Shown here: positions 1 through 64,000 of the stretch, piece after piece
Numbering within the stretch: the stretch's first letter is position 1
Layout of the letters: each line of letters begins with the position of its first letter
Source: Trichosphaerium sp. ATCC 40318
Lineage: Eukaryota > Protista > Tubulinea
Reading direction: 5' to 3'
DNA length: 64,000 nucleotides
Assembly: GCA_038496445.1 (NCBI GenBank)
Contig: JALMLS010000299.1
Span: 186,001-250,000, forward strand
Position numbers and translations under genes: made by a program
Notes under the pieces: model-generated
Databases searched by the model: none
The model's input: only the letters and a program-made list of their open reading frames with translations
Told to the model about the DNA's origin: nothing

Positions 1-2433
1 CATACCAGGGAACAGGAGGATATCTGGTTTCTCAACTGCAGCGTGCTGTTTCAAGCTTTTCCATGAAGCTGCAAGCTCTTCTTCAGTTCGTAAACGTAAT
101 TCGCAAACGCAGACCTTTACTTTAGTTGCCATTGACAAAAGTTCCAAAACAAGTGAGTGTTAAGGTAGTACAACAGTTTCTTAACTGCACAACAGCACTT
201 TAGGCCTACCTACTAGGCTTCCAATGGTGCCATAGTTTATTAGTTTTGTACTACCAGGTATCTGGACTTTTTGCGTGTATGCCACCATCGTCCAATTACA
301 AAGAAGAGACTAATCAATACTGCAATTCCAAATATGGTAACAAGTGTAGAAAGGATTGGAAAAGTGCCTCGTTAAATTTTAGCTAATTAATCACGTGTGC
401 TTAGCTAACCTTTGTGACTGATGTGAAAAAATCTGACTGAGTAACCGCTCAACTCTTCCGTAAATTTACCATTCTCTACTTGACGGTCTTTATCATCGTT
501 GAACAGTAAATCCTAGCACTGTATTTCACAAGTGTTTACAAAAAACTTATCTTACTTGGACTTTAGCGTCATAGTTAACATTCTTGAAGTTCACTACAAC
601 ATCTGTCGAGAGATCATTATCATTTGCCATCATCATGTATAAGTCAGAAGCAGACTCATCCCATGCTCTAGAGAATAGTGAGTTGAAGATCTACGATAGA
701 AATACCTATATGAGATTTCAAAATCAGCAGCAAGTAACCCGATTGAACGTGAAGACTCAAGGTTAGTTGTTATAGATATCATCGAGGCAAGCTTGTATAT
801 CTTAGAATGTCCGCAAGCATATACAAAGTACCTGAGCTTTCATGTGTGCGGTGGTGTTAAATAGTGTTTCTGAAACTTCTGGTACCTTGGAGAAAGTGAT
901 TCCGTACATTACCTCAAAGGTTGTTAATAAGCACTGATTAGAAAGATAGTGTACATTTTGAAGAATACTGGCAAACACCATGTATTTCATTTCAATTTCA
1001 CTTGGTTGCCTCTTCCATGTTGGGTTCTGTACATTCCCTGTCAATCTTCAGCGTCTAATGCCTAAGCCAAACACATACCCTTCGCTTGTAGCATTGGTAT
1101 TATTGGCAACAAATTGTGATTTACAAGGTTGTATTTCTTTAGTCTATTTACAACATCTGTGGGAGCACCGCTGCAATGGTCACAAGCACAAGTTGGACCT
1201 GGACAACTGTTGGTATCAATCCCCTATTGTCAATAAGTGTAACGAGGATAACCTTAACGCACAATAGGAAATACGGCAGCTATAGCAACGTCGGCTGTTT
1301 TACCAAAAGCTTCAGATGTAAACATACAGCCAAGCACGTTTGTAACTGGGTGGAAAGCATCATTAGATTTGATGAATCTGTAAGTCTCTTTCAATTCCGT
1401 AGGTTGCACTCCCTTAGCCTTTACATTTGTTATTTTTTATGTTGCTATTTATATGAGTTGTACATCTTCTTCAAAACCTATATTCCAAGCAAATACTGCA
1501 GGATGATTCTTGAAGGCTTGCATGTGCGAAGCAACCGCTGTTTTATTATGCCAAAAATCTTCAAAACTGTAGTATACTTTTAATCCTGGTAAAGGTTAGT
1601 ATATATCTTACAACGTAACAAATTACGACCTGATAAGTGTATAGCATCCATTAACTTCTCCCATTCGGCGGTGATACCCATTGGTGTGCCTCTGGGGTAA
1701 ACTGTTGTAAATCCTGCAGCATGTTATCCTCAGCCAAATACCAAGTAGTACCTCTAGCTGCAATAGCATCCCAGGTGCTTTGAGTTTGATTAACCAACCA
1801 ATCATAGTCGTAGCTATATCCATATGGTATAAAAATGTCACCACCTTATTTGACGAAGTGTAAGTTTTCAATCATTGTGCGCCACGTGCTTTTTGTAAGA
1901 AAAGTTTTTTTGATGAGGTTAACAGAGATCATATTGGAGGGAGCGTCAAGTCTTGAGTACGTCAACCTAGCACATTCATTAGACGTTTACAAACAGTGGC
2001 ATACCTGACTGTATCTGTGTCATTTGTTTGTTTGCTAGTCAGACTGCACGAAATATCGTAAACGTCTGTTCCTTCGGGCAACGCTGATAATTGAAACGTT
2101 ACAGCGTAGTTTCCTTGCGATTCCCACACTACCTAAATAAGTTGGCATGTATGACTCAGGAAAAGCAACATACCGGTCTTTCAAGCAACTTCGTTCCGTT
2201 GTAAGTTGCCATAAAGGAGTAGGCGGTACAATTACCTCTAAACGACACTAACAAACGAGCAGTAGTGTGCGCGCTCGTGTAAGGCATTAAATCTATCATT
2301 TGTCAACACGTGATATTTAACGCCTTGTACCTGGGTACACTGACAAGTTTTTGGAAGGTGGATCAATCGTAGGGCATGCAGTATGGATAGCCGCGATGGC
2401 AATGATCAGTAGAACAAATAACCGAAGAACCAT
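1..2433 (-). CDS. Type I membrane protein with glycoside-hydrolase-like (clan GH-A-like TIM barrel) ectodomain; runs off the left edge
   Basis: Spliced model: signal peptide MVLRLFVLLIIAIAAIHTAC, then ...GDIFIPYGY...GLKVYYSFE...FKNHPAVFAWNIGFEED...IKSNDAFHPV, and a TM helix TFPILSTLVTIFGIAVLISLFFVIGRWW near 280-370. Needs a GC-AG intron at 1845-1889. Confidence 0.55.
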
Positions 2434-2640
2434 TGCCTATCGTGCTCAGAATTAAAAAGCACAAATATTGATGAAATCTACACGTTTTTTAACTGCGAAA
2501 AAAATGAAGATCTCTTTATTTTATGACTATTCAAGCACAATTTTTGGGTAGCACGTGAGGAAATGCGTTAACTTTATTTTGGTAAAAAACTGTATAATAC
2601 AGAGGAAGGTGGTAATGTACAAACTAGCTTATATCAACGT

Positions 2641-5568
2641 TTAATTGCGCGTTTCTCTTTGCTTAGCGTCTTCTCTTGTAGATTTACGAGAAGTTTTTGT
2701 ATCCCCAGAGCTACTTGTATAAGTTACAGTTCCAAACAAAAAACAACTTACTTTGTTGGTTTTTCTGGCCGTTTGTCAGAATTTCTTCGGCTCTCTCCGA
2801 GAGATGTAGAACTCAACTCACGTCTATGATACGGTTAGATTGTGAATACATATGTATCGCTTACTTTAGGTGCTTGATCTTGCCAACATATCTGTCCTTT
2901 TGGCGCAAGTATTTGTCCACTTCTTCTTTCTCTTTGCTCAACTTACGTTCAATATCACGTACTCTTCGAATACTCTCTTCAGCTTTCTTCAACTTCATCT
3001 TTGCCTCAGCTTCTTGTTTTTTAAATTCTCGTTGTCGTTGAGTTTGCTCCCTGAAAAATTTATCCTGTAATCCCTCTAATTCTTCTTCCCATGCCTGTAA
3101 CTCTGCGCCCTTTTGATAACAAAGTTAGTAATTTCAAAAAAAAAAGGAACTTCTCGTTTATCCCAATGGAATTTCTTTAGATGTACCTTTTTCGCTATTT
3201 CATCTCCGTCGCCATTAGTGCTACCGTTCGTACTTGGTTTAAGCTTCAGCGATATCCTACTATTCGCCCTTGTTAATCGGCTACAAAATAAAATTAGAAA
3301 AGGGCAAACAATCACGTTATTTCTGTACCGTTTCAACTCTTTCTCACGTGCTCTTGCGCTGGCTTCTTTTTCTCTCATTTGTTCTTCTTGACGCTCCAGT
3401 CTATCTTCCAACTTTTTTATACGCTTTTGGTACAATGAGATATCCAAAGAGTTCGGGTATTCTAATACAAAGAAAGGAAAAATCAGATGCGAAAACAAAT
3501 AGAAAAGGGTCAAACCTTGCTCCCTGTTTTTTGCTGCTTTTGAAAGGTTTTTGTCTATTTCCCTGCGCCTTGTGGAGTGTCATTATCACATAAACACTAG
3601 GAGCGTACCTTCTGGCTAGATCCTCCTCTTTACGCTTTAGTAATTTTGCTGTTATTTCTTGCTTTTTTTGTTGAAATTCTAGTAGGTTACGAATAGATTG
3701 TAAGTCTCGTGACTCATTTGCGATTGCAATATGCAAAGCAGGTGATTTTACAACAACACCTATAGACTTCCATTAGCAATAAAAAAAACTGTTAGAGAGC
3801 AGTATACCATCCTTTTTGGTCATTTGAGATAGTGACACTTTCTCAAGTGGTGGAACATCTGTTGGTTCGGTGCTTTTAAGGGCTTGAGCTTCCTACAATC
3901 CATATTTAGAGAACATCACGCATGACTGGATTCCTGTACCTCCAGTTGCTTTTCTAATTCCGCCACTTTGCCCTGTAGTTTTTCTTCGCGCTCTTTAACC
4001 TAAACTAGGTAAATGCTTTCACGTTGCTAATAATTAAGTGTACCTCACGTGCTTTGGATAATGCAGCAGCCTCTCTCTTTTTTACAGCTGCTAATTCTTC
4101 ATCAAGTTCTTTCTCCCTTATTTTAATAGCTTTCTCGCGATCTGCTATTTGCTGACGCTGGTCTGATAGCGTGCTTAGGACGTGTTGTTTCTCGACCTGG
4201 TTTTGAAGTTGTTCTAAGGCCATGCTCTTTTTCAATAAGCTTTGCTCTTTAATTCCCAGATCGCTCTCCCTCTTTAATAAAGCTTCTTTTTTCTTTGTAA
4301 TCTGTCTTATATTAGTAATTACATCTGGGTAAATATGTTGTACCTCAGACGAACGGACATCAATAGCAGCTTCTCTTTGTTCCACACGCTTACTTATTTC
4401 CATTAACTTTTTTTCAAAAGTTGTCATGATCTCTTTGCTCGTTTCGTGCTCCTGATACAAATTAAATATGTCATAACATTCACATACAACACGTGATTAA
4501 CAACAAGAAAAAAAGAAGTGCACCTTTTGTCTTGAAGTTACAAGAGCATCCTTTTCTCTTAGTTTGTACTCCATTTCCTTTACTTTCTTCTCTCTACTGG
4601 CGAGCTTTCTTTTTGCTTCTTGCAACTCTACACTCTGTCTCTCCAATTCTCGTTGCTTGGCACGCACTTGAATCTCTTTTTTATGAAAGTTAGTTTTCTT
4701 TGTTTCAAATTCCTGTCTGGATTCATCAAACTCCATTAGCAGTTTTTCAAGTTGACTATCAGCGGGTCTAGGTGCTCTTCTTGTTGCCTTTTCTTTTACT
4801 GGAGGAGGTTTGTAAGTTGATTCACGAAGGTGCTTGAAGTGTTGACCGAAGCGGTGACTATCTATTAACAACCTCTTGTGCGACTCCTTGATTTTTTTAC
4901 AGTGTTAACAAATGTACAGTTTTCGATAAAACAGAAAAAAGCATACGAGTATGTGCCACTTCATATCTGTTTTGGCTTTTTCTGTAGTAACTGGATCGGT
5001 GTCAGCTTTTTGAGAGCCTCCATTCATGTTGGTCGAGGAAGCGTTACCTTAAATAGTTACAACGCAGATAGTACTCTAGTTAAAAAACAAAAATTACGCA
5101 CTAGAAGCTGCGTCATTAGTTGGTTTCAATCCTTTTCGTCTAGAAGAAGATCGCCTTGTTGGGCCCTAGTTATGTACATTAACTATCTTTGTAAAATTCC
5201 AATGGCTACCCGTTTACCTCTGTTGCTTGGGATCTACTCCTCCTCTTTTTCTTCTTCTCAGCACTTATCGTAAATTCGGTACCTAATCAGCTTAAGGTCA
5301 CGTGACATATAGTTTTAATGATATAAAGCAATAAAAATGTATCGTCGTACCCTCTGTAGAGAATGGGTCACTTTGAGCCAACACTTCAATTTTTGCAGCC
5401 TTCTTGCCCCTACCATTAGACTTCTTCTTGCGATCGCTATCGCGTCTTTTTTTGCGCTCAATCTAAAATTGCTTTTTTACAAATTTCGTTTTGTACCAAA
5501 CGACACCCTTTTATTTTAATAGGTACCTTCATGTAGTCATCGCTGCTGCTCGATTTGAACATTGACAT
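2641..5568 (-). CDS. Long K/E/R-rich coiled-coil protein of unknown function (about 17 introns)
   Basis: MSMFKSSSSDDYMK first exon; many exons of heptad-like E/K/R sequence (ORFs 4005-4460 and 4497-4871); TAA at 2641-2643. Confidence 0.7.
5297..5306. promoter_or_regulatory. Perfect palindromic E-box GTCACGTGAC (CLEAR-like) in an intron near the divergent promoter
   Basis: The sequence is seen directly; function is inferred only. Confidence 0.25.
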
Positions 5569-5750
5569 GCAAGTTTTTTTTGTTGTTGTTTAATTTATTT
5601 ACTTTGCACCTGGCTTGCGAGATACAGACGGTGTAGTTACCGCGTCGATGTGTTTGTAGTTGCGACAAAGGATGGATTCAAACGAGATGCAAACTGCACC
5701 TTAAATGTTTTTCAATTTATTTCTAAAATCGCACTTAACGTACTATCGGT

Positions 5751-7292
5751 ATGGCGCAGTTGTACTGGCTACCTAGGTCTATTGCGCGGTACCAACGCAA
5801 AATACCAGAATGTACAGAGATCATTGACGTAAGAACACCACGTACGCTTAATTTTGGCGCATTTAATGCGAAAAAGCGAATAATCTACGCTGTACATACT
5901 CACAGCAGTCCAACTTACCCAACGTAGTGGAATACGCTGAAGACCACATCCCTGGCGTACGCAACGTAATGTAGTGCAATTCTGACTGTCAGTGAAGGCT
6001 GTAAACTTACCAGTACTTACAAACGAACAACGAGTTACAAGTGAGCGTGGAGATACTTACGCAGCTACTAACGCACACTGTAGTTGGAACGCTACATAAA
6101 GCAACTAAATACAAAGCTCGCTTAGGTACTAGCACTAAATAGACTGTATTTCCTTTAACTGCAAGAAGATGGCGCAGCGATGATATCCAGAAACATTGCA
6201 GATCACATAGACACCTACTTTAGCACAAAGCCGCCAAACTATTCTCCACTCTTCTACTGGTAATAGTTAAACACCACAAATCACTTACTAATATCGTACT
6301 TGAAAGTTGGAGAGGTGGAAATAGGTCTTACAGTATAGCTCTTAGTACGATCATTTGACACATGTCAAAATGTCATTTTTGGAATTCACTTCAGTTTGTA
6401 ATTTAACAAAAACATAGCTCTGGGTCGTATCGGTTTCAAGACGCATATGTGCGTTCAATAAATCTCTGTCGTTGTTTTTTTTAATATTGTATCATAGATT
6501 AGAGGGAGGTTATAAAGATTACAGAGCAACAGTGCGCGAAGAACTGAAAACTGAACCAGAAAAATACAAGTTTTTAGTTCTTAGAGGCGCAGCTGGCTCA
6601 GGGAAAACAAAAATTCTCCGAGAAATGGCGCAAAGGTACATTAGGTATACCGAGACATTACTTAGTACTTTACAGGACAGATTTTCAGGTACTTGATTTA
6701 GAAGGAATTGCCAAGCACAAAGGCTCTGTCTTGGGTTGTTTGGAAGTAATTAATGAGAAACAACCGTCTCAAAAGAGTTTTGAAGGACAACTACTTGATA
6801 AGTTAATGTCATTCGATCCAGAAAAGCCAATTTGGGTAGAAGGAGAAAGCACTAAAGTTGGTGATTTGGTTATACCAAAACAATTGTATGCACAAATTTC
6901 TTCTTCTCCCAATGTACGCTTTGAACTTGGTAAACCTGCAAGAGTAGATTTTTTAATAGAAGACTATAACTATATGCTTGAATATCCTGACGTCCTGAAA
7001 GAAAAATTAAGCTGTCTTGAGGCAAATTGCGGTAAGAAAAAAATAGGAAAATGGCTTGAAATGGTACGGCAAAATTAAGAACACATTAATACTAATGCCA
7101 TCAAAGGTTGATAACAAAGAGTTTGGAGATCTCGTTTTGAATTTATTAGAGTACTATGATCCAAGATATTCATTTTTTGCGGACAAGCATGATACAAACT
7201 ATGTCGCAAGTTTACAAAGAGAAAACCTAAATGACATAAATGATGTTATAGAAGAACTTTCTAAAGTTCAGAATAAAAGTGTACCCACTTGA
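5751..7292 (+). CDS. selU: tRNA 2-selenouridine / geranyl-2-thiouridine synthase (SelU/MnmH/YbbB), 8 introns
   Basis: Spliced: IIDVRTPLEYAEDHIPGAVNLPVL (rhodanese) ... LFYCWRGGNRS (active-site Cys) ... LEGGYKDYR ... GAAGSGKT (P-loop) ... QVLDLEGIAKHKGS ... QPSQKSFE ... IWVEGES ... YYDPRY. All introns are GT-AG. Confidence 0.93.
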
Positions 7293-7315
7293 ACCAAAGT
7301 ATTTGTTACCTTTTT

Positions 7316-8661
7316 TTAAGTCTTTCGCGTATTTACTATCCATTGCGAAATCTCAGTCCGAATCTAAACCAAATAAACAACAGCATGAATAGAGCCAACA
7401 CATACAATCTTTGTAGCGGAATCAAATAGTCTTTCCCATTCTTCTCCAGTACCAACAACACCGTGCATTGTGCGCAGGTAAATGTTTTTAACATGTGTTG
7501 TCTCTAGAAGCTTGTATTTTGAGCCAGTTTTTTTAAACTCCTAATAATATCATTCATTACCTTGTAGCCTGTATTGGCTTGTACCTCTACAATGTATGCT
7601 ATCAAATTACGCTTGGTTATAGGAAGCAAGTCAGAGTACTTTTGCTTTGCTGAGGGTAAATGTGGATAAATCCAAAAGTTCACAGCTATGCAAGGTTCTG
7701 TGCATTTAATAAAGTGCCACCAATACCTAAAAAATTTAAGCAACGAAAATATGTCAATATTGGTACATTGGAATAAGCAACACTTCACTAGTATTAATGA
7801 CACCATGCCATACATTTGTACTGTTAATCGTTGGATTCTTGTTACCAGATAGTGGGTTTGTAGACGCAGCATTGCTGGAGTTATCTCTCCTATAGTGCTA
7901 TTGAGTACTATAGCATAGAAAGTTTTGTACAGAGGTATCTTGTCAATATTTTCAATCGGAGAATAGCTATTCATTGTCAAGAACATTGTGCTGTAATTAA
8001 TTGTAAAAATATAAGGATACAGCCACACTTCCTTTTGACCTGATACTATACACAACATTCCGGGGTGGGCTAGACTTTGTCACACAAAATAGCATCGGAA
8101 TGCTTACCATCATAGTGAAGGTGAGAGAAGTGTTCAGCCATGCCGATCCAAATCCTTCCACTCTCACTTTTTGCCATTAGCTATGTTACATGTTGCTCAA
8201 TTGTACCCATTGTTTAACCCCTCACGTTTAGCTTGAAGTTGTCAATACTGGATAGATAATGTACTGAAGTACTTGGCATATGATAGTCATCTAGTAACTT
8301 TGCACTGAGTTGATCAATGCACTTATTGCCAACAAATACATCATTCTTTGCAGGTGTAGTTTTTGCTTGTTCCCAGATGTCAATGAAGTCTGCGAAGGGT
8401 ATTGCTGATGGCTTGTATGGAAAAGAACCTTGTGATGGTTGCAAGAATGCCTACAGTATTAACCGTTGTGTTTAACTACTCAAATACCTCAACCAGTGTA
8501 CTATTATCAACAGTCTGCTTTAAATAATCAGCAGTCCACTTATGTAATGCCTGCCACCCAGTTATTGCGCTAGTGATAATAATAGGTTTATTTATCGCTT
8601 CAAAGTCGTCTGGTAGACTTTGCCACTCTACTCTTTCAATTGAAGTAGTTGTTACATCCAT
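7316..8661 (-). CDS. JmjC (cupin_8; JMJD5/JMJD7/TYW5/HIF1AN-like) 2-oxoglutarate-Fe oxygenase
   Basis: INKPIIITSAITGWQALHKWTADYL; HFSHLHYDAH (HxD); GQKEVWLYSP; LLIPMYWWHFI; IAVNFW. The 3' end is inferred. Confidence 0.85.
7967..8020 (-). other. U12-type GT-AG intron
   Basis: Donor GTATCCTTA; TTCTTGAC 9 nt before the end. Removal gives KEVWLYSP. It is 54 nt and stop-free, so support comes from motif and homology. Confidence 0.75.
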
Positions 8662-8756
8662 AAAGTATTTTTTTTGTTTTGTAAAAGGCTCGCTTAGCGA
8701 AAATACATGGTAAGTTACAGCAAATTTAATAAACTACACGAGACTGTTTTCTTTTT

Positions 8757-10042
8757 CTACATTAAATCCATTACAACTTTTAGGTATGCTCCAAAATCTC
8801 TACCAATCTCTCCATAAACTTTTGATCGCTCAACGCGTTTTCCATAAGCTTCCAGTTCTTCGTTATATTCGGCAAGGTCAGGATTATGTTCTGGCAAAGC
8901 ATCTAGCACCTTAAACAAGTGCGAGAGTAAAAGTATTTTATCTACATTTGTTGCAGATGTATTACGATGGTACTTTGACAAGCAAATATGAAAACGAATG
9001 AACTTCTCAACAGAGATAGGTGCTTTGTCCATTTTTTTATACTGAGATGGCACATGATCCTTTGAGAACGCGTTGAGTAACAACAAATCAATGATTTTGC
9101 CTTTTAGGGCATTATTGTCCAAATTCTCTAAAAGGACTGTCTTTGCATCGTGCATGTACGACTAATATAAAATTAATAAAGCAAAGTACATTTGCAACAT
9201 ACTGTGGTTTTTGTTTCAGTAGTACTCCTCAGTAGTGGCCAATTTATATGAAAGCTTGTCACTATCTCTTGTTCATAGTCTGTATTAATATACGCCGAAC
9301 AAACCTGTTAAAAAAAACCATCAGCTAACCCAATAATTGAAGTAAAAAACATACCAAGTTGGCAAGTTTGGCAGCAGCGCATTGTGCTTCATAACAATGT
9401 TTAGATAAAATGGTGAAACACCATTCCATGACATTCTTACGGCCAATGCGCCCGTTATCACCTCCACCTGATAAGCAATCTCTCATATCAGCTACAAGAA
9501 TTAGAATACCATTTTTTTGTAGTTGACATTTCATTTGTACCCGGCTTTTGAGTTGACACTATAAAATTTATGACACACGTCCTAAGAGCTATGGAGTGTG
9601 GTGCAAGGGTTCGACTGACAAGTGGTGATAGTATAGATTCAAGCCAAGGCCACGATTGCTTTGATAGCATACTTAGAAAGGTAAGGTTGGTAGTACAAAA
9701 GTAACGGACGGTTTACTTTGTTGAATCTCTCGCCATTCCACTACCCTTTGTCGTATCTCATCCAACAGCTGGCGGATTTCCCCAACGTCTTGATCTAAGC
9801 CATCTTCCACGACAGAAAGCAAAAATTTTTGCAATAATACGCTAGACCGCGCTTGAGTGTATGTACATACATGACTAAAGTACCACGAGGGAAATAAATT
9901 CAATCTAAGCCAACTGCGTAATCTACAAGCTGCGCTTGCTTTGGATATGTTCTTTTCCATAACGTCAGGTTCTAGCGCGTCTGCGATCATCTTTTTACAT
10001 TAACTTTGTTTGGTGTCAACTACCGTACCCGCGGATCGCCAT
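8757..10042 (-). CDS. Multi-exon helical protein of unknown function
   Basis: Exon ORFs 9673-9990 and 8757-9155 joined by GT-AG introns; start uncertain (9990 or 10042). Confidence 0.55.
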
Positions 10043-10428
10043 GCGTTGTACCTACACTACTATGCTTCGACATTTTGTCTGGCAACCCGCCAATTCAGTT
10101 GTTCTGTAAGAGTTGCGAATAATTATTAATTTTTGTGAGATTTCTACCAATTTCACACGAGACTCGTCAAACACATTCCAACCAATCAACTGAAGTAAAA
10201 GTAGCGGTTGCCACTTGACGTTGAACTAACCTCATTCATACAAACTAACAACAGCTTTGCTTTTTCATAACAAAAGAAATACAGAATAATGTGGGGAAGT
10301 ACGATAGGGTACACGCAATCGCCTTCACGAAAGCGAAAATTACCTTTTGAGTGCGAACAAGCAGTAAAGCGACCAGCAAACATCGAAAACACTTCCAGAC
10401 TCTTTCAAGCAAGGGACAAACCTATTCA

Positions 10429-11026
10429 ATGGAGTAACATACCCAGGAGGTGCGTTTTTCGCAAATAACGTACAACCGCCAATAGCTTATTCTTATTTCT
10501 TAGAGTACCGTGTGCTTCTAACACGCGAAAACGCAAGTTTGTGCCTTTGTCTCCACTTACATCAAAACGGCGTAGACGAGCTGTGGCTCCAGCCGTTCCA
10601 ACACCTCTTGTCAATCAACCAGTAGCGTGCAAGGCAATACCAACTGAGGTAGCGTATTCTGCGAAATCACAACATTATTCGCTCATGTCACCCAAGTCTG
10701 CAACACAAACACTTCTCAGAACAGTACCAATCACTCAAAACTTGCTGCGACCTGATGGTGACGTTCATTTTACCTTTTCGGACTCCGTCGCAGAGTTGTT
10801 AGCACCAAGACTCGATGGCTCTGCACGCCAATATCACGTGCCTGAACTATTTGACCCATACAAACAAGCTTTGGTTGTTTATGAAGATCCCAACAAGATG
10901 ATCAACGATTTTAAAGCAAAAGCAAGAGAACAAAATTTTGATGAGCAACAGATGAATACTACTTACTTGGACACAGAGATGTACGAAGAACAGCAAGATT
11001 CAGAAAACGAAATGGATATTGATTAA
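10429..11026 (+). CDS. Probable nuclear protein of unknown function (basic NLS-like stretch, acidic tail)
   Basis: 5-nt first exon ATGGA, then an intron, then VPCASNTRKRKFVPLSPLTSKRRRR...QALVVYEDP...EMDID. Confidence 0.6.
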
Positions 11027-11228
11027 TCCACCACCGACTCAGCTCAGCGAATGTAATATACTGTCAATTTGTAAAAAAAAGCCTACACCCATGCGGTTCC
11101 AATAAAAATTCACGTGTTCACCAAGTATATTTTGTCAAGCTCCCAAGAAAAAGAAAAGTTTTTTAGGTTATATTGAGTACAAAGCCACTTAATCTACAAT
11201 ATTGGTGTGGCGCCCATAATTACAACAA

Positions 11229-12417
11229 TCACTGGTCCTCCGAATTATCAGGCTCAGTTTGTTTTGTAGTTTCTTCTTTGGTTTCTGCAAGTTCCCTTTC
11301 AGTCTCCGCCTCTTCCATCTCTGCTAAACCTCGCAACAGAGCCAATGTTACTCGGGATGCGGCTTCTCTCCGATCCTAGCTCATGTAAGAACGATACCAA
11401 GACAAACTTGTTCGTACTTTATCAGACATAGACTTAGTCTGCTCCTTTAATGCACGTAGCTTACCAAACGCTTGTTCAAATCCTTCAGTAGAATCCAAAC
11501 CCATGAAAAAATCATTTGGCAGGAACGGATTTTCTGGAATAGAAGATGTGGTTGCAGGTTCGTCTCCACTGTTCAAGGACAGCCCTGCGAATAGCGAATC
11601 TACAGTTGCATCGTTTGAATCAGGGGGCTTATAATCCCCGGTGCTACCTTGTGCCGGAGCGTCGTCTAATGGGCTCTGTTAGGCAAGACTCGATTGCATC
11701 TCAGTTTACCTTGAATTGGTCGAGCTGTTGTTTTGTAAGCCATATTCTCCCACATGTTGGCACTCAGAGCCTCTATAACACGATCTAAACCATACTTCTC
11801 CTTGCTTGATTCTGTAAGAAGAGTTAGGATATAACAATAGAGTTACAGCTACCTTGACTGCCATCCACGTGCAAAGGCACAATCTCAAAGCCGTTATCAA
11901 AGCACCTTTAATTGTTTAGCAACATGTCATTCTACAAAAAGGCAGTACCAGCTTCTAATTGTTTTTCCTGGCTCGCTCTGAAGTGAGGGCTCATTAGGGG
12001 TTATAATAACACGTATTGATGGGTTGTGTTTTGTGATAAAATCTTGCCATGTTTTTAGCACGCTGCAATCCTAGTTTGAAAGTTTATCTCAAGCTCACCC
12101 TAAATGCTTACCTCTGACTCGTTCATCACAATGAGTATACCATCAGTAAATGGACCTTGGCTATTTACGCGTTGAGAATCCTCTAAACTTGCTTCTTTAC
12201 CCGTGTATAGTACAATCTGAGCGTCATAGTACTTGGTGTGTAAATTAAGAGAGCATTTGTCCCAACCGTCAGATTTTAACCAATGGCTTGGTTGTCCTTG
12301 GAGCATATCTACGCGGGTAAGTGGTACTCGGCTTGTAAGCATCGCACTTTCTATGTGAGCCTTTCGTATTGTATAATTGCTTCCTACTACTAACACCATG
12401 TTGCGAGGTTGTTCCAT
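11229..12417 (-). CDS. AAGAB: Alpha- and gamma-adaptin-binding protein p34 homologue
   Basis: LHTKYYDAQIVLY; WCFDNGFEIV; EKYGLDRVIEALSANMWENM; FEQAFGKLRALKEQ...RREAASRV. Confidence 0.85.
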
Positions 12418-12503
12418 AGTTGCGTTAATTTGTTTAAACAAAATTTGAAAAAGATGTTGAAAGACGTCCATGAAAGTCTCAATAATTGCACTGAACAACA
12501 AAA

Positions 12504-13465
12504 ATGCGCGCAGGGTAACGTTACCACTGCATTGTAGATTTGTTGACTCTCTGTAGGACTCTAGCGTTTTCTGTTGTATTAATAATTATTACAATCCTAT
12601 TTGTTGTATTGTCCGTAATACAAGCCAAACCAAAAATTCCGAAAGGCAAAAAATATACAGTATATTTTGTTTCTGACCTAAGGTAGATTTTTCTGGCGTG
12701 GTTGTCGTTACGGAGTGGAGTACAACAGATGTCAAAACGCCGTACGTGCCGTTTTTCGTTCGGGCTGCTCGTACACGCCAAACAACGCTACATCACGATA
12801 TACGCTATATAACAGTCATGTTTGAATCGTTATTAGTAATTAACATATTTTAGCGCAATAGTTTACAACGTCACATACTCATGGACTGATGAAGTACTCC
12901 GATTCTCAAACACAACAACTACAATTACGCACATGTATGCTCAAGTAAGATTGTTAATCACGTTTTTTATGTAACTCACCCAAAAAAATCAGGGTGTAAC
13001 TTATACGGTTGTTAATAATACGTGCAATACACTGTCATTAACAGAAGATCAGCCTTTGTTCTGGATACCAACTGACTCGAGTTGGAGAGGTATTTTAGAA
13101 AACAAGGTTTTGCAAGGCGTTAATAAACTCTTGTTTAGGAGCTCAACTGCTTACTCGTTACTCATCTGAAAAAGAAGAAATCGTATCTATGGAAGAAGCT
13201 GAGCGGTGGATTTACACAATAGACGCCAAGATAGTGACAGAGTACTACATAACCTATGTTGAAAATTATGTCGTACGTTCTACAATCTGTTGACACTAAT
13301 CCTAACGAAAAATAGACTGAACAACGTGAACCTCAGCTCCAGCAAATCCTCATTAGATACAGAGATCCTGATGTTGAAAACCGGATATTGCAGTATGACT
13401 TCTACAACGTAGTTTCAAGTATTGTTGCAGAAAATGTGCAAAAGCCTCCGCAGTGTGTTATGTAG
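12504..13465 (+). CDS. Secreted ependymin-related / LolA-fold-like protein
   Basis: Signal peptide, then KPKIPKDFSGVVVV...NNTCNTL...LQYDFYNV...KPPQC. Uses a probable GC-AG intron at 12646-12686. Confidence 0.55.
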
Positions 13466-13624
13466 AGACAAAGGCTTGGTTGCTGGTCATGCAAGATTAT
13501 ACACGTGCTAATCGCTCGCGAGTCGTTTGAGCGGTTGCTAGATGGAAAGAAAGAGAAAGAGGAACGTACGCCGGTTACTGTACATATTTACTCCAAACAA
13601 AAAACAAAAATAAAGTTGAACCTT

Positions 13625-14672
13625 CTAGCAACAACCTCCTTTCTTCCTTGGCTTGAATCCATACCTAGAATAAATGATATGTAAAGAGGAATTATATTAG
13701 ATAAAACGTACTGTCCATCAGCACCACCTGGAAAGGCACTATAGTGCTTCTGCGCATTATCTTCTACAATATGTAAATAGTTATGAATATGAGACTTAGT
13801 CGTTACCGGGAAATGAATCAGCCAGCGTCGAGAAGAGTTCTTTAACGTTTTCTCCTGGACATATTTAAATAGTGTTAAAGCGATTTTATGTACCAGTTTT
13901 TGCACTTGTCTCAAAGAACAAATCGACTTCATAGTTTTCTGCAAGTGCTCTTCCATCCTTTTCTAAGACTTCGCGTTCATCCTCTCTATCCACCTTGTTC
14001 CCGACTGTAGCGTAGTAAGCAACAAGACTTCACTTACATTACTATACCCAAAACCAAGACACCTCGTATTTTTGCATCGTTGTAGTACTTTGTCATCTCC
14101 TTCAACCACACTTTGGCTCCATTGAAAGATCTACTCAAAGTTAATAAAATGTAATGTTTACACATGCCAACAATTTGTTTGTTATGTCGTATAGAACAAT
14201 CGCAGCGTCAGAATCCCTGTAGTACAAAGGAGCCAAACTGTGGTAGCGTTCCTACTACAATAAAAATACATATGCTTAAAGTATGGACTACCTGTCCTGC
14301 AGTGTCCTAACGGAGTTGTTAGTTTTTTTGGGGTTGTTTATACTATCACGTTACCCAAATATCGAGCTTTACTGCTTTGTCGCCCACAGCTACAGTTTGA
14401 GGCTACGAGGGGTTATTTTCAAATAAATCAACTCCATTTGCAAAATGCCACGTGCTACAGGCTTTTTATGTATTCGTACGTGGAAAGCAGCACCAATAGT
14501 GGGCGGCATGGCCTCAACAAACTCTTTTTGTAGAAAGTGGTACACTATTGATGTTTTACCCGTTGAGCATTCTCCAAGGAGGACTACACCTATTTAACCA
14601 AAGTGGTGATAACGCACTTGCAGTACCAACTTTTTTGGACTGACACGTGGTGAAGCTTTCCTGTCTCTTCAT
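13625..14672 (-). CDS. Rab GTPase, Rab5/21/22-related
   Basis: [13 protein letters not shown]; PTIGAAF; [21 protein letters not shown]; VGNKVD; FETSAKTG; C-terminal GGCC prenylation motif. Confidence 0.92.
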
Positions 14673-15019
14673 GCTAAGGAGTACAATTGGCTAACTGTAT
14701 TATTTGCTTTTGACTTTTGCGTACTCAAGATTACTTAGTGTCAAATCCACTCAAGTGTAGCGTCGAATCGTCCCTTTGTGCGATTTGTGGCTTTTTGAAG
14801 TGATCTTCAACAAAATGGGATCGCGGATCGTGAAAAACATTAATTCTAGATCCTATACCTGTACGTTTACAAGACCATGAACAAGCGTATTTGTAGTACT
14901 TAGGTGTGGATTTCAATAAAGGAAATGCAAACTCGGCTCATTTCGCAAGAAAACAAACATTTTGGCATCAACACAGTTGCGCATACATGCACAGGCCTGT
15001 TTCAATTTATTTCTATAAG

Positions 15020-15277
15020 TTACTTGCTATACTTTGAGTATCCATTGCCAGAGTTGTAGTACGATGACCCATCAGAGTTTTGATAGTAATACGAACCATT
15101 GCTGTTTGAATAATGGTAATTGTTACCTCCAGATCCAGAATTACCAGAACCGGAGCGGTAAGTGTTGCCAGATGAGTTTTCGCCTTTGTAGCTGTATGAG
15201 TTCCCGTAGCTTCCACTTTTGCCGTTGTCGCCGCTGTATTGAGATCCGTACCCACTGTTTCCTCTGCTGTTACTCAT
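15020..15277 (-). CDS. Intronless 85-aa Gly/Ser/Asn/Tyr-rich small protein
   Basis: Single ORF with YHYSNSNGSYYYQNSDGSSYYNSGNG repeats. Confidence 0.75.
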   Translation of the reverse strand: MSNSRGNSGYGSQYSGDNGKSGSYGNSYSYKGENSSGNTYRSGSGNSGSGGNNYHYSNSNGSYYYQNSDGSSYYNSGNGYSKYSK

Positions 15278-15523
15278 GTTTGCACTTGTTTTGTTTATTT
15301 TACGCGTTGACGTGGCTTAAACTCAGGACAAAGGAATTGTGAAGCTTATGTCCTTCTCAGAGAAGGAGGGAAGGTTCGACAGTCGTTGTAGGGTAATAGT
15401 TCTGTTTATTATTCAAGCGTTTCAAAAACTGCTATTTACGGATAAGGAAGCTTAATAAATTCGCATAGAGATGACTATTCAATAGCAAGATAGACGTCTC
15501 TCATGGACTAATCCAGTTCGTTC

Positions 15524-16572
15524 ATACTAACGTACTAGTTAGCCTGTATAAGATATTAACTACTATATTTGCAGAATCACAAACAAAAAGTACATTCGAC
15601 AGATACCTTAATACTTTATTTGAGTTGTGTCAGTACAGATTGAGTGTTACTTTTCGAACATGTCAACAACACCATTAGCAATCATAGCTACCCAGGTAGT
15701 GTTAGGCATGAAACCAATTTGTAGATTACGTTGAGGAGACATATCAGTAAGCTCCAAGATTGGAATGTTCTTCAACCAAAACGGTCCATTAATAGACAAA
15801 CACAGTCCCATCAAAGGACCTTGAGTGCATATAGATGAAGCTGGATATGGTAAAGAGAACGGATACATTTTAACTCCGTAAAGAGACATTATTCCTTCCA
15901 TATCCTTAGCGATAGAAGTAGAATTCAAGTCTGCAAATCCGGCTATGAAATTACCTCTAAACCCATCTTCTTTGATCATTTCATAGGTGGCTGGTAGTAG
16001 CTGAGAAAACGATTCAGGGATATTGGCTGATCCAACAGTATCGTTAAAATTAGCTATTTCATGGAGGTTTATACCCACGTGATTTTGTCAAGGAAAGGAA
16101 AATTGTCAACAAAATAAGCAGCTCCAGGAGGCAACAACTTTCCGCAAGAATCATCTATGAATACCAAAAAAACGCCTGGGAGTCCAGCGAGCTCTGTGAT
16201 TTCCAAAGCTGCACCTATTCCAGCAGCATTGTCATCAATGCCTCCAGGGTTTAGGGCGTATCCTGGAGTTCCAGTGCAGCGTGGCTGATAATGAACCATT
16301 AGAATACATATCTGTCGTAATTTCTCCAGAGTATGCCACTATATTGTTAAAAGGTCCTGGCTACGCTCGTGGTGTATTTGTACGATTTGAGTTGGGATAA
16401 GATAATTTTTTGTTTTGGCTACAACTGTTTTAAAACCAGGGTCATCAGGACATACGGCGTCGCTTGAGATATCAGTGATCGTGTTTTGAATCGCATAGCT
16501 TGTTACTTGTTACTTGCCCAAGGGCATTGTAAAAAGCAGAACGATTAGAATGTAAACGAGTGTTTGCTTCAT
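15524..16572 (-). pseudogene. Decayed, apparently intronless secreted M28 peptidase-like gene
   Basis: Signal MKQTLVYILIVLL; NPGGIDDNAAGIGAALEI; GNFIAG; FWLKNIP...TD. Disrupted by several frameshifts, a 7-nt duplication (CAAGTAA x2) and in-frame stops. Confidence 0.7.
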
Positions 16573-17261
16573 GTTGTTAATACCAGTGAATGCTGTGAAG
16601 TAGAATTTCGGAATAACAAAAAGATGGCTCACGTGATATTTTTGCAACTACGGGCGAGTGTGCGCCAATAGCGAACCAATAGTGCTCAATAGCTGGCATT
16701 CTCAACAAATTCTTCGGTAGCGACGAATATGGGCAAATATTTAGTCGACACAACCTAGTCCACTTTTTTTACTACCACACAGAAGCCGCTATATATTGAC
16801 ATCGTCTCTTAAAGTCCTGGCGGTTTGAAATAAAAGATGAAGCATTCTTTAGGAGAATCAGCAAAAACCTTAAGTTCTTCAGTGTTAAGCCCTCACGACA
16901 AGCGGTAAAAAACTACTGGAGCACCTGTTTACGCCAGCTAAGGTGTAAGAGGGCATTTTAACCAGCAATGGTCAGACAAAAATTAAGAAACGCGTAAGAG
17001 AACGAAATAAAGACCTGAGCCGCGTGGTTGTAGTTAATTTCACTAAAGGGGTAGCTTTTAGTTACTTTTTCGCCTTGAATAGTCTCTCCGCGCAAAAGAT
17101 CACCAACAAACAACATCACCAAGGCGGAAACCTAACCGCTTTGCATTATGGACCCTTATTACAATAACAACTGAGAATCAAAGCTATGGGAAAGACAAAG
17201 ATAACGAAACGTACAATGAACAAAATAGTTAATTATATTTACAAAAATTGGTAGGAACACA

Positions 17262-18377
17262 TCAATTATTTGGACGGCATGACTGGTAGACAGTATCCAC
17301 AGTAACTCGCTTTCTTTTCTTACCAACCGGGAAATACGTCTTCACGAATTTTTCTTTGGACACTGTCATCTGGTTGTGAAGATCCTCTGTATTGGTATTG
17401 GCAATATCCAACGCTTCTCTGTACTCGCCAACCAATTGTAGCAGTACCGCTTCATCTTTCGCATAGTGTTGGTTCTCTAATAATAACCTCGCTTTTTCTT
17501 GTTCCAGTTGTTGTATTTGTGCGAATAAAGCTGTGTTTCTATTTCGACATTTAAGGAGCGTGGCATCCTTGTGTTCTAGTCTCTCCTTTTGTTTGTCGAT
17601 AATTTCGTTCGCTTTTGTGACGCGGGATTCGTACGCAGCGAAGGCCTTCGCGGTAAGTTGCTGGTTTTCTTTAACAGATGCCTAAATTTACCGTTAGTGG
17701 TAAAACACGATGTATTTATCATCAACTACGAGGTTTGTCAGTTTTTTTTTCGTTTTGATCAGATGCTTGGATTTTGGCGCGAAAAAAAAAAGTGACGTCA
17801 AATTTGTAGAAAAACGCGCAGCATCTACTGCAGTTTCAAACTCAAAAAAACTGGCTAACGTTCGTTTTGAAGAAAAAAAAAAAGTGGATAACTCTAACTA
17901 CGACAAACGAAAGCCGTGTTCCCATTAACGACATTACTGTAAGGTAGTGGATATCCCAATAGCGCCTGCCTTTCCGAACACAGCGAATTAAGCTGATACG
18001 TTGGTCTGTAGCAGTACGTTTCTCCAGACACCACACCCAGTAACCAAGATAAATGAAGTTTTTATGATGCTAAGCACTTGCTGTCGCCGTCTAAAGGGCA
18101 CTTACCCCTCCTGGGGCAGGGGTGTCACATTGGATTAAGCTGAAGCTTATTGGCATCACCAACGCGTCTCCGGGAGCACTGCAACCCAGTTCAAAGCCGA
18201 TGTACGTAAAAACTCATTTTCTTGAAAACGCTTTTGTAGAGAGAGTATGATACTACTACGTGCCTTTAGTTCTGCAACATTGCTTTCAACCTTGTAACGC
18301 ATCCGAAATTTTGCTATTTGTGCATTCGAAGCAGTGATTGCGGAAAGAAGGTCTGGAAGTGTTGTTGCGTTGGCCAT
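17262..18377 (-). CDS. Orphan coiled-coil protein (tentative 3-exon model)
   Basis: Last exon of about 140 codons (ASVKENQQ...GKKRKRV...PNN*, missed by the ORF track) follows a CTAAC...TTTAG acceptor. It joins in frame to MANATTLPDLL... via a 351-nt intron (17855-18205) and a short intron. Confidence 0.45.
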
Positions 18378-19041
18378 GTGGATAATTAATTGAGAAATAA
18401 TCAGTTTGACCGTGGCGGGAACGTTTTTGGCGGCGAAATAGCTTTTGCTTTCCAAAAGGATACAAAATGTAATTAGACGCCAACAAACGAACTTTGTCCA
18501 AATTTTATCCCTTATCTTGGCCAAAATTATCCTAACTTCATGTAGTTAGTACTACTGTAGTTTAAATTCGTCGCCTGTTCGTAACCTTACACTGACTTGG
18601 CCTGCATTGTGACGCTAGAGCTAAGAGTCAGGCTTAAAACCTATTCGAGAAAAATGTTGCCTTTAAGAATAAGACCAAATTCACACATTTTGCGCTTCAC
18701 GCCTAGTATTTGACAGTGGTTGTCAAGTAACATCATAATGCAAGAACTTCGTCGTATCGACCAAAGTTCTAAGCCTACTCTGTTGAGTAAAAACTAAAAT
18801 TGGCCAAGAATGAATAACTAGCTGCTAACGAGTTGTCATGTTTAGTGAAATCATTTCGACCATATTGCGAATTACCATGTTAGTAACATCTTTAACTCTA
18901 CGAGCGTCAAGTGCATAGTGGTCTTAAATGAGGTTTTTGGTGCCTGTTGTAAGAGAGGAACTATTTAGACGTAACAAAGTCATCGCGAGTTTATTGTTCT
19001 ATTAAAAACTTTTTTACTTCTTTATGTTGCTTTTATTACAC

Positions 19042-21461
19042 TCAAAAAGTAGCTTGGGTGAGAATACGTTGTACACGCACTGAGTTAAACTTAGTTGCAA
19101 GTTCATTCAGTTGGCTAAAGTTTCTTCGTGTAATTCTTGTTGACAGATACTTTTCGAGCTTATCAATAAATGCGGACTTGCTCTTAGAAATACCAGTATT
19201 GTCGCAATCGATAATAAATGCAGTAGCCTTGTAAGCATCTAAAGAGCCCTAATATAGTTTAGAAGATTGCCACAAAGAAAAACTGAACGCACATCTGATA
19301 AGCTTGACTCTATACAGCTGATACAAACTTGCCTGCAAGAAGAAATTAAAAAAAAACTGTTCGTAATAATCTCCGCGTACAGTAGTTCTGGTTGGTTGTT
19401 AACATGTGAGAAACGCATCACGTCCATAGCGTATTCAGTGTCTATAGATTTATAATTAAAGTAGAGATAGCGAAGCACAGCTTCGAATGCTTCATAGCTC
19501 ATAGTCCCGTAAGAAGCTGGTAGCTTCATAATTTGATCTAATCCATCAGCTCCTTTAAGTTGTTAATGACGTTAGTCCTACAAGAATATTTTACGTACTA
19601 GTCTGGATTTGTTTCAAGTTTTTATCTTCAAATAGTCCAGCCAATTGCTTATTGCGACACCATATGTACTTGTGGAAGTTTACGTCTATGACGTCAAAAC
19701 TAATGGTAATATCTGCTCCTGTACGTAACTCGTACAATTTCTGGTGAATGGCTTAGTGCACCGCGCATAGTCTGGAAGTGAGACGAACCTGAAAATCTGC
19801 GGCCATTGTGTCTTTGATAGTAATAGTTTTCTTGGCGATTGGTTTGTATTGTGCTTGATTTGTATTAACCTCAAGCACCACCTACAAAAGAGATTACAAA
19901 GAAACCTAACTCTTAATTGCAGTACCGCCTGAAATGTTTCAAACCCAAGAATTTTACTACCATCTTTGTTACCAAGGAAAGCAACAAAATTGCTGTAAAT
20001 AGCATCCATACAAATGCTCTCGATATCTTTTTCTTTCAATTGCATTGCAAACTTGAGAACGCTATTGAATATAAGCTACAATTACAGGGTCGTACGACAA
20101 AAAATAGGACGTACGCATGGACATTGCCTGCGTCAATTGTAGTTTGAAGGTGTACTTCAATAATCTGTACCAAGCGTTGTATGTCATACATTTTGGCAGT
20201 ATGTGCTAGTAGTACCAGAGACTCTGGTCGCCATTTATCAAAAGCAATACCCCCCGTGTATATATATTCTAGTACACCAAGCATAGCAGAATACTGCACC
20301 TTACTAGTTAAGAATAACTGCTTCAAATTACGCTTCTTCTTTTCTTTTGATTTTGTTTTTTGTATCTCTTTCTCAAATACAGCAGGACATCTAGCACGGA
20401 GCAAAGCTTCGTGGGCGTGTACTTCCTTTCCTTTACTAAAAACAAAATCCACATCGTTGTAGGTTTCATCGTTGAGAAGGTGTTGAAACGTAACTAGTAC
20501 AAAGATCAGCTTCAACAGTTTTCTGTGGGATATACATACCAGCACATGCTGCAAGATTACGCTCGCGCTTTACTCCTGCATCTAGCTTCGTCGCCTTTTT
20601 ACGAGACGATCGCATTAGACCTGCACGCCTTCCGCTACAATATTTTTACGCTTGAAACCTAACTGGAAGTTGACATACCTTGAAACCTGGCTAGAACCTT
20701 CATTATCACTACATATATTAGTACATTTCCTCCTTTTAGCCAAATAACATTTACGTACGCTTTGCTCCTGTAGGCACCAGCAAGACCTTGTAAAACAGTT
20801 CCCTTTGGATAGCGTGGTGGAGGTGCTACGCAACGTTAGTCCCTTTTTAAAAAGCATAGATGTCTTACGTTTAACAGGCCCAGTGAAACTTGGCTGACGC
20901 TGTACTTCTTGCGTCGGCCTAGGAGAGCCAAGAGCACTGAAGGACATTTGGCTAGAACACGTCAGAAAATGCATTCATTCAATTTGTAGTACACATACTT
21001 CAAACCAATAGCATCAGCTAGTTGTTTACCTTCCTCTCTAGTGTAGAACCCAATACCTACTTTGGCCGTTGCACCTTGTAGAAATGAGCGAAAACGGCTC
21101 TGAAATTCACCTAGCGAACCTTTTGGTCTAATTAAAAAGTAGCGTTTGCTGTCAATTGCCCTCTGGGGCATAGATTCGCTTATGGAAACCTCTGCATGTA
21201 CTTCGTCTGTTTGTAGTAAGTACCTAGTTAAACATAGCGAAACGAACCAGTTAGGCGATCTAATAGTTGAATACACTTGTCTCCTGACTTATCAACTACT
21301 GTGCAAATACCTGGCGCGTTTCAGCTTCGAGAACTCCGAAATAGCAGCGTACCGGCCCAAGCGTATTTAGATGTATTCCATTCAAGCGCACGAATGGCTG
21401 AGTCCGTTTGAGGGACGTTAGAGTACATGAAGCACTTAGGTATCTTCAAGAGTTGAGTCAT
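19042..21461 (-). CDS. NECAP-type PHear domain fused to tandem BTB/POZ domains
   Basis: N-terminus: LKIPKCFMY...IRALEWNTSKYAWAGICTVV...CIQLLDRLTDEVHAE...DSKRYFLIR...VGIGFYTREE. BTB1: YNDVDFVF..VHAHEALLRARCP..LEYIYTG. BTB2: FHKYIWCRNKQLAGLF..FEAVLRYLY. Confidence 0.75.
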
Positions 21462-21694
21462 TTTGCTAATAACAGTGAGCTACGCCTGCAGTGTCTTGAG
21501 TTACTTCTTGTTAAGGAAAGGCCAGTATAATCGCCCAATGGGCCGGTCCACACATTTCATTCTATCTTATCTTGACACTACATTTTTTTGAGCGAAAGTA
21601 CGCATTACGACACCATTTGTACACGATTCTTGATGTCATTTACAGTTTCTATTTAGAATCCAAAACCTAATACGGCATATAACAACACCAAGCG

Positions 21695-23771
21695 ATGAAC
21701 GTGCAAGAAAAAGATCTTGTGGTGCTTTTTAATTACTTTTCCTCACATACTGGATTACCGGGCAGCCAAAAAGGCTCAGACACGGCAAGTACCTTCAAAG
21801 TAGTTATACGCTTACAATGACAGACGCAATTGATTCAAGATAGATGTAATGCGTTGTTTTCAAGGCACGTTGACATTTTGAAATCAATAAAAGGGACTAA
21901 CATTCTAGTATATTAGAGACTACGACATTGAGCTTGTTGACAACGAATGGTATAGCAAAAATTTTATTTAAAGTATTTATTAATCTGCAAATAACACTTT
22001 TCACAGGTGCAGCTCATACCCTCCACAAATCGTACTTCTAGGCAATTTGGATTACAAATTGGGGAAAGACAGAGAAATAAACAAGCAAAAAAGTGGTAAA
22101 CCGCTTGACCACACCATGGCCATTTATTGACAAATTTCTCTAGCCGAGATCTTACGTAAGGGAATGGAAGCGTCTAAATTATGCCGGTGTCGCCAAAGGT
22201 TTTTGTTAAGAACCTCCATACACGTTATTAAATGACGATTTAGATTCCCTGTTCCTGTCATACGCGTAGGTGACAGAAATATATGTCGATCTGCTGGACT
22301 GACTGAAAAAATGGAATTGGCTGTAAAAACAAATTTTGCTCATTGGTCGTGCGTGCCCTAGATTTACAATCTCATGTTCTATTTGTTGGTAACAAACAAG
22401 CAACCAGGAGTTCAATGTCCAAAGCTAAAGTAGCTCAGCGAGGCTTCCAAAGAAAAAAGGATGTAGAGTGGTTAGGTGTGATAAAAGTAAAGCACGTGGT
22501 TGATCTTATGTTGGAAAACACAAGAAAATTGTACGTCACGTGTTTAACCAAATAATTTGTCACTGAGCGTTTTTATCATTATTTGTTTAGATTTGGTATT
22601 GTACGCCTGTGCTCCTCTGAAAAAGTAACGCCAGGTTATGAAAATTTTACTGTAGCAGCCATGCCTTATCCTGGTGTTGAAACATTTTCTCATTTTGAAA
22701 CAGCAATTCAAGGGCGTGCGTAAACCTCTTTCATGTGTTGCCAAGTATACTGAAATACTTACTCAAGACAATGGCAAACTACCTGTTACTGTTTGGGAAA
22801 ATAAGGCAGAGGCTGAACTTCAAATAGACCGGTCGTTTAAGCTTAAAACCGGCGACGATTGGAACTATTACAAAATGTGGGATGTTAACAGGCTTACTGT
22901 GAATTACATGCGATATGTTATGGAGAATCTTTTAGAAGATGATGATACAGAAGCAGGTATTTTAATACATTGTATCTCGGGTATGTCACTTTGATATGAC
23001 TGTTTTGTGATTTTTGCAACAGGTTGGGATCGCACGCCGACTTTTGTGGGTATGTGGTTATCTCTATTTGGATTATACATAACCAATCTGTAGCGCTGAT
23101 CAGAATTTTATTGTGGGCTGATGGAAGGGCACACGCAAACCTGACGCCTATTCAAGTAAGTATTGATGGTACAAAGCATAAACTAAAGCTATGTTAGATT
23201 CTCTATTTGACTGTTGCGTATGATTGGGTGTTGTTCGGGTACTAAACAATAAAGGGTGCTTGTACTGATTGTTCGTACAAGGCATAACTTAGTGAGACGC
23301 ATGAAGAATCAGCAACAAATATTTTACTTCTGTTTCTACATCCTAAAGACATTCGCTGATTTTGAGTTTGACACAAAAGACAGTACTCGTGAGGCAGACG
23401 AAGAAAATATTGAACATGGTGCTGATAGTGCCACATGGCGCACAGCTGATATCTCAGAGTGGGATGGCCCTGATGACACTAAGGAAAAAAAGAAGGATGA
23501 TATGAATGAGTGGAGTGTTGCGTTATCTGAACCAATAACCACCAACAAACAATCACGTGCTAGTAGTAAAGAAGAGCAAAGTGATGAAGAAAGCAAAAGT
23601 CAAGAGTCCCTATTGCCACCAAAAGACAAAAGCACACAAGATGACCCATCAGGAATAGATAACGATGAAAATGGCGCTAAGAATGAGCGCAAACAAAAAA
23701 TTTTAGAGGTTTGGCGTCTCTTTGAGATAGTCTACAATCGCACTATCAGACTACGTTTCAGCAGACATTAA
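21695..23771 (+). CDS. MTMR14: Myotubularin-related phosphoinositide phosphatase 14 homologue
   Basis: RCNALFSRDY..YPPQIV; RCRQRFPVPVI..ICRSA; MPYPGVE; catalytic ILIHCISGWDRTP; YDWVLFGHNL. Confidence 0.9.
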
Positions 23772-23900
23772 TAGTGTTTGTATTCGGTAAATTAAGCTAG
23801 AGTGAGCAATAACACAATAAAAACTTGTACACTATGAAATATGTTTACTCAATGCAATATTATTTGCTTTATGGGATAAAGAGTTTGTTGTGGTTTGTAC

Positions 23901-24581
23901 TTAGTCCGTGTCAGAGTCAGAATCATCATCAGAGGCGTTTGGATCTGGTTCGTCATCTGGATCGTATCCTTCAACTAAAAGGGTGTTAATCGGTAGCAAT
24001 ACAAGCGAAAAAGTGGTGCCAGATTTTTTTATCGGCTGGATGGAAATTATTGGCGTATACGTACCAATGCCGACAGGTACGAGTGACGCTTTGACATCAT
24101 CACCTTTTGCGATATCCTTAGCAAGTTGTCCGGCTTTATTTGTCAATGCTGTGTTGGCACCAGCGGCAATAAGGAGTTCCACGCACTCTAGTGTGCCTTT
24201 GTGGGTTTTTGCTACAGCCTGATTTTTTTTTGCGTTAAATTAAATAAAGCGCCCGAGTTGATTTATTACCTTGTGAAGGGGTGTATCTCCGGCTTTATTA
24301 ATGGCGTTAACATTAACGTTTGGCATGCCCAGTATGTGCTTTGTGCATTTAGGGTGACCGCCACCTTTGGTACAACCGGTGAGTCGCAAGTTGATTGTTG
24401 TGGTGAGAACTTCAAAAAAAAAATTACAAATAAACGTAAAATTACCAGCGGCGTAGTGTAGTCCTGTACTGCCAAGAGCGTCAACAATATTTGGGTCAAC
24501 CTTTCTTTCTATTAGTTCCGCGATATCTTCGTGATAGCCCGCTTTTGAAGCCGAAAACCAAGCGTTCTCTAAGGTTGTCAT
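23901..24581 (-). CDS. Small ankyrin-repeat protein with acidic tail
   Basis: DALGSTGLHYAA; NKAGDTPLHK; LLIAAGAN; D-rich C-terminus. Confidence 0.85.
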
Positions 24582-24967
24582 AGTTTATCTAACAAGAACA
24601 AGTTTGTAGTTTTTTTTTTTTGGCAAACTTTAAAAAAAGTTAAAGTGTCAATTTTGTTCAGCCTTGAAACTACAACACGTTTCCCAGCCTATCACTGCTT
24701 GTTATGCTCCTTGTGGCGGCAACGATATAACCACTTGGCTTTCTCTAAATGTTTATTTGTGGACACTCAAAAAAACATTGAAAAAAAAAGTTCTAATTGC
24801 GCGTATGCTTTCCTTCATTCGCTGAGAACACTACAGAATATTCGCCACACGGTACTACACAAATAAATGATGGTTTACTGACACGAGTTTAGCGAAATAG
24901 ATTGCATAGCCATGTTTAAAGACAGTGATTGTGGATTAAAATTACATATCTGCTCATAGGAGTCTTC

Positions 24968-25483
24968 CTATCGAGATGCTTCGTTGGCTTCGTCTATCAA
25001 ACCATCTCTCATCATGTGAGTCTTTACACGAACGCGATCGTTGAAGCTGCAAGGGTTGTGAGAATTGGTTAAAAGTTAGCGCTAAACGCACAGCATAGCT
25101 TGACAAGTTTCGTATGCGTGTTTTTCATGATGACAGCTCCAACTCATAAAAAAGTGATCCCATTGACACGCCCATAATATTGTAGCAAGACCTAGAGGCG
25201 AATTAGCGTCTGTTTGAGTTGTAATAACATCAAAATTTTGCTGCACAGGCTTTTCGTACCACCGCAGCGATCTCTGGTACGAAGTGGCGCATGGTGTTGT
25301 TCTAATAAGGCCAGTGTTGGTGGAGGAGGCACTAAAACGAATTAAATTATTGTTCGTTTGTAAATTACTTACGTCTGCCCTTTGCCATCTCAGCGACTGC
25401 GTAATCGTAGTCGTACTCTTCCCATTCCTCATAAATGTTAATACTACCAATCAAATACGACATACCTTAGTTTCGTAGTGCAT
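24968..25483 (-). CDS. NDUFB7: Mitochondrial complex I subunit B18 homologue
   Basis: Spliced APLRTRDRCGGLATILWAC...WSCHHEKHAYETCQ, giving twin CX9C motifs typical of NDUFB7. Confidence 0.8.
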
Positions 25484-26084
25484 TTGCAACAGTTAGTAGC
25501 TTTCAATGCGTTGAGGCGTAGTCTTTGTAAGTCCGTTCTGAGCCAAAAAAAAAAACCTAAATCAAGACTGAAGGCTAAGTAGCCTTGTACTGTTTTCAAT
25601 ATGATGCTTTAATTGTACAACCTAATCAGTGCTTGAAAGGCGGACAGGACAGTGCGAGGCTGTCCTCTCTGAGGGTAAATTTGAGAGCCACAACGATAAA
25701 AAAATAAGAAATGTATTGCGAATTTACAGTTTACAGATTTCGACAAGACACTTTTTACAGCCGCTTCGTTATTGTTAGTTTCACAAGAAAATCGAAGACA
25801 GCTTCAGACTATGCATTAGCTAACACACAATGGTACCTAAGAATATGCGCTAGACTATTCTACACGTGCAAAACGAACTATCTTTATCTATTTGTCTGTT
25901 AAAGTTTAGTGTGCCGCGAGACTGTTGCTGGTTCTTGTCAATAACTCTGTGTTGCTACTTCACCGGAAATACCAAAGCAGGTAAAACGCGCCTGTACATG
26001 CCTTATAAAAGAGCGGAGCAACAACACAAATGTCCACCATGTGAACAACAGTGTACACAAAAAACTTCATTACGAAAGTTCAAA

Positions 26085-27002
26085 ATGAAGTACGCAGCTC
26101 TTCTTCTTGTTGCCATCGCCGCAGTAGCTCTTTGCGCTGAACCAACTAAGCCTAAATGGCCAGAAGCTTACTCAGCAACGTGCGTTGTCGAAAAACTTCT
26201 ACTCTTACAAATGGTAGCTTGTTCATCCGCCACACACCAGGGCATGGTCACGAGCACAGACCAGAAGAATTCGCTAGGTAAAATAGTTACGGTTTAGTTA
26301 CGGACGTTAACGCCACAATTTTTTCCAGGGTAATGTATGATCACGTGAAAAAAATGGGTCGTCGTGACGGTTTTTTGGAGTTCAAAGATGAGGTGATCTT
26401 TTTTTACCAATTGTTTTGGACAAACATTTTCTTACTAGTTCTAGGTCTACTTCGGAAAGCGGTACAACCCAAACGCAGGAAGTTCGTTTTTACCAACTTA
26501 TTTTTAGTGTATGGAATCACGTTGAGGACAAAGAATACCACGTCTTCTATCGCCAAGGTTTCGAGACATGCTATGTAAGAGCACTCAACACCACAATGCC
26601 ATTCCCTACCTTTAATAACGTAAAATACATTGGCGAGGTAAGACAAAAGATTTCGTTGTACTATGTACTCTAACCCTTTTACAAAGTCAGTAGTAGATGG
26701 CCACCTATGCTACAGCTGGATTGGTATGCTTATGCGTTGTTGCTATTCCTATTAACTTTTCAACAGAGGAAGACCCAAAGGAACGCAGGACACTCCTATA
26801 CTATGATCGTCAAGACGACAGATCTCCAAAGCGTATTGAAGTTGATTTTGGTCGTGGTGTTGCTGAGACATGGGATTTCCACGAGTTCGATGCTTGTCCT
26901 CAAGATAAGGAACTTTACGTACGTAACTCAAACCAACGGCATTTCGTTGACATTCTTGACTAGGAGATCGGTTGGATCAAGGACCACTGTAACCCTGTAT
27001 GA
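26085..27002 (+). CDS. Secreted ependymin-related / LolA-fold-like protein
   Basis: MKYAALLLVAIAAVALCA signal; PKWPEAYSAT; VMYDH; KYIGESVVDGHLCYSW; WDFHEFD. Confidence 0.7.
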
Positions 27003-27198
27003 GCAACACGCTCACATCAATAAAAGCAAAGCTTTTCGCAGCCCCTTTTTTGTTTAATGCCAAAGAATAAAAAAAGAAAAACTCAGTTTTGTAGTTGTTT
27101 ATCTACAATCACTAGACGATTTTATGATTCGTCAACTCTACAAAAATTGCTAGTACCACACGGTTGTTTCGAACGCGTTAATACTGTGACGCTTTTTG

Positions 27199-29794
27199 TC
27201 ATAGTTGGCCTTTGTCGTTTTGTATTACATGTTGTGCTAGTTGTTTGTACAACGCCAATAGCTCTGGGATATCTCGCATTGTTAGGTCTATAGCTTCAAC
27301 ATTCAAAAAGCGATCCTAGAAAATAGTTAGCCCGGTTGTTGAGAGAAATAGTTCTTACTATATCCTTGATATTATGGGCTTCTTTGTGGTTCATTAATAG
27401 CTCCGTAGACTGTGGCGCTGAATTATACTTGTGGTTTGCCTCATCAACTTCCTGTGAAAAAACAAATTATTACTTGTTTATGAAGAAAGGTAATGTCGGT
27501 ACCTTTGTTGGGGATGGTGTCATTGCTACATTAAAATCGATAAGAGGTCCAGGTGCTGGTGTGGATGGTGGAGAAACCATTTCTATAGGTGCTGTGACTT
27601 CTTGAGATGCTTCGCTACTCTGAACTAGTTCACCAACGGTGGAGTCCCGACTAGAGAAAGCTTTTGCTGAAGGCCGCGAAGAATCGCCTGAAAACACTTC
27701 CTCAGGTTTATTAGGCTGAAGAGGTAACATTGTAAGTGGCACAGAGCTGTTGTTTTTTGGCACTAAAGCATCTTCCGCTATTTTGTAAAGCCTTTAATAT
27801 CGTTAGTGGTGGAACTAAGAGATGACCAAACCTTGCAAATTCTTCATTTTCTATGTTAAGCTTTGTGGCGTCCAAGTTTTCTAAAAAGTCTACAGCAGAT
27901 TCCAAGTGTGTAAAATAATAACCACTCTCTGTGATCATCTTCTTTGGGTCTCTAAACCTTTGTATATATCTTTTAGGTTAAGATAAATGGTAGTTACATC
28001 GTTATGTGGTAAAAGAAGTAGGATACTGAATATTAGAGCATAGCTGTGGCGGATTAGCTTTGAGTACGATATATATTAATATTGGTAAGAATTCATCAGC
28101 ACCAGCAGGGTGTCCTTGAGAGCTTGCTTTGTTTAAAATTCCTGGATATTAAGGAGAAAAATCGCAAAAATGACAATGGAAAAAAATGTCAAAATGTGTA
28201 ATGACATGTGTCACAAAGGATACGGTAAATAACCTTACAACAGTTTAAAATGCAAATCATTTTATCACGTGGGGCACGGTAATTGTTAATTTTCCGTAGC
28301 TCTATACAATACATTAAGGCGCAACGTGTTATATGATGGTAAAATAAATTGCGTGCCTTGAACACCCAGATCAAATTTCTTGTCATCAGTATGATACTTT
28401 GCAATGTCCAAATGACTTGGCGTTATAAATTGCATACACTTTATTCGTTTTGTAATGGCTTTATCCCTTGCTAACTCTTCTATACTTGATGAAAAGCAAC
28501 TGTGACGCATAAGTGATACAGAAGGAAAAGATTTAAAGCCGCACCAATCAAAAATTTTTATCATTAGATATTTTTCTATTTGCTCTGAAATGACGTCAAC
28601 TTCTTCTTGCGTGGCTTCTCTGTAGAGTCAAAAATTAGCCATGTTCAAAAAAATAGTCTCTGTACCGCCACAATTTGTGTTCATTCATTTTGTCCATAAT
28701 ATGGTCTATAAACCCACGCACTTCATCAACTTGCTCTTCTGTGTTCGGCGGTGTAGTAAGAAACGCAGAAACCCACCTAAATATCATATTACATTACAAG
28801 GGATTCGTCATTTACAGCCTTACGCTCTAACATGACTGTATATATCAAGAGCTTTAGGATCTTTGAACTTTGCCCAAAATAAATCTTTACCGACCAATCC
28901 TGTCTTATCTGTGCTGCTCGTCTCCTTTGCGCCGGCTACTGCCCCAAAAAGCCTTCCCCATCTACTCTATTAATACATATACAATTCCTATGGTAAATCA
29001 CGTACCGACTTTCTGACTTGTCTTGCTTTTTCTGCAATTTTGCTTCAATCTTCGCCTTGCTCCATGAACAGCCACTGTATGTTAAAGGTTCTGATATCAA
29101 AGTAATGTGAATATTATGTCCTTGAATACTCATTTCACCATCGCGAAGTACTTGCACTGTCTGTAAAGGGTTTTTTGCGGAAGAAAATTTAGCGTAAGTG
29201 TCACTAAAATTCGTTTAGTCTGAAAAACGCTTTACGTTTGTAGCAAACGTCGACGTACGCTAATGAACTGAAGATAACTTGTTTCCTTGGGTTTGGCTTA
29301 ATTTGCTTCCTTTCTGATATTCTGTGCATTACTTTAACATCGCCCTTTAGTTTGTGTTAATAATGCGCCACTTTCTAAGATGATCTTGTGTACTTTAGTT
29401 TCTGTTATGCCTAAAATGCCTGATAAAAGTTTAGATAACGTTATGTTAATGCGTTGTTGCTCGCACCATTTACAGTGAGTAATTGCTTCTTGTTTGATGG
29501 GTTTGTAAGCACAACGTGTGTCAGGATAAATTGCTTTGTAACATCAATGCCTGCAAGGGCCACATTCTGAGGTACCAATATGGAAGCCTGGTACAGAGTA
29601 TCAAAGAAGTGAGGTAAAATAGCACTCAAATTACCTTTTTGTAAATAATAGGTTTTACGAGGTCTCTAAACGCTGGCTGCTGTAGTTTGATAAGTATGGC
29701 GTTATTCTCCCTGCGAACAGTTAGTACGATAGTGGGATTGCTTAGTCGCTTACCTTTCGTAGTCTAAGAACGTGCTCTGTATTCCCGCTGACAT
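27199..29794 (-). CDS. VPS9-domain Rab5 GEF with VARP/ANKRD27-like N-terminal domain
   Basis: [25 protein letters not shown]...[32 protein letters not shown]...ESGYYFTHL; C-terminal [17 protein letters not shown]. Confidence 0.9.
27970..28026 (-). other. U12-type GT-AG intron
   Basis: Donor GTATCCTAC; TATCTTAAC followed by CTAAAAG. Removal restores SNIQYIQRF. Confidence 0.8.
28142..28223 (-). other. U12-type GT-AG intron
   Basis: Donor GTATCCTTT; TCTCCTTAAT followed by ATCCAG. Removal restores [10 protein letters not shown]. Confidence 0.88.
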
Positions 29795-29920
29795 GTTTGG
29801 GCGTTAGGCAGAACTCATACGTTGTCTGGGGCACTGGAGAATTTAAAACTAGAAATTTTGTAGCAAATTTACGAGACTGGTGTAAAAAAGTCTGCCTTAG
29901 TTTTTGACGCCATCTACAAC

Positions 29921-31866
29921 ATGTTGGGGAGTGCTGCGGTACAGGCCGAGAAAAACCCGAAGCGAAATTCGCTTCTTCTGCTGTTGCTGGTGTTTTTGGT
30001 TGTTCTTTTAACACTGCTTTGTGGCGTGTTGTTTCAGTTCATGGTAGACACTAAGGTGTCTTTCAAAGCGTTGTACAGTAGTTATGATCCGCATTACAAG
30101 CCTGTCGTTTTAAAACCATCGAGTGGTACGTAGTTTGCTACCTCACGTGATTGTTTATTGTTATAGCTGATGTAAAGCATATCGTAAAACGAATGAAGTA
30201 TTGGCGCCCTATAAATGAACAAAAACCTATCAATGAAGAACGTTGGCTTGTTTTCGAGCCATGGCGCGTAGTATGGAAATTTATACTAATTTTAACACGT
30301 CAACAGGGCAGCTGGCATAAATAATCGAAGAATGTCACTAGAAACGATGGTTGTAATGGCTTATCTGACTAACAGGCAACAAAAAATTCTCAAATGTCGG
30401 ATTGACACTCTCATAGAACCCTTGTACTACCAAAGCCATACGTACAATACCCCTATTTACAAAAAGTGTCTTACACTCATGTACGTGCATGTAAGTTGTA
30501 TTGTAGACTCACAGTGTACTAGTTATGGGATATTGAAGACATGGCACGCGCTGTACCAATCGTGGAATTTGATTATTTCGAAAATAATTATGCTGCCTCT
30601 CATCCAGGTAACCACGTGCCTAGTTTCTCTCTTACTAACTCTTTGAAGGATGGTATGATGAAAATAATCCACAAGTGATGTTTGTATGCAGATGGACTGA
30701 TATTCCGCAGCAGCAAACAATATTTGCATGGCCGAGAGTCCCAGTCATTGTACAATGGTAAATTTCAACTTTTATCAACTAAAATGTCTAAAGGCAACAC
30801 CTTTACGGGATATGATGGAGAAATGGAGAGCTCCTAAGATTGGAACACTATATAGTAGCGAGCCACCTGGTTTCAATACAGCGCCAGTACTGCACTTCCC
30901 TGGAAGCGTTGTATTTACACATTTTTACACTTGGTATTGGTAAGGGAACCTTTTTTGACTTGTCAGTAGTAAATTAAATGTATGAAGGTACTCGGAACCT
31001 ATTATGTTCAAGCAAGTAGCGCAGCTTATGAAGGATTACGTACACTTTGTACCAGAAGTTTATGTTTTATCTGCAAGAATATTGGCCGCTATGCCAAAGA
31101 CATTCTCGACAATACATTACAGACGAGGCGATTTTCGTATCCAGTAGCAATGAATTTTTTGTCACATGTGTTTATTTTGTGCCCTTAACTTTAGACCAGA
31201 GTATAAAGACCAGCGACACATTACACCCAATCAAGTATTTGAAAACACGTTTGAGTTATTTGAGGTACTTTTCCGCGCTCTTGTGCATCTTAATTAAGTG
31301 TCACGAAGGAAGGAGAAGACATATACGTAGCAACTGATGAAGACATGAAAGTTTTCAAGCGCGATTTTATACCTGTATTCGAGGTATACAGTTTTACCTT
31401 TAATTACTATTATAGTTTGCTAATGATCTCAAAGAAACGCTATAAAGTACATTACTACGGCATGTACGAGGATTTGATCAAGTCTGATGTCACAAACGTG
31501 TGGCTTCCAATGGTTGAAACTGTAATTTCATCTCAAGGCAGAGTTTTTGTTGGCACTTTGTAAGTTTATCCTCATTTCATTAGTTTCTCAATGCTAACCT
31601 TGTAAAGGTTGTCTACATTTTCAGGGTACATTACGCGATTGCGTGGATACATGCCTCAAGTAGAGAATAAAGAATATTATTGGACCTGTTATAAGTATCC
31701 AAATGATCCTGGATACACTGATGGTCCATTTACAAGTGAAAACCACTTGCATGGTACTTAAAAAATTGTGAATCTAAACCTAAAACGCTTAGGCTGGGGC
31801 AGAGAGTATCCAGACGCATGGAGCGGTCTAGCAACTGTTGAACCAGAAATGAATGATTCAAAATAA
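29921..31866 (+). CDS. Type II membrane O-fucosyltransferase-family (POFUT-like, GT-B) glycosyltransferase
   Basis: N-terminal TM; FEPWAAGINNRRMSLE; TNRTLVLP; IHYRRGDF; IYVATDE; FVGTLLSTFSGYITRLRG. Confidence 0.85.
31137..31194 (+). other. U12-type GT-AG intron
   Basis: Donor GTATCCAG (variant); GCCCTTAAC followed by TTTAG. Lies directly after HYRRGDF. Confidence 0.7.
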
Positions 31867-32007
31867 AAATGTAATGTAGAGTAATATTTATTTGGTGTGC
31901 GGGGCCAAGCTATCTTGTGTGACACCTTTGGTTTTTTTTTTGGCTACTAAAATTGTACAAAGGTTGGTTTTGGCTATCAAATCTTTGTTCTCGCAAATAC
32001 AACACAA

Positions 32008-33532
32008 ATGGCAGCTTTGGGCATTGGAAATCCTCTATTAGATATCAGCGTAAACGCACCTGATTCATTGTTCGCAAAGTAAGGCTTTGGAGTGTTAAAA
32101 AAAGTTTTTTTGTCTTATTCTGCTTAGATACAAATTGGAGACCGGTAAGGCTATTCTCGCTGAGCCAGAGCACCTTCCATTGTGCGTAATATAACTTCAA
32201 CGCCAAAGCTAACAAAAAGTAAGGTACCCTGAAATTCAGGCTAACAAAGATGCTGAATACACTGCCGGTGGTGCTTGTCAGGTACGTAGAGGAAGAGTTT
32301 TCCTGACGACTTCTCACTTCATCGCTTCCGCACGAACACGCTAATAATATTGTAGAACACTATGAGAATTATCTCTTGGATGCTACCAGGTGGTAAATCC
32401 TCAAACTACATTGGTTGCGTCGGTAAAGACGACAACGGAAAGCTCTTGGGGTATCTACGCTACAGAAAGTTTTTCATTGACGCGTTTTTAGCACCGTATG
32501 TAAAAAAGCCGGTGTAAACGTCCACTACTTGGAAGATGAAAAAACAGCAACTGGAACATGCGCTGTTCTCATCAAGGACAAAGAACGGTAACCGGAGAAA
32601 TAGAAAAAAATCAATCTTAATTCTTTTTAGTGCCCTAATCACAAACCTTGGTGCCGCCAACTGCTACACCACAGAACACTTTGACACACCAGCAATTCAA
32701 GAAGTTGTCAAGTCCTCAAAGTTCTTCTACGCAACCAGCTTTTTCTTGACTGTCTCTCCAGAGACACTTGTCAAAATTGGCAAACACGCTGCCAGCAACA
32801 ACCAAGTACGCTTTTTTCAAAGATATCCAAAAATTGTGATAGCACTATTGTCCGTGCATGCCGACTGACCACATTTCTTAATAGCTATTTATGCTCAACA
32901 TTTCTGCTGAATTTTTGGTTCAATTCTTCTGGGATCAAATGCACCAAGTATTGCCATACGTCGATATTCTTTTCGGTAACGAACACGAAGCCGCTGAATA
33001 CGCCAAGAAAAAGGGATGGGATGTACGTGGAACCCTACTAAGTTATGAACATACTGACGTATTTTATTAGGCCACCGACTTGAAGACTGTAGCTAAGAAA
33101 CTCGCTGAAGAGGGTCCAAAAGTAAACGACAAGAGAAAGAGAATTGTTGTATTTACTCAAGTACGTTACATGAACTTCTTGTGCAATACAAAAAAAAATA
33201 ACACTCTTTCTTAGGGCGCTGACCCAACCCTTGTCTACAAAGATGGTAAAATCACTGAGTACCCTGTTCTTCCATGTCCTCGTGAGGAAATTGTTGACTT
33301 GAACGGTGCTGGTGATACCTTCGTTGGAGGATTCATCGCTGGGTACGTTGAAATGCTGCTTTTTTTTTGTCGCTTTAATTCTTCCATAATGCTAACAATC
33401 ATTCCCTTTAGTTTGTTGTCTGAAAAGCCTCTTGAAGAGTGCGTAAAGGCCGGCCAATTCTGTGCTTGGAATTGCATCCGTAGCTCTGGTGTAACTGTAC
33501 CAGAAACTTGCACCTACAAATGGTCAAACTAA
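32008..33532 (+). CDS. ADK: Adenosine kinase
   Basis: GIGNPLLDIS; AGGACQNT; TGTCAVLI; LITNLGAAN; DILFGNEHEA; VDLNGAGDTFVGGF. Confidence 0.95.
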
Positions 33533-33664
33533 ACGTGTAATGTGCAGCTGTAGAAGCGTTTACAAATTTTTATAAACACGAAATTGCACAAAATGAAAAT
33601 GTGACATTTGACAGGTGTCAATGTCATTCCTAATTTTCTTTTTGGCGCACCTTTTCGTTGGCGC

Positions 33665-35237
33665 TCATTTCCTGCCCTTTAGCATCTGGAAAACAGCACG
33701 ATTACTCAAATTGGTTGTTAAGAATTTAATAAATTCTAGTACAGCCACATCAGCCTTTTTTCTTTTGTTGGTGTATACCAATACCAGCGATATTCTTTGC
33801 TCTGCATTGCAAATGTAGTACGTGGCTGGCATTTTGTTGTCGTAAAAATATATGGGTATATGTGGCTTCCTTCGGTTAGAACCCTGATTGTCTTGTATGA
33901 GACTGACAACGTTCGGCATGTGCTCCATCGATAGTCGCTCTGGAATAGCAAAAACAGTAGGATATGATTTTAAACCAGTTAATGGTTCGTCTGGCATGGA
34001 CACTGGACAAACATATGGTGATTGTGGATTAACGTGGGTGCCTTGTGTATCGTAAACAATGCTTTGAGAGAAAAAAAGTTAGCTAGATACAATTAACATT
34101 AGCACGTACCTAAAGTTAAAGCATGCAGTGCGGCTTACAAACTGAGCGCATAATTGCGCATAATTCAGCCACAATTTGGATCGCATCGATGCCAGAGGGG
34201 ATTTTGGAAAGAAAGTATCTTGTCGCTTTTACAAGGATTATATTAGTACATTGTAGTTTATTTTGTACAAAATGAATACAATAACGTTTGACTTGACGTA
34301 CTGTTTTGAAGAAGTCATGAAAGTAAAATGTAAGTTTTGCTGTGATGGCACTGAATAAACGATCCAGCCATGCGTGAAGTGCAGTTCTCGGTATTTTTAC
34401 TTCCCTCTATTATTGTGGAGTGAGGGAAACTGGGGCTATTAGAGTTTTTTAGTACCTGACTTGGAGATGTCGAAAAATCAGCTAGAGCTGATTTTGCGCT
34501 CAACATATGGCAAACACATTCCTTCAAGTTGTACCTCGCCAAAGCTGACTGACAGGCGAGTAGATGACGCAAGGCAGTTAACTCAGAACTAATTGCGTTT
34601 AACAGTTGGGTATTACTTTTTGACAATTAGTTGTACCTGAATGTTACTGCTACATTTGTTACTGTTGCGTGCTTGATATCACGTGTTAGTGCCACGTGAA
34701 TCGTGTCTATACGAGCAACAATAGAAATTAAGTCTTGAGGCTTGTCAGAACTCAATGTACGATATATTTCTAAGGATTGTAATCTAGTTGATACGATGCT
34801 TATAATATCCTGAATGAGAAGGGAGTATTGACTTTGTGGTTTGTCTGGTGCTTGTAAAAATTGAGGGTATATTTTGCTGAGCTGGGTGAGTATAAGGTTG
34901 TACATGTATACGAGATCCTACAAGTGTCAATGTCAAAAAATAGTGTTCTATGCGCCTAAGGAAAACTCGTGGTAATACCTTTTTGCGAATCCATTTGTAT
35001 TCAAGATAAGAAAGGTTGTAGTACATCATTTCGCATTGAGCTAATTGTACTAATGAAGGAGCTAATAACCACGGCGATTTAGCGTTTTGAGCAGTCTACA
35101 AATATTAAACGTCAACTAAACTTTGGCTTCGTCGCTACCTGGTATGGTTTGAGGACGTCAGCTGCTTTACTACAGCTTAGGCGCTCTAATTCTGCAAAGA
35201 AGATCTCTACAGCGTCGCTGAATCTTAGTTTATCCAT
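33665..35237 (-). CDS. KICS2: KICSTOR subunit 2 (C12orf66) homologue
   Basis: LAQCEMMYYNLSYL; ELTALRHLL; PLTGLKSYPTVFAIP..EHMPNVVSLI; FYDNKMPATYY. Confidence 0.75.
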
Positions 35238-35342
35238 GCTTGAATGTTTGGCGTTTAGGGCTCCCGCTCTAAAGAGCATTTGTACTAAAAAGGCGGCCAA
35301 AAAGTCTGTGGTAGTCAAATAGTTTTGCAATAACCAACAACA

Positions 35343-36563
35343 ATGGCCGAACAAAAAGAATATCTAACCAAGATACAAGATATCACATCCACTCAAACTA
35401 TTGACGAGCAAGCCAAGACGTTTTTGCGTGCTTTTGTAGCAGAGTTCTCAGGAAAGTAAGTGTAGTAGTTGTGCTACGCTCTAGCTAATTCGTGGTAGCT
35501 TCGAGGTCATACTCGATTTAGCTGCAGCTTTCAAGACATTTATTCCGGTACTATGCAACTACATGTACTCTGTTCTGACTAATAATTAGGAAGATGACCA
35601 AGAGCTAAAGATTCAAGGTTTGCAACTAAGTAGTATAATGTATATTCACTAACAAAATGCCAGAACTTCCAGAATTTGATGCTCATCGCTTCTTGGAAGT
35701 GCGTGTAGGATTTTATAGGCGTCAACTAATATAGTTAGTCACGTGGTGAAACAAAAACAGTGAAGCAAATGCGTGCTGCTTTGTACGCAATTGATCTCGA
35801 TAAGAACACAAAGGTAGCTTTCATCGGTAAGTAGTGAAGCATTACTTAATATGAGGCTAATTGTACCGTAGAATACTTGATGTTTAAGTATGATAAGACT
35901 CTTGAACAACTATTCACTGGTGCGCATCTTGCAACTACTCCTTGTGTTAAATACTCCTTCAAGCAAAACCAAACACTGCTGCTTTGGCGAAACTAGAGAA
36001 AGCAATTGCTCAGTACATGGCAGTATTCGAAGAGAAGAAGCAGAAAGAGCAGAAAATGCAAGATCTAGAAAAGGTAAATTTGATTGTCATCTATGCCATT
36101 GCTGAGTTTTTTGCAGAGGGCTAAGGCTGGCGATAACAAAGCCAAATCTGAGCTAAGACGTATGCAAATGGTACTAAACTACTTCCTATTGTTTTTTATA
36201 ACAAGTGTTTAGCAAGATCCTGCTCAAGAAGCCAAGAACGAGATGTGCGCTACAACTATGTGAAACGTTTTCTCATTGTCTTAGGCAAGCCCTTCAAGCA
36301 AAATTGGCTGCAAAACGCGCTCTTAAAAATCCAGGAGATGCTGACGCAGAGGTAACATACAAACTGCTTATGTGACCTTTTCTGACACATTTCGATGTAG
36401 GCGTTTAACAAAGAGCAACAGCGTATAGAAGACGAAAAGCGCAGAAAGGACCAAGAAGAAAAGAAAAAGGCACAAGATAGCCGCGCTAGATTGAAGGTAC
36501 AGTTTTCGTGTTTTAAACGCAACCTTATGTCGGTCGTAGGCGCGTGCAGCACTATGGGAATAG
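35343..36563 (+). CDS. abpB: Calcium-regulated 34-kDa F-actin-bundling protein (Dictyostelium ABP34-type)
   Basis: DEQAKTFLRAFV; FDAHRFLESRGETKTV; EF-hand IDLDKNTKVAFIEYL; C-terminal SRARLKARAALWE. Confidence 0.85.
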
Positions 36564-36763
36564 CGATTGTACCAACGTAGGTCCGTACAAACATCATCGT
36601 CTGTTATCGCCACCAGAAAAAAGTGACGCATCACGTGTTATAAAAACGGTTGGAATAAACTTATATTAATGCTATTCGAATAGTTTTCCTTTTTTCCGTT
36701 GTGGTATATAACAAAAAACTTGTGTGCTTTTTTTAGTTTTCCACAGTTCAAAGGGCGTTCCAC

Positions 36764-39439
36764 ATGGGGCTTCTTTGGTGTAAGCCAGAGGACGCAGTGA
36801 ACAATGGCCATGGCGTAAATGGGTCCCGGCAACGAAAGAGAAATAGTGTAACGCCACAGAAAAAATATCAACAAAAACCAGCCTGGAAAAAGACTGAACC
36901 GTCGGATGAAATTAAGCGCAACACTTCGTACGTTGTTATCTTTTTTTTTTTTGACATGTCCTCCGAAAAATCTTTGTAGCTGTGCTGTCGGTACATAAAT
37001 AACGTGTATTTACTTATTTACCATATCTAGACAACGAACGTATACAGATTTTCGTTTAGCGCTTACAGAAGATTTTCCTGTTCCGTTTGCGCCAGCAAAA
37101 GGCGATAAGAACGATGACGCGCAGAGCCCCGTTGATTTGGAAGAGGACTCAATAACGAGTGACTTGAAACAATACACACGAACTGTCATTTTAACACAGA
37201 AGATCGCCAGGGGATTCGTTGCTCGTTCGAAATATAAAAAATCGAGAAAATACATAGTTACAATACAGACCATGATAAAACGTGCGTTGGCTATGCGTAT
37301 GGCAGAAGATTTAAACGACTATCGTATAATACAATCGTTGTTTCGCAGACATAACGCACAAAAGACTTTGGAGCAAAAGAGCACGTCTACAAAACATCAT
37401 TTTGGTATAGTTGTTTATAGTTGTAGAATACGTGGTTGTTTTGAATTTGCAGAACTGTATCAGAAGATGGATTGCCTGGGATCTTGCATCCCGAAGAAGT
37501 AGGTAAAATTAGTGCATAACAGCTCTAAGAAACTTGTAGTGCATGGCGTTACAACTCTACAGTCGCTTATCAGACGGTACAGAGCATCTCTGGTGTCTCA
37601 GCGTATAGGTGCCTTAATCAGATTACAACTGTCAGTTTATAACTTCTTAATCGCCTTATTAGGTGCTGCTAAGCACATACAACGCATATATAGAGGATTT
37701 GTAGTGAGAAGAGACTATAGACGAGTCTGGCTGCTACGTAAGACTATCAAGTTACCACAATTTGCTGTTGACACTTTCTAGGTGCCCAAAAGTCAAAGTT
37801 CCGTGCAATTGTAAAAGGATTCATTGCAAGGCGACGCTACAAGCGCTTGAGTACGACCATAAATTGTTGCTGTCCTAACTTGCTATTAGAAAGGCGTGCA
37901 CGTATTGTTAAAGAAATACTCGATACAGAACGTGAATACGTAACCCGTCTTCTCATGATAAGAAACGTAAGATGAGATAAAAATAAGTTCCTAAAAGATC
38001 ATTTTAGTTGTACTTTAATCCAATCACTGCCAAGCCGAAAAAATTCGGAATTACTCAGGAGAATGTAAAGGTAATGAATGACTTGCAAACTAAGATAAAA
38101 GAAACTAACGCTGAATAGGAAATATTTCCACCATCCCTTCAAATCATTACAGATTTCCACAGTGCTGTACTTTTAACACGACTACTTGAGCGATCAGAGA
38201 GCTGGAACGCATGGCAAACACTTGGAGACTGTTTTTCACAATTCGTAAGTTATCCGTTACAGTATAAATATTCTAAGTTCTTACCCTAGTCTGGATTTCT
38301 TAAAGTGTACACTACCTACATCAATAACTATGAGGCATCTTTAAAGTGTTTATTGGAGCTTAAAGCAGATTCTCCAAAGTTTGCTGCTTATCTCTTGGTA
38401 TGTGGTTTTCTCTGATTGTTTAAAAGGACAAATTTGAGTTTTATGCAATTACTAAGTGAGAGTAGGAATGCTCTTCGCGTCCTGAATCTAAGCTACTCGA
38501 CATCCAATCCTTGCTAATTGAACCTATTCAAAGGTAAGGCACATTTAAGAATTTATAGTTTAACAGCCGTTTGTAGGATCCCACGTTATCAACTTCTACT
38601 AACGGTAAATAAAGATATAACTTATGCATTGTGCTTACAGAAAATAGGACCTTTTGAAAAAGACACTGCAAGTACACGATGATTATCCTCTGCTTCAAAA
38701 AGCTCTTTTAGATGTCAAGCAAGTTGCATCTATGATAAACAATAGAAAAGCAGTACATGAAGACAAGCAAAAAGTGTTAGAAGCCTTCAAACTTATAGTG
38801 CCTCCACAAACCGTACGTAGATGCCACGTTTACTTTGTGACTTATGCTCCTTCTAGTACCTCATTCAGCCAACAAGAAGCCACGTACACAACGGGTTGCT
38901 GAAGGAGCTGATTTTGAAGGACGACAGACAAGAAGGCTTTCATTACTTCTTGTTTAATGATTTATTGATAAAGACGAAGCACTCTGGTGGTATGTAACTC
39001 CTTTTTGTTCCTGTTCTTAGCCTTTGTAGTATTTAAGACCAAAAAATTCCGTGCCAAGTGGGATCTCAGTAAGCTCACATTTACTCGTGATTTATGTATC
39101 CTCAAGTTTAGCTTTTTAAAGAACTAATCAACTGCGTTACTTCTTTGACTTATTAGCTTTCGTGTTGCCTAAAAAGAAGGTGATTCCTTTAGCTTTTGCC
39201 CTGAGATATGGAGAAAACAGTATGATATTGAGAGGTATGTATTTAACAAGTAGAATGAGTTAATGACAACCTCTCTAGCTAAGACGGAGAAAGATTTTGA
39301 AGCTTGGACAGCAGCATTTGAATTAGCTATGACAAGTCTCGGTGACATGCGAAAATCGAGGCAGCTGTTGTTATCTAATTCAGCCGGTAGTCGAAGCTCT
39401 GAAGGTTTGAGTACCGGTGGAGATAGCGAAAGAAGCTGA
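36764..39439 (+). CDS. IQ-motif RhoGEF (DH-PH) with MGxxxC N-terminus
   Basis: IQ-like TQKIARGFVAR and IQRIYRGFVVR; DH KEILDTEREYV..LLIEPIQRIPRYQLLL; PH FLFNDLLI..AW. Confidence 0.9.
39096..39156 (+). other. U12-type GT-AG intron
   Basis: Donor GTATCCTC; TTCTTTGAC followed by TTATTAG. Removal restores the PH-domain frame. Confidence 0.65.
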
Positions 39440-39448
39440 GAATAAACT

Positions 39449-40479
39449 CTAAATGTTGTTATTTGTATTGATTTGTACAATTTCAAAGAGGTGAATGACC
39501 TCTTCAAACACAGCTAGTTTCTCTTCAGACATAAAACTATCTAAAGGTATTTCTTTTGCTCGCATGTTCCTAGTATTTTGTAAGTACAGTGGCAATACTA
39601 CCCTTGTACCATCTCGCTAACATTGATTCTATTGTACGTTGGCTACTGCGTAATTGATAGGTTGTAATAAACTTGAGGTTTGGGTTTTTTGACATGAGAT
39701 ATGACACTGAAGCTAGCATGTTATCATAGTCTACTACAGGTTAATTGAAGAGGGTTTCATGCACTTGGTACCTTTTTTATTGTCATAAAAGCAATCAGCG
39801 CCAAGGACGATATCCTGAGGAGCCAGAGAAACAATACGCCTTGTGAAATGACTCCATGTAAATGGGCATATTTGTACGTCAAGAAATTTTTGCAAGGTTT
39901 CATTTCCTGTTGCTGAGTGAGTTACTGTCAGCTTTGATATTTTTGTTACCTTGTTGGATGGAAACTGGATTGTTGCTGTGTTTGTTTAGCTCCATGTTTT
40001 GTAATATATGTGGCGCTTCCTCTCTGAAAAAATTAGTACATATCATTTCATTTTGACAGCGTACTTGTCGGTCAAAACCACTTTAGCTCCGCAAACTGCA
40101 GCAACCATACCAGGAAGTGCCGTACCCCCGCCAAGCTATAATCGTCAGCGCACCCAAGCTTGTGAGAACGTACTTCTATTATTTTTTTGCCGTTAAGCTC
40201 GCTTCGGATATGCCAAACGTAATCTGCTAGTACTTTGCCTGAAGGCCATACAAATAAGCCAGAGTCCCCATACTCGCCATAGTCCGGCCCAGTTATCTGT
40301 TTGAAATTATAAATTGAATATGGCTTGCGTAAATATCGTACTTCTATAATATTAAGCGTCAGCTTTGTTGTGGCGGATTCGTAAGCAAATTGTCTCATTG
40401 AGCTTCCGTTTTCGCTTGAAGGCTCGCTGTTGTGTTCTTTACGCGTAGTGGAACCACTATAAGTGGTGGCATTAGCCAT
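39449..40479 (-). CDS. METTL23: METTL23-like protein methyltransferase (Methyltransf_16)
   Basis: GLFVWPSGKVLADYVW; IELGGGTALPGMVAA; TTYQLRS..LARWNM..IPLDSF. Confidence 0.82.
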
Positions 40480-40681
40480 GCCGTTTCAATCTTCAATGAA
40501 GGATACTGTGAGATGTAAAACGCTCACAACGGCTCATCGCTTGTAGCTAGGATCATAGGGTATCAAAGTAGCTGGTTGTTAGGCTTAACAAACGCGTTTC
40601 TGAGTAATCCCAAGTGACACTAGCGTTTTGTGGGAGATTTTTGCGTACAAATCATTTTGTATCGTACGCCACGTCACACAG

Positions 40682-42595
40682 ATGATTACCACCTACCTAG
40701 TAGCGTTGTCTTTACTTATAACCATACATGCATACTCTGCTCCAGCAGTTGATGGTGCCCATTTTTTGGAAACTTTTCAAGACGCCAGTTGGGCTGATCG
40801 CTGGATAATTACAGAGAATAAGGAGTTCGAAGGTAATTAGACTATTTTGTTACTCTTTTTCTCTAAACGCGAGCAGGCGAATGGATAGTACGCGAAAACG
40901 ATGAACCTATTGGTATTGAAGGCGACAAAGGGTTGGTGGCAGCCAATGAGGCTAAAAAACATGGAATAGCCGTAGAATTTGACAGCGCATTGGACACCAC
41001 GGGAGAAACTCTGGTCGTACAATACGAGGTGTGTTCACTGTTTTATCTACTATTTCCACAATATTGACGTGTGGGCGCTAAACTGACGTCAGGTGCGAAC
41101 ACAAAAATCATTGAGTTGTGGTGGAGCTTACATCAAACTCTTGCGAAAAGAAACAATGCCATCCGAGCTGTCAGCGTTCGACAACACCACACCATACACT
41201 ATAATGGTAATGAAACTTCTTTTTCAAGCTTTAGTTGAGACTCTCAGTGCATCACTTGGTCACGTGATTAATAATTTAAGTTAGTTTGGACCTGATAAAT
41301 GTGGTGCCGACAGCAAAGTTCATTTTATCTTCAATCACAAGAACCCAAAGACTGGCGAATATGAAGAGAAGCACATGACTGACCGTCCACAGATGAAGGC
41401 TAATACTTTATCCCATCTTTACACATTGGTTGTAAATTCAGATAATACGTTCCAAGTTCTTATTGATATGGAAGAAGTCAGGTCTGGCAGTTTGCTTGAA
41501 GATTTTGAACCATCTGTCAACCCACCAAAGGAGATTGATGACCCTACTGATAAAAAGCCAGACACCTGGGTAGATGCAGCTCAGTAAGTTCTTCGCGTTT
41601 TTATCTATGATTTTTTAGAATGCTAACCTTTTGCTAGAATTCCAGATCCTGAAGCCGTAAAACCTGACGACTGGGATGAAGATGCACCTGCAGAAATTGA
41701 GGATAAAGATGCAGTAAAGCCTGACGATTGGTACGTTTCAAGTCAGAAAAAAAGTAACGGTTGTAAGTAACTGTTTTACAGGTTGGATGATGGCGAACTC
41801 GAAATTCCTGACCCTGATGCATCAAAACCAGAGGATTGGGATGACGAGCTTGACGGCGATTGGGATGCTCCTCTAGTACCTAATCCACAATGCGCCAAGG
41901 TTGGATGTGGCGAATGGAAACCACCAACAATTCCAAACCCTGAATACAAGGTAAAATACCTCAACTGCTTTTTTAGAGCATTTCTGATTTATCTCTTTTC
42001 TAAAGGGTAAATGGTCTGCTCCTATGATTGAAAATCCTGATTACATTGGTGAGTGGAAACCAAAGCAAATACCAAATCCAAATTATTTTGAAGATGGCCA
42101 GCCAAGCAACTTTGAAGCTATTGGCGGTATCGGTATTGAGATTTGGACAATGTCAAAAGATATTTTGGTATGCCCTTCCATAAATCTATTCCCTCGCTTG
42201 CTTACTGTCATTAGTTCGACAATGTTCTTGTCACATCGGATAAGGACGCTGCGGATGCGTTCGCCAAGAAGACTTGGTTGGTTCGTCATTACGAGGAAGA
42301 TAGAAAATACATTGATATGAACAAACCACCTTCACCTTCACTACAAGCACAGTTTGAAGAGATTCTAGCGAATACACTCGTATTCATTCAAGAAAACCCT
42401 GCTATTATCGCTGCTACAGCACTCATTGGCCTTGTACCAATTGCTTTGTGCTTCATGGGCGGTAGCAAACCAAAGCGTGGCGAAGACGTTCCAGAAGAGG
42501 AAGACGAAGACGAAGACGAGGAACCACTACTTCCAAAGAAGGAAGAGAAAAAAGTCAAGAAAACACGCTCACGAACAAGACGTGATGTTGACTAG
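40682..42595 (+). CDS. CANX: Calnexin
   Basis: Signal peptide; CGGAYIKLL; MFGPDKCG; P-domain repeats ([28 protein letters not shown]); TM helix and acidic/basic tail. Confidence 0.95.
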
Positions 42596-42721
42596 ACAGC
42601 AATGATTTTTGTAGTTATTGCAGTCAAAATAAAGTTGGGCTTCAATGCTCATATAATTCAAAACAAGGGGTTTATTGTTGCCACTCAGAGGTGGCAGTTA
42701 TTTATGCAGCCTAAATGAGGC

Positions 42722-45700
42722 TAAGTTTGTCTTGTATAAAGTTGTAATGTATAGCGAATGAAGTGAAAGGTTGGTGGTTTGAATATCTAATGAGAGTGTC
42801 AAAGACTTACAAGGCTAGCCCATTTCTGGCGTTCTGCTTTACATGTGAGTGAGTGTGGCCTACAAAGAAATTGTAAGCAAAGTAGTTGCCGTGATCGTTA
42901 CATAGCTACAAAGCACGTACACCAATGTGGTTCAGTATTTTGGTTGGATCCTCACGTATTATGGTCGTGAAAGCAGCGACGACCATAACGAGGTGAAAAG
43001 CTGACGCAAAATCTATGCGTGCCAGAGAAGCTAGCAAGTTGGGCTTTTCTTTTTTCTCTTCTGCGTTGTCATTGAGCGGAGGAGCACAAGCGTGGTTGCC
43101 AGTAGAGGATCTTACGGGTATACCTTCATGCTCTTTTGCAAATCGCCTATGGATGTGTTACTAGAATCTGGGAGCGTACGACTTGTACGTACTCTGGTTC
43201 ACCCAGACCAAATTCCGCGCTAACGCGGGAATTTGCTTCTACCTTGAACACTCCGTCTCTAAAAATAATTTTAGTGTCGTTGTAACAACGGGAGTAACGC
43301 ACACTCTTCTCTCAATTGCAAACGCAATTGGGTTTTCATCAAAAGAGTAGAGAGAGAGCTTAGGTTCTTCTCTGGGCAAAAAGTCATCTAATTAAAGGGG
43401 TCAGTTGTTGGGCGAACAAAGTCTATTAAAAAGCTATGGGCAATATAAAAGGTGCTTGCCTCCTTTGCTGTAATCCGTGTAGCAGGTAGAAACTCGTTCG
43501 CCACGCTCGTTTAACGATTTGTCAAATGAATCATTAATAACGCATGGTGCAGGTGTTTGAGCGTATTCGTTATGTTCTATGGTAGTGTTAGGTAGAATTC
43601 TACAAATTACTTGCTATAACCGAACGTACCAGAGTTTGTTTGTGGTACGCGACCAGCACTTAAAACGCGGCTTGCCATGTTGAAGGTGGTTTTCTTTCCG
43701 AAGCTAGGGGATTAAGCTTTGAAGGGAGTGGACGCTGAATAGATACAAGTATCAAAGACGTGCTTTATTAGTAAAGCGCGCGAGTCCGTTAAGCATTAAG
43801 GATGAATTGCCATATTAAGCGACCTGAACTGGGTCGCCGTTCCCTGTTTTACACCAAGGACATTATATAGCACAGCTACTGGCAAAACGCCAACGCATTT
43901 GAGACTTTCTTGCCAAAAATCTCCTGGTTCGTTAAAAAAAAAAAGACAGACGACAAGGGTAGTATTAAAATTACATTGGAAGGAACATCTTAGTAGCACA
44001 TTCGCTTTCAATCTGGTTGAGACATTTGTCCCTTTCTTGTTGGTCAGCAAACTGAAACTTTGGTGCTTTCCGCTTGTCTCGTAACTCAAGCTCCAGTTGG
44101 TTTCCTAAAGAAACGTCACAATTTCACAAAGAAAACACGTGTTTTAAAAAAAACCGTACCAGCCGGTTTTACAAGGTCAACAACGTTTGTGTAAGCTGTC
44201 ATATCCATAAACTTTTCTTTTTGCTTCTTTGTGCGTGTGTACAAAATTGCATCATTGAACACTAGCAGTTTTCCAAGGTATCGCTGTTTATCAATCATTT
44301 CTACACTATATTGCTCAATAATCTTACGCCCTGGAGCAACCAGCTTCTAGAGATAGGTGTTAGCAATGCTGTATCAAATTGTACGTGCGACGTACCTCCA
44401 TTGGAGCGCCAATTATACACCTCGTGGCTGTCAACAGCTTGGTTATATCTTCAGCCTCTTTCTTTTGGGAATTTAAGAAGCTACTGACTTTTTCAACCTT
44501 TTCTGATGCTTCTTCTAGCTTGGCATAATCCGGATGATCCTTATCAGTATATTTTTGCAAATCCTGTAGACAATGAGCATTGATAACAAAATACTAAAGG
44601 CACTTACCCGTAACAACAGCGTGTAACGTGGTATTCTTTGAACTGCATAATATTGGTGGTAAGTGAGTTGCAAAGAGATACTAAAAACGTACCAGGCATA
44701 ATTAATAAACTATAGACATTTAAACCTCGACATACTGGATCCGCCTCTGCTTTCTGACTTGTTAGATTGTCAACAATCTATGTTTGATCGTACTTGTAAC
44801 CATTTCTCAAATTTAGGGATTGTTTTAGCTCTATTAAGTGTTGCTTGAGCTTTGTCAAAGTTATTAACATATGTTGTGTATGATTTTAGGAAATCCGACT
44901 GTAGTTTAGTAAGAAAAAACCGATAGTGATACACCGATGTACCATTAACAAAAATACGTCTCCCAGAGTTTGTTTTGTGGACCACTTGGACATTTTATTA
45001 TTTAGTGCCTCGAGGATCATCATATTGTATCCGTAGAGTATCTCTACAATTGAAAATATGTCCCTTGGTTAGGTGAGTTAGTTGTTACATATTTTAAATA
45101 GTGATGAGTACCTGACTTCAGCTGCAGAAATAAAAGAATCTGTTCCTTGACACAGAGCCAGGAGAGGGTTCTGGAATCGTTTTACAAGGGTTCCCAGATC
45201 CCGAACATAATTCGCCTCCGTGTCCAGTAGTTCTTGAGCTACTTTTGTTCTCTTGAAGTGTTGTTTCGCTGATAGAATGCGTTAAAATAATAAAATAAAC
45301 TACCTCATACCTCGCTTGATCTTGACCTCATCTTGGTTTTCTGTGATCACGATGCCAGCAATCACTTTTGTTGACGACGAACTCTTTTCCTCGTTTGTGT
45401 TGGATTGTGGCGTAGGAGGTCTCATCATCCCTGGTGCATCCGATTTACTACTTGCTCGAATAGCTATTGCGTATATAAGCATATATAAGTGTAGGAATAA
45501 GTACGTGGGTGACTCGTTCTTGGGTTCTCTAGTGCCGAATAACTCTTCTCTCGTCTACCTGCATCGAAAAGACATTGTAAGTAAAATAGAGCTCAATAAG
45601 TGACAATATACCTTTTGGATTGGTGGCTGGTTCTGGGAGACCTACTTCAACTGTACTTGGATCCACGTACGCAGGCATCTTCTGTGATTTTCTTTTCATT

Positions 45701-48600
45701 CTTCTTGAAAGTCGTTTAAATAAACCCTTTAATTTGTCAGCCATCGCAGCCACAAGAACAACCAGTACCTTTGAGCGCCGCTTTTGTTTACCGCTGGTTT
45801 TGGGCGACGAACTTGGGCTGGCCGGTGGTGTTAATGTGGGTTTGTTGTGTACACCTTCGTGAAAGCTCTTCACTCGCGTCTCAATGTCCATCCCCAAGTT
45901 ATTTTCTGAAGCTTCCTCCGTTACAGCGAATGTAGGGGTTGTATTAGCTAAGGGCCTCGCTGGAGTGGGTGAACTGGATGGTGAAGAATTTCTAATATAA
46001 ACACTTTGCCGAACAAACGTATCCTCGAAATCATCGAACACGTGGGACTTTTAAAGTGGTTAGTGGACCCTCAATAAATATTTCTTCGTCTCACCTTGAG
46101 ATATTCTTCAACAGAGTCTTCTTCTAGATCAAATTCTGGTTCATCGTCTTCAAAATCTGTGCAGCATAAGTAACATTTTTATACATCCTTTTTTAAGTAC
46201 TCACGTGGAAAATTCATGTTAGTGATTGCCTCAAGTACAATCTCTTTCAAATACTCGTCATGAGATGTGTCCAGAAAGTTTTGTAACACAGTAGGGCCAT
46301 CTCCCTTTTGAAAATCGCGTCTGCATTTACCTGCGTTTGTTGTTAGTTCTAATCTGAAAGATTTGGTTGCATGCCATTTATTGCTAATCGCCTTATCATA
46401 TGAACAGCGCGTGGCCTAACTTGGTCCCATGTTGGCCCTTGTTCTTTAAACACGTGCAGTGCTGCAGTTATAGCGCCGTTTTGTCGTAGCTTCTCATTGA
46501 CTTCCTTGTACAAAGCAAGGTTCTCTAGCGTAGAAGCAGCGAGAGTTTGTAAATCTGGTCGATCAGTGAAGGTAACAAACGCATTTATGAGTCCTAGTTA
46601 GGGTGTTACTTGTAAACTTGAATGATAAGGGCGAACCGCTCAAAGAGCTTCCAGGGATAAACACCTCGGCAGTCTTTTCTAAAGGAATGTTAATCATACA
46701 ATCATAGACGTCAAAAGGTTACCTTCAATAGATAAATTAAGAATAGTTTTTAAAGATCCAGCACTCGCTTCATTTTTTTCTTGGGCGAGTAGAATCAATG
46801 GTTTCAATGCGTCATGATCAACCACAATCTTTCTTGCTTCGCCTGCATAGGTTTTAACATACGTAGTACAGCATGTAGCGTACTGTCAAAAAACGTAAGG
46901 TTAACTAAAGTTGCTGCCTAAAGTCGTTGTTATTCCAAAGAATATTTTTTTCATGAAAGGAAGTCTGTACGTGCCACTTTAGATTTTACATCAGGTCTTT
47001 CGAGCGGGGATATTAACACTTTAACAAGAGACCCAATACTATCCAATAGAAGTTGTTGTAAACCATCTGAGCAATTATTAGTATTATGTGTAATGTGGCG
47101 TTCATACCATTTCCCATTAAATTTGATAAAGCCCATGCGCTCCTCAATCGCACGTCTGCATCCTCTGCAGTCAAACGGGAAAGAATCAGTTGCACAAAAT
47201 CGGTTTCCAACAACGTTTGCTTTAACAAGGAGATCGCGTCATCTGATGTGGTGTTATTATTGCTAACAATATGAGAAATTACCTTTTGACGCCAAATTGA
47301 CAACTACACCAAGCGCTACTTTAGCTATTGTTACTTCATTCGATTGAAGGTGTGGTGGCAAACACAGCAAACCGTCTAGCCTTGCAAATTCAAGAGCACA
47401 ACTGTCTGGTTAAGACTTTAGTGTTTTCAAATTAATAATGGTAATTCGTACCCTCCCTGACCATTGCTGCGAGACATACAAGAGAATACTTAACAATTTC
47501 GCCGTCTTGGGCTCGCAGGTGTTGTATGAGAGGCTCAACAGCATTATTGTTGCACAAGTAAAGACACGCATCCAAATCTAAAGAGGGATGATTTTTAAGA
47601 ACTACACTCCAAATTTGCAGTACCTCGTCCAGTAATTGTTGCTATCGATCGAAGGCAGTAAGCTGTGGTCTCTTTTTGTTTGCTTGCTAACATCAAATGT
47701 ACTAAACACCCTGCATCGGCCTCATTGATGTTGTATTTGGCTACAAGTGGTTAATATTGAATCTTTGTACCTGACAAATCTTTTTAAAGCTACCTCTTAG
47801 CACGTTAAAATATGTCATTGCTAGCAATTTCTGAACAGCAGGCGTAAGGTCTGGCTGTTCAAGCACCCTCCTTATTTTAGATACTCCATCAGTTTTAACA
47901 AACATCGGTACAAACTTCTCTAAAAAAAAACCGTGTTTGATAAACGTTTGATAGCACGTGATAAAAACGTGATATATTGTATCATCTTACCATCTCCAGT
48001 TGCGTTGACTGCAAATGTTAGGATATCAGTGACATTTTCTGGAGTATCGTCAAAAAGGGCGACTATTCGCCTCACGTGATCTTCAGTTAGGATGGACGCA
48101 ACTTTAATTGGTCAGGAACCCACTTTTGTCAGAACAAAAAACCAAAAGAGGAACAAATTACATTACCTGTAGCGACTTGGTTTGTTATTGCTATGAGTGA
48201 GTTTATAGCAAGCCGGGCATTATTGCTCTTTAAAAAATCTAAAAACATATCAAAGCCTACGAGGAGTTATACGACATGCCGTTAAATGCTCAAAATAAAA
48301 GATCTGAACAGACCAACACAATTTAAGTTTTTACACTTGATATTTGCAGTACGTGCCTTGGCTCTGCGAAAGCATTGGTTGGACATAGAACACCGCATTG
48401 CGGCTTATTTTAATGTTTTCTGATGAAAAAACGGTGCGCCATCGGTCTACTACACTGACGTCCTCCGGTACTATAAATTAGAAATGTAGCCAGCGTCTCG
48501 TCCTACCTGGGCTTGTCTTTTCGAGTCCCGTCTCGTATTTGTACAAATAATCGAGCTTGCCAAGTATTTCTGTGTTTGTGCTACCTGTTGGAGCAGCCAT
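42722..48600 (-). CDS. Armadillo-repeat RhoGEF (ARM + DH-PH); 3' end uncertain
   Basis: ARM-like VRLRSAWALSNL, AATLVNL, AASTLENL; DH ELLDTEANYV..IMPVQRIPRYTLLL; PH LLVFNDAILY. Confidence 0.82.
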
Positions 48601-48843
48601 GGCGTTTGAGCAACAAGAGAGGATCTCTTGGGTAAAATAAAACAAAAAATTTGAAGAGGGTTTAGAATAAATGTGAATTTGGTTTTTATAGCAGTATAAA
48701 AACAACGGAAGTCGCGCAAAAGGCTAACCATACATATAATATTTACATTTTGGTGATTGCCAATCTCTTTCCTTATGTAATGGTTCTTTTTTTACTGCAA
48801 TTTGTTGAGTTCCTTTTTCTGCCCGAAGCGTTCCGGTTTTTTT

Positions 48844-49700
48844 TTACTCTCCCATCTTATCCAGGATGTTGCGTACCAAATGGTTCGTATTCCGCTGGCC
48901 AGTACGCGTTCGTGAATTTAGCATTTGCCTCTTTCTTGTTCTGTTCGCTTTGTCCTCTTGTAGTTTCATACTTCTACGTTTTATTTTCGTTTGGTGATCA
49001 ATTTGCTCTTCATGCTTTTACGGCAGAGTGTCAACTCAAAACAAATTATGGAAAAAAAAAACTTGGTCTTGCAAAAAAAAAAAAGTTAATGTTTGTACCC
49101 TTGACTTATACCTCCTTTTGAGGTGGTAATACGGGTCGCTTGCTGGACCGTCTCCATATAATTCTCTGTCCTTTTTCCTTGCTGCTTGCTCTGTCTCTCG
49201 TTTTTTCTGATCAGCTTCTTTTATTTCTTCCCAAATCTCTTCCTCACTTAATTTTACAACTTTTCTTCCTTGTTTTCTTTGTTTTCTGTACTATCATGGG
49301 CGTTACAACAGACTTTGCAGGCGACGTATATGTGTAAAAAGGCGTACCTTTTCCCTTAACCGACGTTTTTTGCGTGTAAATTTGTCGTATTTATCAAGGT
49401 CAGGACTGACTCTGTGACGATCTTTGCCCCATGGTAGAGCCGCTGGCGCTGTGTCAATGTCGTCATAAATATTTTTCTACACTTATTAGTATTGTACGCG
49501 TGGAATTCGTGTACGTGTTCTAGGCTAGCGTTTGTCTTGTGTAACGCGCTTAATGCACTTCTTTCCTGTTCGCGAGCTTTTCGCAACTCCTTATGCTCGA
49601 GTATGCTTAAAGCTATATTAAATAAGTATATTCACCGTCTTTGTAACAAAATTACCTGATGCTGGATAACGCGGCCTGCTTTTGCGTCCTCTTGGTCCAT
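48844..49700 (-). CDS. Lys/Arg-rich probable rRNA-processing protein (FYV7/CCDC59-like)
   Basis: C-terminal MLNSRTRTGQRNTNHLVRNILDKM resembles the KRTxxGQP...LLxKI motif of that family. Confidence 0.5.
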
Positions 49701-50036
49701 CTCGATACGCCATAGTATAAGAAGCCGACAGCTGGCAGTAGTAATTGGTTTATTTTACGTTTGGAAAATATAGAAATTAGTAGACCAGCAATGCGTTGTC
49801 AAACGCTTCAAACAATCAGTTTACATGGCTCTCTCGGCCATAGCCAAGTTGCTCAAGATGGAAACCAAGTACAGGCGTTGATTGCTTAAAGTCACGTGCT
49901 CACAGTAGAGTCTTTTTTTGGCTTACTTTGGCAAGTGTAACTCTTCATTGTTGTATAGCGGTGGTTTTTTTTACCTAGCTTTACTCCGCTGGCCTTAATC
50001 AGCCTCATTTCGAAATAATAAAACGCCGATAACACC

Positions 50037-51825
50037 ATGGATAAAGATAACACGCCAGAAGACACTACCAAAGATGGCTATGACGTGAAGGACATTCTCA
50101 CTTGGCCTGCTTGGCGCGTTGTGCATCCTACAGAGAGAAACAGCAACAAGTTTTTCTTAAAAATGCTCATGGTACGTTAGAAAATACCATAGTGACGCTA
50201 AGGGTAGCAGGAAATATTTTCAAGCGCTGCTAAAGTGTATACGCCAATTTACGCTATATCCACCTATTTCTCGAACGGTAGGAAGATAGACGTTAAATAC
50301 GCCAAAGAAGTTATAATTGCCACATTGCGTAGTAGTTCCATGATAAGTAAGCAGCTACACAAATACTCGCTACACCTTCTCACGCTAGATAGCTGTCAAT
50401 ACCGTTTGTTTTGGTTGGTTGACATGTAAACTGTTAGAATACGTCAAAGAGCACAGACCAATATATTACTTGTCTTGTGCGCTTGCCTCGTCTTATAGTG
50501 GGATCATGATCGAGAAACAATCAAGGTATGACACACTGTATTGATGTTTTATTTTTTTTTTGTGATATTTTGTAACTCTTTTTGACAGGAGAGGCGCCCT
50601 GGTATGTGCTACGGATGGGATTCACTGTTGCTAACACCTATAGGCGTCGTACGTGGGTAATATTACACTCGAGACAATTTGGCGGATGGCATGTTGGTAT
50701 CGCGTTTCTAAAATATCTAACTACTTTTAGGCTCGTGCCAGGGAACTTGTTGCACCTTTTACGTAAGCTATTACCATTGTTCTACCTGTAAAACCGTTTT
50801 GACTACTCACGTTTATTCAGAGGTGGCCTAACATTATTGTTTGCATCTGCAATGTCAATATTGTACTACTTGTTTACTCAAGAACCACAATACGCCAAAC
50901 CAATCTCTTGTGCGCGCGAATTTAAAATCAATCAACCTTTCCTACTCACTATCACTTGTTAGTTGTTTTGCGTATTTTAGTAGGTGAAGAGGGTAAACAA
51001 TCTGCGCTTGAGCGTACAATAGGAGGTTTGTTGTTTGGCGCTACATACACCAATCACTGGACAAAAGTACACTAAAATAAGTGCATTGTAGCGTTTATAA
51101 CGATTTCGGCATAGTATCACGTGCTTGTTGGCTTTATTCGCAACTTTGCTTTTGGCGTTCTAATAAAGCTCCTCGTTGTAGTAATTGGCTACATTCTAAA
51201 GAGGCGCAGCGCTAAACCAGACGAACCAATAAAGTACAGTGCCCTCAGTGCCTTATTTTTCTCTTATATTTCTACTTAGATCTTTCACCCAGCAATTAAA
51301 GGAATCTGCTGGAGAGACTTTCAAGATTGGTTTGTTCCTTGCAACACTAATCGGTGCCAATCGTCTCACTGCTGTCGTAATGCGGTCTATAGATGGCGGA
51401 AAACGACCTTCCCATGCTCTTGTAGCGGGTTTCATATCGGGTATGTTATCTTATTTCGTAACATCAGGAATTTATTGTATACAGGATTATCAATGGCAAT
51501 ATGGCAGAGTACTTCGATTGCTACGTACTTTACAGCGAAGGCTATTGAATCTGTCTTTAGTCTAGCTGTTGGAAAGGGCTTGGTATGTTTTTTATGTGTT
51601 TGTAAGTGTTTAACTTGTATACAGATTTCGTCACCTGCAAATATTGGTGCACTCGTTTGGGCAGCTTGTGTATCACTTAATCTGTATGGAATGACTTTTG
51701 AGCCACATACAGTTAGAGGCAGTTTCAAAAATTTCGTGCATAGAGCAACTGGTAATAGAGTAAAGCATTTGGAAGAACTATCAGTTCATCTTCGTAAAGT
51801 CAATAACATTCCAGAAGTACAATAA
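50037..51825 (+). CDS. TMEM135: TMEM135-family multi-pass membrane protein
   Basis: VVHP; AKVYTPIY; IEKQSRRGALASYV; LLFASAMSILYY; ALVAGFISG; TFEPHTVRGSF. Confidence 0.72.
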
Positions 51826-51896
51826 AAACGTTTTATAGATTTCTTTATCTTACACCAAATACAATAACTCTTTTTCTTTCTTCAGGACAATGCCAA

Positions 51897-54800
51897 CTAT
51901 TTTTTACACTTTGAGAGTATGAGTCCTAAAAGCTTACTTCTGGCTTGGCTTAGCAAACCAGCAACAAAAGGAGCATGAATAGATGCTCGCTCTGCATTTA
52001 CCACTAAATAGCATGAACAAACAACAATTACACATCTTATCCGTACACTTTGAAAAGAGCCAATCGTGGAACAACTCTCCTTTGCTAAACACTGGCGGAT
52101 TAGGAACTGCAGGTCCAAACGGTGGCACTCCCTAAACATTAGTTCAGCTGTAGTTATATGTCGCGACGTGTATGTACCTCCTTAATAGCCAATTCTACCA
52201 TATATTTACCACGTTGTAGCGGTTTAACAACAATGAAGTTGTCTCGATTCATTAAGGTCCAACGATTTGTATCAAACAGAAAAAAAAGAAAAAGAGGATA
52301 CGCAAGAACTGCCCTGAAAAAGTAGGAGGTTTGAATTTCCCGTCTCCTTCCATAAACACAATGCATGTCAAGTTATTACAAATATGTTTCTTCTTTAGAA
52401 TTATACTCCTCGCGGCTGAACTAGCAGTCTACACAATTGTCAAACTCTTCCAAAATTTATGCAACTTTGATACGCACCTCATTCACTTCCTTTAGAGGAA
52501 TATATGTTGAGACATGGAACATAAACTCGAACTCACACCATCTTTGTACTATTGAATGCGTACCATCCGATTTATTAGCTAAGTTTAATTAGGATTGATG
52601 AACAAGATGGGCATTACCTGTGGTATCAAGTCCACCGGAAAAGCCTTGAAATCCCTCTAATTTTACTTTTCGGCCAAGAAAACTCAGAAACTCATCAAAA
52701 GCAGAGCTTCCTTTTGTGTTTTCGAATATTTCATCTTCAGCTGTTTGGTTTTTTGCAACGTAAATGACACCAATCTTATGACGTATTACTTTTGAATACT
52801 TGTTCTTTTGACACCTCTCATAGTCGAGTAGTTCCGACATTATACATGGGTGCTACATAAAACGTTAGGTATTAACTGACAGGTCTAGTCTTCTTACTTT
52901 TGTAGAAACCAGTGTTGCGTTGCTAAATAAGGCGTGCTCAGTAATCATCTTTGCTATCTTCTTAATTGTTGGCAGTTTCTTGGTGCGGTCTACTTTAAGA
53001 TGGAAAGTTTTATCTCCAGTCCGCACTCTAATGATACCCAACACCCGCTGCCCAGAAATACACGCGGATATTATTATTGGCTAAACAGTTAGTAAACACG
53101 CTAGATAGTGGACACGCACTTCGTCTGGATGTCCTGGAACAGGGATAGTGCCCAGTAAATTGCAGTGTTCATTTTCTACGAACTGCATACCAGAGCCATC
53201 GTCGGTGCTCTCTGAGCGGTGTTACATAAAAAACAGAATACAATTCTCATACCAGTCAACCCTTTGGAAACTTTAAAGAAATTATCTTTGTAGTGAAACG
53301 TCGTTAGCTCAGGGTCTTGAATAAACAGTTGACGGCGAGGAGATTGTCCTGAAAGTGGATCTACGGACTGCCCAAGCTCGACAATATAGCCGGGAGCATC
53401 CTAGGTATGTCAACAACGAGAGTACATCAACTACTACCAAACCTTTACAATGTCCACATCTGTGGGTATTTCGTTTGTCTAAATGTATAAATACAATCAA
53501 CTTTCTGTGCAACGTGCGTACGCTTTCTATCTCACCAATGTTTCCCCAAAGATCTTCAAACTTAAGGAGAGCCAGTGAGCTCTTGAACGGTACTTTAATA
53601 CGCTTAAATGCATTACTACGCCTTCGTATCTACCAAACCAATTAGACACAATAAAGCAGTATCTAACTAACAATTGGTGGGGTGTCCTCATCGCGAATTT
53701 GCAGTCCAAAAGCTGCTGCGGCATCATACTTTCGCTTTGTGGTAGTACGAGAACTCTGGATAAGTTTAGATAATTTATATGTGAAATTGCAAACTACTAC
53801 CTTTGGTATTCTGTGTATCCTGCTAACTGACTTTGGCATTTGAATATGCACTTTCATATCTATGCGACTATCATCTATTTCCTTGCTGGTCCGTAGTGTG
53901 TTGTGTTTGCGCCGCATTTTTTTCTGCTTGGGTCTACTTGTCTCCATGACAGTTATTTTAGTTGGTCTTTCTTTCTTAGGTCTCTTTTTCTTTTCTTTGT
54001 GTTTTCCTTTCAACTCTGTTGCGTGGTTAGCCGGAATCTTCCATAAATAAAATCAGAGGTACTTTTGAAAAAATCTACTATGTGATCGCGTTTACACATT
54101 TGCCCTTCTTCCATTGGTGTACCAAAAGGTCCCTTACGACGAATTACTGACATGATGCTACTATGCTACATACCACAGTGTCTACTTCTGCTCCAAAACT
54201 GATGAGTACTTGTACAGACTGGAGATTGCCTTTCCGAGCTGCAAGATGTAGCGCTATCTATTATTAACACTTATCCTCATCCAACTGTACTTACCAGTCT
54301 CTTTCAAACTGTTCGTTGCATCGACAGTAGCACCGTTTGTGAGTAAAAATAGCAAATTTCCTGGGCCAGACTGTTGGATCAGTTAGTATCAACACTACAA
54401 TTAGCAAACTACCTTCAAGGCTGCGTTGTGTAAGCAAGTTTGTCCATGCTCGTTGCAAGAATTTACATCAACAGTTCCCAATTGAAGCATGATATGAGCA
54501 ATAAATAGAACTCTACATTTTAGCTAAGTTTGGCTACGATTTCTTTTGTAGTGTCGTACGAGTCGCTACATTTACATTGCATCAGGTAGTGTAATGGAGT
54601 AGATCCGGATGCATTCTTTGCATGTCATTAGTGCAAATATATAAACAATACTATCGTACCTTTGCCCCAGGATCCGCCCCTGCGTGGATAAGCTTTTCTG
54701 CGATATCAGCGTGCCCTGCAGCTGCTGCACAGTGCAGTGGTGTCCACCCGTTTTTGTCTTTTGACTTGGGTTCGTTTAGTATACGTTTTACAAGCTAAAA

Positions 54801-55193
54801 GTACCGTAATAGAGGCTACTTTTTGCAATAAAACCGTGCAAACATCTGTTGAGCCCTAGATTGGTTAAATAATTTTATTGAGGAATATGATTTACCTCAT
54901 ACGCGGCTACGTGCAACGCAGTTTGCCCTTGACAAGGTTAGCTGACCAGTATTGTTGTAAAAAAGGAATATGCCGTTGATGACACCATACACCTCGATAG
55001 AGCACGTACCAAACTCGTCTACCTCATTCACAAAGCAAGAACCGTACGCGATCAGTTGTTCAACATTTTTACTATCACCGAGCTTTGCTGCATGATGAAG
55101 TGGATAGCGAGCATTCATATATGAACTTGTTTCAATTGGCTTTGTGCTGATTGGTTGTGACGCTAACTTTGGTGTACTCCTAGAGTTCTTCAT
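51897..55193 (-). CDS. Ankyrin-repeat Rap/Ran-GAP; start uncertain
   Basis: Several ankyrin repeats (PLHHAAK, GWTPLHCAA); RapGAP HKIGVIYV..FDEFLSFLG..FSGGLD..FMFHVST..KRIICNN..FLHNFIVV..NAERA. Confidence 0.9.
52243..52301 (-). other. U12-type GT-AG intron
   Basis: Donor GTATCCTCT; ACCTTAAT followed by GAATCGAG. Removal restores GQFLHNFIVV. Confidence 0.8.
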
Positions 55194-55459
55194 ATTAGCT
55201 AGTACATCTATTTGCAAGTGTATATAGTGGCGTCACTACGTGACTAAGTTTAAGGTGTGCACTTTAAGTTGCTCAGTAAAAAAGCAGAATCTATCTGTTT
55301 TAAATCAGTTACTCATTCCATTTGAAGAGCTTCCACATGGCGCTGCACGAAATTAGGGTAAAGAATTAGCAGTTAGCGTGCAATTTCAAAGTGGCTAGAT
55401 CCATTTTGCAAATGTATTTACAATGTATTGTTCTTACAAAGCTACAAATATTACTCCAT

Positions 55460-58400
55460 TTATTTTGAGTCTTTCTTTTCTTTCACATCTGTCATTGTAG
55501 CATCTTCCTCATCGGAACTTTCAACAAGTAGCGCCACCAGGGGTTTTGAAGCTAAAAATAAAAGTCACAATCTAATGCCATTAAAGCGCAGTACGTTTTT
55601 CAACAGGTGTTTGAGGTTTTATAGGTTGTCGTGGCTTGGGGTATTGAGTGTACCTACGTAAAGGTTAACAAAATATTATTTGTAGTGCGTACTGCACTGA
55701 AGGGTACATCTGAGGAGTATATCCAGCCATGTTTATTGTCTGAGGTTGAGTAAAAGGCATAGGTGCTCCGACGTGCTGATTGATAGTCTGCAATAGTTGC
55801 TTTTTTTTATTACACTCTTGTTGAAGCCGTTGTAGGTTACTTGTCAAAGCTTGCATAGAAATAGGTGCTCTATAATATTGGCGCGGTGCCACCATACCTG
55901 GATTACCTCGCGCTGCGAAATATTGGCCTGGATTGTACCCGTATGTTGGCGCAGGAGGTATCATAGATGGCATTGGCATATTGGGGAGTCGTGGCTGGGA
56001 GTCCTTATTGCCAAAGTATAAGTCTACAATAAAGAGTTATGCTATTTAGTTTGATGTAGTAACACTCACTGTGCATGCGATGCGCCAACGCAGTTGCCTG
56101 ATTAGGTTTTTGATCACCGTCAGGTGTATTGAGACCAAATCTGTCAATCTTGAGAGGTTTTGCAGCTTGTGGCCGCGTTTTCTTAGGGAGAACATTCTTA
56201 GACTTTAACATATAATTTGAAGGGATAATTTTAGCTTTCTTTCTCAGTGGTGCAACCTTTATAGTTTCGATGTCCATTTCAATTCTAGGACACGGGTTAA
56301 GTACAAGTCGTTTAAATAAGCTTACATGTAATCATCAGGTTGATCCTCTTCGTCATCATGTATGTACTCTTCTTCATCTTCGTCACCCTCAGCAAACCCT
56401 CTCTCTCGGTAGTTTACAGCTTTTCGTTTGCGTTTCCCTATACAACCGTAAGCATGGACTTCACATTTCGGAAGTAATAAAAAAAACACTGAAATAAACC
56501 AGCAATTACCACGCCCTCGCTCGTCTTCAACTTTTTTGTGTCTTGACTGTATACGATGCTTCAATAGTTTATCCCAATACTCTTCAACCTTTTGTTCAGC
56601 TTTTTTAGAGCCTTTGAGCATCGTATCATTGTCCCACAACTTGGCCACCGTAAAGTTACCAACCAGATCTCCTAAAGCGTCCTTTTCCTCTAAAACTTTG
56701 GCCTCTTTCTTTTCTTTTTGGTCTCTGTCCAACAGTTGATCAATTTGTGCTTCATCCTATGTTTACCAATAAGCCGTTTTTCTTGGCAAAACAATCTAGT
56801 AAGTCGTACATAGTTGTATTCATCGTCATCTGTCTCTGCAAACAAATGAGCTGTTCCGTAGCTTATCAGTTTATTAATTTCTCCTTGATTGAGAGCCTTT
56901 CCCATCTTTTTGACAACAATTTCCTCAAGCACCAACTTGTTCTTGGCACGATCGATGATTGCTTCCTCAACAGAATTGCGGCATACAAATTGATAGATCA
57001 TTACTTTGTTTCGTTGCCCAATGCGATGGGCTCTGCTTAAAGCCTGAATATCATTGTGGGGGTTGAAATCAGAGTCATACAAAATGACAGTATCTGATAA
57101 CAGAAGTTAGTATGCTATTTGATTGATGGTGAGTGCACCTGCTGACGCTAGATTTAATCCAACACCACCTGCTCTAAATAAATTGTGAGATCACGACTAT
57201 CACAAGCATCAACGTACTTGGTACTAAGCAAAAAAATAAAGTACTTGTCAGTCTGAGTATTAAATTTTTCAATTTCTCGCTCTCGATCTTGGCCTGTTAC
57301 TGCACCATCTAATCTACAATAATGCCATCCATAATGCTTGATAGTATTTTTTAGTTCTTTAGTCACTACAATTGAAAACATACGTTAAGATAATCCTCTA
57401 AAATATCAAGAAGCTTCGTCATGTGTGAGAATAATAGAACTCTGTGCCCTTGCTTATCTAGCTTCCGCAACATTTTGTCCAAAATAAATAATTTACCACA
57501 CGATTCAACCATCATTCTAAAGTTGCTTGTAAGAATTTTGTAGCTCGAGTTAGTTTTTTTGTTAGTACTTCATTTCTTTGTCCTCATCCTCGATATCCGG
57601 TTCGACGTTGGGGATGAGATATGGATGATTGCATAGCTTCTGTAGTTGCGCTAAGATGTTCGTCATGCGCACCTTTGTCCCGTGTACCTATTACATAATA
57701 AGCGGAATTGAGGGCTTTGTGGAAAATTGTACCCTTGCTAAATACTCATAGTTTCGTTCTATAATGTTCTTGTACAAATCTTTTTGAAACTTGGTTAACG
57801 AAATTGGAACAATCAATGACACCTAAATGGAATTTAATAAATAAGAGTTTTAGGATAGCTTTTTTTTTACCTTAGCAGGGATCAGTTGTGCAACGACATC
57901 CTTCTTGAGCCTTCTGAGCATATGTGGGCTTAAAAGTTCGTGCAATTGTTTGACCTTTGAAGGAAATGAGCTACAAGAGTTCATTGAGTAGAACTTTACC
58001 TGATCTTTTTGATGCAAGTCTGAAAATCGCTCAAGAAGTTTATCGGGTTTGTGACTCTGATCAATAAAATACAACATATTAAACAACTCAGTAAGATTGT
58101 TTTGAAGAGGAGTTCCTGTGAGCAATACTCTGTGCTTTGTTCGCCAGGTAATCAACCGCTTAAATAGTTTAGAACGATCACTCTTGAGCCTGTGTCCTTC
58201 GTCTACTATGAGAGCCTATTTTTTATATTACATAAGAAACTCGTGATGCAATAACAAAGTTCGTACCTCCCAATTGAACTTCTTTAATATAATGGAATCG
58301 CGAAGAGCAATCTCATAAGACGTTAATAGCACTTCAAATTTACATTGCTTGTCCTTTGAGAAAAACTCCTTCTGCCTTATCAATTGTCGTGATTCATGAC

Positions 58401-60268
58401 CGCCCTTATAACACACCACATTCAGCTTGGGCGCCCACTTTGCAAATTCATTGTCCCAGTTAGTAATAGTAGACAAAGGCGCAATCACAATAAATGGTTC
58501 GCGTGTACTCTCCTGCATTCTCAAGGACACGATAAACGCTATAGACTGTATTGTTTTACCGAGACCCATCTCATCTTAAAGAGAACAAATGAGTATTTGC
58601 ATCAATTTGTAGAAACAAAAAAAAAGTGTACCTGCTAAAATACCGTTGGTCCCCTTATGCCACGAATAGCGTAACCAATTAACACCATCCAATTGAAATT
58701 TGTACAAATTTAGGCCATTGTCAAAATATTTGGGTGTTTCAGTCCATTCTTCGAAGTTACCTAAACACATATGTTTGTAAAGTGCAATTTAATAAATGTA
58801 GGAATTACTGGCATCTTTCTTTGGTTCTTTCATTGTTTTCTTCACTTCTTGCCACACTTCGAACCGCTCAACACGCTCTTTGTATGCCTATAGTTGATGC
58901 AATTGATATCAGTGCTGAATACAATGGAAAAGCTACCTTCAATTGTACAGGAAACCTCCGTTTGATAACCTTTGAATCTTCCCATGTACTATCCAAAAAT
59001 TCTAACCCACACCAACTTACAAAGTATTGCTTTAAAGTCTTAGCAACACGTCTTGCAATTAGTTAGCTCACTAAAAAGATATACGAGAGCGTATACCTTT
59101 CTGCCACTACACGGTGCACTCTTTCATTCTGTGCACGCTTCATGTCTAGGTTCTTATCTGGACCTTTGCGTTTAAAATTTTTCCATTTTATGTGCGCCAA
59201 TCTCTTCACGTGACGTTCTTTAACCCACTCATTGTGTATGTGAGAAAAACCCTTCCATTTGATACAATATTCTCGGTGGTTCTATAGTACCGCGGTCACT
59301 AAAAATCCATGTCCTATCGTACGTACATCCTCGTCAAGTCTACTTTCTAGTATTACATCTATCTGTTTGTCATCGTGCTCAAATTCTTCGTCACTATCGC
59401 TCTCACTCTCGCTTTTTCTCTCCTAACCACATTTTTGGATAAATACATACCATAAGTGAGCTACCTGGTTATCTTCTCGTTTTTTTCGTATCCTGCAATA
59501 AGAAGAATTAATTAACGAGCTTTAATTTTTAAATAGTGGCTCTCTGACAAATAAAACTAACGCACGATGCTTGCTTCTTCTCAAAAGCAGCTATGGCGCC
59601 ATCATCAATGTTCTCAGCAGGCTCCCACGTGTTGTGATCGCTACCATAGCCTTCCCACGAGATCAAGTAATGAGCGTTGCCCTGAGGTTCCTTTAACGCG
59701 GTGCCAGAATCAAAGGAAATAGAGCGGTTGAGACTTACACTAATTACTCGCTTGCTGAGTATCTCCTTGACAACATAGCGGTCCTCTTCGGATTCGTCCA
59801 TATCCATGTCTTGCATCTCGGCAAGAAGCTCATTTTGGCGTTTATTTAACCACTTTATTGCTATCCTACGCGCACGTGAGCGAATTCGTTAAAGTTGATT
59901 TTTAAATGAAATTATGGGGTTATTTTTTCTTTGTACAGCGCTGCTTTTTTCAAGCTGGTGTTTCTTCCAGCTTTACTCAGCTTTTTGAGTCTTCGTTGCG
60001 TTTGATTTTGTATTTGGTGCTCTTCTATCCACTGACTGCGTAATATATTAGTATCGCTTCAACGATGGTCTCATCTTACACATCACCCTTGCCAAAGAAA
60101 AACAGGGCGTGGTGTTGCGGTTCTGCGTTGGAATTTGCGTATTTTGTGCATTCTTGCTCACTGGCAGCCTATTTACGTAAACGAGGGTATAAATAATGCA
60201 CTACAAACCCTAGCAGGCCACATTGACCCATCGCTGCGTTTTGCTAGCACCACTTTATTGCTAAACAT
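55460..60268 (-). CDS. CHD-family SNF2 chromatin remodeller with PWWP-like N-terminus and three chromodomains
   Basis: [14 protein letters not shown]; DEGHRLK; LTGTPLQNN; [22 protein letters not shown]; RKRKAVNY; chromodomains at about 59580-59780, 59180-59370 and 58960-59130. Confidence 0.9.
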
Positions 60269-60569
60269 GCTCAAAATTGATTGGACATTGTTCTTGATAG
60301 ATTAGTTTATTTTTTACCGCGCTTGGTATTTCCTGTTGATCGCTTAAGTGCTTTCACCTTAAGCGACTTGATAATGTTGACACGTGTTTAGTATTTTGAG
60401 CTCACAAGGACCCAAAATTTAATTCTCATAACGCGAGGCGTGCTTTTACAACAAAGATAACGGGAGGTAGTGACTAGAGTATACTGGAGCAAAGCTTTTA
60501 TACTGCAATGTGTCAAAATCATTTGCACAAGTGTCAAAATAATTATGTTTTTGAAAGCAATTTTTTTTT

Positions 60570-61637
60570 TTACTTAGAATCAGCAAGCCTTGCCTTTGAC
60601 TCGGCCTCGTATTTCATTCTGGTCCATTTGTCACCTGTTGGTGCAAAAGTAGTTGGCTCCTTGTCTTCCGTTCGTTTTCTGGTGCGTCTTCGCTTTTTCT
60701 TTTTACGTTGTACATCTGCATTGTCCTCGTCATCTGCAGCCTCTTCTCGTTCGCGTTTTCGAGCCTCTCTTTGCTCTTGTCTATGAAAAGCTTTGAGGGC
60801 CTTAGCCTCACGCTCTATCTGTTTTTGTGCCCTCTTCACCAAATTAGATTTTTTTTCTGCAGCATACTCTTCGTGGTAAATATTTTGTTTTTCGCTTTCT
60901 GTCATAGCATTAGAACGTGCTAATCTCTGCAGTAATTATGAGTAAGCATAATATGTCCTTATTTTTGGCTTATACCTTTTCGATTTGCTTTTTTTGAAAG
61001 ACGCTTGGTCTGGATAGATTAACACACCGAAAGTCTAGAAATATTATAGGCACGTGAGCTATTGTACCAAGCTCACGGCGTAATCCCTGGTCTTGAGCAC
61101 ATACAATGAAGTGTGGATGCTGTACTAAGTCTACACAACAACGGTGGCTGTTAAAGTCTACAATGTAAATGAGGTTGCAGCCAAAAAAAAGCAAAATAAA
61201 AACGAAGAAAACTTGGTAAAAACAAAATGGTGGGTCCTTGTACCTATTTTCTGTGAGCACGAACAAGAGTACTGTCGAGCATGCTTTTTAAGCTTTCTAA
61301 CGCATTCGCTTTCGTCTTTTTTTAGTTTGTTAGTAACAGCGTAAATAGTAAAATAGCGAACCTTTCTTAATTAACTCTCTTAGGGTACAAGGAGAATAAA
61401 ACAGTGTAAAATCTTCTGTACGCAATAAAGTCGTGATTAAATGCTTGAAATCAAACTTCCCACACACATGACGTATAAATGATGCATCGACTGCTCATAA
61501 TTCGTGAATAAATGAAAAATAAACGTTTGTAAAAGCAATCTACGCTTACCCAGTAAATTATAAGGCGGCTTGATGTCGTAATGCATACCAAACCAACGTA
61601 GGGTTTGGCGTACTGCCTTATTTCTCTTTTTTCCCAT
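60570..61637 (-). CDS. UTP23: rRNA-processing PIN-domain protein UTP23
   Basis: MGKKRNK..KPPYNLLVDASF; FIVCAQDQGLRRELGTIAHVPIIF; basic C-terminus. Confidence 0.8.
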
Positions 61638-61744
61638 AGTTGTTGTTTGTTTTGCGTTGTTCAGAAAAAAAAAACTCAAGGCATTTGCACAGCTTAAGCC
61701 ACTTTTCATTGTCTTGTACATTGTATTCAGTTGTTTTTCCACCC

Positions 61745-64000
61745 ATGAGCAGGACCTACCTGCGATGGAAGCTGACAGAAACCTTTGGCGTGGTTACATC
61801 AAACCCTTGTAACGTAGTTTTCGACAATGATGGGAAAGGGGCTATCACAGGCGCTTTAGAAGCCATTCTAGTATGGCATGTCAGAAAAGGCGTAATTATG
61901 CGGCATTACGTTGACATTGAAGAAAGAACAAAGGCGTCGCCCGTTGTACGCGTTTTGGTGACTCCAGATAGTAGATTATTGATAGCTGGGTATGTAGGCC
62001 CACTCCTTTGATATGAGAGCTCTCAGGGCCTAATTTATGCATAATTTTTGTTGTTACGCCCACCATTGCATGTTTTGGTGTTTTTCTCAATAAAAACAAA
62101 ATGTACTAACTGCCTGAGTAGCTACCAAGACGGCACTATACGCGTATGGGATAATAAAGAGCGAACTCTGCTCACGGTATTCCGTGGACACACTTCCACC
62201 ATTACATCACTTGTATTACATCCTGATGGCACAATACTGGCTTCTGGTAAATACAAACAGCAAAGTTTTTTTTTTTTCTCTCAACTAAACAATAAAAAAG
62301 GGTCGACTGACACAGACATAATTCTTTGGGATATTGTTGCTTTGGAAGGTCTCTTTAGGTATGTTTTAATTCATGTCAAGTTATAAAAATAACGTCACTG
62401 TAGGCTTCGCGGACACACTAATGCCATAACACATTTGAAATTTATACAAAATGGCTCTACACTCGTGTCAAGTTCCAAAGATGGCTATATCAAAGTGTGG
62501 GATTTTGAATCGCGCCATTGTGTACAAACAGTCATAAGCGACGAGGGAGAAGTGCGTAGCTATTTATTTGAAGTTGTACTCAATTGTTTTGGTAGTTTCA
62601 TGGATTTGACATTGACGATGCGGAATCGAGGTTAATAGCCCTCACGGGAAAACGCAAAGCGTTAGTGTATTACTTGGTTGAACCAGAAGTATGTTACTGG
62701 AATATTGTACTCCAGCTGTTTCACTAACACATTTCAAAGGAAGCGAAAAAGTATGAACTGGAAGAGCGCAAAGCAAACGGTATTGATGACGAAGACATTG
62801 ACGAAGAGCTACAAGTGGACACTTCTGTGTTTACACAAAAACGCATTGTGTACTGGGGCGAGTTTCCACGCAAGAGCAAGACAAACGTGCGTAAAAAGAC
62901 AACTGTTGCTTAACTGTGCATATTCAAAATCCATAAAGGTTGTATCTGTACAATATAATCCAGAAAACTCAATGGTCGCTCTACAAACCACATCGCAATT
63001 ATTGGAACTATACACAGTCAACGACGAAGAAACAATAAAGAAGAAAATGGCTAAACGAAAAAGACGTGCAAACAAGAAACAAAAAGAGCGTGCCAAGGCA
63101 GGAGACGCTGATGCAGGTATGCTATCAAGCCGGTTTAATTATCTCATCACCCATTAATACATAAAACAGAACAAGTCAATGAAGTGGTTAAGACTCCAGA
63201 TATTGAATTTCAAGCTCTGGGACTTCTCCAGGCATCTGGAAAACTATTGAGCTTTGCGTTTTCTCCAACACGTGGCTCAGGAGAGGTACAAATTTTGTTC
63301 ATTGTTTTCAAAAAAAACCAAAAGGTCTTACAGCAACTGTAAATAGATACTGTTGGCTTTAGCAGACAATCGTATGGAATTTTATCGCCCAGCTAGTGAC
63401 GGGCAAGGCTACAATAGCGTTGCCACTATTGAACAACCTGGACATCGCTCAGATATTCGTGCAGTTGCTATCAGCCCAGCAGATACCGCAATAATGACAC
63501 TCGGCCAAGGTATTGTTCACAAATTTTTAGCTACCTGTGGCGAAATTAAGCTTAATTTAGATGGTTTGAAGATATGGCGAGCTGGTACTTTGTTTTGCAT
63601 TCGCTCAATGAAAACACAAGGCTATGCAACATGTGGCTACTTTGTTGGAGGAGATCGCTACGTTAGTTGGTAAACGTGCTTATTGATGGCTAAGTTTATA
63701 TTTAGGTAATCATTGGCACACGTGAAGGAACACTTGAAATCTATGACTTGGAGATAGCGCGCAATGTAGAAAATATCAAGGCTCATGACGGCGAAATATG
63801 GGATATACATGAACGTCCTGATGGGTACGGCTTACCAAATATGAAATACATTTAGAAATAATTCTTTGTTGACAGAAAAGGATTTGTCACGGCGAGTGCT
63901 GACAATACAGTTGGCTTTTGGGACTTAGATGCTGTACCAGACAAAGAAAGGGGTGGTAGAAAACTAAGGTATTATAAACAAAGCAACTGCTTGTGGTGTG
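61745..64000 (+). CDS. WDR3: WD40 SSU-processome protein UTP12/DIP2/WDR3 (partial, runs off the right edge)
   Basis: MSRTYLRW..TFGVV; GALEAILVW; GYQDGTIRVW; FRGH; PGHRSDIRAV. Confidence 0.92.

Follow-up and report, generated by a model that had tools for sequence, protein, structure and literature searches.

The window analyzed here is a 64,000-nucleotide stretch of a contig from the protist Trichosphaerium sp. ATCC 40318, and the gene under study, selU/mnmH, lies at positions 5751-7292 on its forward strand. We built the gene model by reading positions 5400-7700 and linking open segments through GT-AG introns. The resulting model runs from an ATG at 5751 to a stop codon at 7290-7292 and comprises 10 exons separated by nine GT-AG introns, one more than the eight counted in an initial annotation made from the sequence alone (Table 1). 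The coding sequence of 1080 nt is translated into 359 amino acids, and a single open frame is obtained only when all nine introns are removed. Because the intron lengths (40-86 nt) are never a multiple of 3, every one of them must be spliced out to hold the frame. The short leader given in the initial annotation, MAQLYWLPRSIARYQRK, was recovered as described, and an in-frame stop codon at 5736-5738 precedes the ATG, with no acceptor AG between the two. An additional upstream exon carrying a longer presequence was considered and is unlikely, given this stop codon, the missing AG, and the mere 182 bp to the start codon of the divergent neighbor, whose RNA extends into that interval.

Table 1. 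Features of the SelU locus and other genes identified in the window
Feature	Position	Strand	Remarks
Divergent upstream gene, intron	5463..5526	-	64 nt; spliced in X1 RNA
Divergent upstream gene, first coding exon	5527..5568	-	ATG 5568; loose end of the X1 contig joins 5527 to 5462
Intergenic, SelU ATG to divergent neighbor ATG	5569..5750	.	182 bp; neighbor RNA reaches at least 5662
SelU exon 1	5751..5841	+	Start codon, basic N-terminus, rhodanese start IIDVRTP; gene model
SelU intron 1	5842..5927	+	86 nt
SelU exon 2	5928..5956	+	29 nt; gene model; homologue alignment gap-free over junction
SelU intron 2	5957..5997	+	41 nt
SelU exon 3	5998..6040	+	43 nt; gene model; homologue alignment gap-free over junction
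SelU intron 3	6041..6083	+	43 nt
SelU exon 4	6084..6125	+	42 nt; gene model; homologue alignment gap-free over junction
SelU intron 4	6126..6165	+	40 nt
SelU exon 5	6166..6259	+	Ends on bases 1-2 of the catalytic Cys100 codon; base 3 is 6307
SelU intron 5	6260..6306	+	47 nt
SelU exon 6	6307..6344	+	CWRGGNRS rhodanese active-site loop; C100 = E. coli C97
SelU intron 6	6345..6417	+	73 nt
SelU exon 7	6418..6448	+	31 nt; gene model; homologue alignment gap-free over junction
SelU intron 7	6449..6497	+	49 nt
SelU exon 8	6498..6635	+	Rhodanese domain end; Walker A GAAGSGKT at 6586-6609; X1 RNA joins 6635 to 6676
SelU intron 8	6636..6675	+	40 nt
SelU exon 9	6676..7063	+	P-loop domain core (DLEGIAKHKGS, WVEGES); RNA contig coverage
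SelU intron 9	7064..7106	+	43 nt
SelU exon 10	7107..7292	+	EYYDPRY motif, C-terminus, stop codon; X1 RNA contig 7106-7256
Convergent downstream gene, intron	7364..7405	-	42 nt; X4 cDNA joint 7363/7406 (CT..AC)
BTB protein, exons	20039..20554	-
Adenosine kinase (ADK) gene	32008..33532	+	10 exons, 9 introns (41-79 nt), 341 aa; GTACG-type donors
KICSTOR C12orf66-like, exons	33668..34003	-	Tail-to-tail with ADK
SNF2-family ATPase, exons	56693..58569	-
WDR3/UTP12-like WD40 protein, exons	61640..62386	+

Genes are very compactly spaced in the window, and SelU has a neighbor close by on either side. The interval between SelU and the divergent upstream gene would, we infer, hold a shared promoter together with both 5' UTRs. 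The transcript of the convergent downstream gene ends near 7330, which leaves about 38 nt to the stop codon of SelU, and the 3' UTRs of the two genes must therefore overlap. A search with Rfam at gathering thresholds gave no match in the window and ARAGORN found no tRNA genes there; there is therefore no SECIS element or substrate tRNA nearby.

Expression of the gene was evident in RNA contigs, which cover SelU exons 8-10 at a very low depth (2-3x). The spliced transcript presupposed by the initial annotation was found in run X1, in which one contig documents the exact removal of intron 8; this is the one SelU junction of nine confirmed directly in RNA. Contigs from run X2 are unspliced over introns 6 and 8 and are either pre-mRNA or DNA carry-over. 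The contigs of other samples differ from the window at four exonic SelU positions, all of them synonymous third-position changes. In run X4, from another study, a cDNA contig spans 5500-6093 and so places SelU exons 1-4 and the upstream gene on one molecule. This X4 cDNA is on the minus strand, starting at 6093 and reading, without splicing, across SelU exons 4-1, then the intergenic interval, and on into the upstream gene. Its tail at 6093 resembles a SMART template-switch oligonucleotide, and the molecule may be antisense RNA, or it may belong to the divergent neighbor as a long alternative 5' leader.

The introns of SelU resemble those of the ADK gene of the same window. Both genes have nine introns, with a mean length of 51 nt in SelU vs 55 nt in ADK, and both share GTAYG donors (of the unusual GTACG type) and YTRAY branch motifs located 11-21 nt before the AG. 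The GC content of the SelU coding sequence (38.5%) is likewise close to that of the window (39.6%). Among 5.8 billion proteins, the best identity of the ADK protein was 58%, and its nearest named relatives, with 50-56% identity, all belong to the Amoebozoa: Clastostelium, Nematostelium, Echinostelium, Physarum, Amoeba proteus, Copromyxa and Stygamoeba. A quick phylogenetic tree placed the window ADK in a group with an SH-aLRT support of 94, in which every named sequence is amoebozoan. On this single marker gene, the source organism is probably an amoebozoan that has no near relative among sequenced species.

These observations bear on whether the gene could stem from bacterial contamination or chimeric assembly, or be a pseudogene decaying after a recent transfer. 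In favor of such an origin, the window protein resembles its nearest bacterial homologues (47-49% identity) just as closely as its nearest eukaryotic ones, the gene is weakly expressed, and the contigs include unspliced ones. However, SelU carries nine host-type introns whose removal restores the frame, and spliced eukaryotic genes flank it at distances of 182 bp on the upstream side, where cDNA links the two, and about 38 nt on the downstream side. The frame is intact, the conserved residues are kept, the polymorphism is exclusively synonymous, and the GC content is host-like. The contaminant, chimera or pseudogene explanation is thus effectively refuted, and the claim of the initial annotation that eukaryotic flanks set this gene apart from contamination stands, backed by host-type introns, spliced neighbors on both sides and the splicing of intron 8 in RNA. 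SelU in this window is a native, nuclear, expressed, intron-split gene.

The encoded protein was assigned to the SelU family by three NCBIfam equivalog models. It matched the MnmH equivalog NF008752 with 384.3 bits (cut-off 266), TIGR03167 with 307.2 bits (cut-off 219.75) and NF008750 with 302.7 bits (cut-off 241). These matches span residues 17-352, with the alignment beginning at residue 17 and profile position 14, and the Pfam Rhodanese model was matched at residues 22-133. In the Pfam search the window protein gave no match to PF26341 (AAA_SelU), which homologues carry in their precomputed annotation. In the PDB there is no full-length SelU structure, the sole match being to a rhodanese domain that stands on its own (3g5j).

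Conservation was examined in an alignment of 240 homologues and E. coli SelU (annotated K-12 record), in which columns at least 95% conserved were scored. The window SelU retains 63 of the 64 columns that are near-invariant among these 241 homologues. The sole departure is an Ala in the Walker A motif, where 99% of homologues have Thr, and the motif (GAAGSGKT, residues 153-160) still fits G-x4-GKT. The catalytic Cys, C100, lies in the C-x-x-G-x-R loop (CWRGGNRS) of the N-terminal rhodanese domain, and the MnmH-specific rhodanese insertion (~33-36 aa) is aligned without gaps. The description of a complete rhodanese and P-loop SelU with both motifs intact was therefore accurate, the equivalog scores being above their cut-offs and both motifs being present. 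The window gene is an ordinary member of the well-known SelU/MnmH/YbbB family and does not point to a new mechanism.

The best-characterized point of comparison is SelU (MnmH, YbbB) of E. coli and Salmonella (NP_415036, locus L007 6133-7227), which has the same architecture of rhodanese domain, MnmH insertion and P-loop domain. In the alignment, C100, G71 and K159 (the Walker A Lys) of the window protein correspond to C97, G67 and K155 of E. coli, and the two proteins also have the DLEG..H.GS, E.ES and YYDP motifs in common. Unlike its E. coli counterpart, the window gene is nuclear and interrupted by nine spliceosomal introns, and its activity is putative. The E. coli protein is also very distant (branch of 5-7 substitutions per site), has an acidic rather than a basic N-terminus, and belongs to enterobacterial proteins with insertions near the C-terminus that the window SelU lacks. 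The bipartite SelU of archaea (Methanococcales; TIGR04568, TIGR04569) contains the same two functional modules, but these are encoded by separate genes, whereas the window SelU is one bacterial-type polypeptide; it reached 59 bits with the N-terminal archaeal model (cut-off 200) and 31.5 bits with the C-terminal one (cut-off 180).

A search among 5.8 billion proteins returned a best identity of 49% for the window SelU and no near-identical entry. The best matches came from bacteria, bivalve and gastropod RefSeq proteins, an Echinamoeba exundans transcript in EukProt, and unnamed transcript-sized contigs, and a profile search from SelU relatives added Batillaria, Mactra, Saccostrea and Branchiostoma. 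The animal proteins, named "tRNA 2-selenouridine synthase-like" just by automatic RefSeq annotation, are full-length and carry the motifs of the window SelU, and their nuclear genes contain introns and lie on chromosome-scale scaffolds. They were found in bivalves (Ruditapes, Mercenaria, Dreissena, Mactra, Saccostrea, Sinanodonta and Potamilus), gastropods (Littorina and Batillaria) and a cephalochordate (Branchiostoma), and differ from the window SelU in their longer N-terminal extensions and in forming a clade of their own. Exact protein-to-genome mapping revealed five introns in the Branchiostoma gene (L008), located on a 34-Mb chromosome, and one in that of Ruditapes (L009). No intron position is common to the window SelU (9), Branchiostoma (5) and Ruditapes (1), although two pairs lie three codons apart; the introns therefore lend no support to a shared ancestor that already had introns.

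To place the gene within the family, we constructed a careful tree of 54 rows under LG+C20 PMSF, with the very long branch of E. coli as root and supports given as ultrafast bootstrap/SH-aLRT. The window SelU grouped with Echinamoeba exundans (EP01122_P013779, P0004) at 96/79, and both grouped at 95/82 with a clade of Tara Oceans metatranscriptome sequences (P0024, P0131, P0263, P0264, P0267, P0280, P0281 and P0365). A beta/gamma-proteobacterial clade was sister to this assemblage at 86/75. The animal clade (99/98) branched next, inside a group supported at 96/92, and cyanobacteria fell outside. The branch of the window SelU is long, at 0.8-1.0 substitutions per site. When the 26 rows that are eukaryotic, or putatively so, were all forced together, the likelihood was 16.5 lnL better than in the quick free search, and this grouping was not rejected (p-AU 0.81), while a single eukaryotic clade appeared in just 14% of the bootstrap trees of the careful analysis.

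The Echinamoeba and Tara proteins, the nearest to the window SelU in the tree, share its family motifs and come from poly-A type or eukaryotic transcript data, but are only 42-45% identical to it. Members of the Tara clade are 393-422 aa long and derive from transcripts of ~35% GC. Three of the Tara contigs (L001-L003; ~2 kb, 35% GC) hold a 397-aa SelU ORF followed ~60 nt on by a Nudt16-like NUDIX ORF, an arrangement that looks like a bicistronic message of a marine eukaryote.

These relationships point solidly to a eukaryote-only lineage for the window SelU rather than to a fresh acquisition. The earlier suggestion of a domesticated proteobacterial-like gene needs to be modified in two respects. 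The gene is native and spliced, but it does not stand alone, having both a eukaryote-only clade (95/82) and animal homologues around it. Its proteobacterial affinity is weakly favored by the sister position of the beta/gamma clade, which separates the two eukaryotic groups at 86/75, and a single eukaryotic clade is not rejected.

The mechanism of bacterial SelU has been described previously (PMC7694415, PMC4830565). In E. coli, C97 is absolutely required for selenation, geranylation requires an intact Walker A motif (K155) and is raised by G67E, and ges2U is formed in an mnmE deletion mutant (PMC4830565). By analogy, the window SelU is predicted to bind tRNA-Lys, tRNA-Glu and tRNA-Gln bearing xm5s2U34 and would move the geranyl group of GePP onto the sulfur of the wobble 2-thiouridine (U34). 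The rhodanese Cys C100, with selenophosphate, would then exchange the S-geranyl group for selenium, yielding xm5se2U, and the selenophosphate would probably be supplied by SPS2. We consider it fairly likely that this native, expressed nuclear gene encodes a catalytically competent tRNA 2-selenouridine synthase, a putative s2U to ges2U to se2U enzyme. This reading is preferred because of the equivalog matches, the 63 of 64 conserved columns, the gap-free insertion, the host-type introns, the spliced RNA and the eukaryote-only clade.

To our knowledge, there is no biochemical evidence for any eukaryotic SelU and no eukaryotic activity has been reported. This lack of reports, the long branch and the Thr-to-Ala change in Walker A would all suit a repurposed enzyme that only geranylates s2U, or that transfers sulfur or selenium to another substrate, and forms no Se2U. 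Such a change of function is conceivable in that geranylation and selenation are separable in MnmH, C97 being needed just for selenation and K155 for geranylation (PMC4830565). However, the rhodanese Cys loop, the Walker A Lys and all but one of the near-invariant columns have been retained, and we regard repurposing as improbable.

The N-terminus of the window SelU bears on the compartment in which the enzyme would act. The segment before IIDVR comprises 23 aa, whereas 214 homologues from bacteria have a median of 18. Its composition is unusual in that the first 19 residues include four basic and zero acidic ones; the first acidic residue appears at position 20, and 5% of the bacterial homologues stay free of acidic residues for as long. 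The N-terminal net charge of +2 is reached by 3% of these homologues, and none of the 214 attains the amphipathic moment of the window protein (0.87). Among relatives, basic and acid-poor presequence-type extensions of 34-59 aa occur in Echinamoeba, where the extension is Arg-rich and ~35 aa long, and in nearly all animal homologues (at least 15), whereas those of the Tara clade are strongly acidic.

Because the window SelU has no real N-terminal extension over bacterial SelU, it is unlikely to carry a cleavable presequence. Mitochondrial rhodanese is known to have a short N-terminus that directs it to the matrix and is not cleaved off, and one of this type would fit the window SelU. We favor, at about even odds, a mitochondrial enzyme that would act on cmnm5s2U-type tRNAs, because of the unusually basic and amphipathic N-terminus and the presequence-like extensions in the nearest relative and in animal homologues. 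The hint of mitochondrial targeting in the initial annotation is thus plausible as far as the basic, amphipathic leader and the 34-59-aa extensions of relatives are concerned, and is weakened by the near-bacterial length of the leader. We know of no selenophosphate synthesis in mitochondria.

The alternative is an active SelU in the cytosol, where it would modify mcm5s2U34 of cytosolic tRNA-Lys, tRNA-Glu and tRNA-Gln with SPS2-derived cytosolic selenophosphate. SPS2 is cytosolic in the systems studied, which fits this location, as do the 23-aa leader, hardly longer than the bacterial median, and the acidic extensions of the sister Tara clade, which are not presequence-like. Bacterial SelU can moreover act on s2U that lacks the side chain found at C5 in bacteria (PMC4830565). 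The acid-free first 19 residues with their exceptional amphipathic moment, as well as the basic extensions of Echinamoeba and the animals, speak against the cytosol, and we see a cytosolic enzyme as a possible but less probable outcome than the mitochondrial one.

We found no description of a eukaryotic SelU gene in the open-access literature, nor any sign there that eukaryotic orthologues are already well described, a point on which the initial annotation had been unable to pronounce. The ybbB gene has been used as a marker in prokaryotes only (Mariotti et al. 2015), and papers from 2022 and 2024 treat selenouridine as a prokaryotic trait (PMC9312934, PMC11227280). Old reports mention selenium-containing tRNA in mouse, bovine and plant cells, in which the enzyme was not identified (PMC7216251); mouse, bovine and plant sequences are not among the SelU homologues seen here. 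Eukaryotic SelU homologues are already present in public databases, and what is new is the pointer to a eukaryotic clade that is undescribed in the searched literature.

With its nine introns, host-like composition and putatively shared promoter region, this gene shows cleanly how a tRNA-modification gene of bacterial type can become fully assimilated by a eukaryotic genome. Together, the intact, spliced SelU of this protist and its homologues in molluscs and amphioxus make wobble-uridine selenation or geranylation in eukaryotes, and the compartment in which it takes place, testable by means of named genes. A broader and more tentative interpretation, which we hold to be possible though doubtful, is that SelU represents an old, vertically kept eukaryotic family, present in at least Amoebozoa and animals and lost many times, that would modify mitochondrial wobble uridines to se2U or S-geranyl-2-thiouridine. 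If so, selenouridine would also be a eukaryotic trait of selenium utilization, and the family would offer the first genetic handle on the decades-old, unexplained reports of selenium-containing tRNA in eukaryotes.

Follow-up and report, generated by a model that had tools for sequence, protein, structure and literature searches.

The 64-kb window (the whole stretch of DNA analysed) comes from the marine amoeba Trichosphaerium sp. (Amoebozoa, Tubulinea), a host in keeping with the amoebozoan lineage advanced in the original prediction, and contains five genes that are interrupted by six introns of a common appearance. One gene of the window is 100% identical to a Trichosphaerium transcript of MMETSP0405. 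All six are GT-AG introns of 54–82 nt that start with GTATCC and bear a TCCTTRAY-like branch motif near the 3' end, as had been predicted (GTATCC followed by T or A), with the strands as implied. A self-trained gene model predicted 266 introns in the window, and sorting into classes relied on a two-class (U2 and U12) gene model in which AT-AC introns were permitted, with hand-chosen weights for donor and branch site that follow the textbook consensus. Excision of three of the six (introns 2, 3 and 4) is backed by RNA, introns 1, 5 and 6 lying outside the RNA region compared, and over 5.9 kb the RNA contains 32 joints where the gene model predicts 31. Removal of the intron restores domain continuity in four of the six cases. 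The coordinates proposed at the outset are exact for introns 1, 2, 3, 5 and 6.

Intron 1 (7967–8020, minus strand, 54 nt, phase 2) interrupts a gene for a JMJD7-like JmjC/cupin protein (7364–8661, minus strand, seven introns predicted), identified by a downstream exon that matches Cupin_8 and PDB JMJD7. Its donor is GTATCCTTA and its branch site GTTCTTGAC, with 10 nt separating the branch A from the 3' end. Of the six, this case has the least support, since the intron is in frame and stop-free, making read-through possible. The coding score of the read-through is slightly negative (−0.9) and that of both flanking exons positive, and a PDB search with the in-frame read-through gave no match; a library-wide HMMER search with the 75-aa JmjC exon as query returned zero matches, the query itself included.

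Two further introns lie within a single VPS9 domain, in a gene for a Rab5-GEF-like VPS9-domain protein (27199–29794, minus strand, 14 introns predicted). Intron 2 (27970–28026, minus strand, 57 nt, phase 2) has donor GTATCCTAC and branch site TATCTTAAC, with 8 nt between branch A and 3' end, and intron 3 (28142–28223, minus strand, 82 nt, phase 1) has donor GTATCCTTT and branch site CTCCTTAAT, with a corresponding distance of 7 nt. At intron 2, a contig of RNA run X1 stops at 27969 and continues into 17 loose letters equal to the sequence from 28027 on, and the bin depth of 7.8 in run X5 is the value predicted for a skipped intron. Excision of intron 3, the joint of which is absent among the 15 RNA joints listed, rests on depth arithmetic in run X5, where the observed bin depth, 6.4, is what 11 x 115/197 gives and fits 82 skipped nucleotides, an unspliced intron leading to an expected 10.6. 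The VPS9 Pfam profile is continued across both positions, reaching position 69 in the exon upstream of intron 2 and resuming at 71 downstream, with the split codon between, and covering 8–32 upstream of intron 3 and 38–69 downstream, beginning at exon residue 6.

Intron 4 (31137–31199, plus strand, 63 nt, phase 1) is situated directly 3' of the HYRRGDF motif in a gene for a GDP-fucose O-fucosyltransferase (O-FucT) family protein (30041–31866, plus strand, at least 12 introns), in which an in-frame intron ending at 31432 was overlooked by the self-trained gene model. Donor and branch site are GTATCCAGT and GCCCTTAAC, and the branch A lies 11 nt away from the 3' end. In RNA contigs from four runs, position 31136 is followed directly by 31200, which makes the end placed earlier at 31194 premature by 5 nt; that acceptor also shifts the frame and breaks the alignment to homologues. 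Only with the acceptor at 31199 does the spliced product align without gaps to homologues P0008 and P0009 (and with one gap to L001 and P0007), while the unspliced reading requires a gap of 21–22 residues. Pfam gave no match for the short exons on either side of the intron; the homologue L001 is intronless and bears Pfam O-FucT. A giant-virus source for the gene, which would have dated the U12 intron as a gain, was considered and dropped because the origin of L001 is unclear and the other homologues are eukaryotic transcripts, and a scan of viral contigs with an O-FucT exon as query found no relative.

The remaining two introns belong to two further genes. Intron 5 (39096–39156, plus strand, 61 nt, phase 1; donor GTATCCTCA, with branch site TTCTTTGAC placing the branch A 8 nt before the 3' end) is found in a gene for an IQ-motif/RhoGEF(DH) protein (36764–39439, plus strand, 17 introns predicted), 3' of the DH domain and in a C-terminal part that reads by eye as PH-like. 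With a length of 61 nt, it must be removed for the reading frame to be kept; exons upstream of it give weak RhoGEF profile matches in the proper order, and the two exons flanking it have no match in Pfam. Intron 6 (52243–52301, minus strand, 59 nt, phase 1; donor GTATCCTCT and branch site GACCTTAAT, the branch A lying 9 nt from the 3' end) interrupts a gene for a Rap/Ran-GAP domain protein (51897–54153, minus strand, 13 introns predicted). Consecutive exons before it match positions 1–38, 41–69 and 73–108 of the Rap_GAP profile, the exon immediately upstream aligns to Rap1GAP 208–240, and after it come a 21-aa exon with no Rap_GAP match of its own, for which a PDB search also found no match, and then a match to positions 136–162 (E=0.08). 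Exact database look-ups for two single-exon products returned no record.

The two-class model assigns to the U12 class exactly these six among the 266 introns, with scores of 4.9–7.3, and selected no AT-AC intron, in line with what had been predicted. Five permuted decoy donor/branch pairs recovered 0–1 introns apiece, all with scores below 4.5. GTATCC donors are confined to the six among all predicted introns, and their seventh and eighth positions are T in five and two of them, respectively. Branch boxes read CCTTAAY or TCTTAAC in four introns and contain TTGAC in two, that of intron 5 including TTTGA with its A at −8. On the branch-site PWM all six GTATCC introns score 5.0–7.5, a level of at least 5.0 being reached by only 5 of the 260 others, for a donor–branch coupling of p ~5e-11. 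Features outside the class definition also set the six apart: none is in phase 0 (41.5% of other introns, p=0.04), none follows a G at exon position −1 (61.5% of others, p=0.003), and all are at least 54 nt long (20% of others, p=6e-5; Mann-Whitney p=0.0007), the U2 median here being 45 nt. The branch A lies 7–11 nt from the 3' end, not 5–9 nt as given in the original prediction, and only slightly below the 10–15 nt or so usual for U12 introns; the compressed branch-to-AG distance proposed there is overstated and depended in part on the misplaced end of intron 4. The predicted lack of a polypyrimidine tract is real but does not discriminate, being shared by both intron classes here (62% pyrimidine over the last 22 nt in the six, 56% in other introns, p=0.2).

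Taken as a whole, motifs, phase bias, missing exon −1 G, length, RNA excision of three introns and domain continuity support assignment to the U12 class, and the six stretches are very probably genuine U12-type GT-AG introns of the Trichosphaerium nuclear genome. The branch site counts for less than it would in an animal genome, because ordinary introns here also have a branch site near the 3' end (CTRAY/TTRAY) that resembles the U12 box. It might be proposed that the six are ordinary U2-type introns that look U12-like by chance, on the background of a U2 branch site already CTRAY-like. GTATCC is indeed not enriched across the window (23 sites vs 27 expected), local U2 introns share the 3'-near branch motif and the absence of a polypyrimidine tract, and an intron of the adenosine kinase gene (32451–32491) that starts with GTATCT is U2-like in appearance, with a G at exon −1 and a length of 41 nt. 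Chance resemblance is nonetheless hardly credible given the strength of the donor–branch coupling and the failure of decoy motifs to yield anything similar, the concordant bias in exon −1 base, phase and length across all six, and their U2-model scores of only −4.5 to +0.3.

For genuine U12-type introns, established knowledge of the minor spliceosome suggests how recognition may proceed. The GTATCC(T) donor would be bound by U11 and afterwards by U6atac snRNA, and U12 snRNA would bind the TCCTTRAY box that lies 7–11 nt before the 3' end, presumably making the U11, U12 and U6atac snRNPs the particles responsible; an Rfam scan of the 64-kb window detected no snRNA and no other family. Such recognition would dispense with pairing of U1 to an exon −1 G and with a polypyrimidine tract bound by U2AF, and the U11/U12 di-snRNP would have to connect the two sites over an intron of very small length. 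This bridging may be why the six, at 54–82 nt, exceed the ordinary median of 45 nt.

How far these six reflect the genome is a separate question. The U12-type share amounts to 2.0–2.3% of introns (95% CI 0.8–4.8%) in a single window that was picked for its dense appearance among 581 annotated windows of the genome. The earlier estimate of some 2% of roughly 300 introns is reasonable in this light, given the 266 predicted and at least one RNA-supported intron missed. The window differs from a share of 0.55%, the highest density published outside Physarum, with p=0.004, and from 0.3% with p=0.0002. The genome overall may be rich in minor introns. As a guess, a genome-wide rate of at least 0.5% is likely, one of at least 1% may be entertained with some doubt, and one near 2% is unlikely. 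There is a nearly even chance that the introns are real and the window is a statistical outlier in a genome with a share of 0.3–0.6%, like vertebrates or Basidiobolus. At a rate of 0.5% and about 270 introns per window, six or more would occur with a Poisson probability of ~0.003, so that the 581 should include one or two windows of this kind; the p values above weigh in the opposite direction.

A reading at the other extreme would take 2% for an underestimate, with a transformed minor system similar to that of Physarum handling additional introns with degenerate donors and a TTGA-type box. In Physarum polycephalum, 20,899 of 175,198 introns (11.9%) are U12-type; TTTGA, at −9 to −12, serves as the branch box alongside a co-evolved U12 snRNA, GTATCT donors are frequent and non-canonical ends numerous, and of 3,648 introns whose donor is perfect only 20 contain the classical box (Larue, Elias and Roy, bioRxiv 10.1101/2020.10.12.336362). 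Consistent with such a system are the TTGAC, rather than TTAAC, of two boxes, the RNA-supported GTATCT intron at 32451–32491, which has TTCATTGAC with its A at −11, and a few introns with non-U12 donors that score well for the branch box. A transformation of this kind is very unlikely here, however, since four of the six boxes are canonical, the GTATCT intron bears U2 marks, and only seven of the 266 introns start with GTATC, a number incompatible with 11.9% (binomial p=8e-9). The 6–7 candidates fall well short of a Physarum-type share of about 12%, and the Physarum-type box, GTATCT donors and non-canonical ends are not what the six display. Trichosphaerium does resemble Physarum as an amoebozoan with a U12-type share, in this window, above all other surveyed lineages, and in its short introns with branch sites near the 3' end; unlike Physarum, it shows a window share of 2.3%, boxes that are classical for the most part, and among the six no donor other than GTATCC and no ends other than GT-AG. 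Physarum itself is rejected as the source of the DNA, since its density and box type do not agree with the window and the MMETSP transcript points to Trichosphaerium.

Other systems can be compared in the same way. The agreement with animal and plant U12-type GT-AG introns (RTATCCTT; TTCCTTRAC) is close, with GTATCC in all six, T at +7 in five and mostly classical boxes, and extends to the lack of preference for G at exon −1, the avoidance of phase 0 and the old, conserved host families; the six differ in being much shorter and in their branch A at 7–11 nt, and the local share of 2% contrasts with about 0.3% in human, with no AT-AC intron among the six. Minor introns of Blastocystis sp. ST1 are also very short, with a mean of 42 bp, but AT-AC ends mark 77% of them and 49% fall in phase 0 (Larue and Roy 2023, PMC10639083), whereas the six here have GT-AG ends throughout and no member in phase 0. 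Protostelium aurantium / Planoprotostelium fungivorum, the richest amoebozoan after Physarum in published surveys, has 265 minor introns, making up 0.16% of its introns where the mean for amoebozoans is 0.01%. It too is an amoebozoan with minor introns and minor snRNAs retained, and the window share exceeds its own more than tenfold.

Minor introns usually make up less than 0.6% of introns, and close to 0.01% in most amoebozoans according to published surveys; Physarum, the single known exception, reached 12% with changes to its signals and to its U12 snRNA. A genome-wide share of ~2% would be the highest known outside Physarum, and even 0.5% would place Trichosphaerium among the top non-Physarum eukaryotes. 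At ~2% of 180,000–240,000 introns, it would possess about 4,000–5,000 U12-type introns with classical motifs, a somewhat unlikely figure. If true, this complement would rank second in size among those known and would be the first of the large ones to have an untransformed branch box, representing either a second independent amoebozoan expansion or a rich ancestral state kept here and lost by most amoebozoans. No paper on minor introns in Trichosphaerium was found in the literature. A second rich amoebozoan with classical signals would allow a test of whether expansion needs transformed machinery, and would bear on the minor-intron richness of the amoebozoan ancestor, on the function of the U11/U12 di-snRNP on introns of 54–82 nt, and on a transposon-like origin of new minor introns; by eye, no inverted-repeat or TA-duplication signature is visible in the window. 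There is also a practical aspect, in that gene models without a U12 class break or truncate genes. With a U2-only model the VPS9 gene is broken at intron 3 and the Rap-GAP gene ends before intron 6, and addition of the U12 class provides the latter with three more exons.

The six GTATCC-initiated introns of the window lie on the strand of their predicted genes and carry a TCCTTRAY-like box near the 3' end, so that the donors and branch motifs of the original prediction are all present in the sequence. Specifically, they occur in a JMJD7-like JmjC/cupin gene (7967–8020, minus strand; box GTTCTTGAC, its branch A 10 nt away from the final base of the intron), twice in a VPS9 gene (27970–28026 and 28142–28223, minus strand; TATCTTAAC and CTCCTTAAT, at 8 and 7 nt), in an O-FucT family gene (31137–31199, plus strand; GCCCTTAAC, 11 nt), in an IQ/RhoGEF gene (39096–39156, plus strand; TTCTTTGAC, 8 nt) and in a Rap-GAP gene (52243–52301, minus strand; GACCTTAAT, 9 nt). 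The end of the fourth had been wrongly placed at 31194, as 31136 is joined to 31200 in four RNA runs. Its product with the acceptor at 31199 aligns gaplessly with two homologues (P0008 and P0009), and a single gap suffices for two others (P0007 and the metagenomic contig L001). With acceptor 31194 the frame is lost, and alignment of the unspliced product to the homologues requires a gap of 21–22 residues. All six are very probably genuine U12-type introns, very short and with motifs near classical, in a lineage from which such introns were previously undescribed.

The ordinary introns against which they stand were delineated by a self-trained Viterbi gene model that joined a three-periodic model of coding sequence to learned splice-site matrices and an explicit term for intron length. 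Its final output for the window comprised 38 genes and 266 introns (median 45 nt), seven of the predicted introns being GC-AG, and it recovered 11 of 11 plus-strand introns supported by RNA. RNA contigs placed on 27500–33400 revealed GT-AG introns of 39–79 nt, with 32 joints per 5.9 kb, a region in which the model predicted 31 introns. It missed at least one intron, an in-frame one within 31309–31432 (plus strand) that ends at 31432; the RNA contigs restart at 31433, and the 17 extra residues arising from the unspliced segment are absent in the intronless homologue L001. Given 266 predictions, 31 against 32 RNA joints and at least one omission, the earlier denominator of roughly 300 introns is fair. 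The donor consensus of ordinary introns, AAG|GTACGT, is unusual, 52% of them having C at +4, and their branch site is of CTRAY type and lies 10–16 nt from the end. The absence of a polypyrimidine tract, originally offered as a mark of the minor class, is confirmed for the six but is not diagnostic in Trichosphaerium, since ordinary introns are likewise without a tract.

Chance occurrence of the donor hexamer was weighed against membership of a distinct class. GTATCC itself is not enriched, with 23 sites across the whole window against 27 expected; the distinctive point is that it opens introns and does so together with the branch box. When the gene model was given a second intron class defined by a textbook U12 donor and box, at a prior of -3 nats, exactly these six were placed in it (scores 4.9–7.3), along with one borderline GTATGC intron scoring equally in both classes. 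When the donor and box consensus were permuted instead, each of five runs yielded 0–1 decoy-class introns, none reaching 4.5. A box score of at least 5.0 was found in all six and in 5 of the 260 other introns (about 5e-11 under independence). Three properties not used in defining the U12 class also set them apart, namely phase 0 (0/6 vs 41.5% of other introns, p=0.04), G at exon position -1 (0/6 vs 61.5%, p=0.003) and a length of at least 54 nt (6/6 vs 20%, p=6e-5).

RNA and protein continuity bear on excision of the individual introns. In the VPS9 gene, a contig of RNA run X1 stops at 27969, with 17 loose letters that match the sequence from 28027 onward, and in run X5 (contig depth 11) bin depths of 7.8 and 6.4 are those expected with 27970–28026 and 28142–28223 skipped, compared with 11 and 10.6 calculated from contig depth for unspliced introns. 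The Pfam VPS9 profile is continuous across both introns, since the three exons cover successive positions 8–32, 38–69 and 71–103. In run X8, the sole contig over 27970–28026 (27865–28125) keeps the intron, at a depth of 6.2 vs 19 on the next exon, and has two substitutions and a 4-nt deletion within it, none in the donor or branch box. This suggests a slightly different, second allele, and hints at possible retention of this U12 intron. Successive exons before 52243–52301 match Rap_GAP profile positions 1–38, 41–69 and 73–108; after the intron come a 21-aa exon that gives no match by itself and then an exon at 136–162 (E=0.08), so that the matches appear in proper order and spacing around it. 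If the U12 class is withheld from the model, the VPS9 gene falls into two separate predictions, and the prediction for the Rap-GAP gene stops immediately ahead of its U12 intron. For 39096–39156, located after a weakly matched RhoGEF domain, the frame is kept only upon removal. The weakest case of the six is 7967–8020, in its JMJD7-like host; the intron is 54 nt long, in frame and has no stop, and its read-through coding score is only -0.9. The spliced product of the gene is presumably collinear with the conserved JMJD7 strand following the HxD motif.

According to the established model of minor splicing, the donor would pair with U11 and later with U6atac, and the branch box with U12, both intron ends being recognised jointly by the U11/U12 di-snRNP. 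That the six exceed the 45-nt norm may be due to a minimum span which this particle requires. In Physarum, U12 acquired two changes in co-evolution with a TTTGA box lying at -9 to -12 (bioRxiv 10.1101/2020.10.12.336362). In contrast to that transformed box and altered U12, the boxes in the window are mostly classical, suggesting an untransformed U12 snRNA in Trichosphaerium. An Rfam scan of the window returned zero families.

The window contains minor introns, and at a locally high frequency. Their share, 6/266 or 2.26% (exact 95% interval 0.8–4.8%; about 2.0% with the denominator of some 300), is subject to selection, as the window was chosen for its dense look. It is far lower than the 11.9% of Physarum (p=8e-9) and higher than the 0.55% of Basidiobolus, the highest published value outside Physarum (p=0.004); surveys give an amoebozoan mean of about 0.01%, and 0.16% for Planoprotostelium. 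At a genome rate of 0.5%, Poisson arithmetic gives about 1–2 of 581 windows with at least six by chance. Because such windows are expected and this one was chosen as dense, the very high density originally claimed stands as a local frequency of about 2%, and a genome-wide share of 2% is not established by this window. The published figures for the draft genome (70.9 Mb, 37.7% G+C, about 8 introns per gene, mean exon 154 bp; PMC10521059) agree with the window, which is 39.6% G+C. Based on its 27,369 genes, at about 7–9 introns each, minor introns would number about 1,000 at a share of 0.5% and about 4,000–5,000 at 2%. Full-text literature searches found no paper linking Trichosphaerium with U12 or minor introns, and spliceosomes go unmentioned in the genome paper (PMC10521059).

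Several further features were observed in passing. The last exon of a gene at 10289–11026 (plus strand) is 100% identical at the protein level to one MMETSP0405 (Trichosphaerium sp. ATCC 40318) transcript and 91% to another, and the two transcripts could represent divergent haplotypes, paralogues or mixed strains. The homologue on L001, a JGI metagenome contig (positions 1–2499), is an intronless O-FucT-family protein of 820 aa, 48% identical to the exon preceding the fourth U12 intron, and its orthologue in the window has at least 12 introns. An intron-containing gene at 6447–7292 (plus strand) encodes the P-loop GAAGSGKT and appears to resemble bacterial tRNA 2-selenouridine synthase (selU). 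Adjoining the two VPS9 U12 introns on their upstream side is a predicted GC-AG intron (28302–28356, minus strand; donor GCACGC, 55 nt, phase 1) whose CGCCTTAAT box, placed 12 nt from the end, is good, yet whose exon -1 base is G. The RNA-supported adenosine kinase intron 32451–32491 (plus strand, 41 nt), with donor GTATCT, TTCATTGAC whose branch A is at -11, and G at exon -1, looks like a hybrid and was tallied as U2-type.
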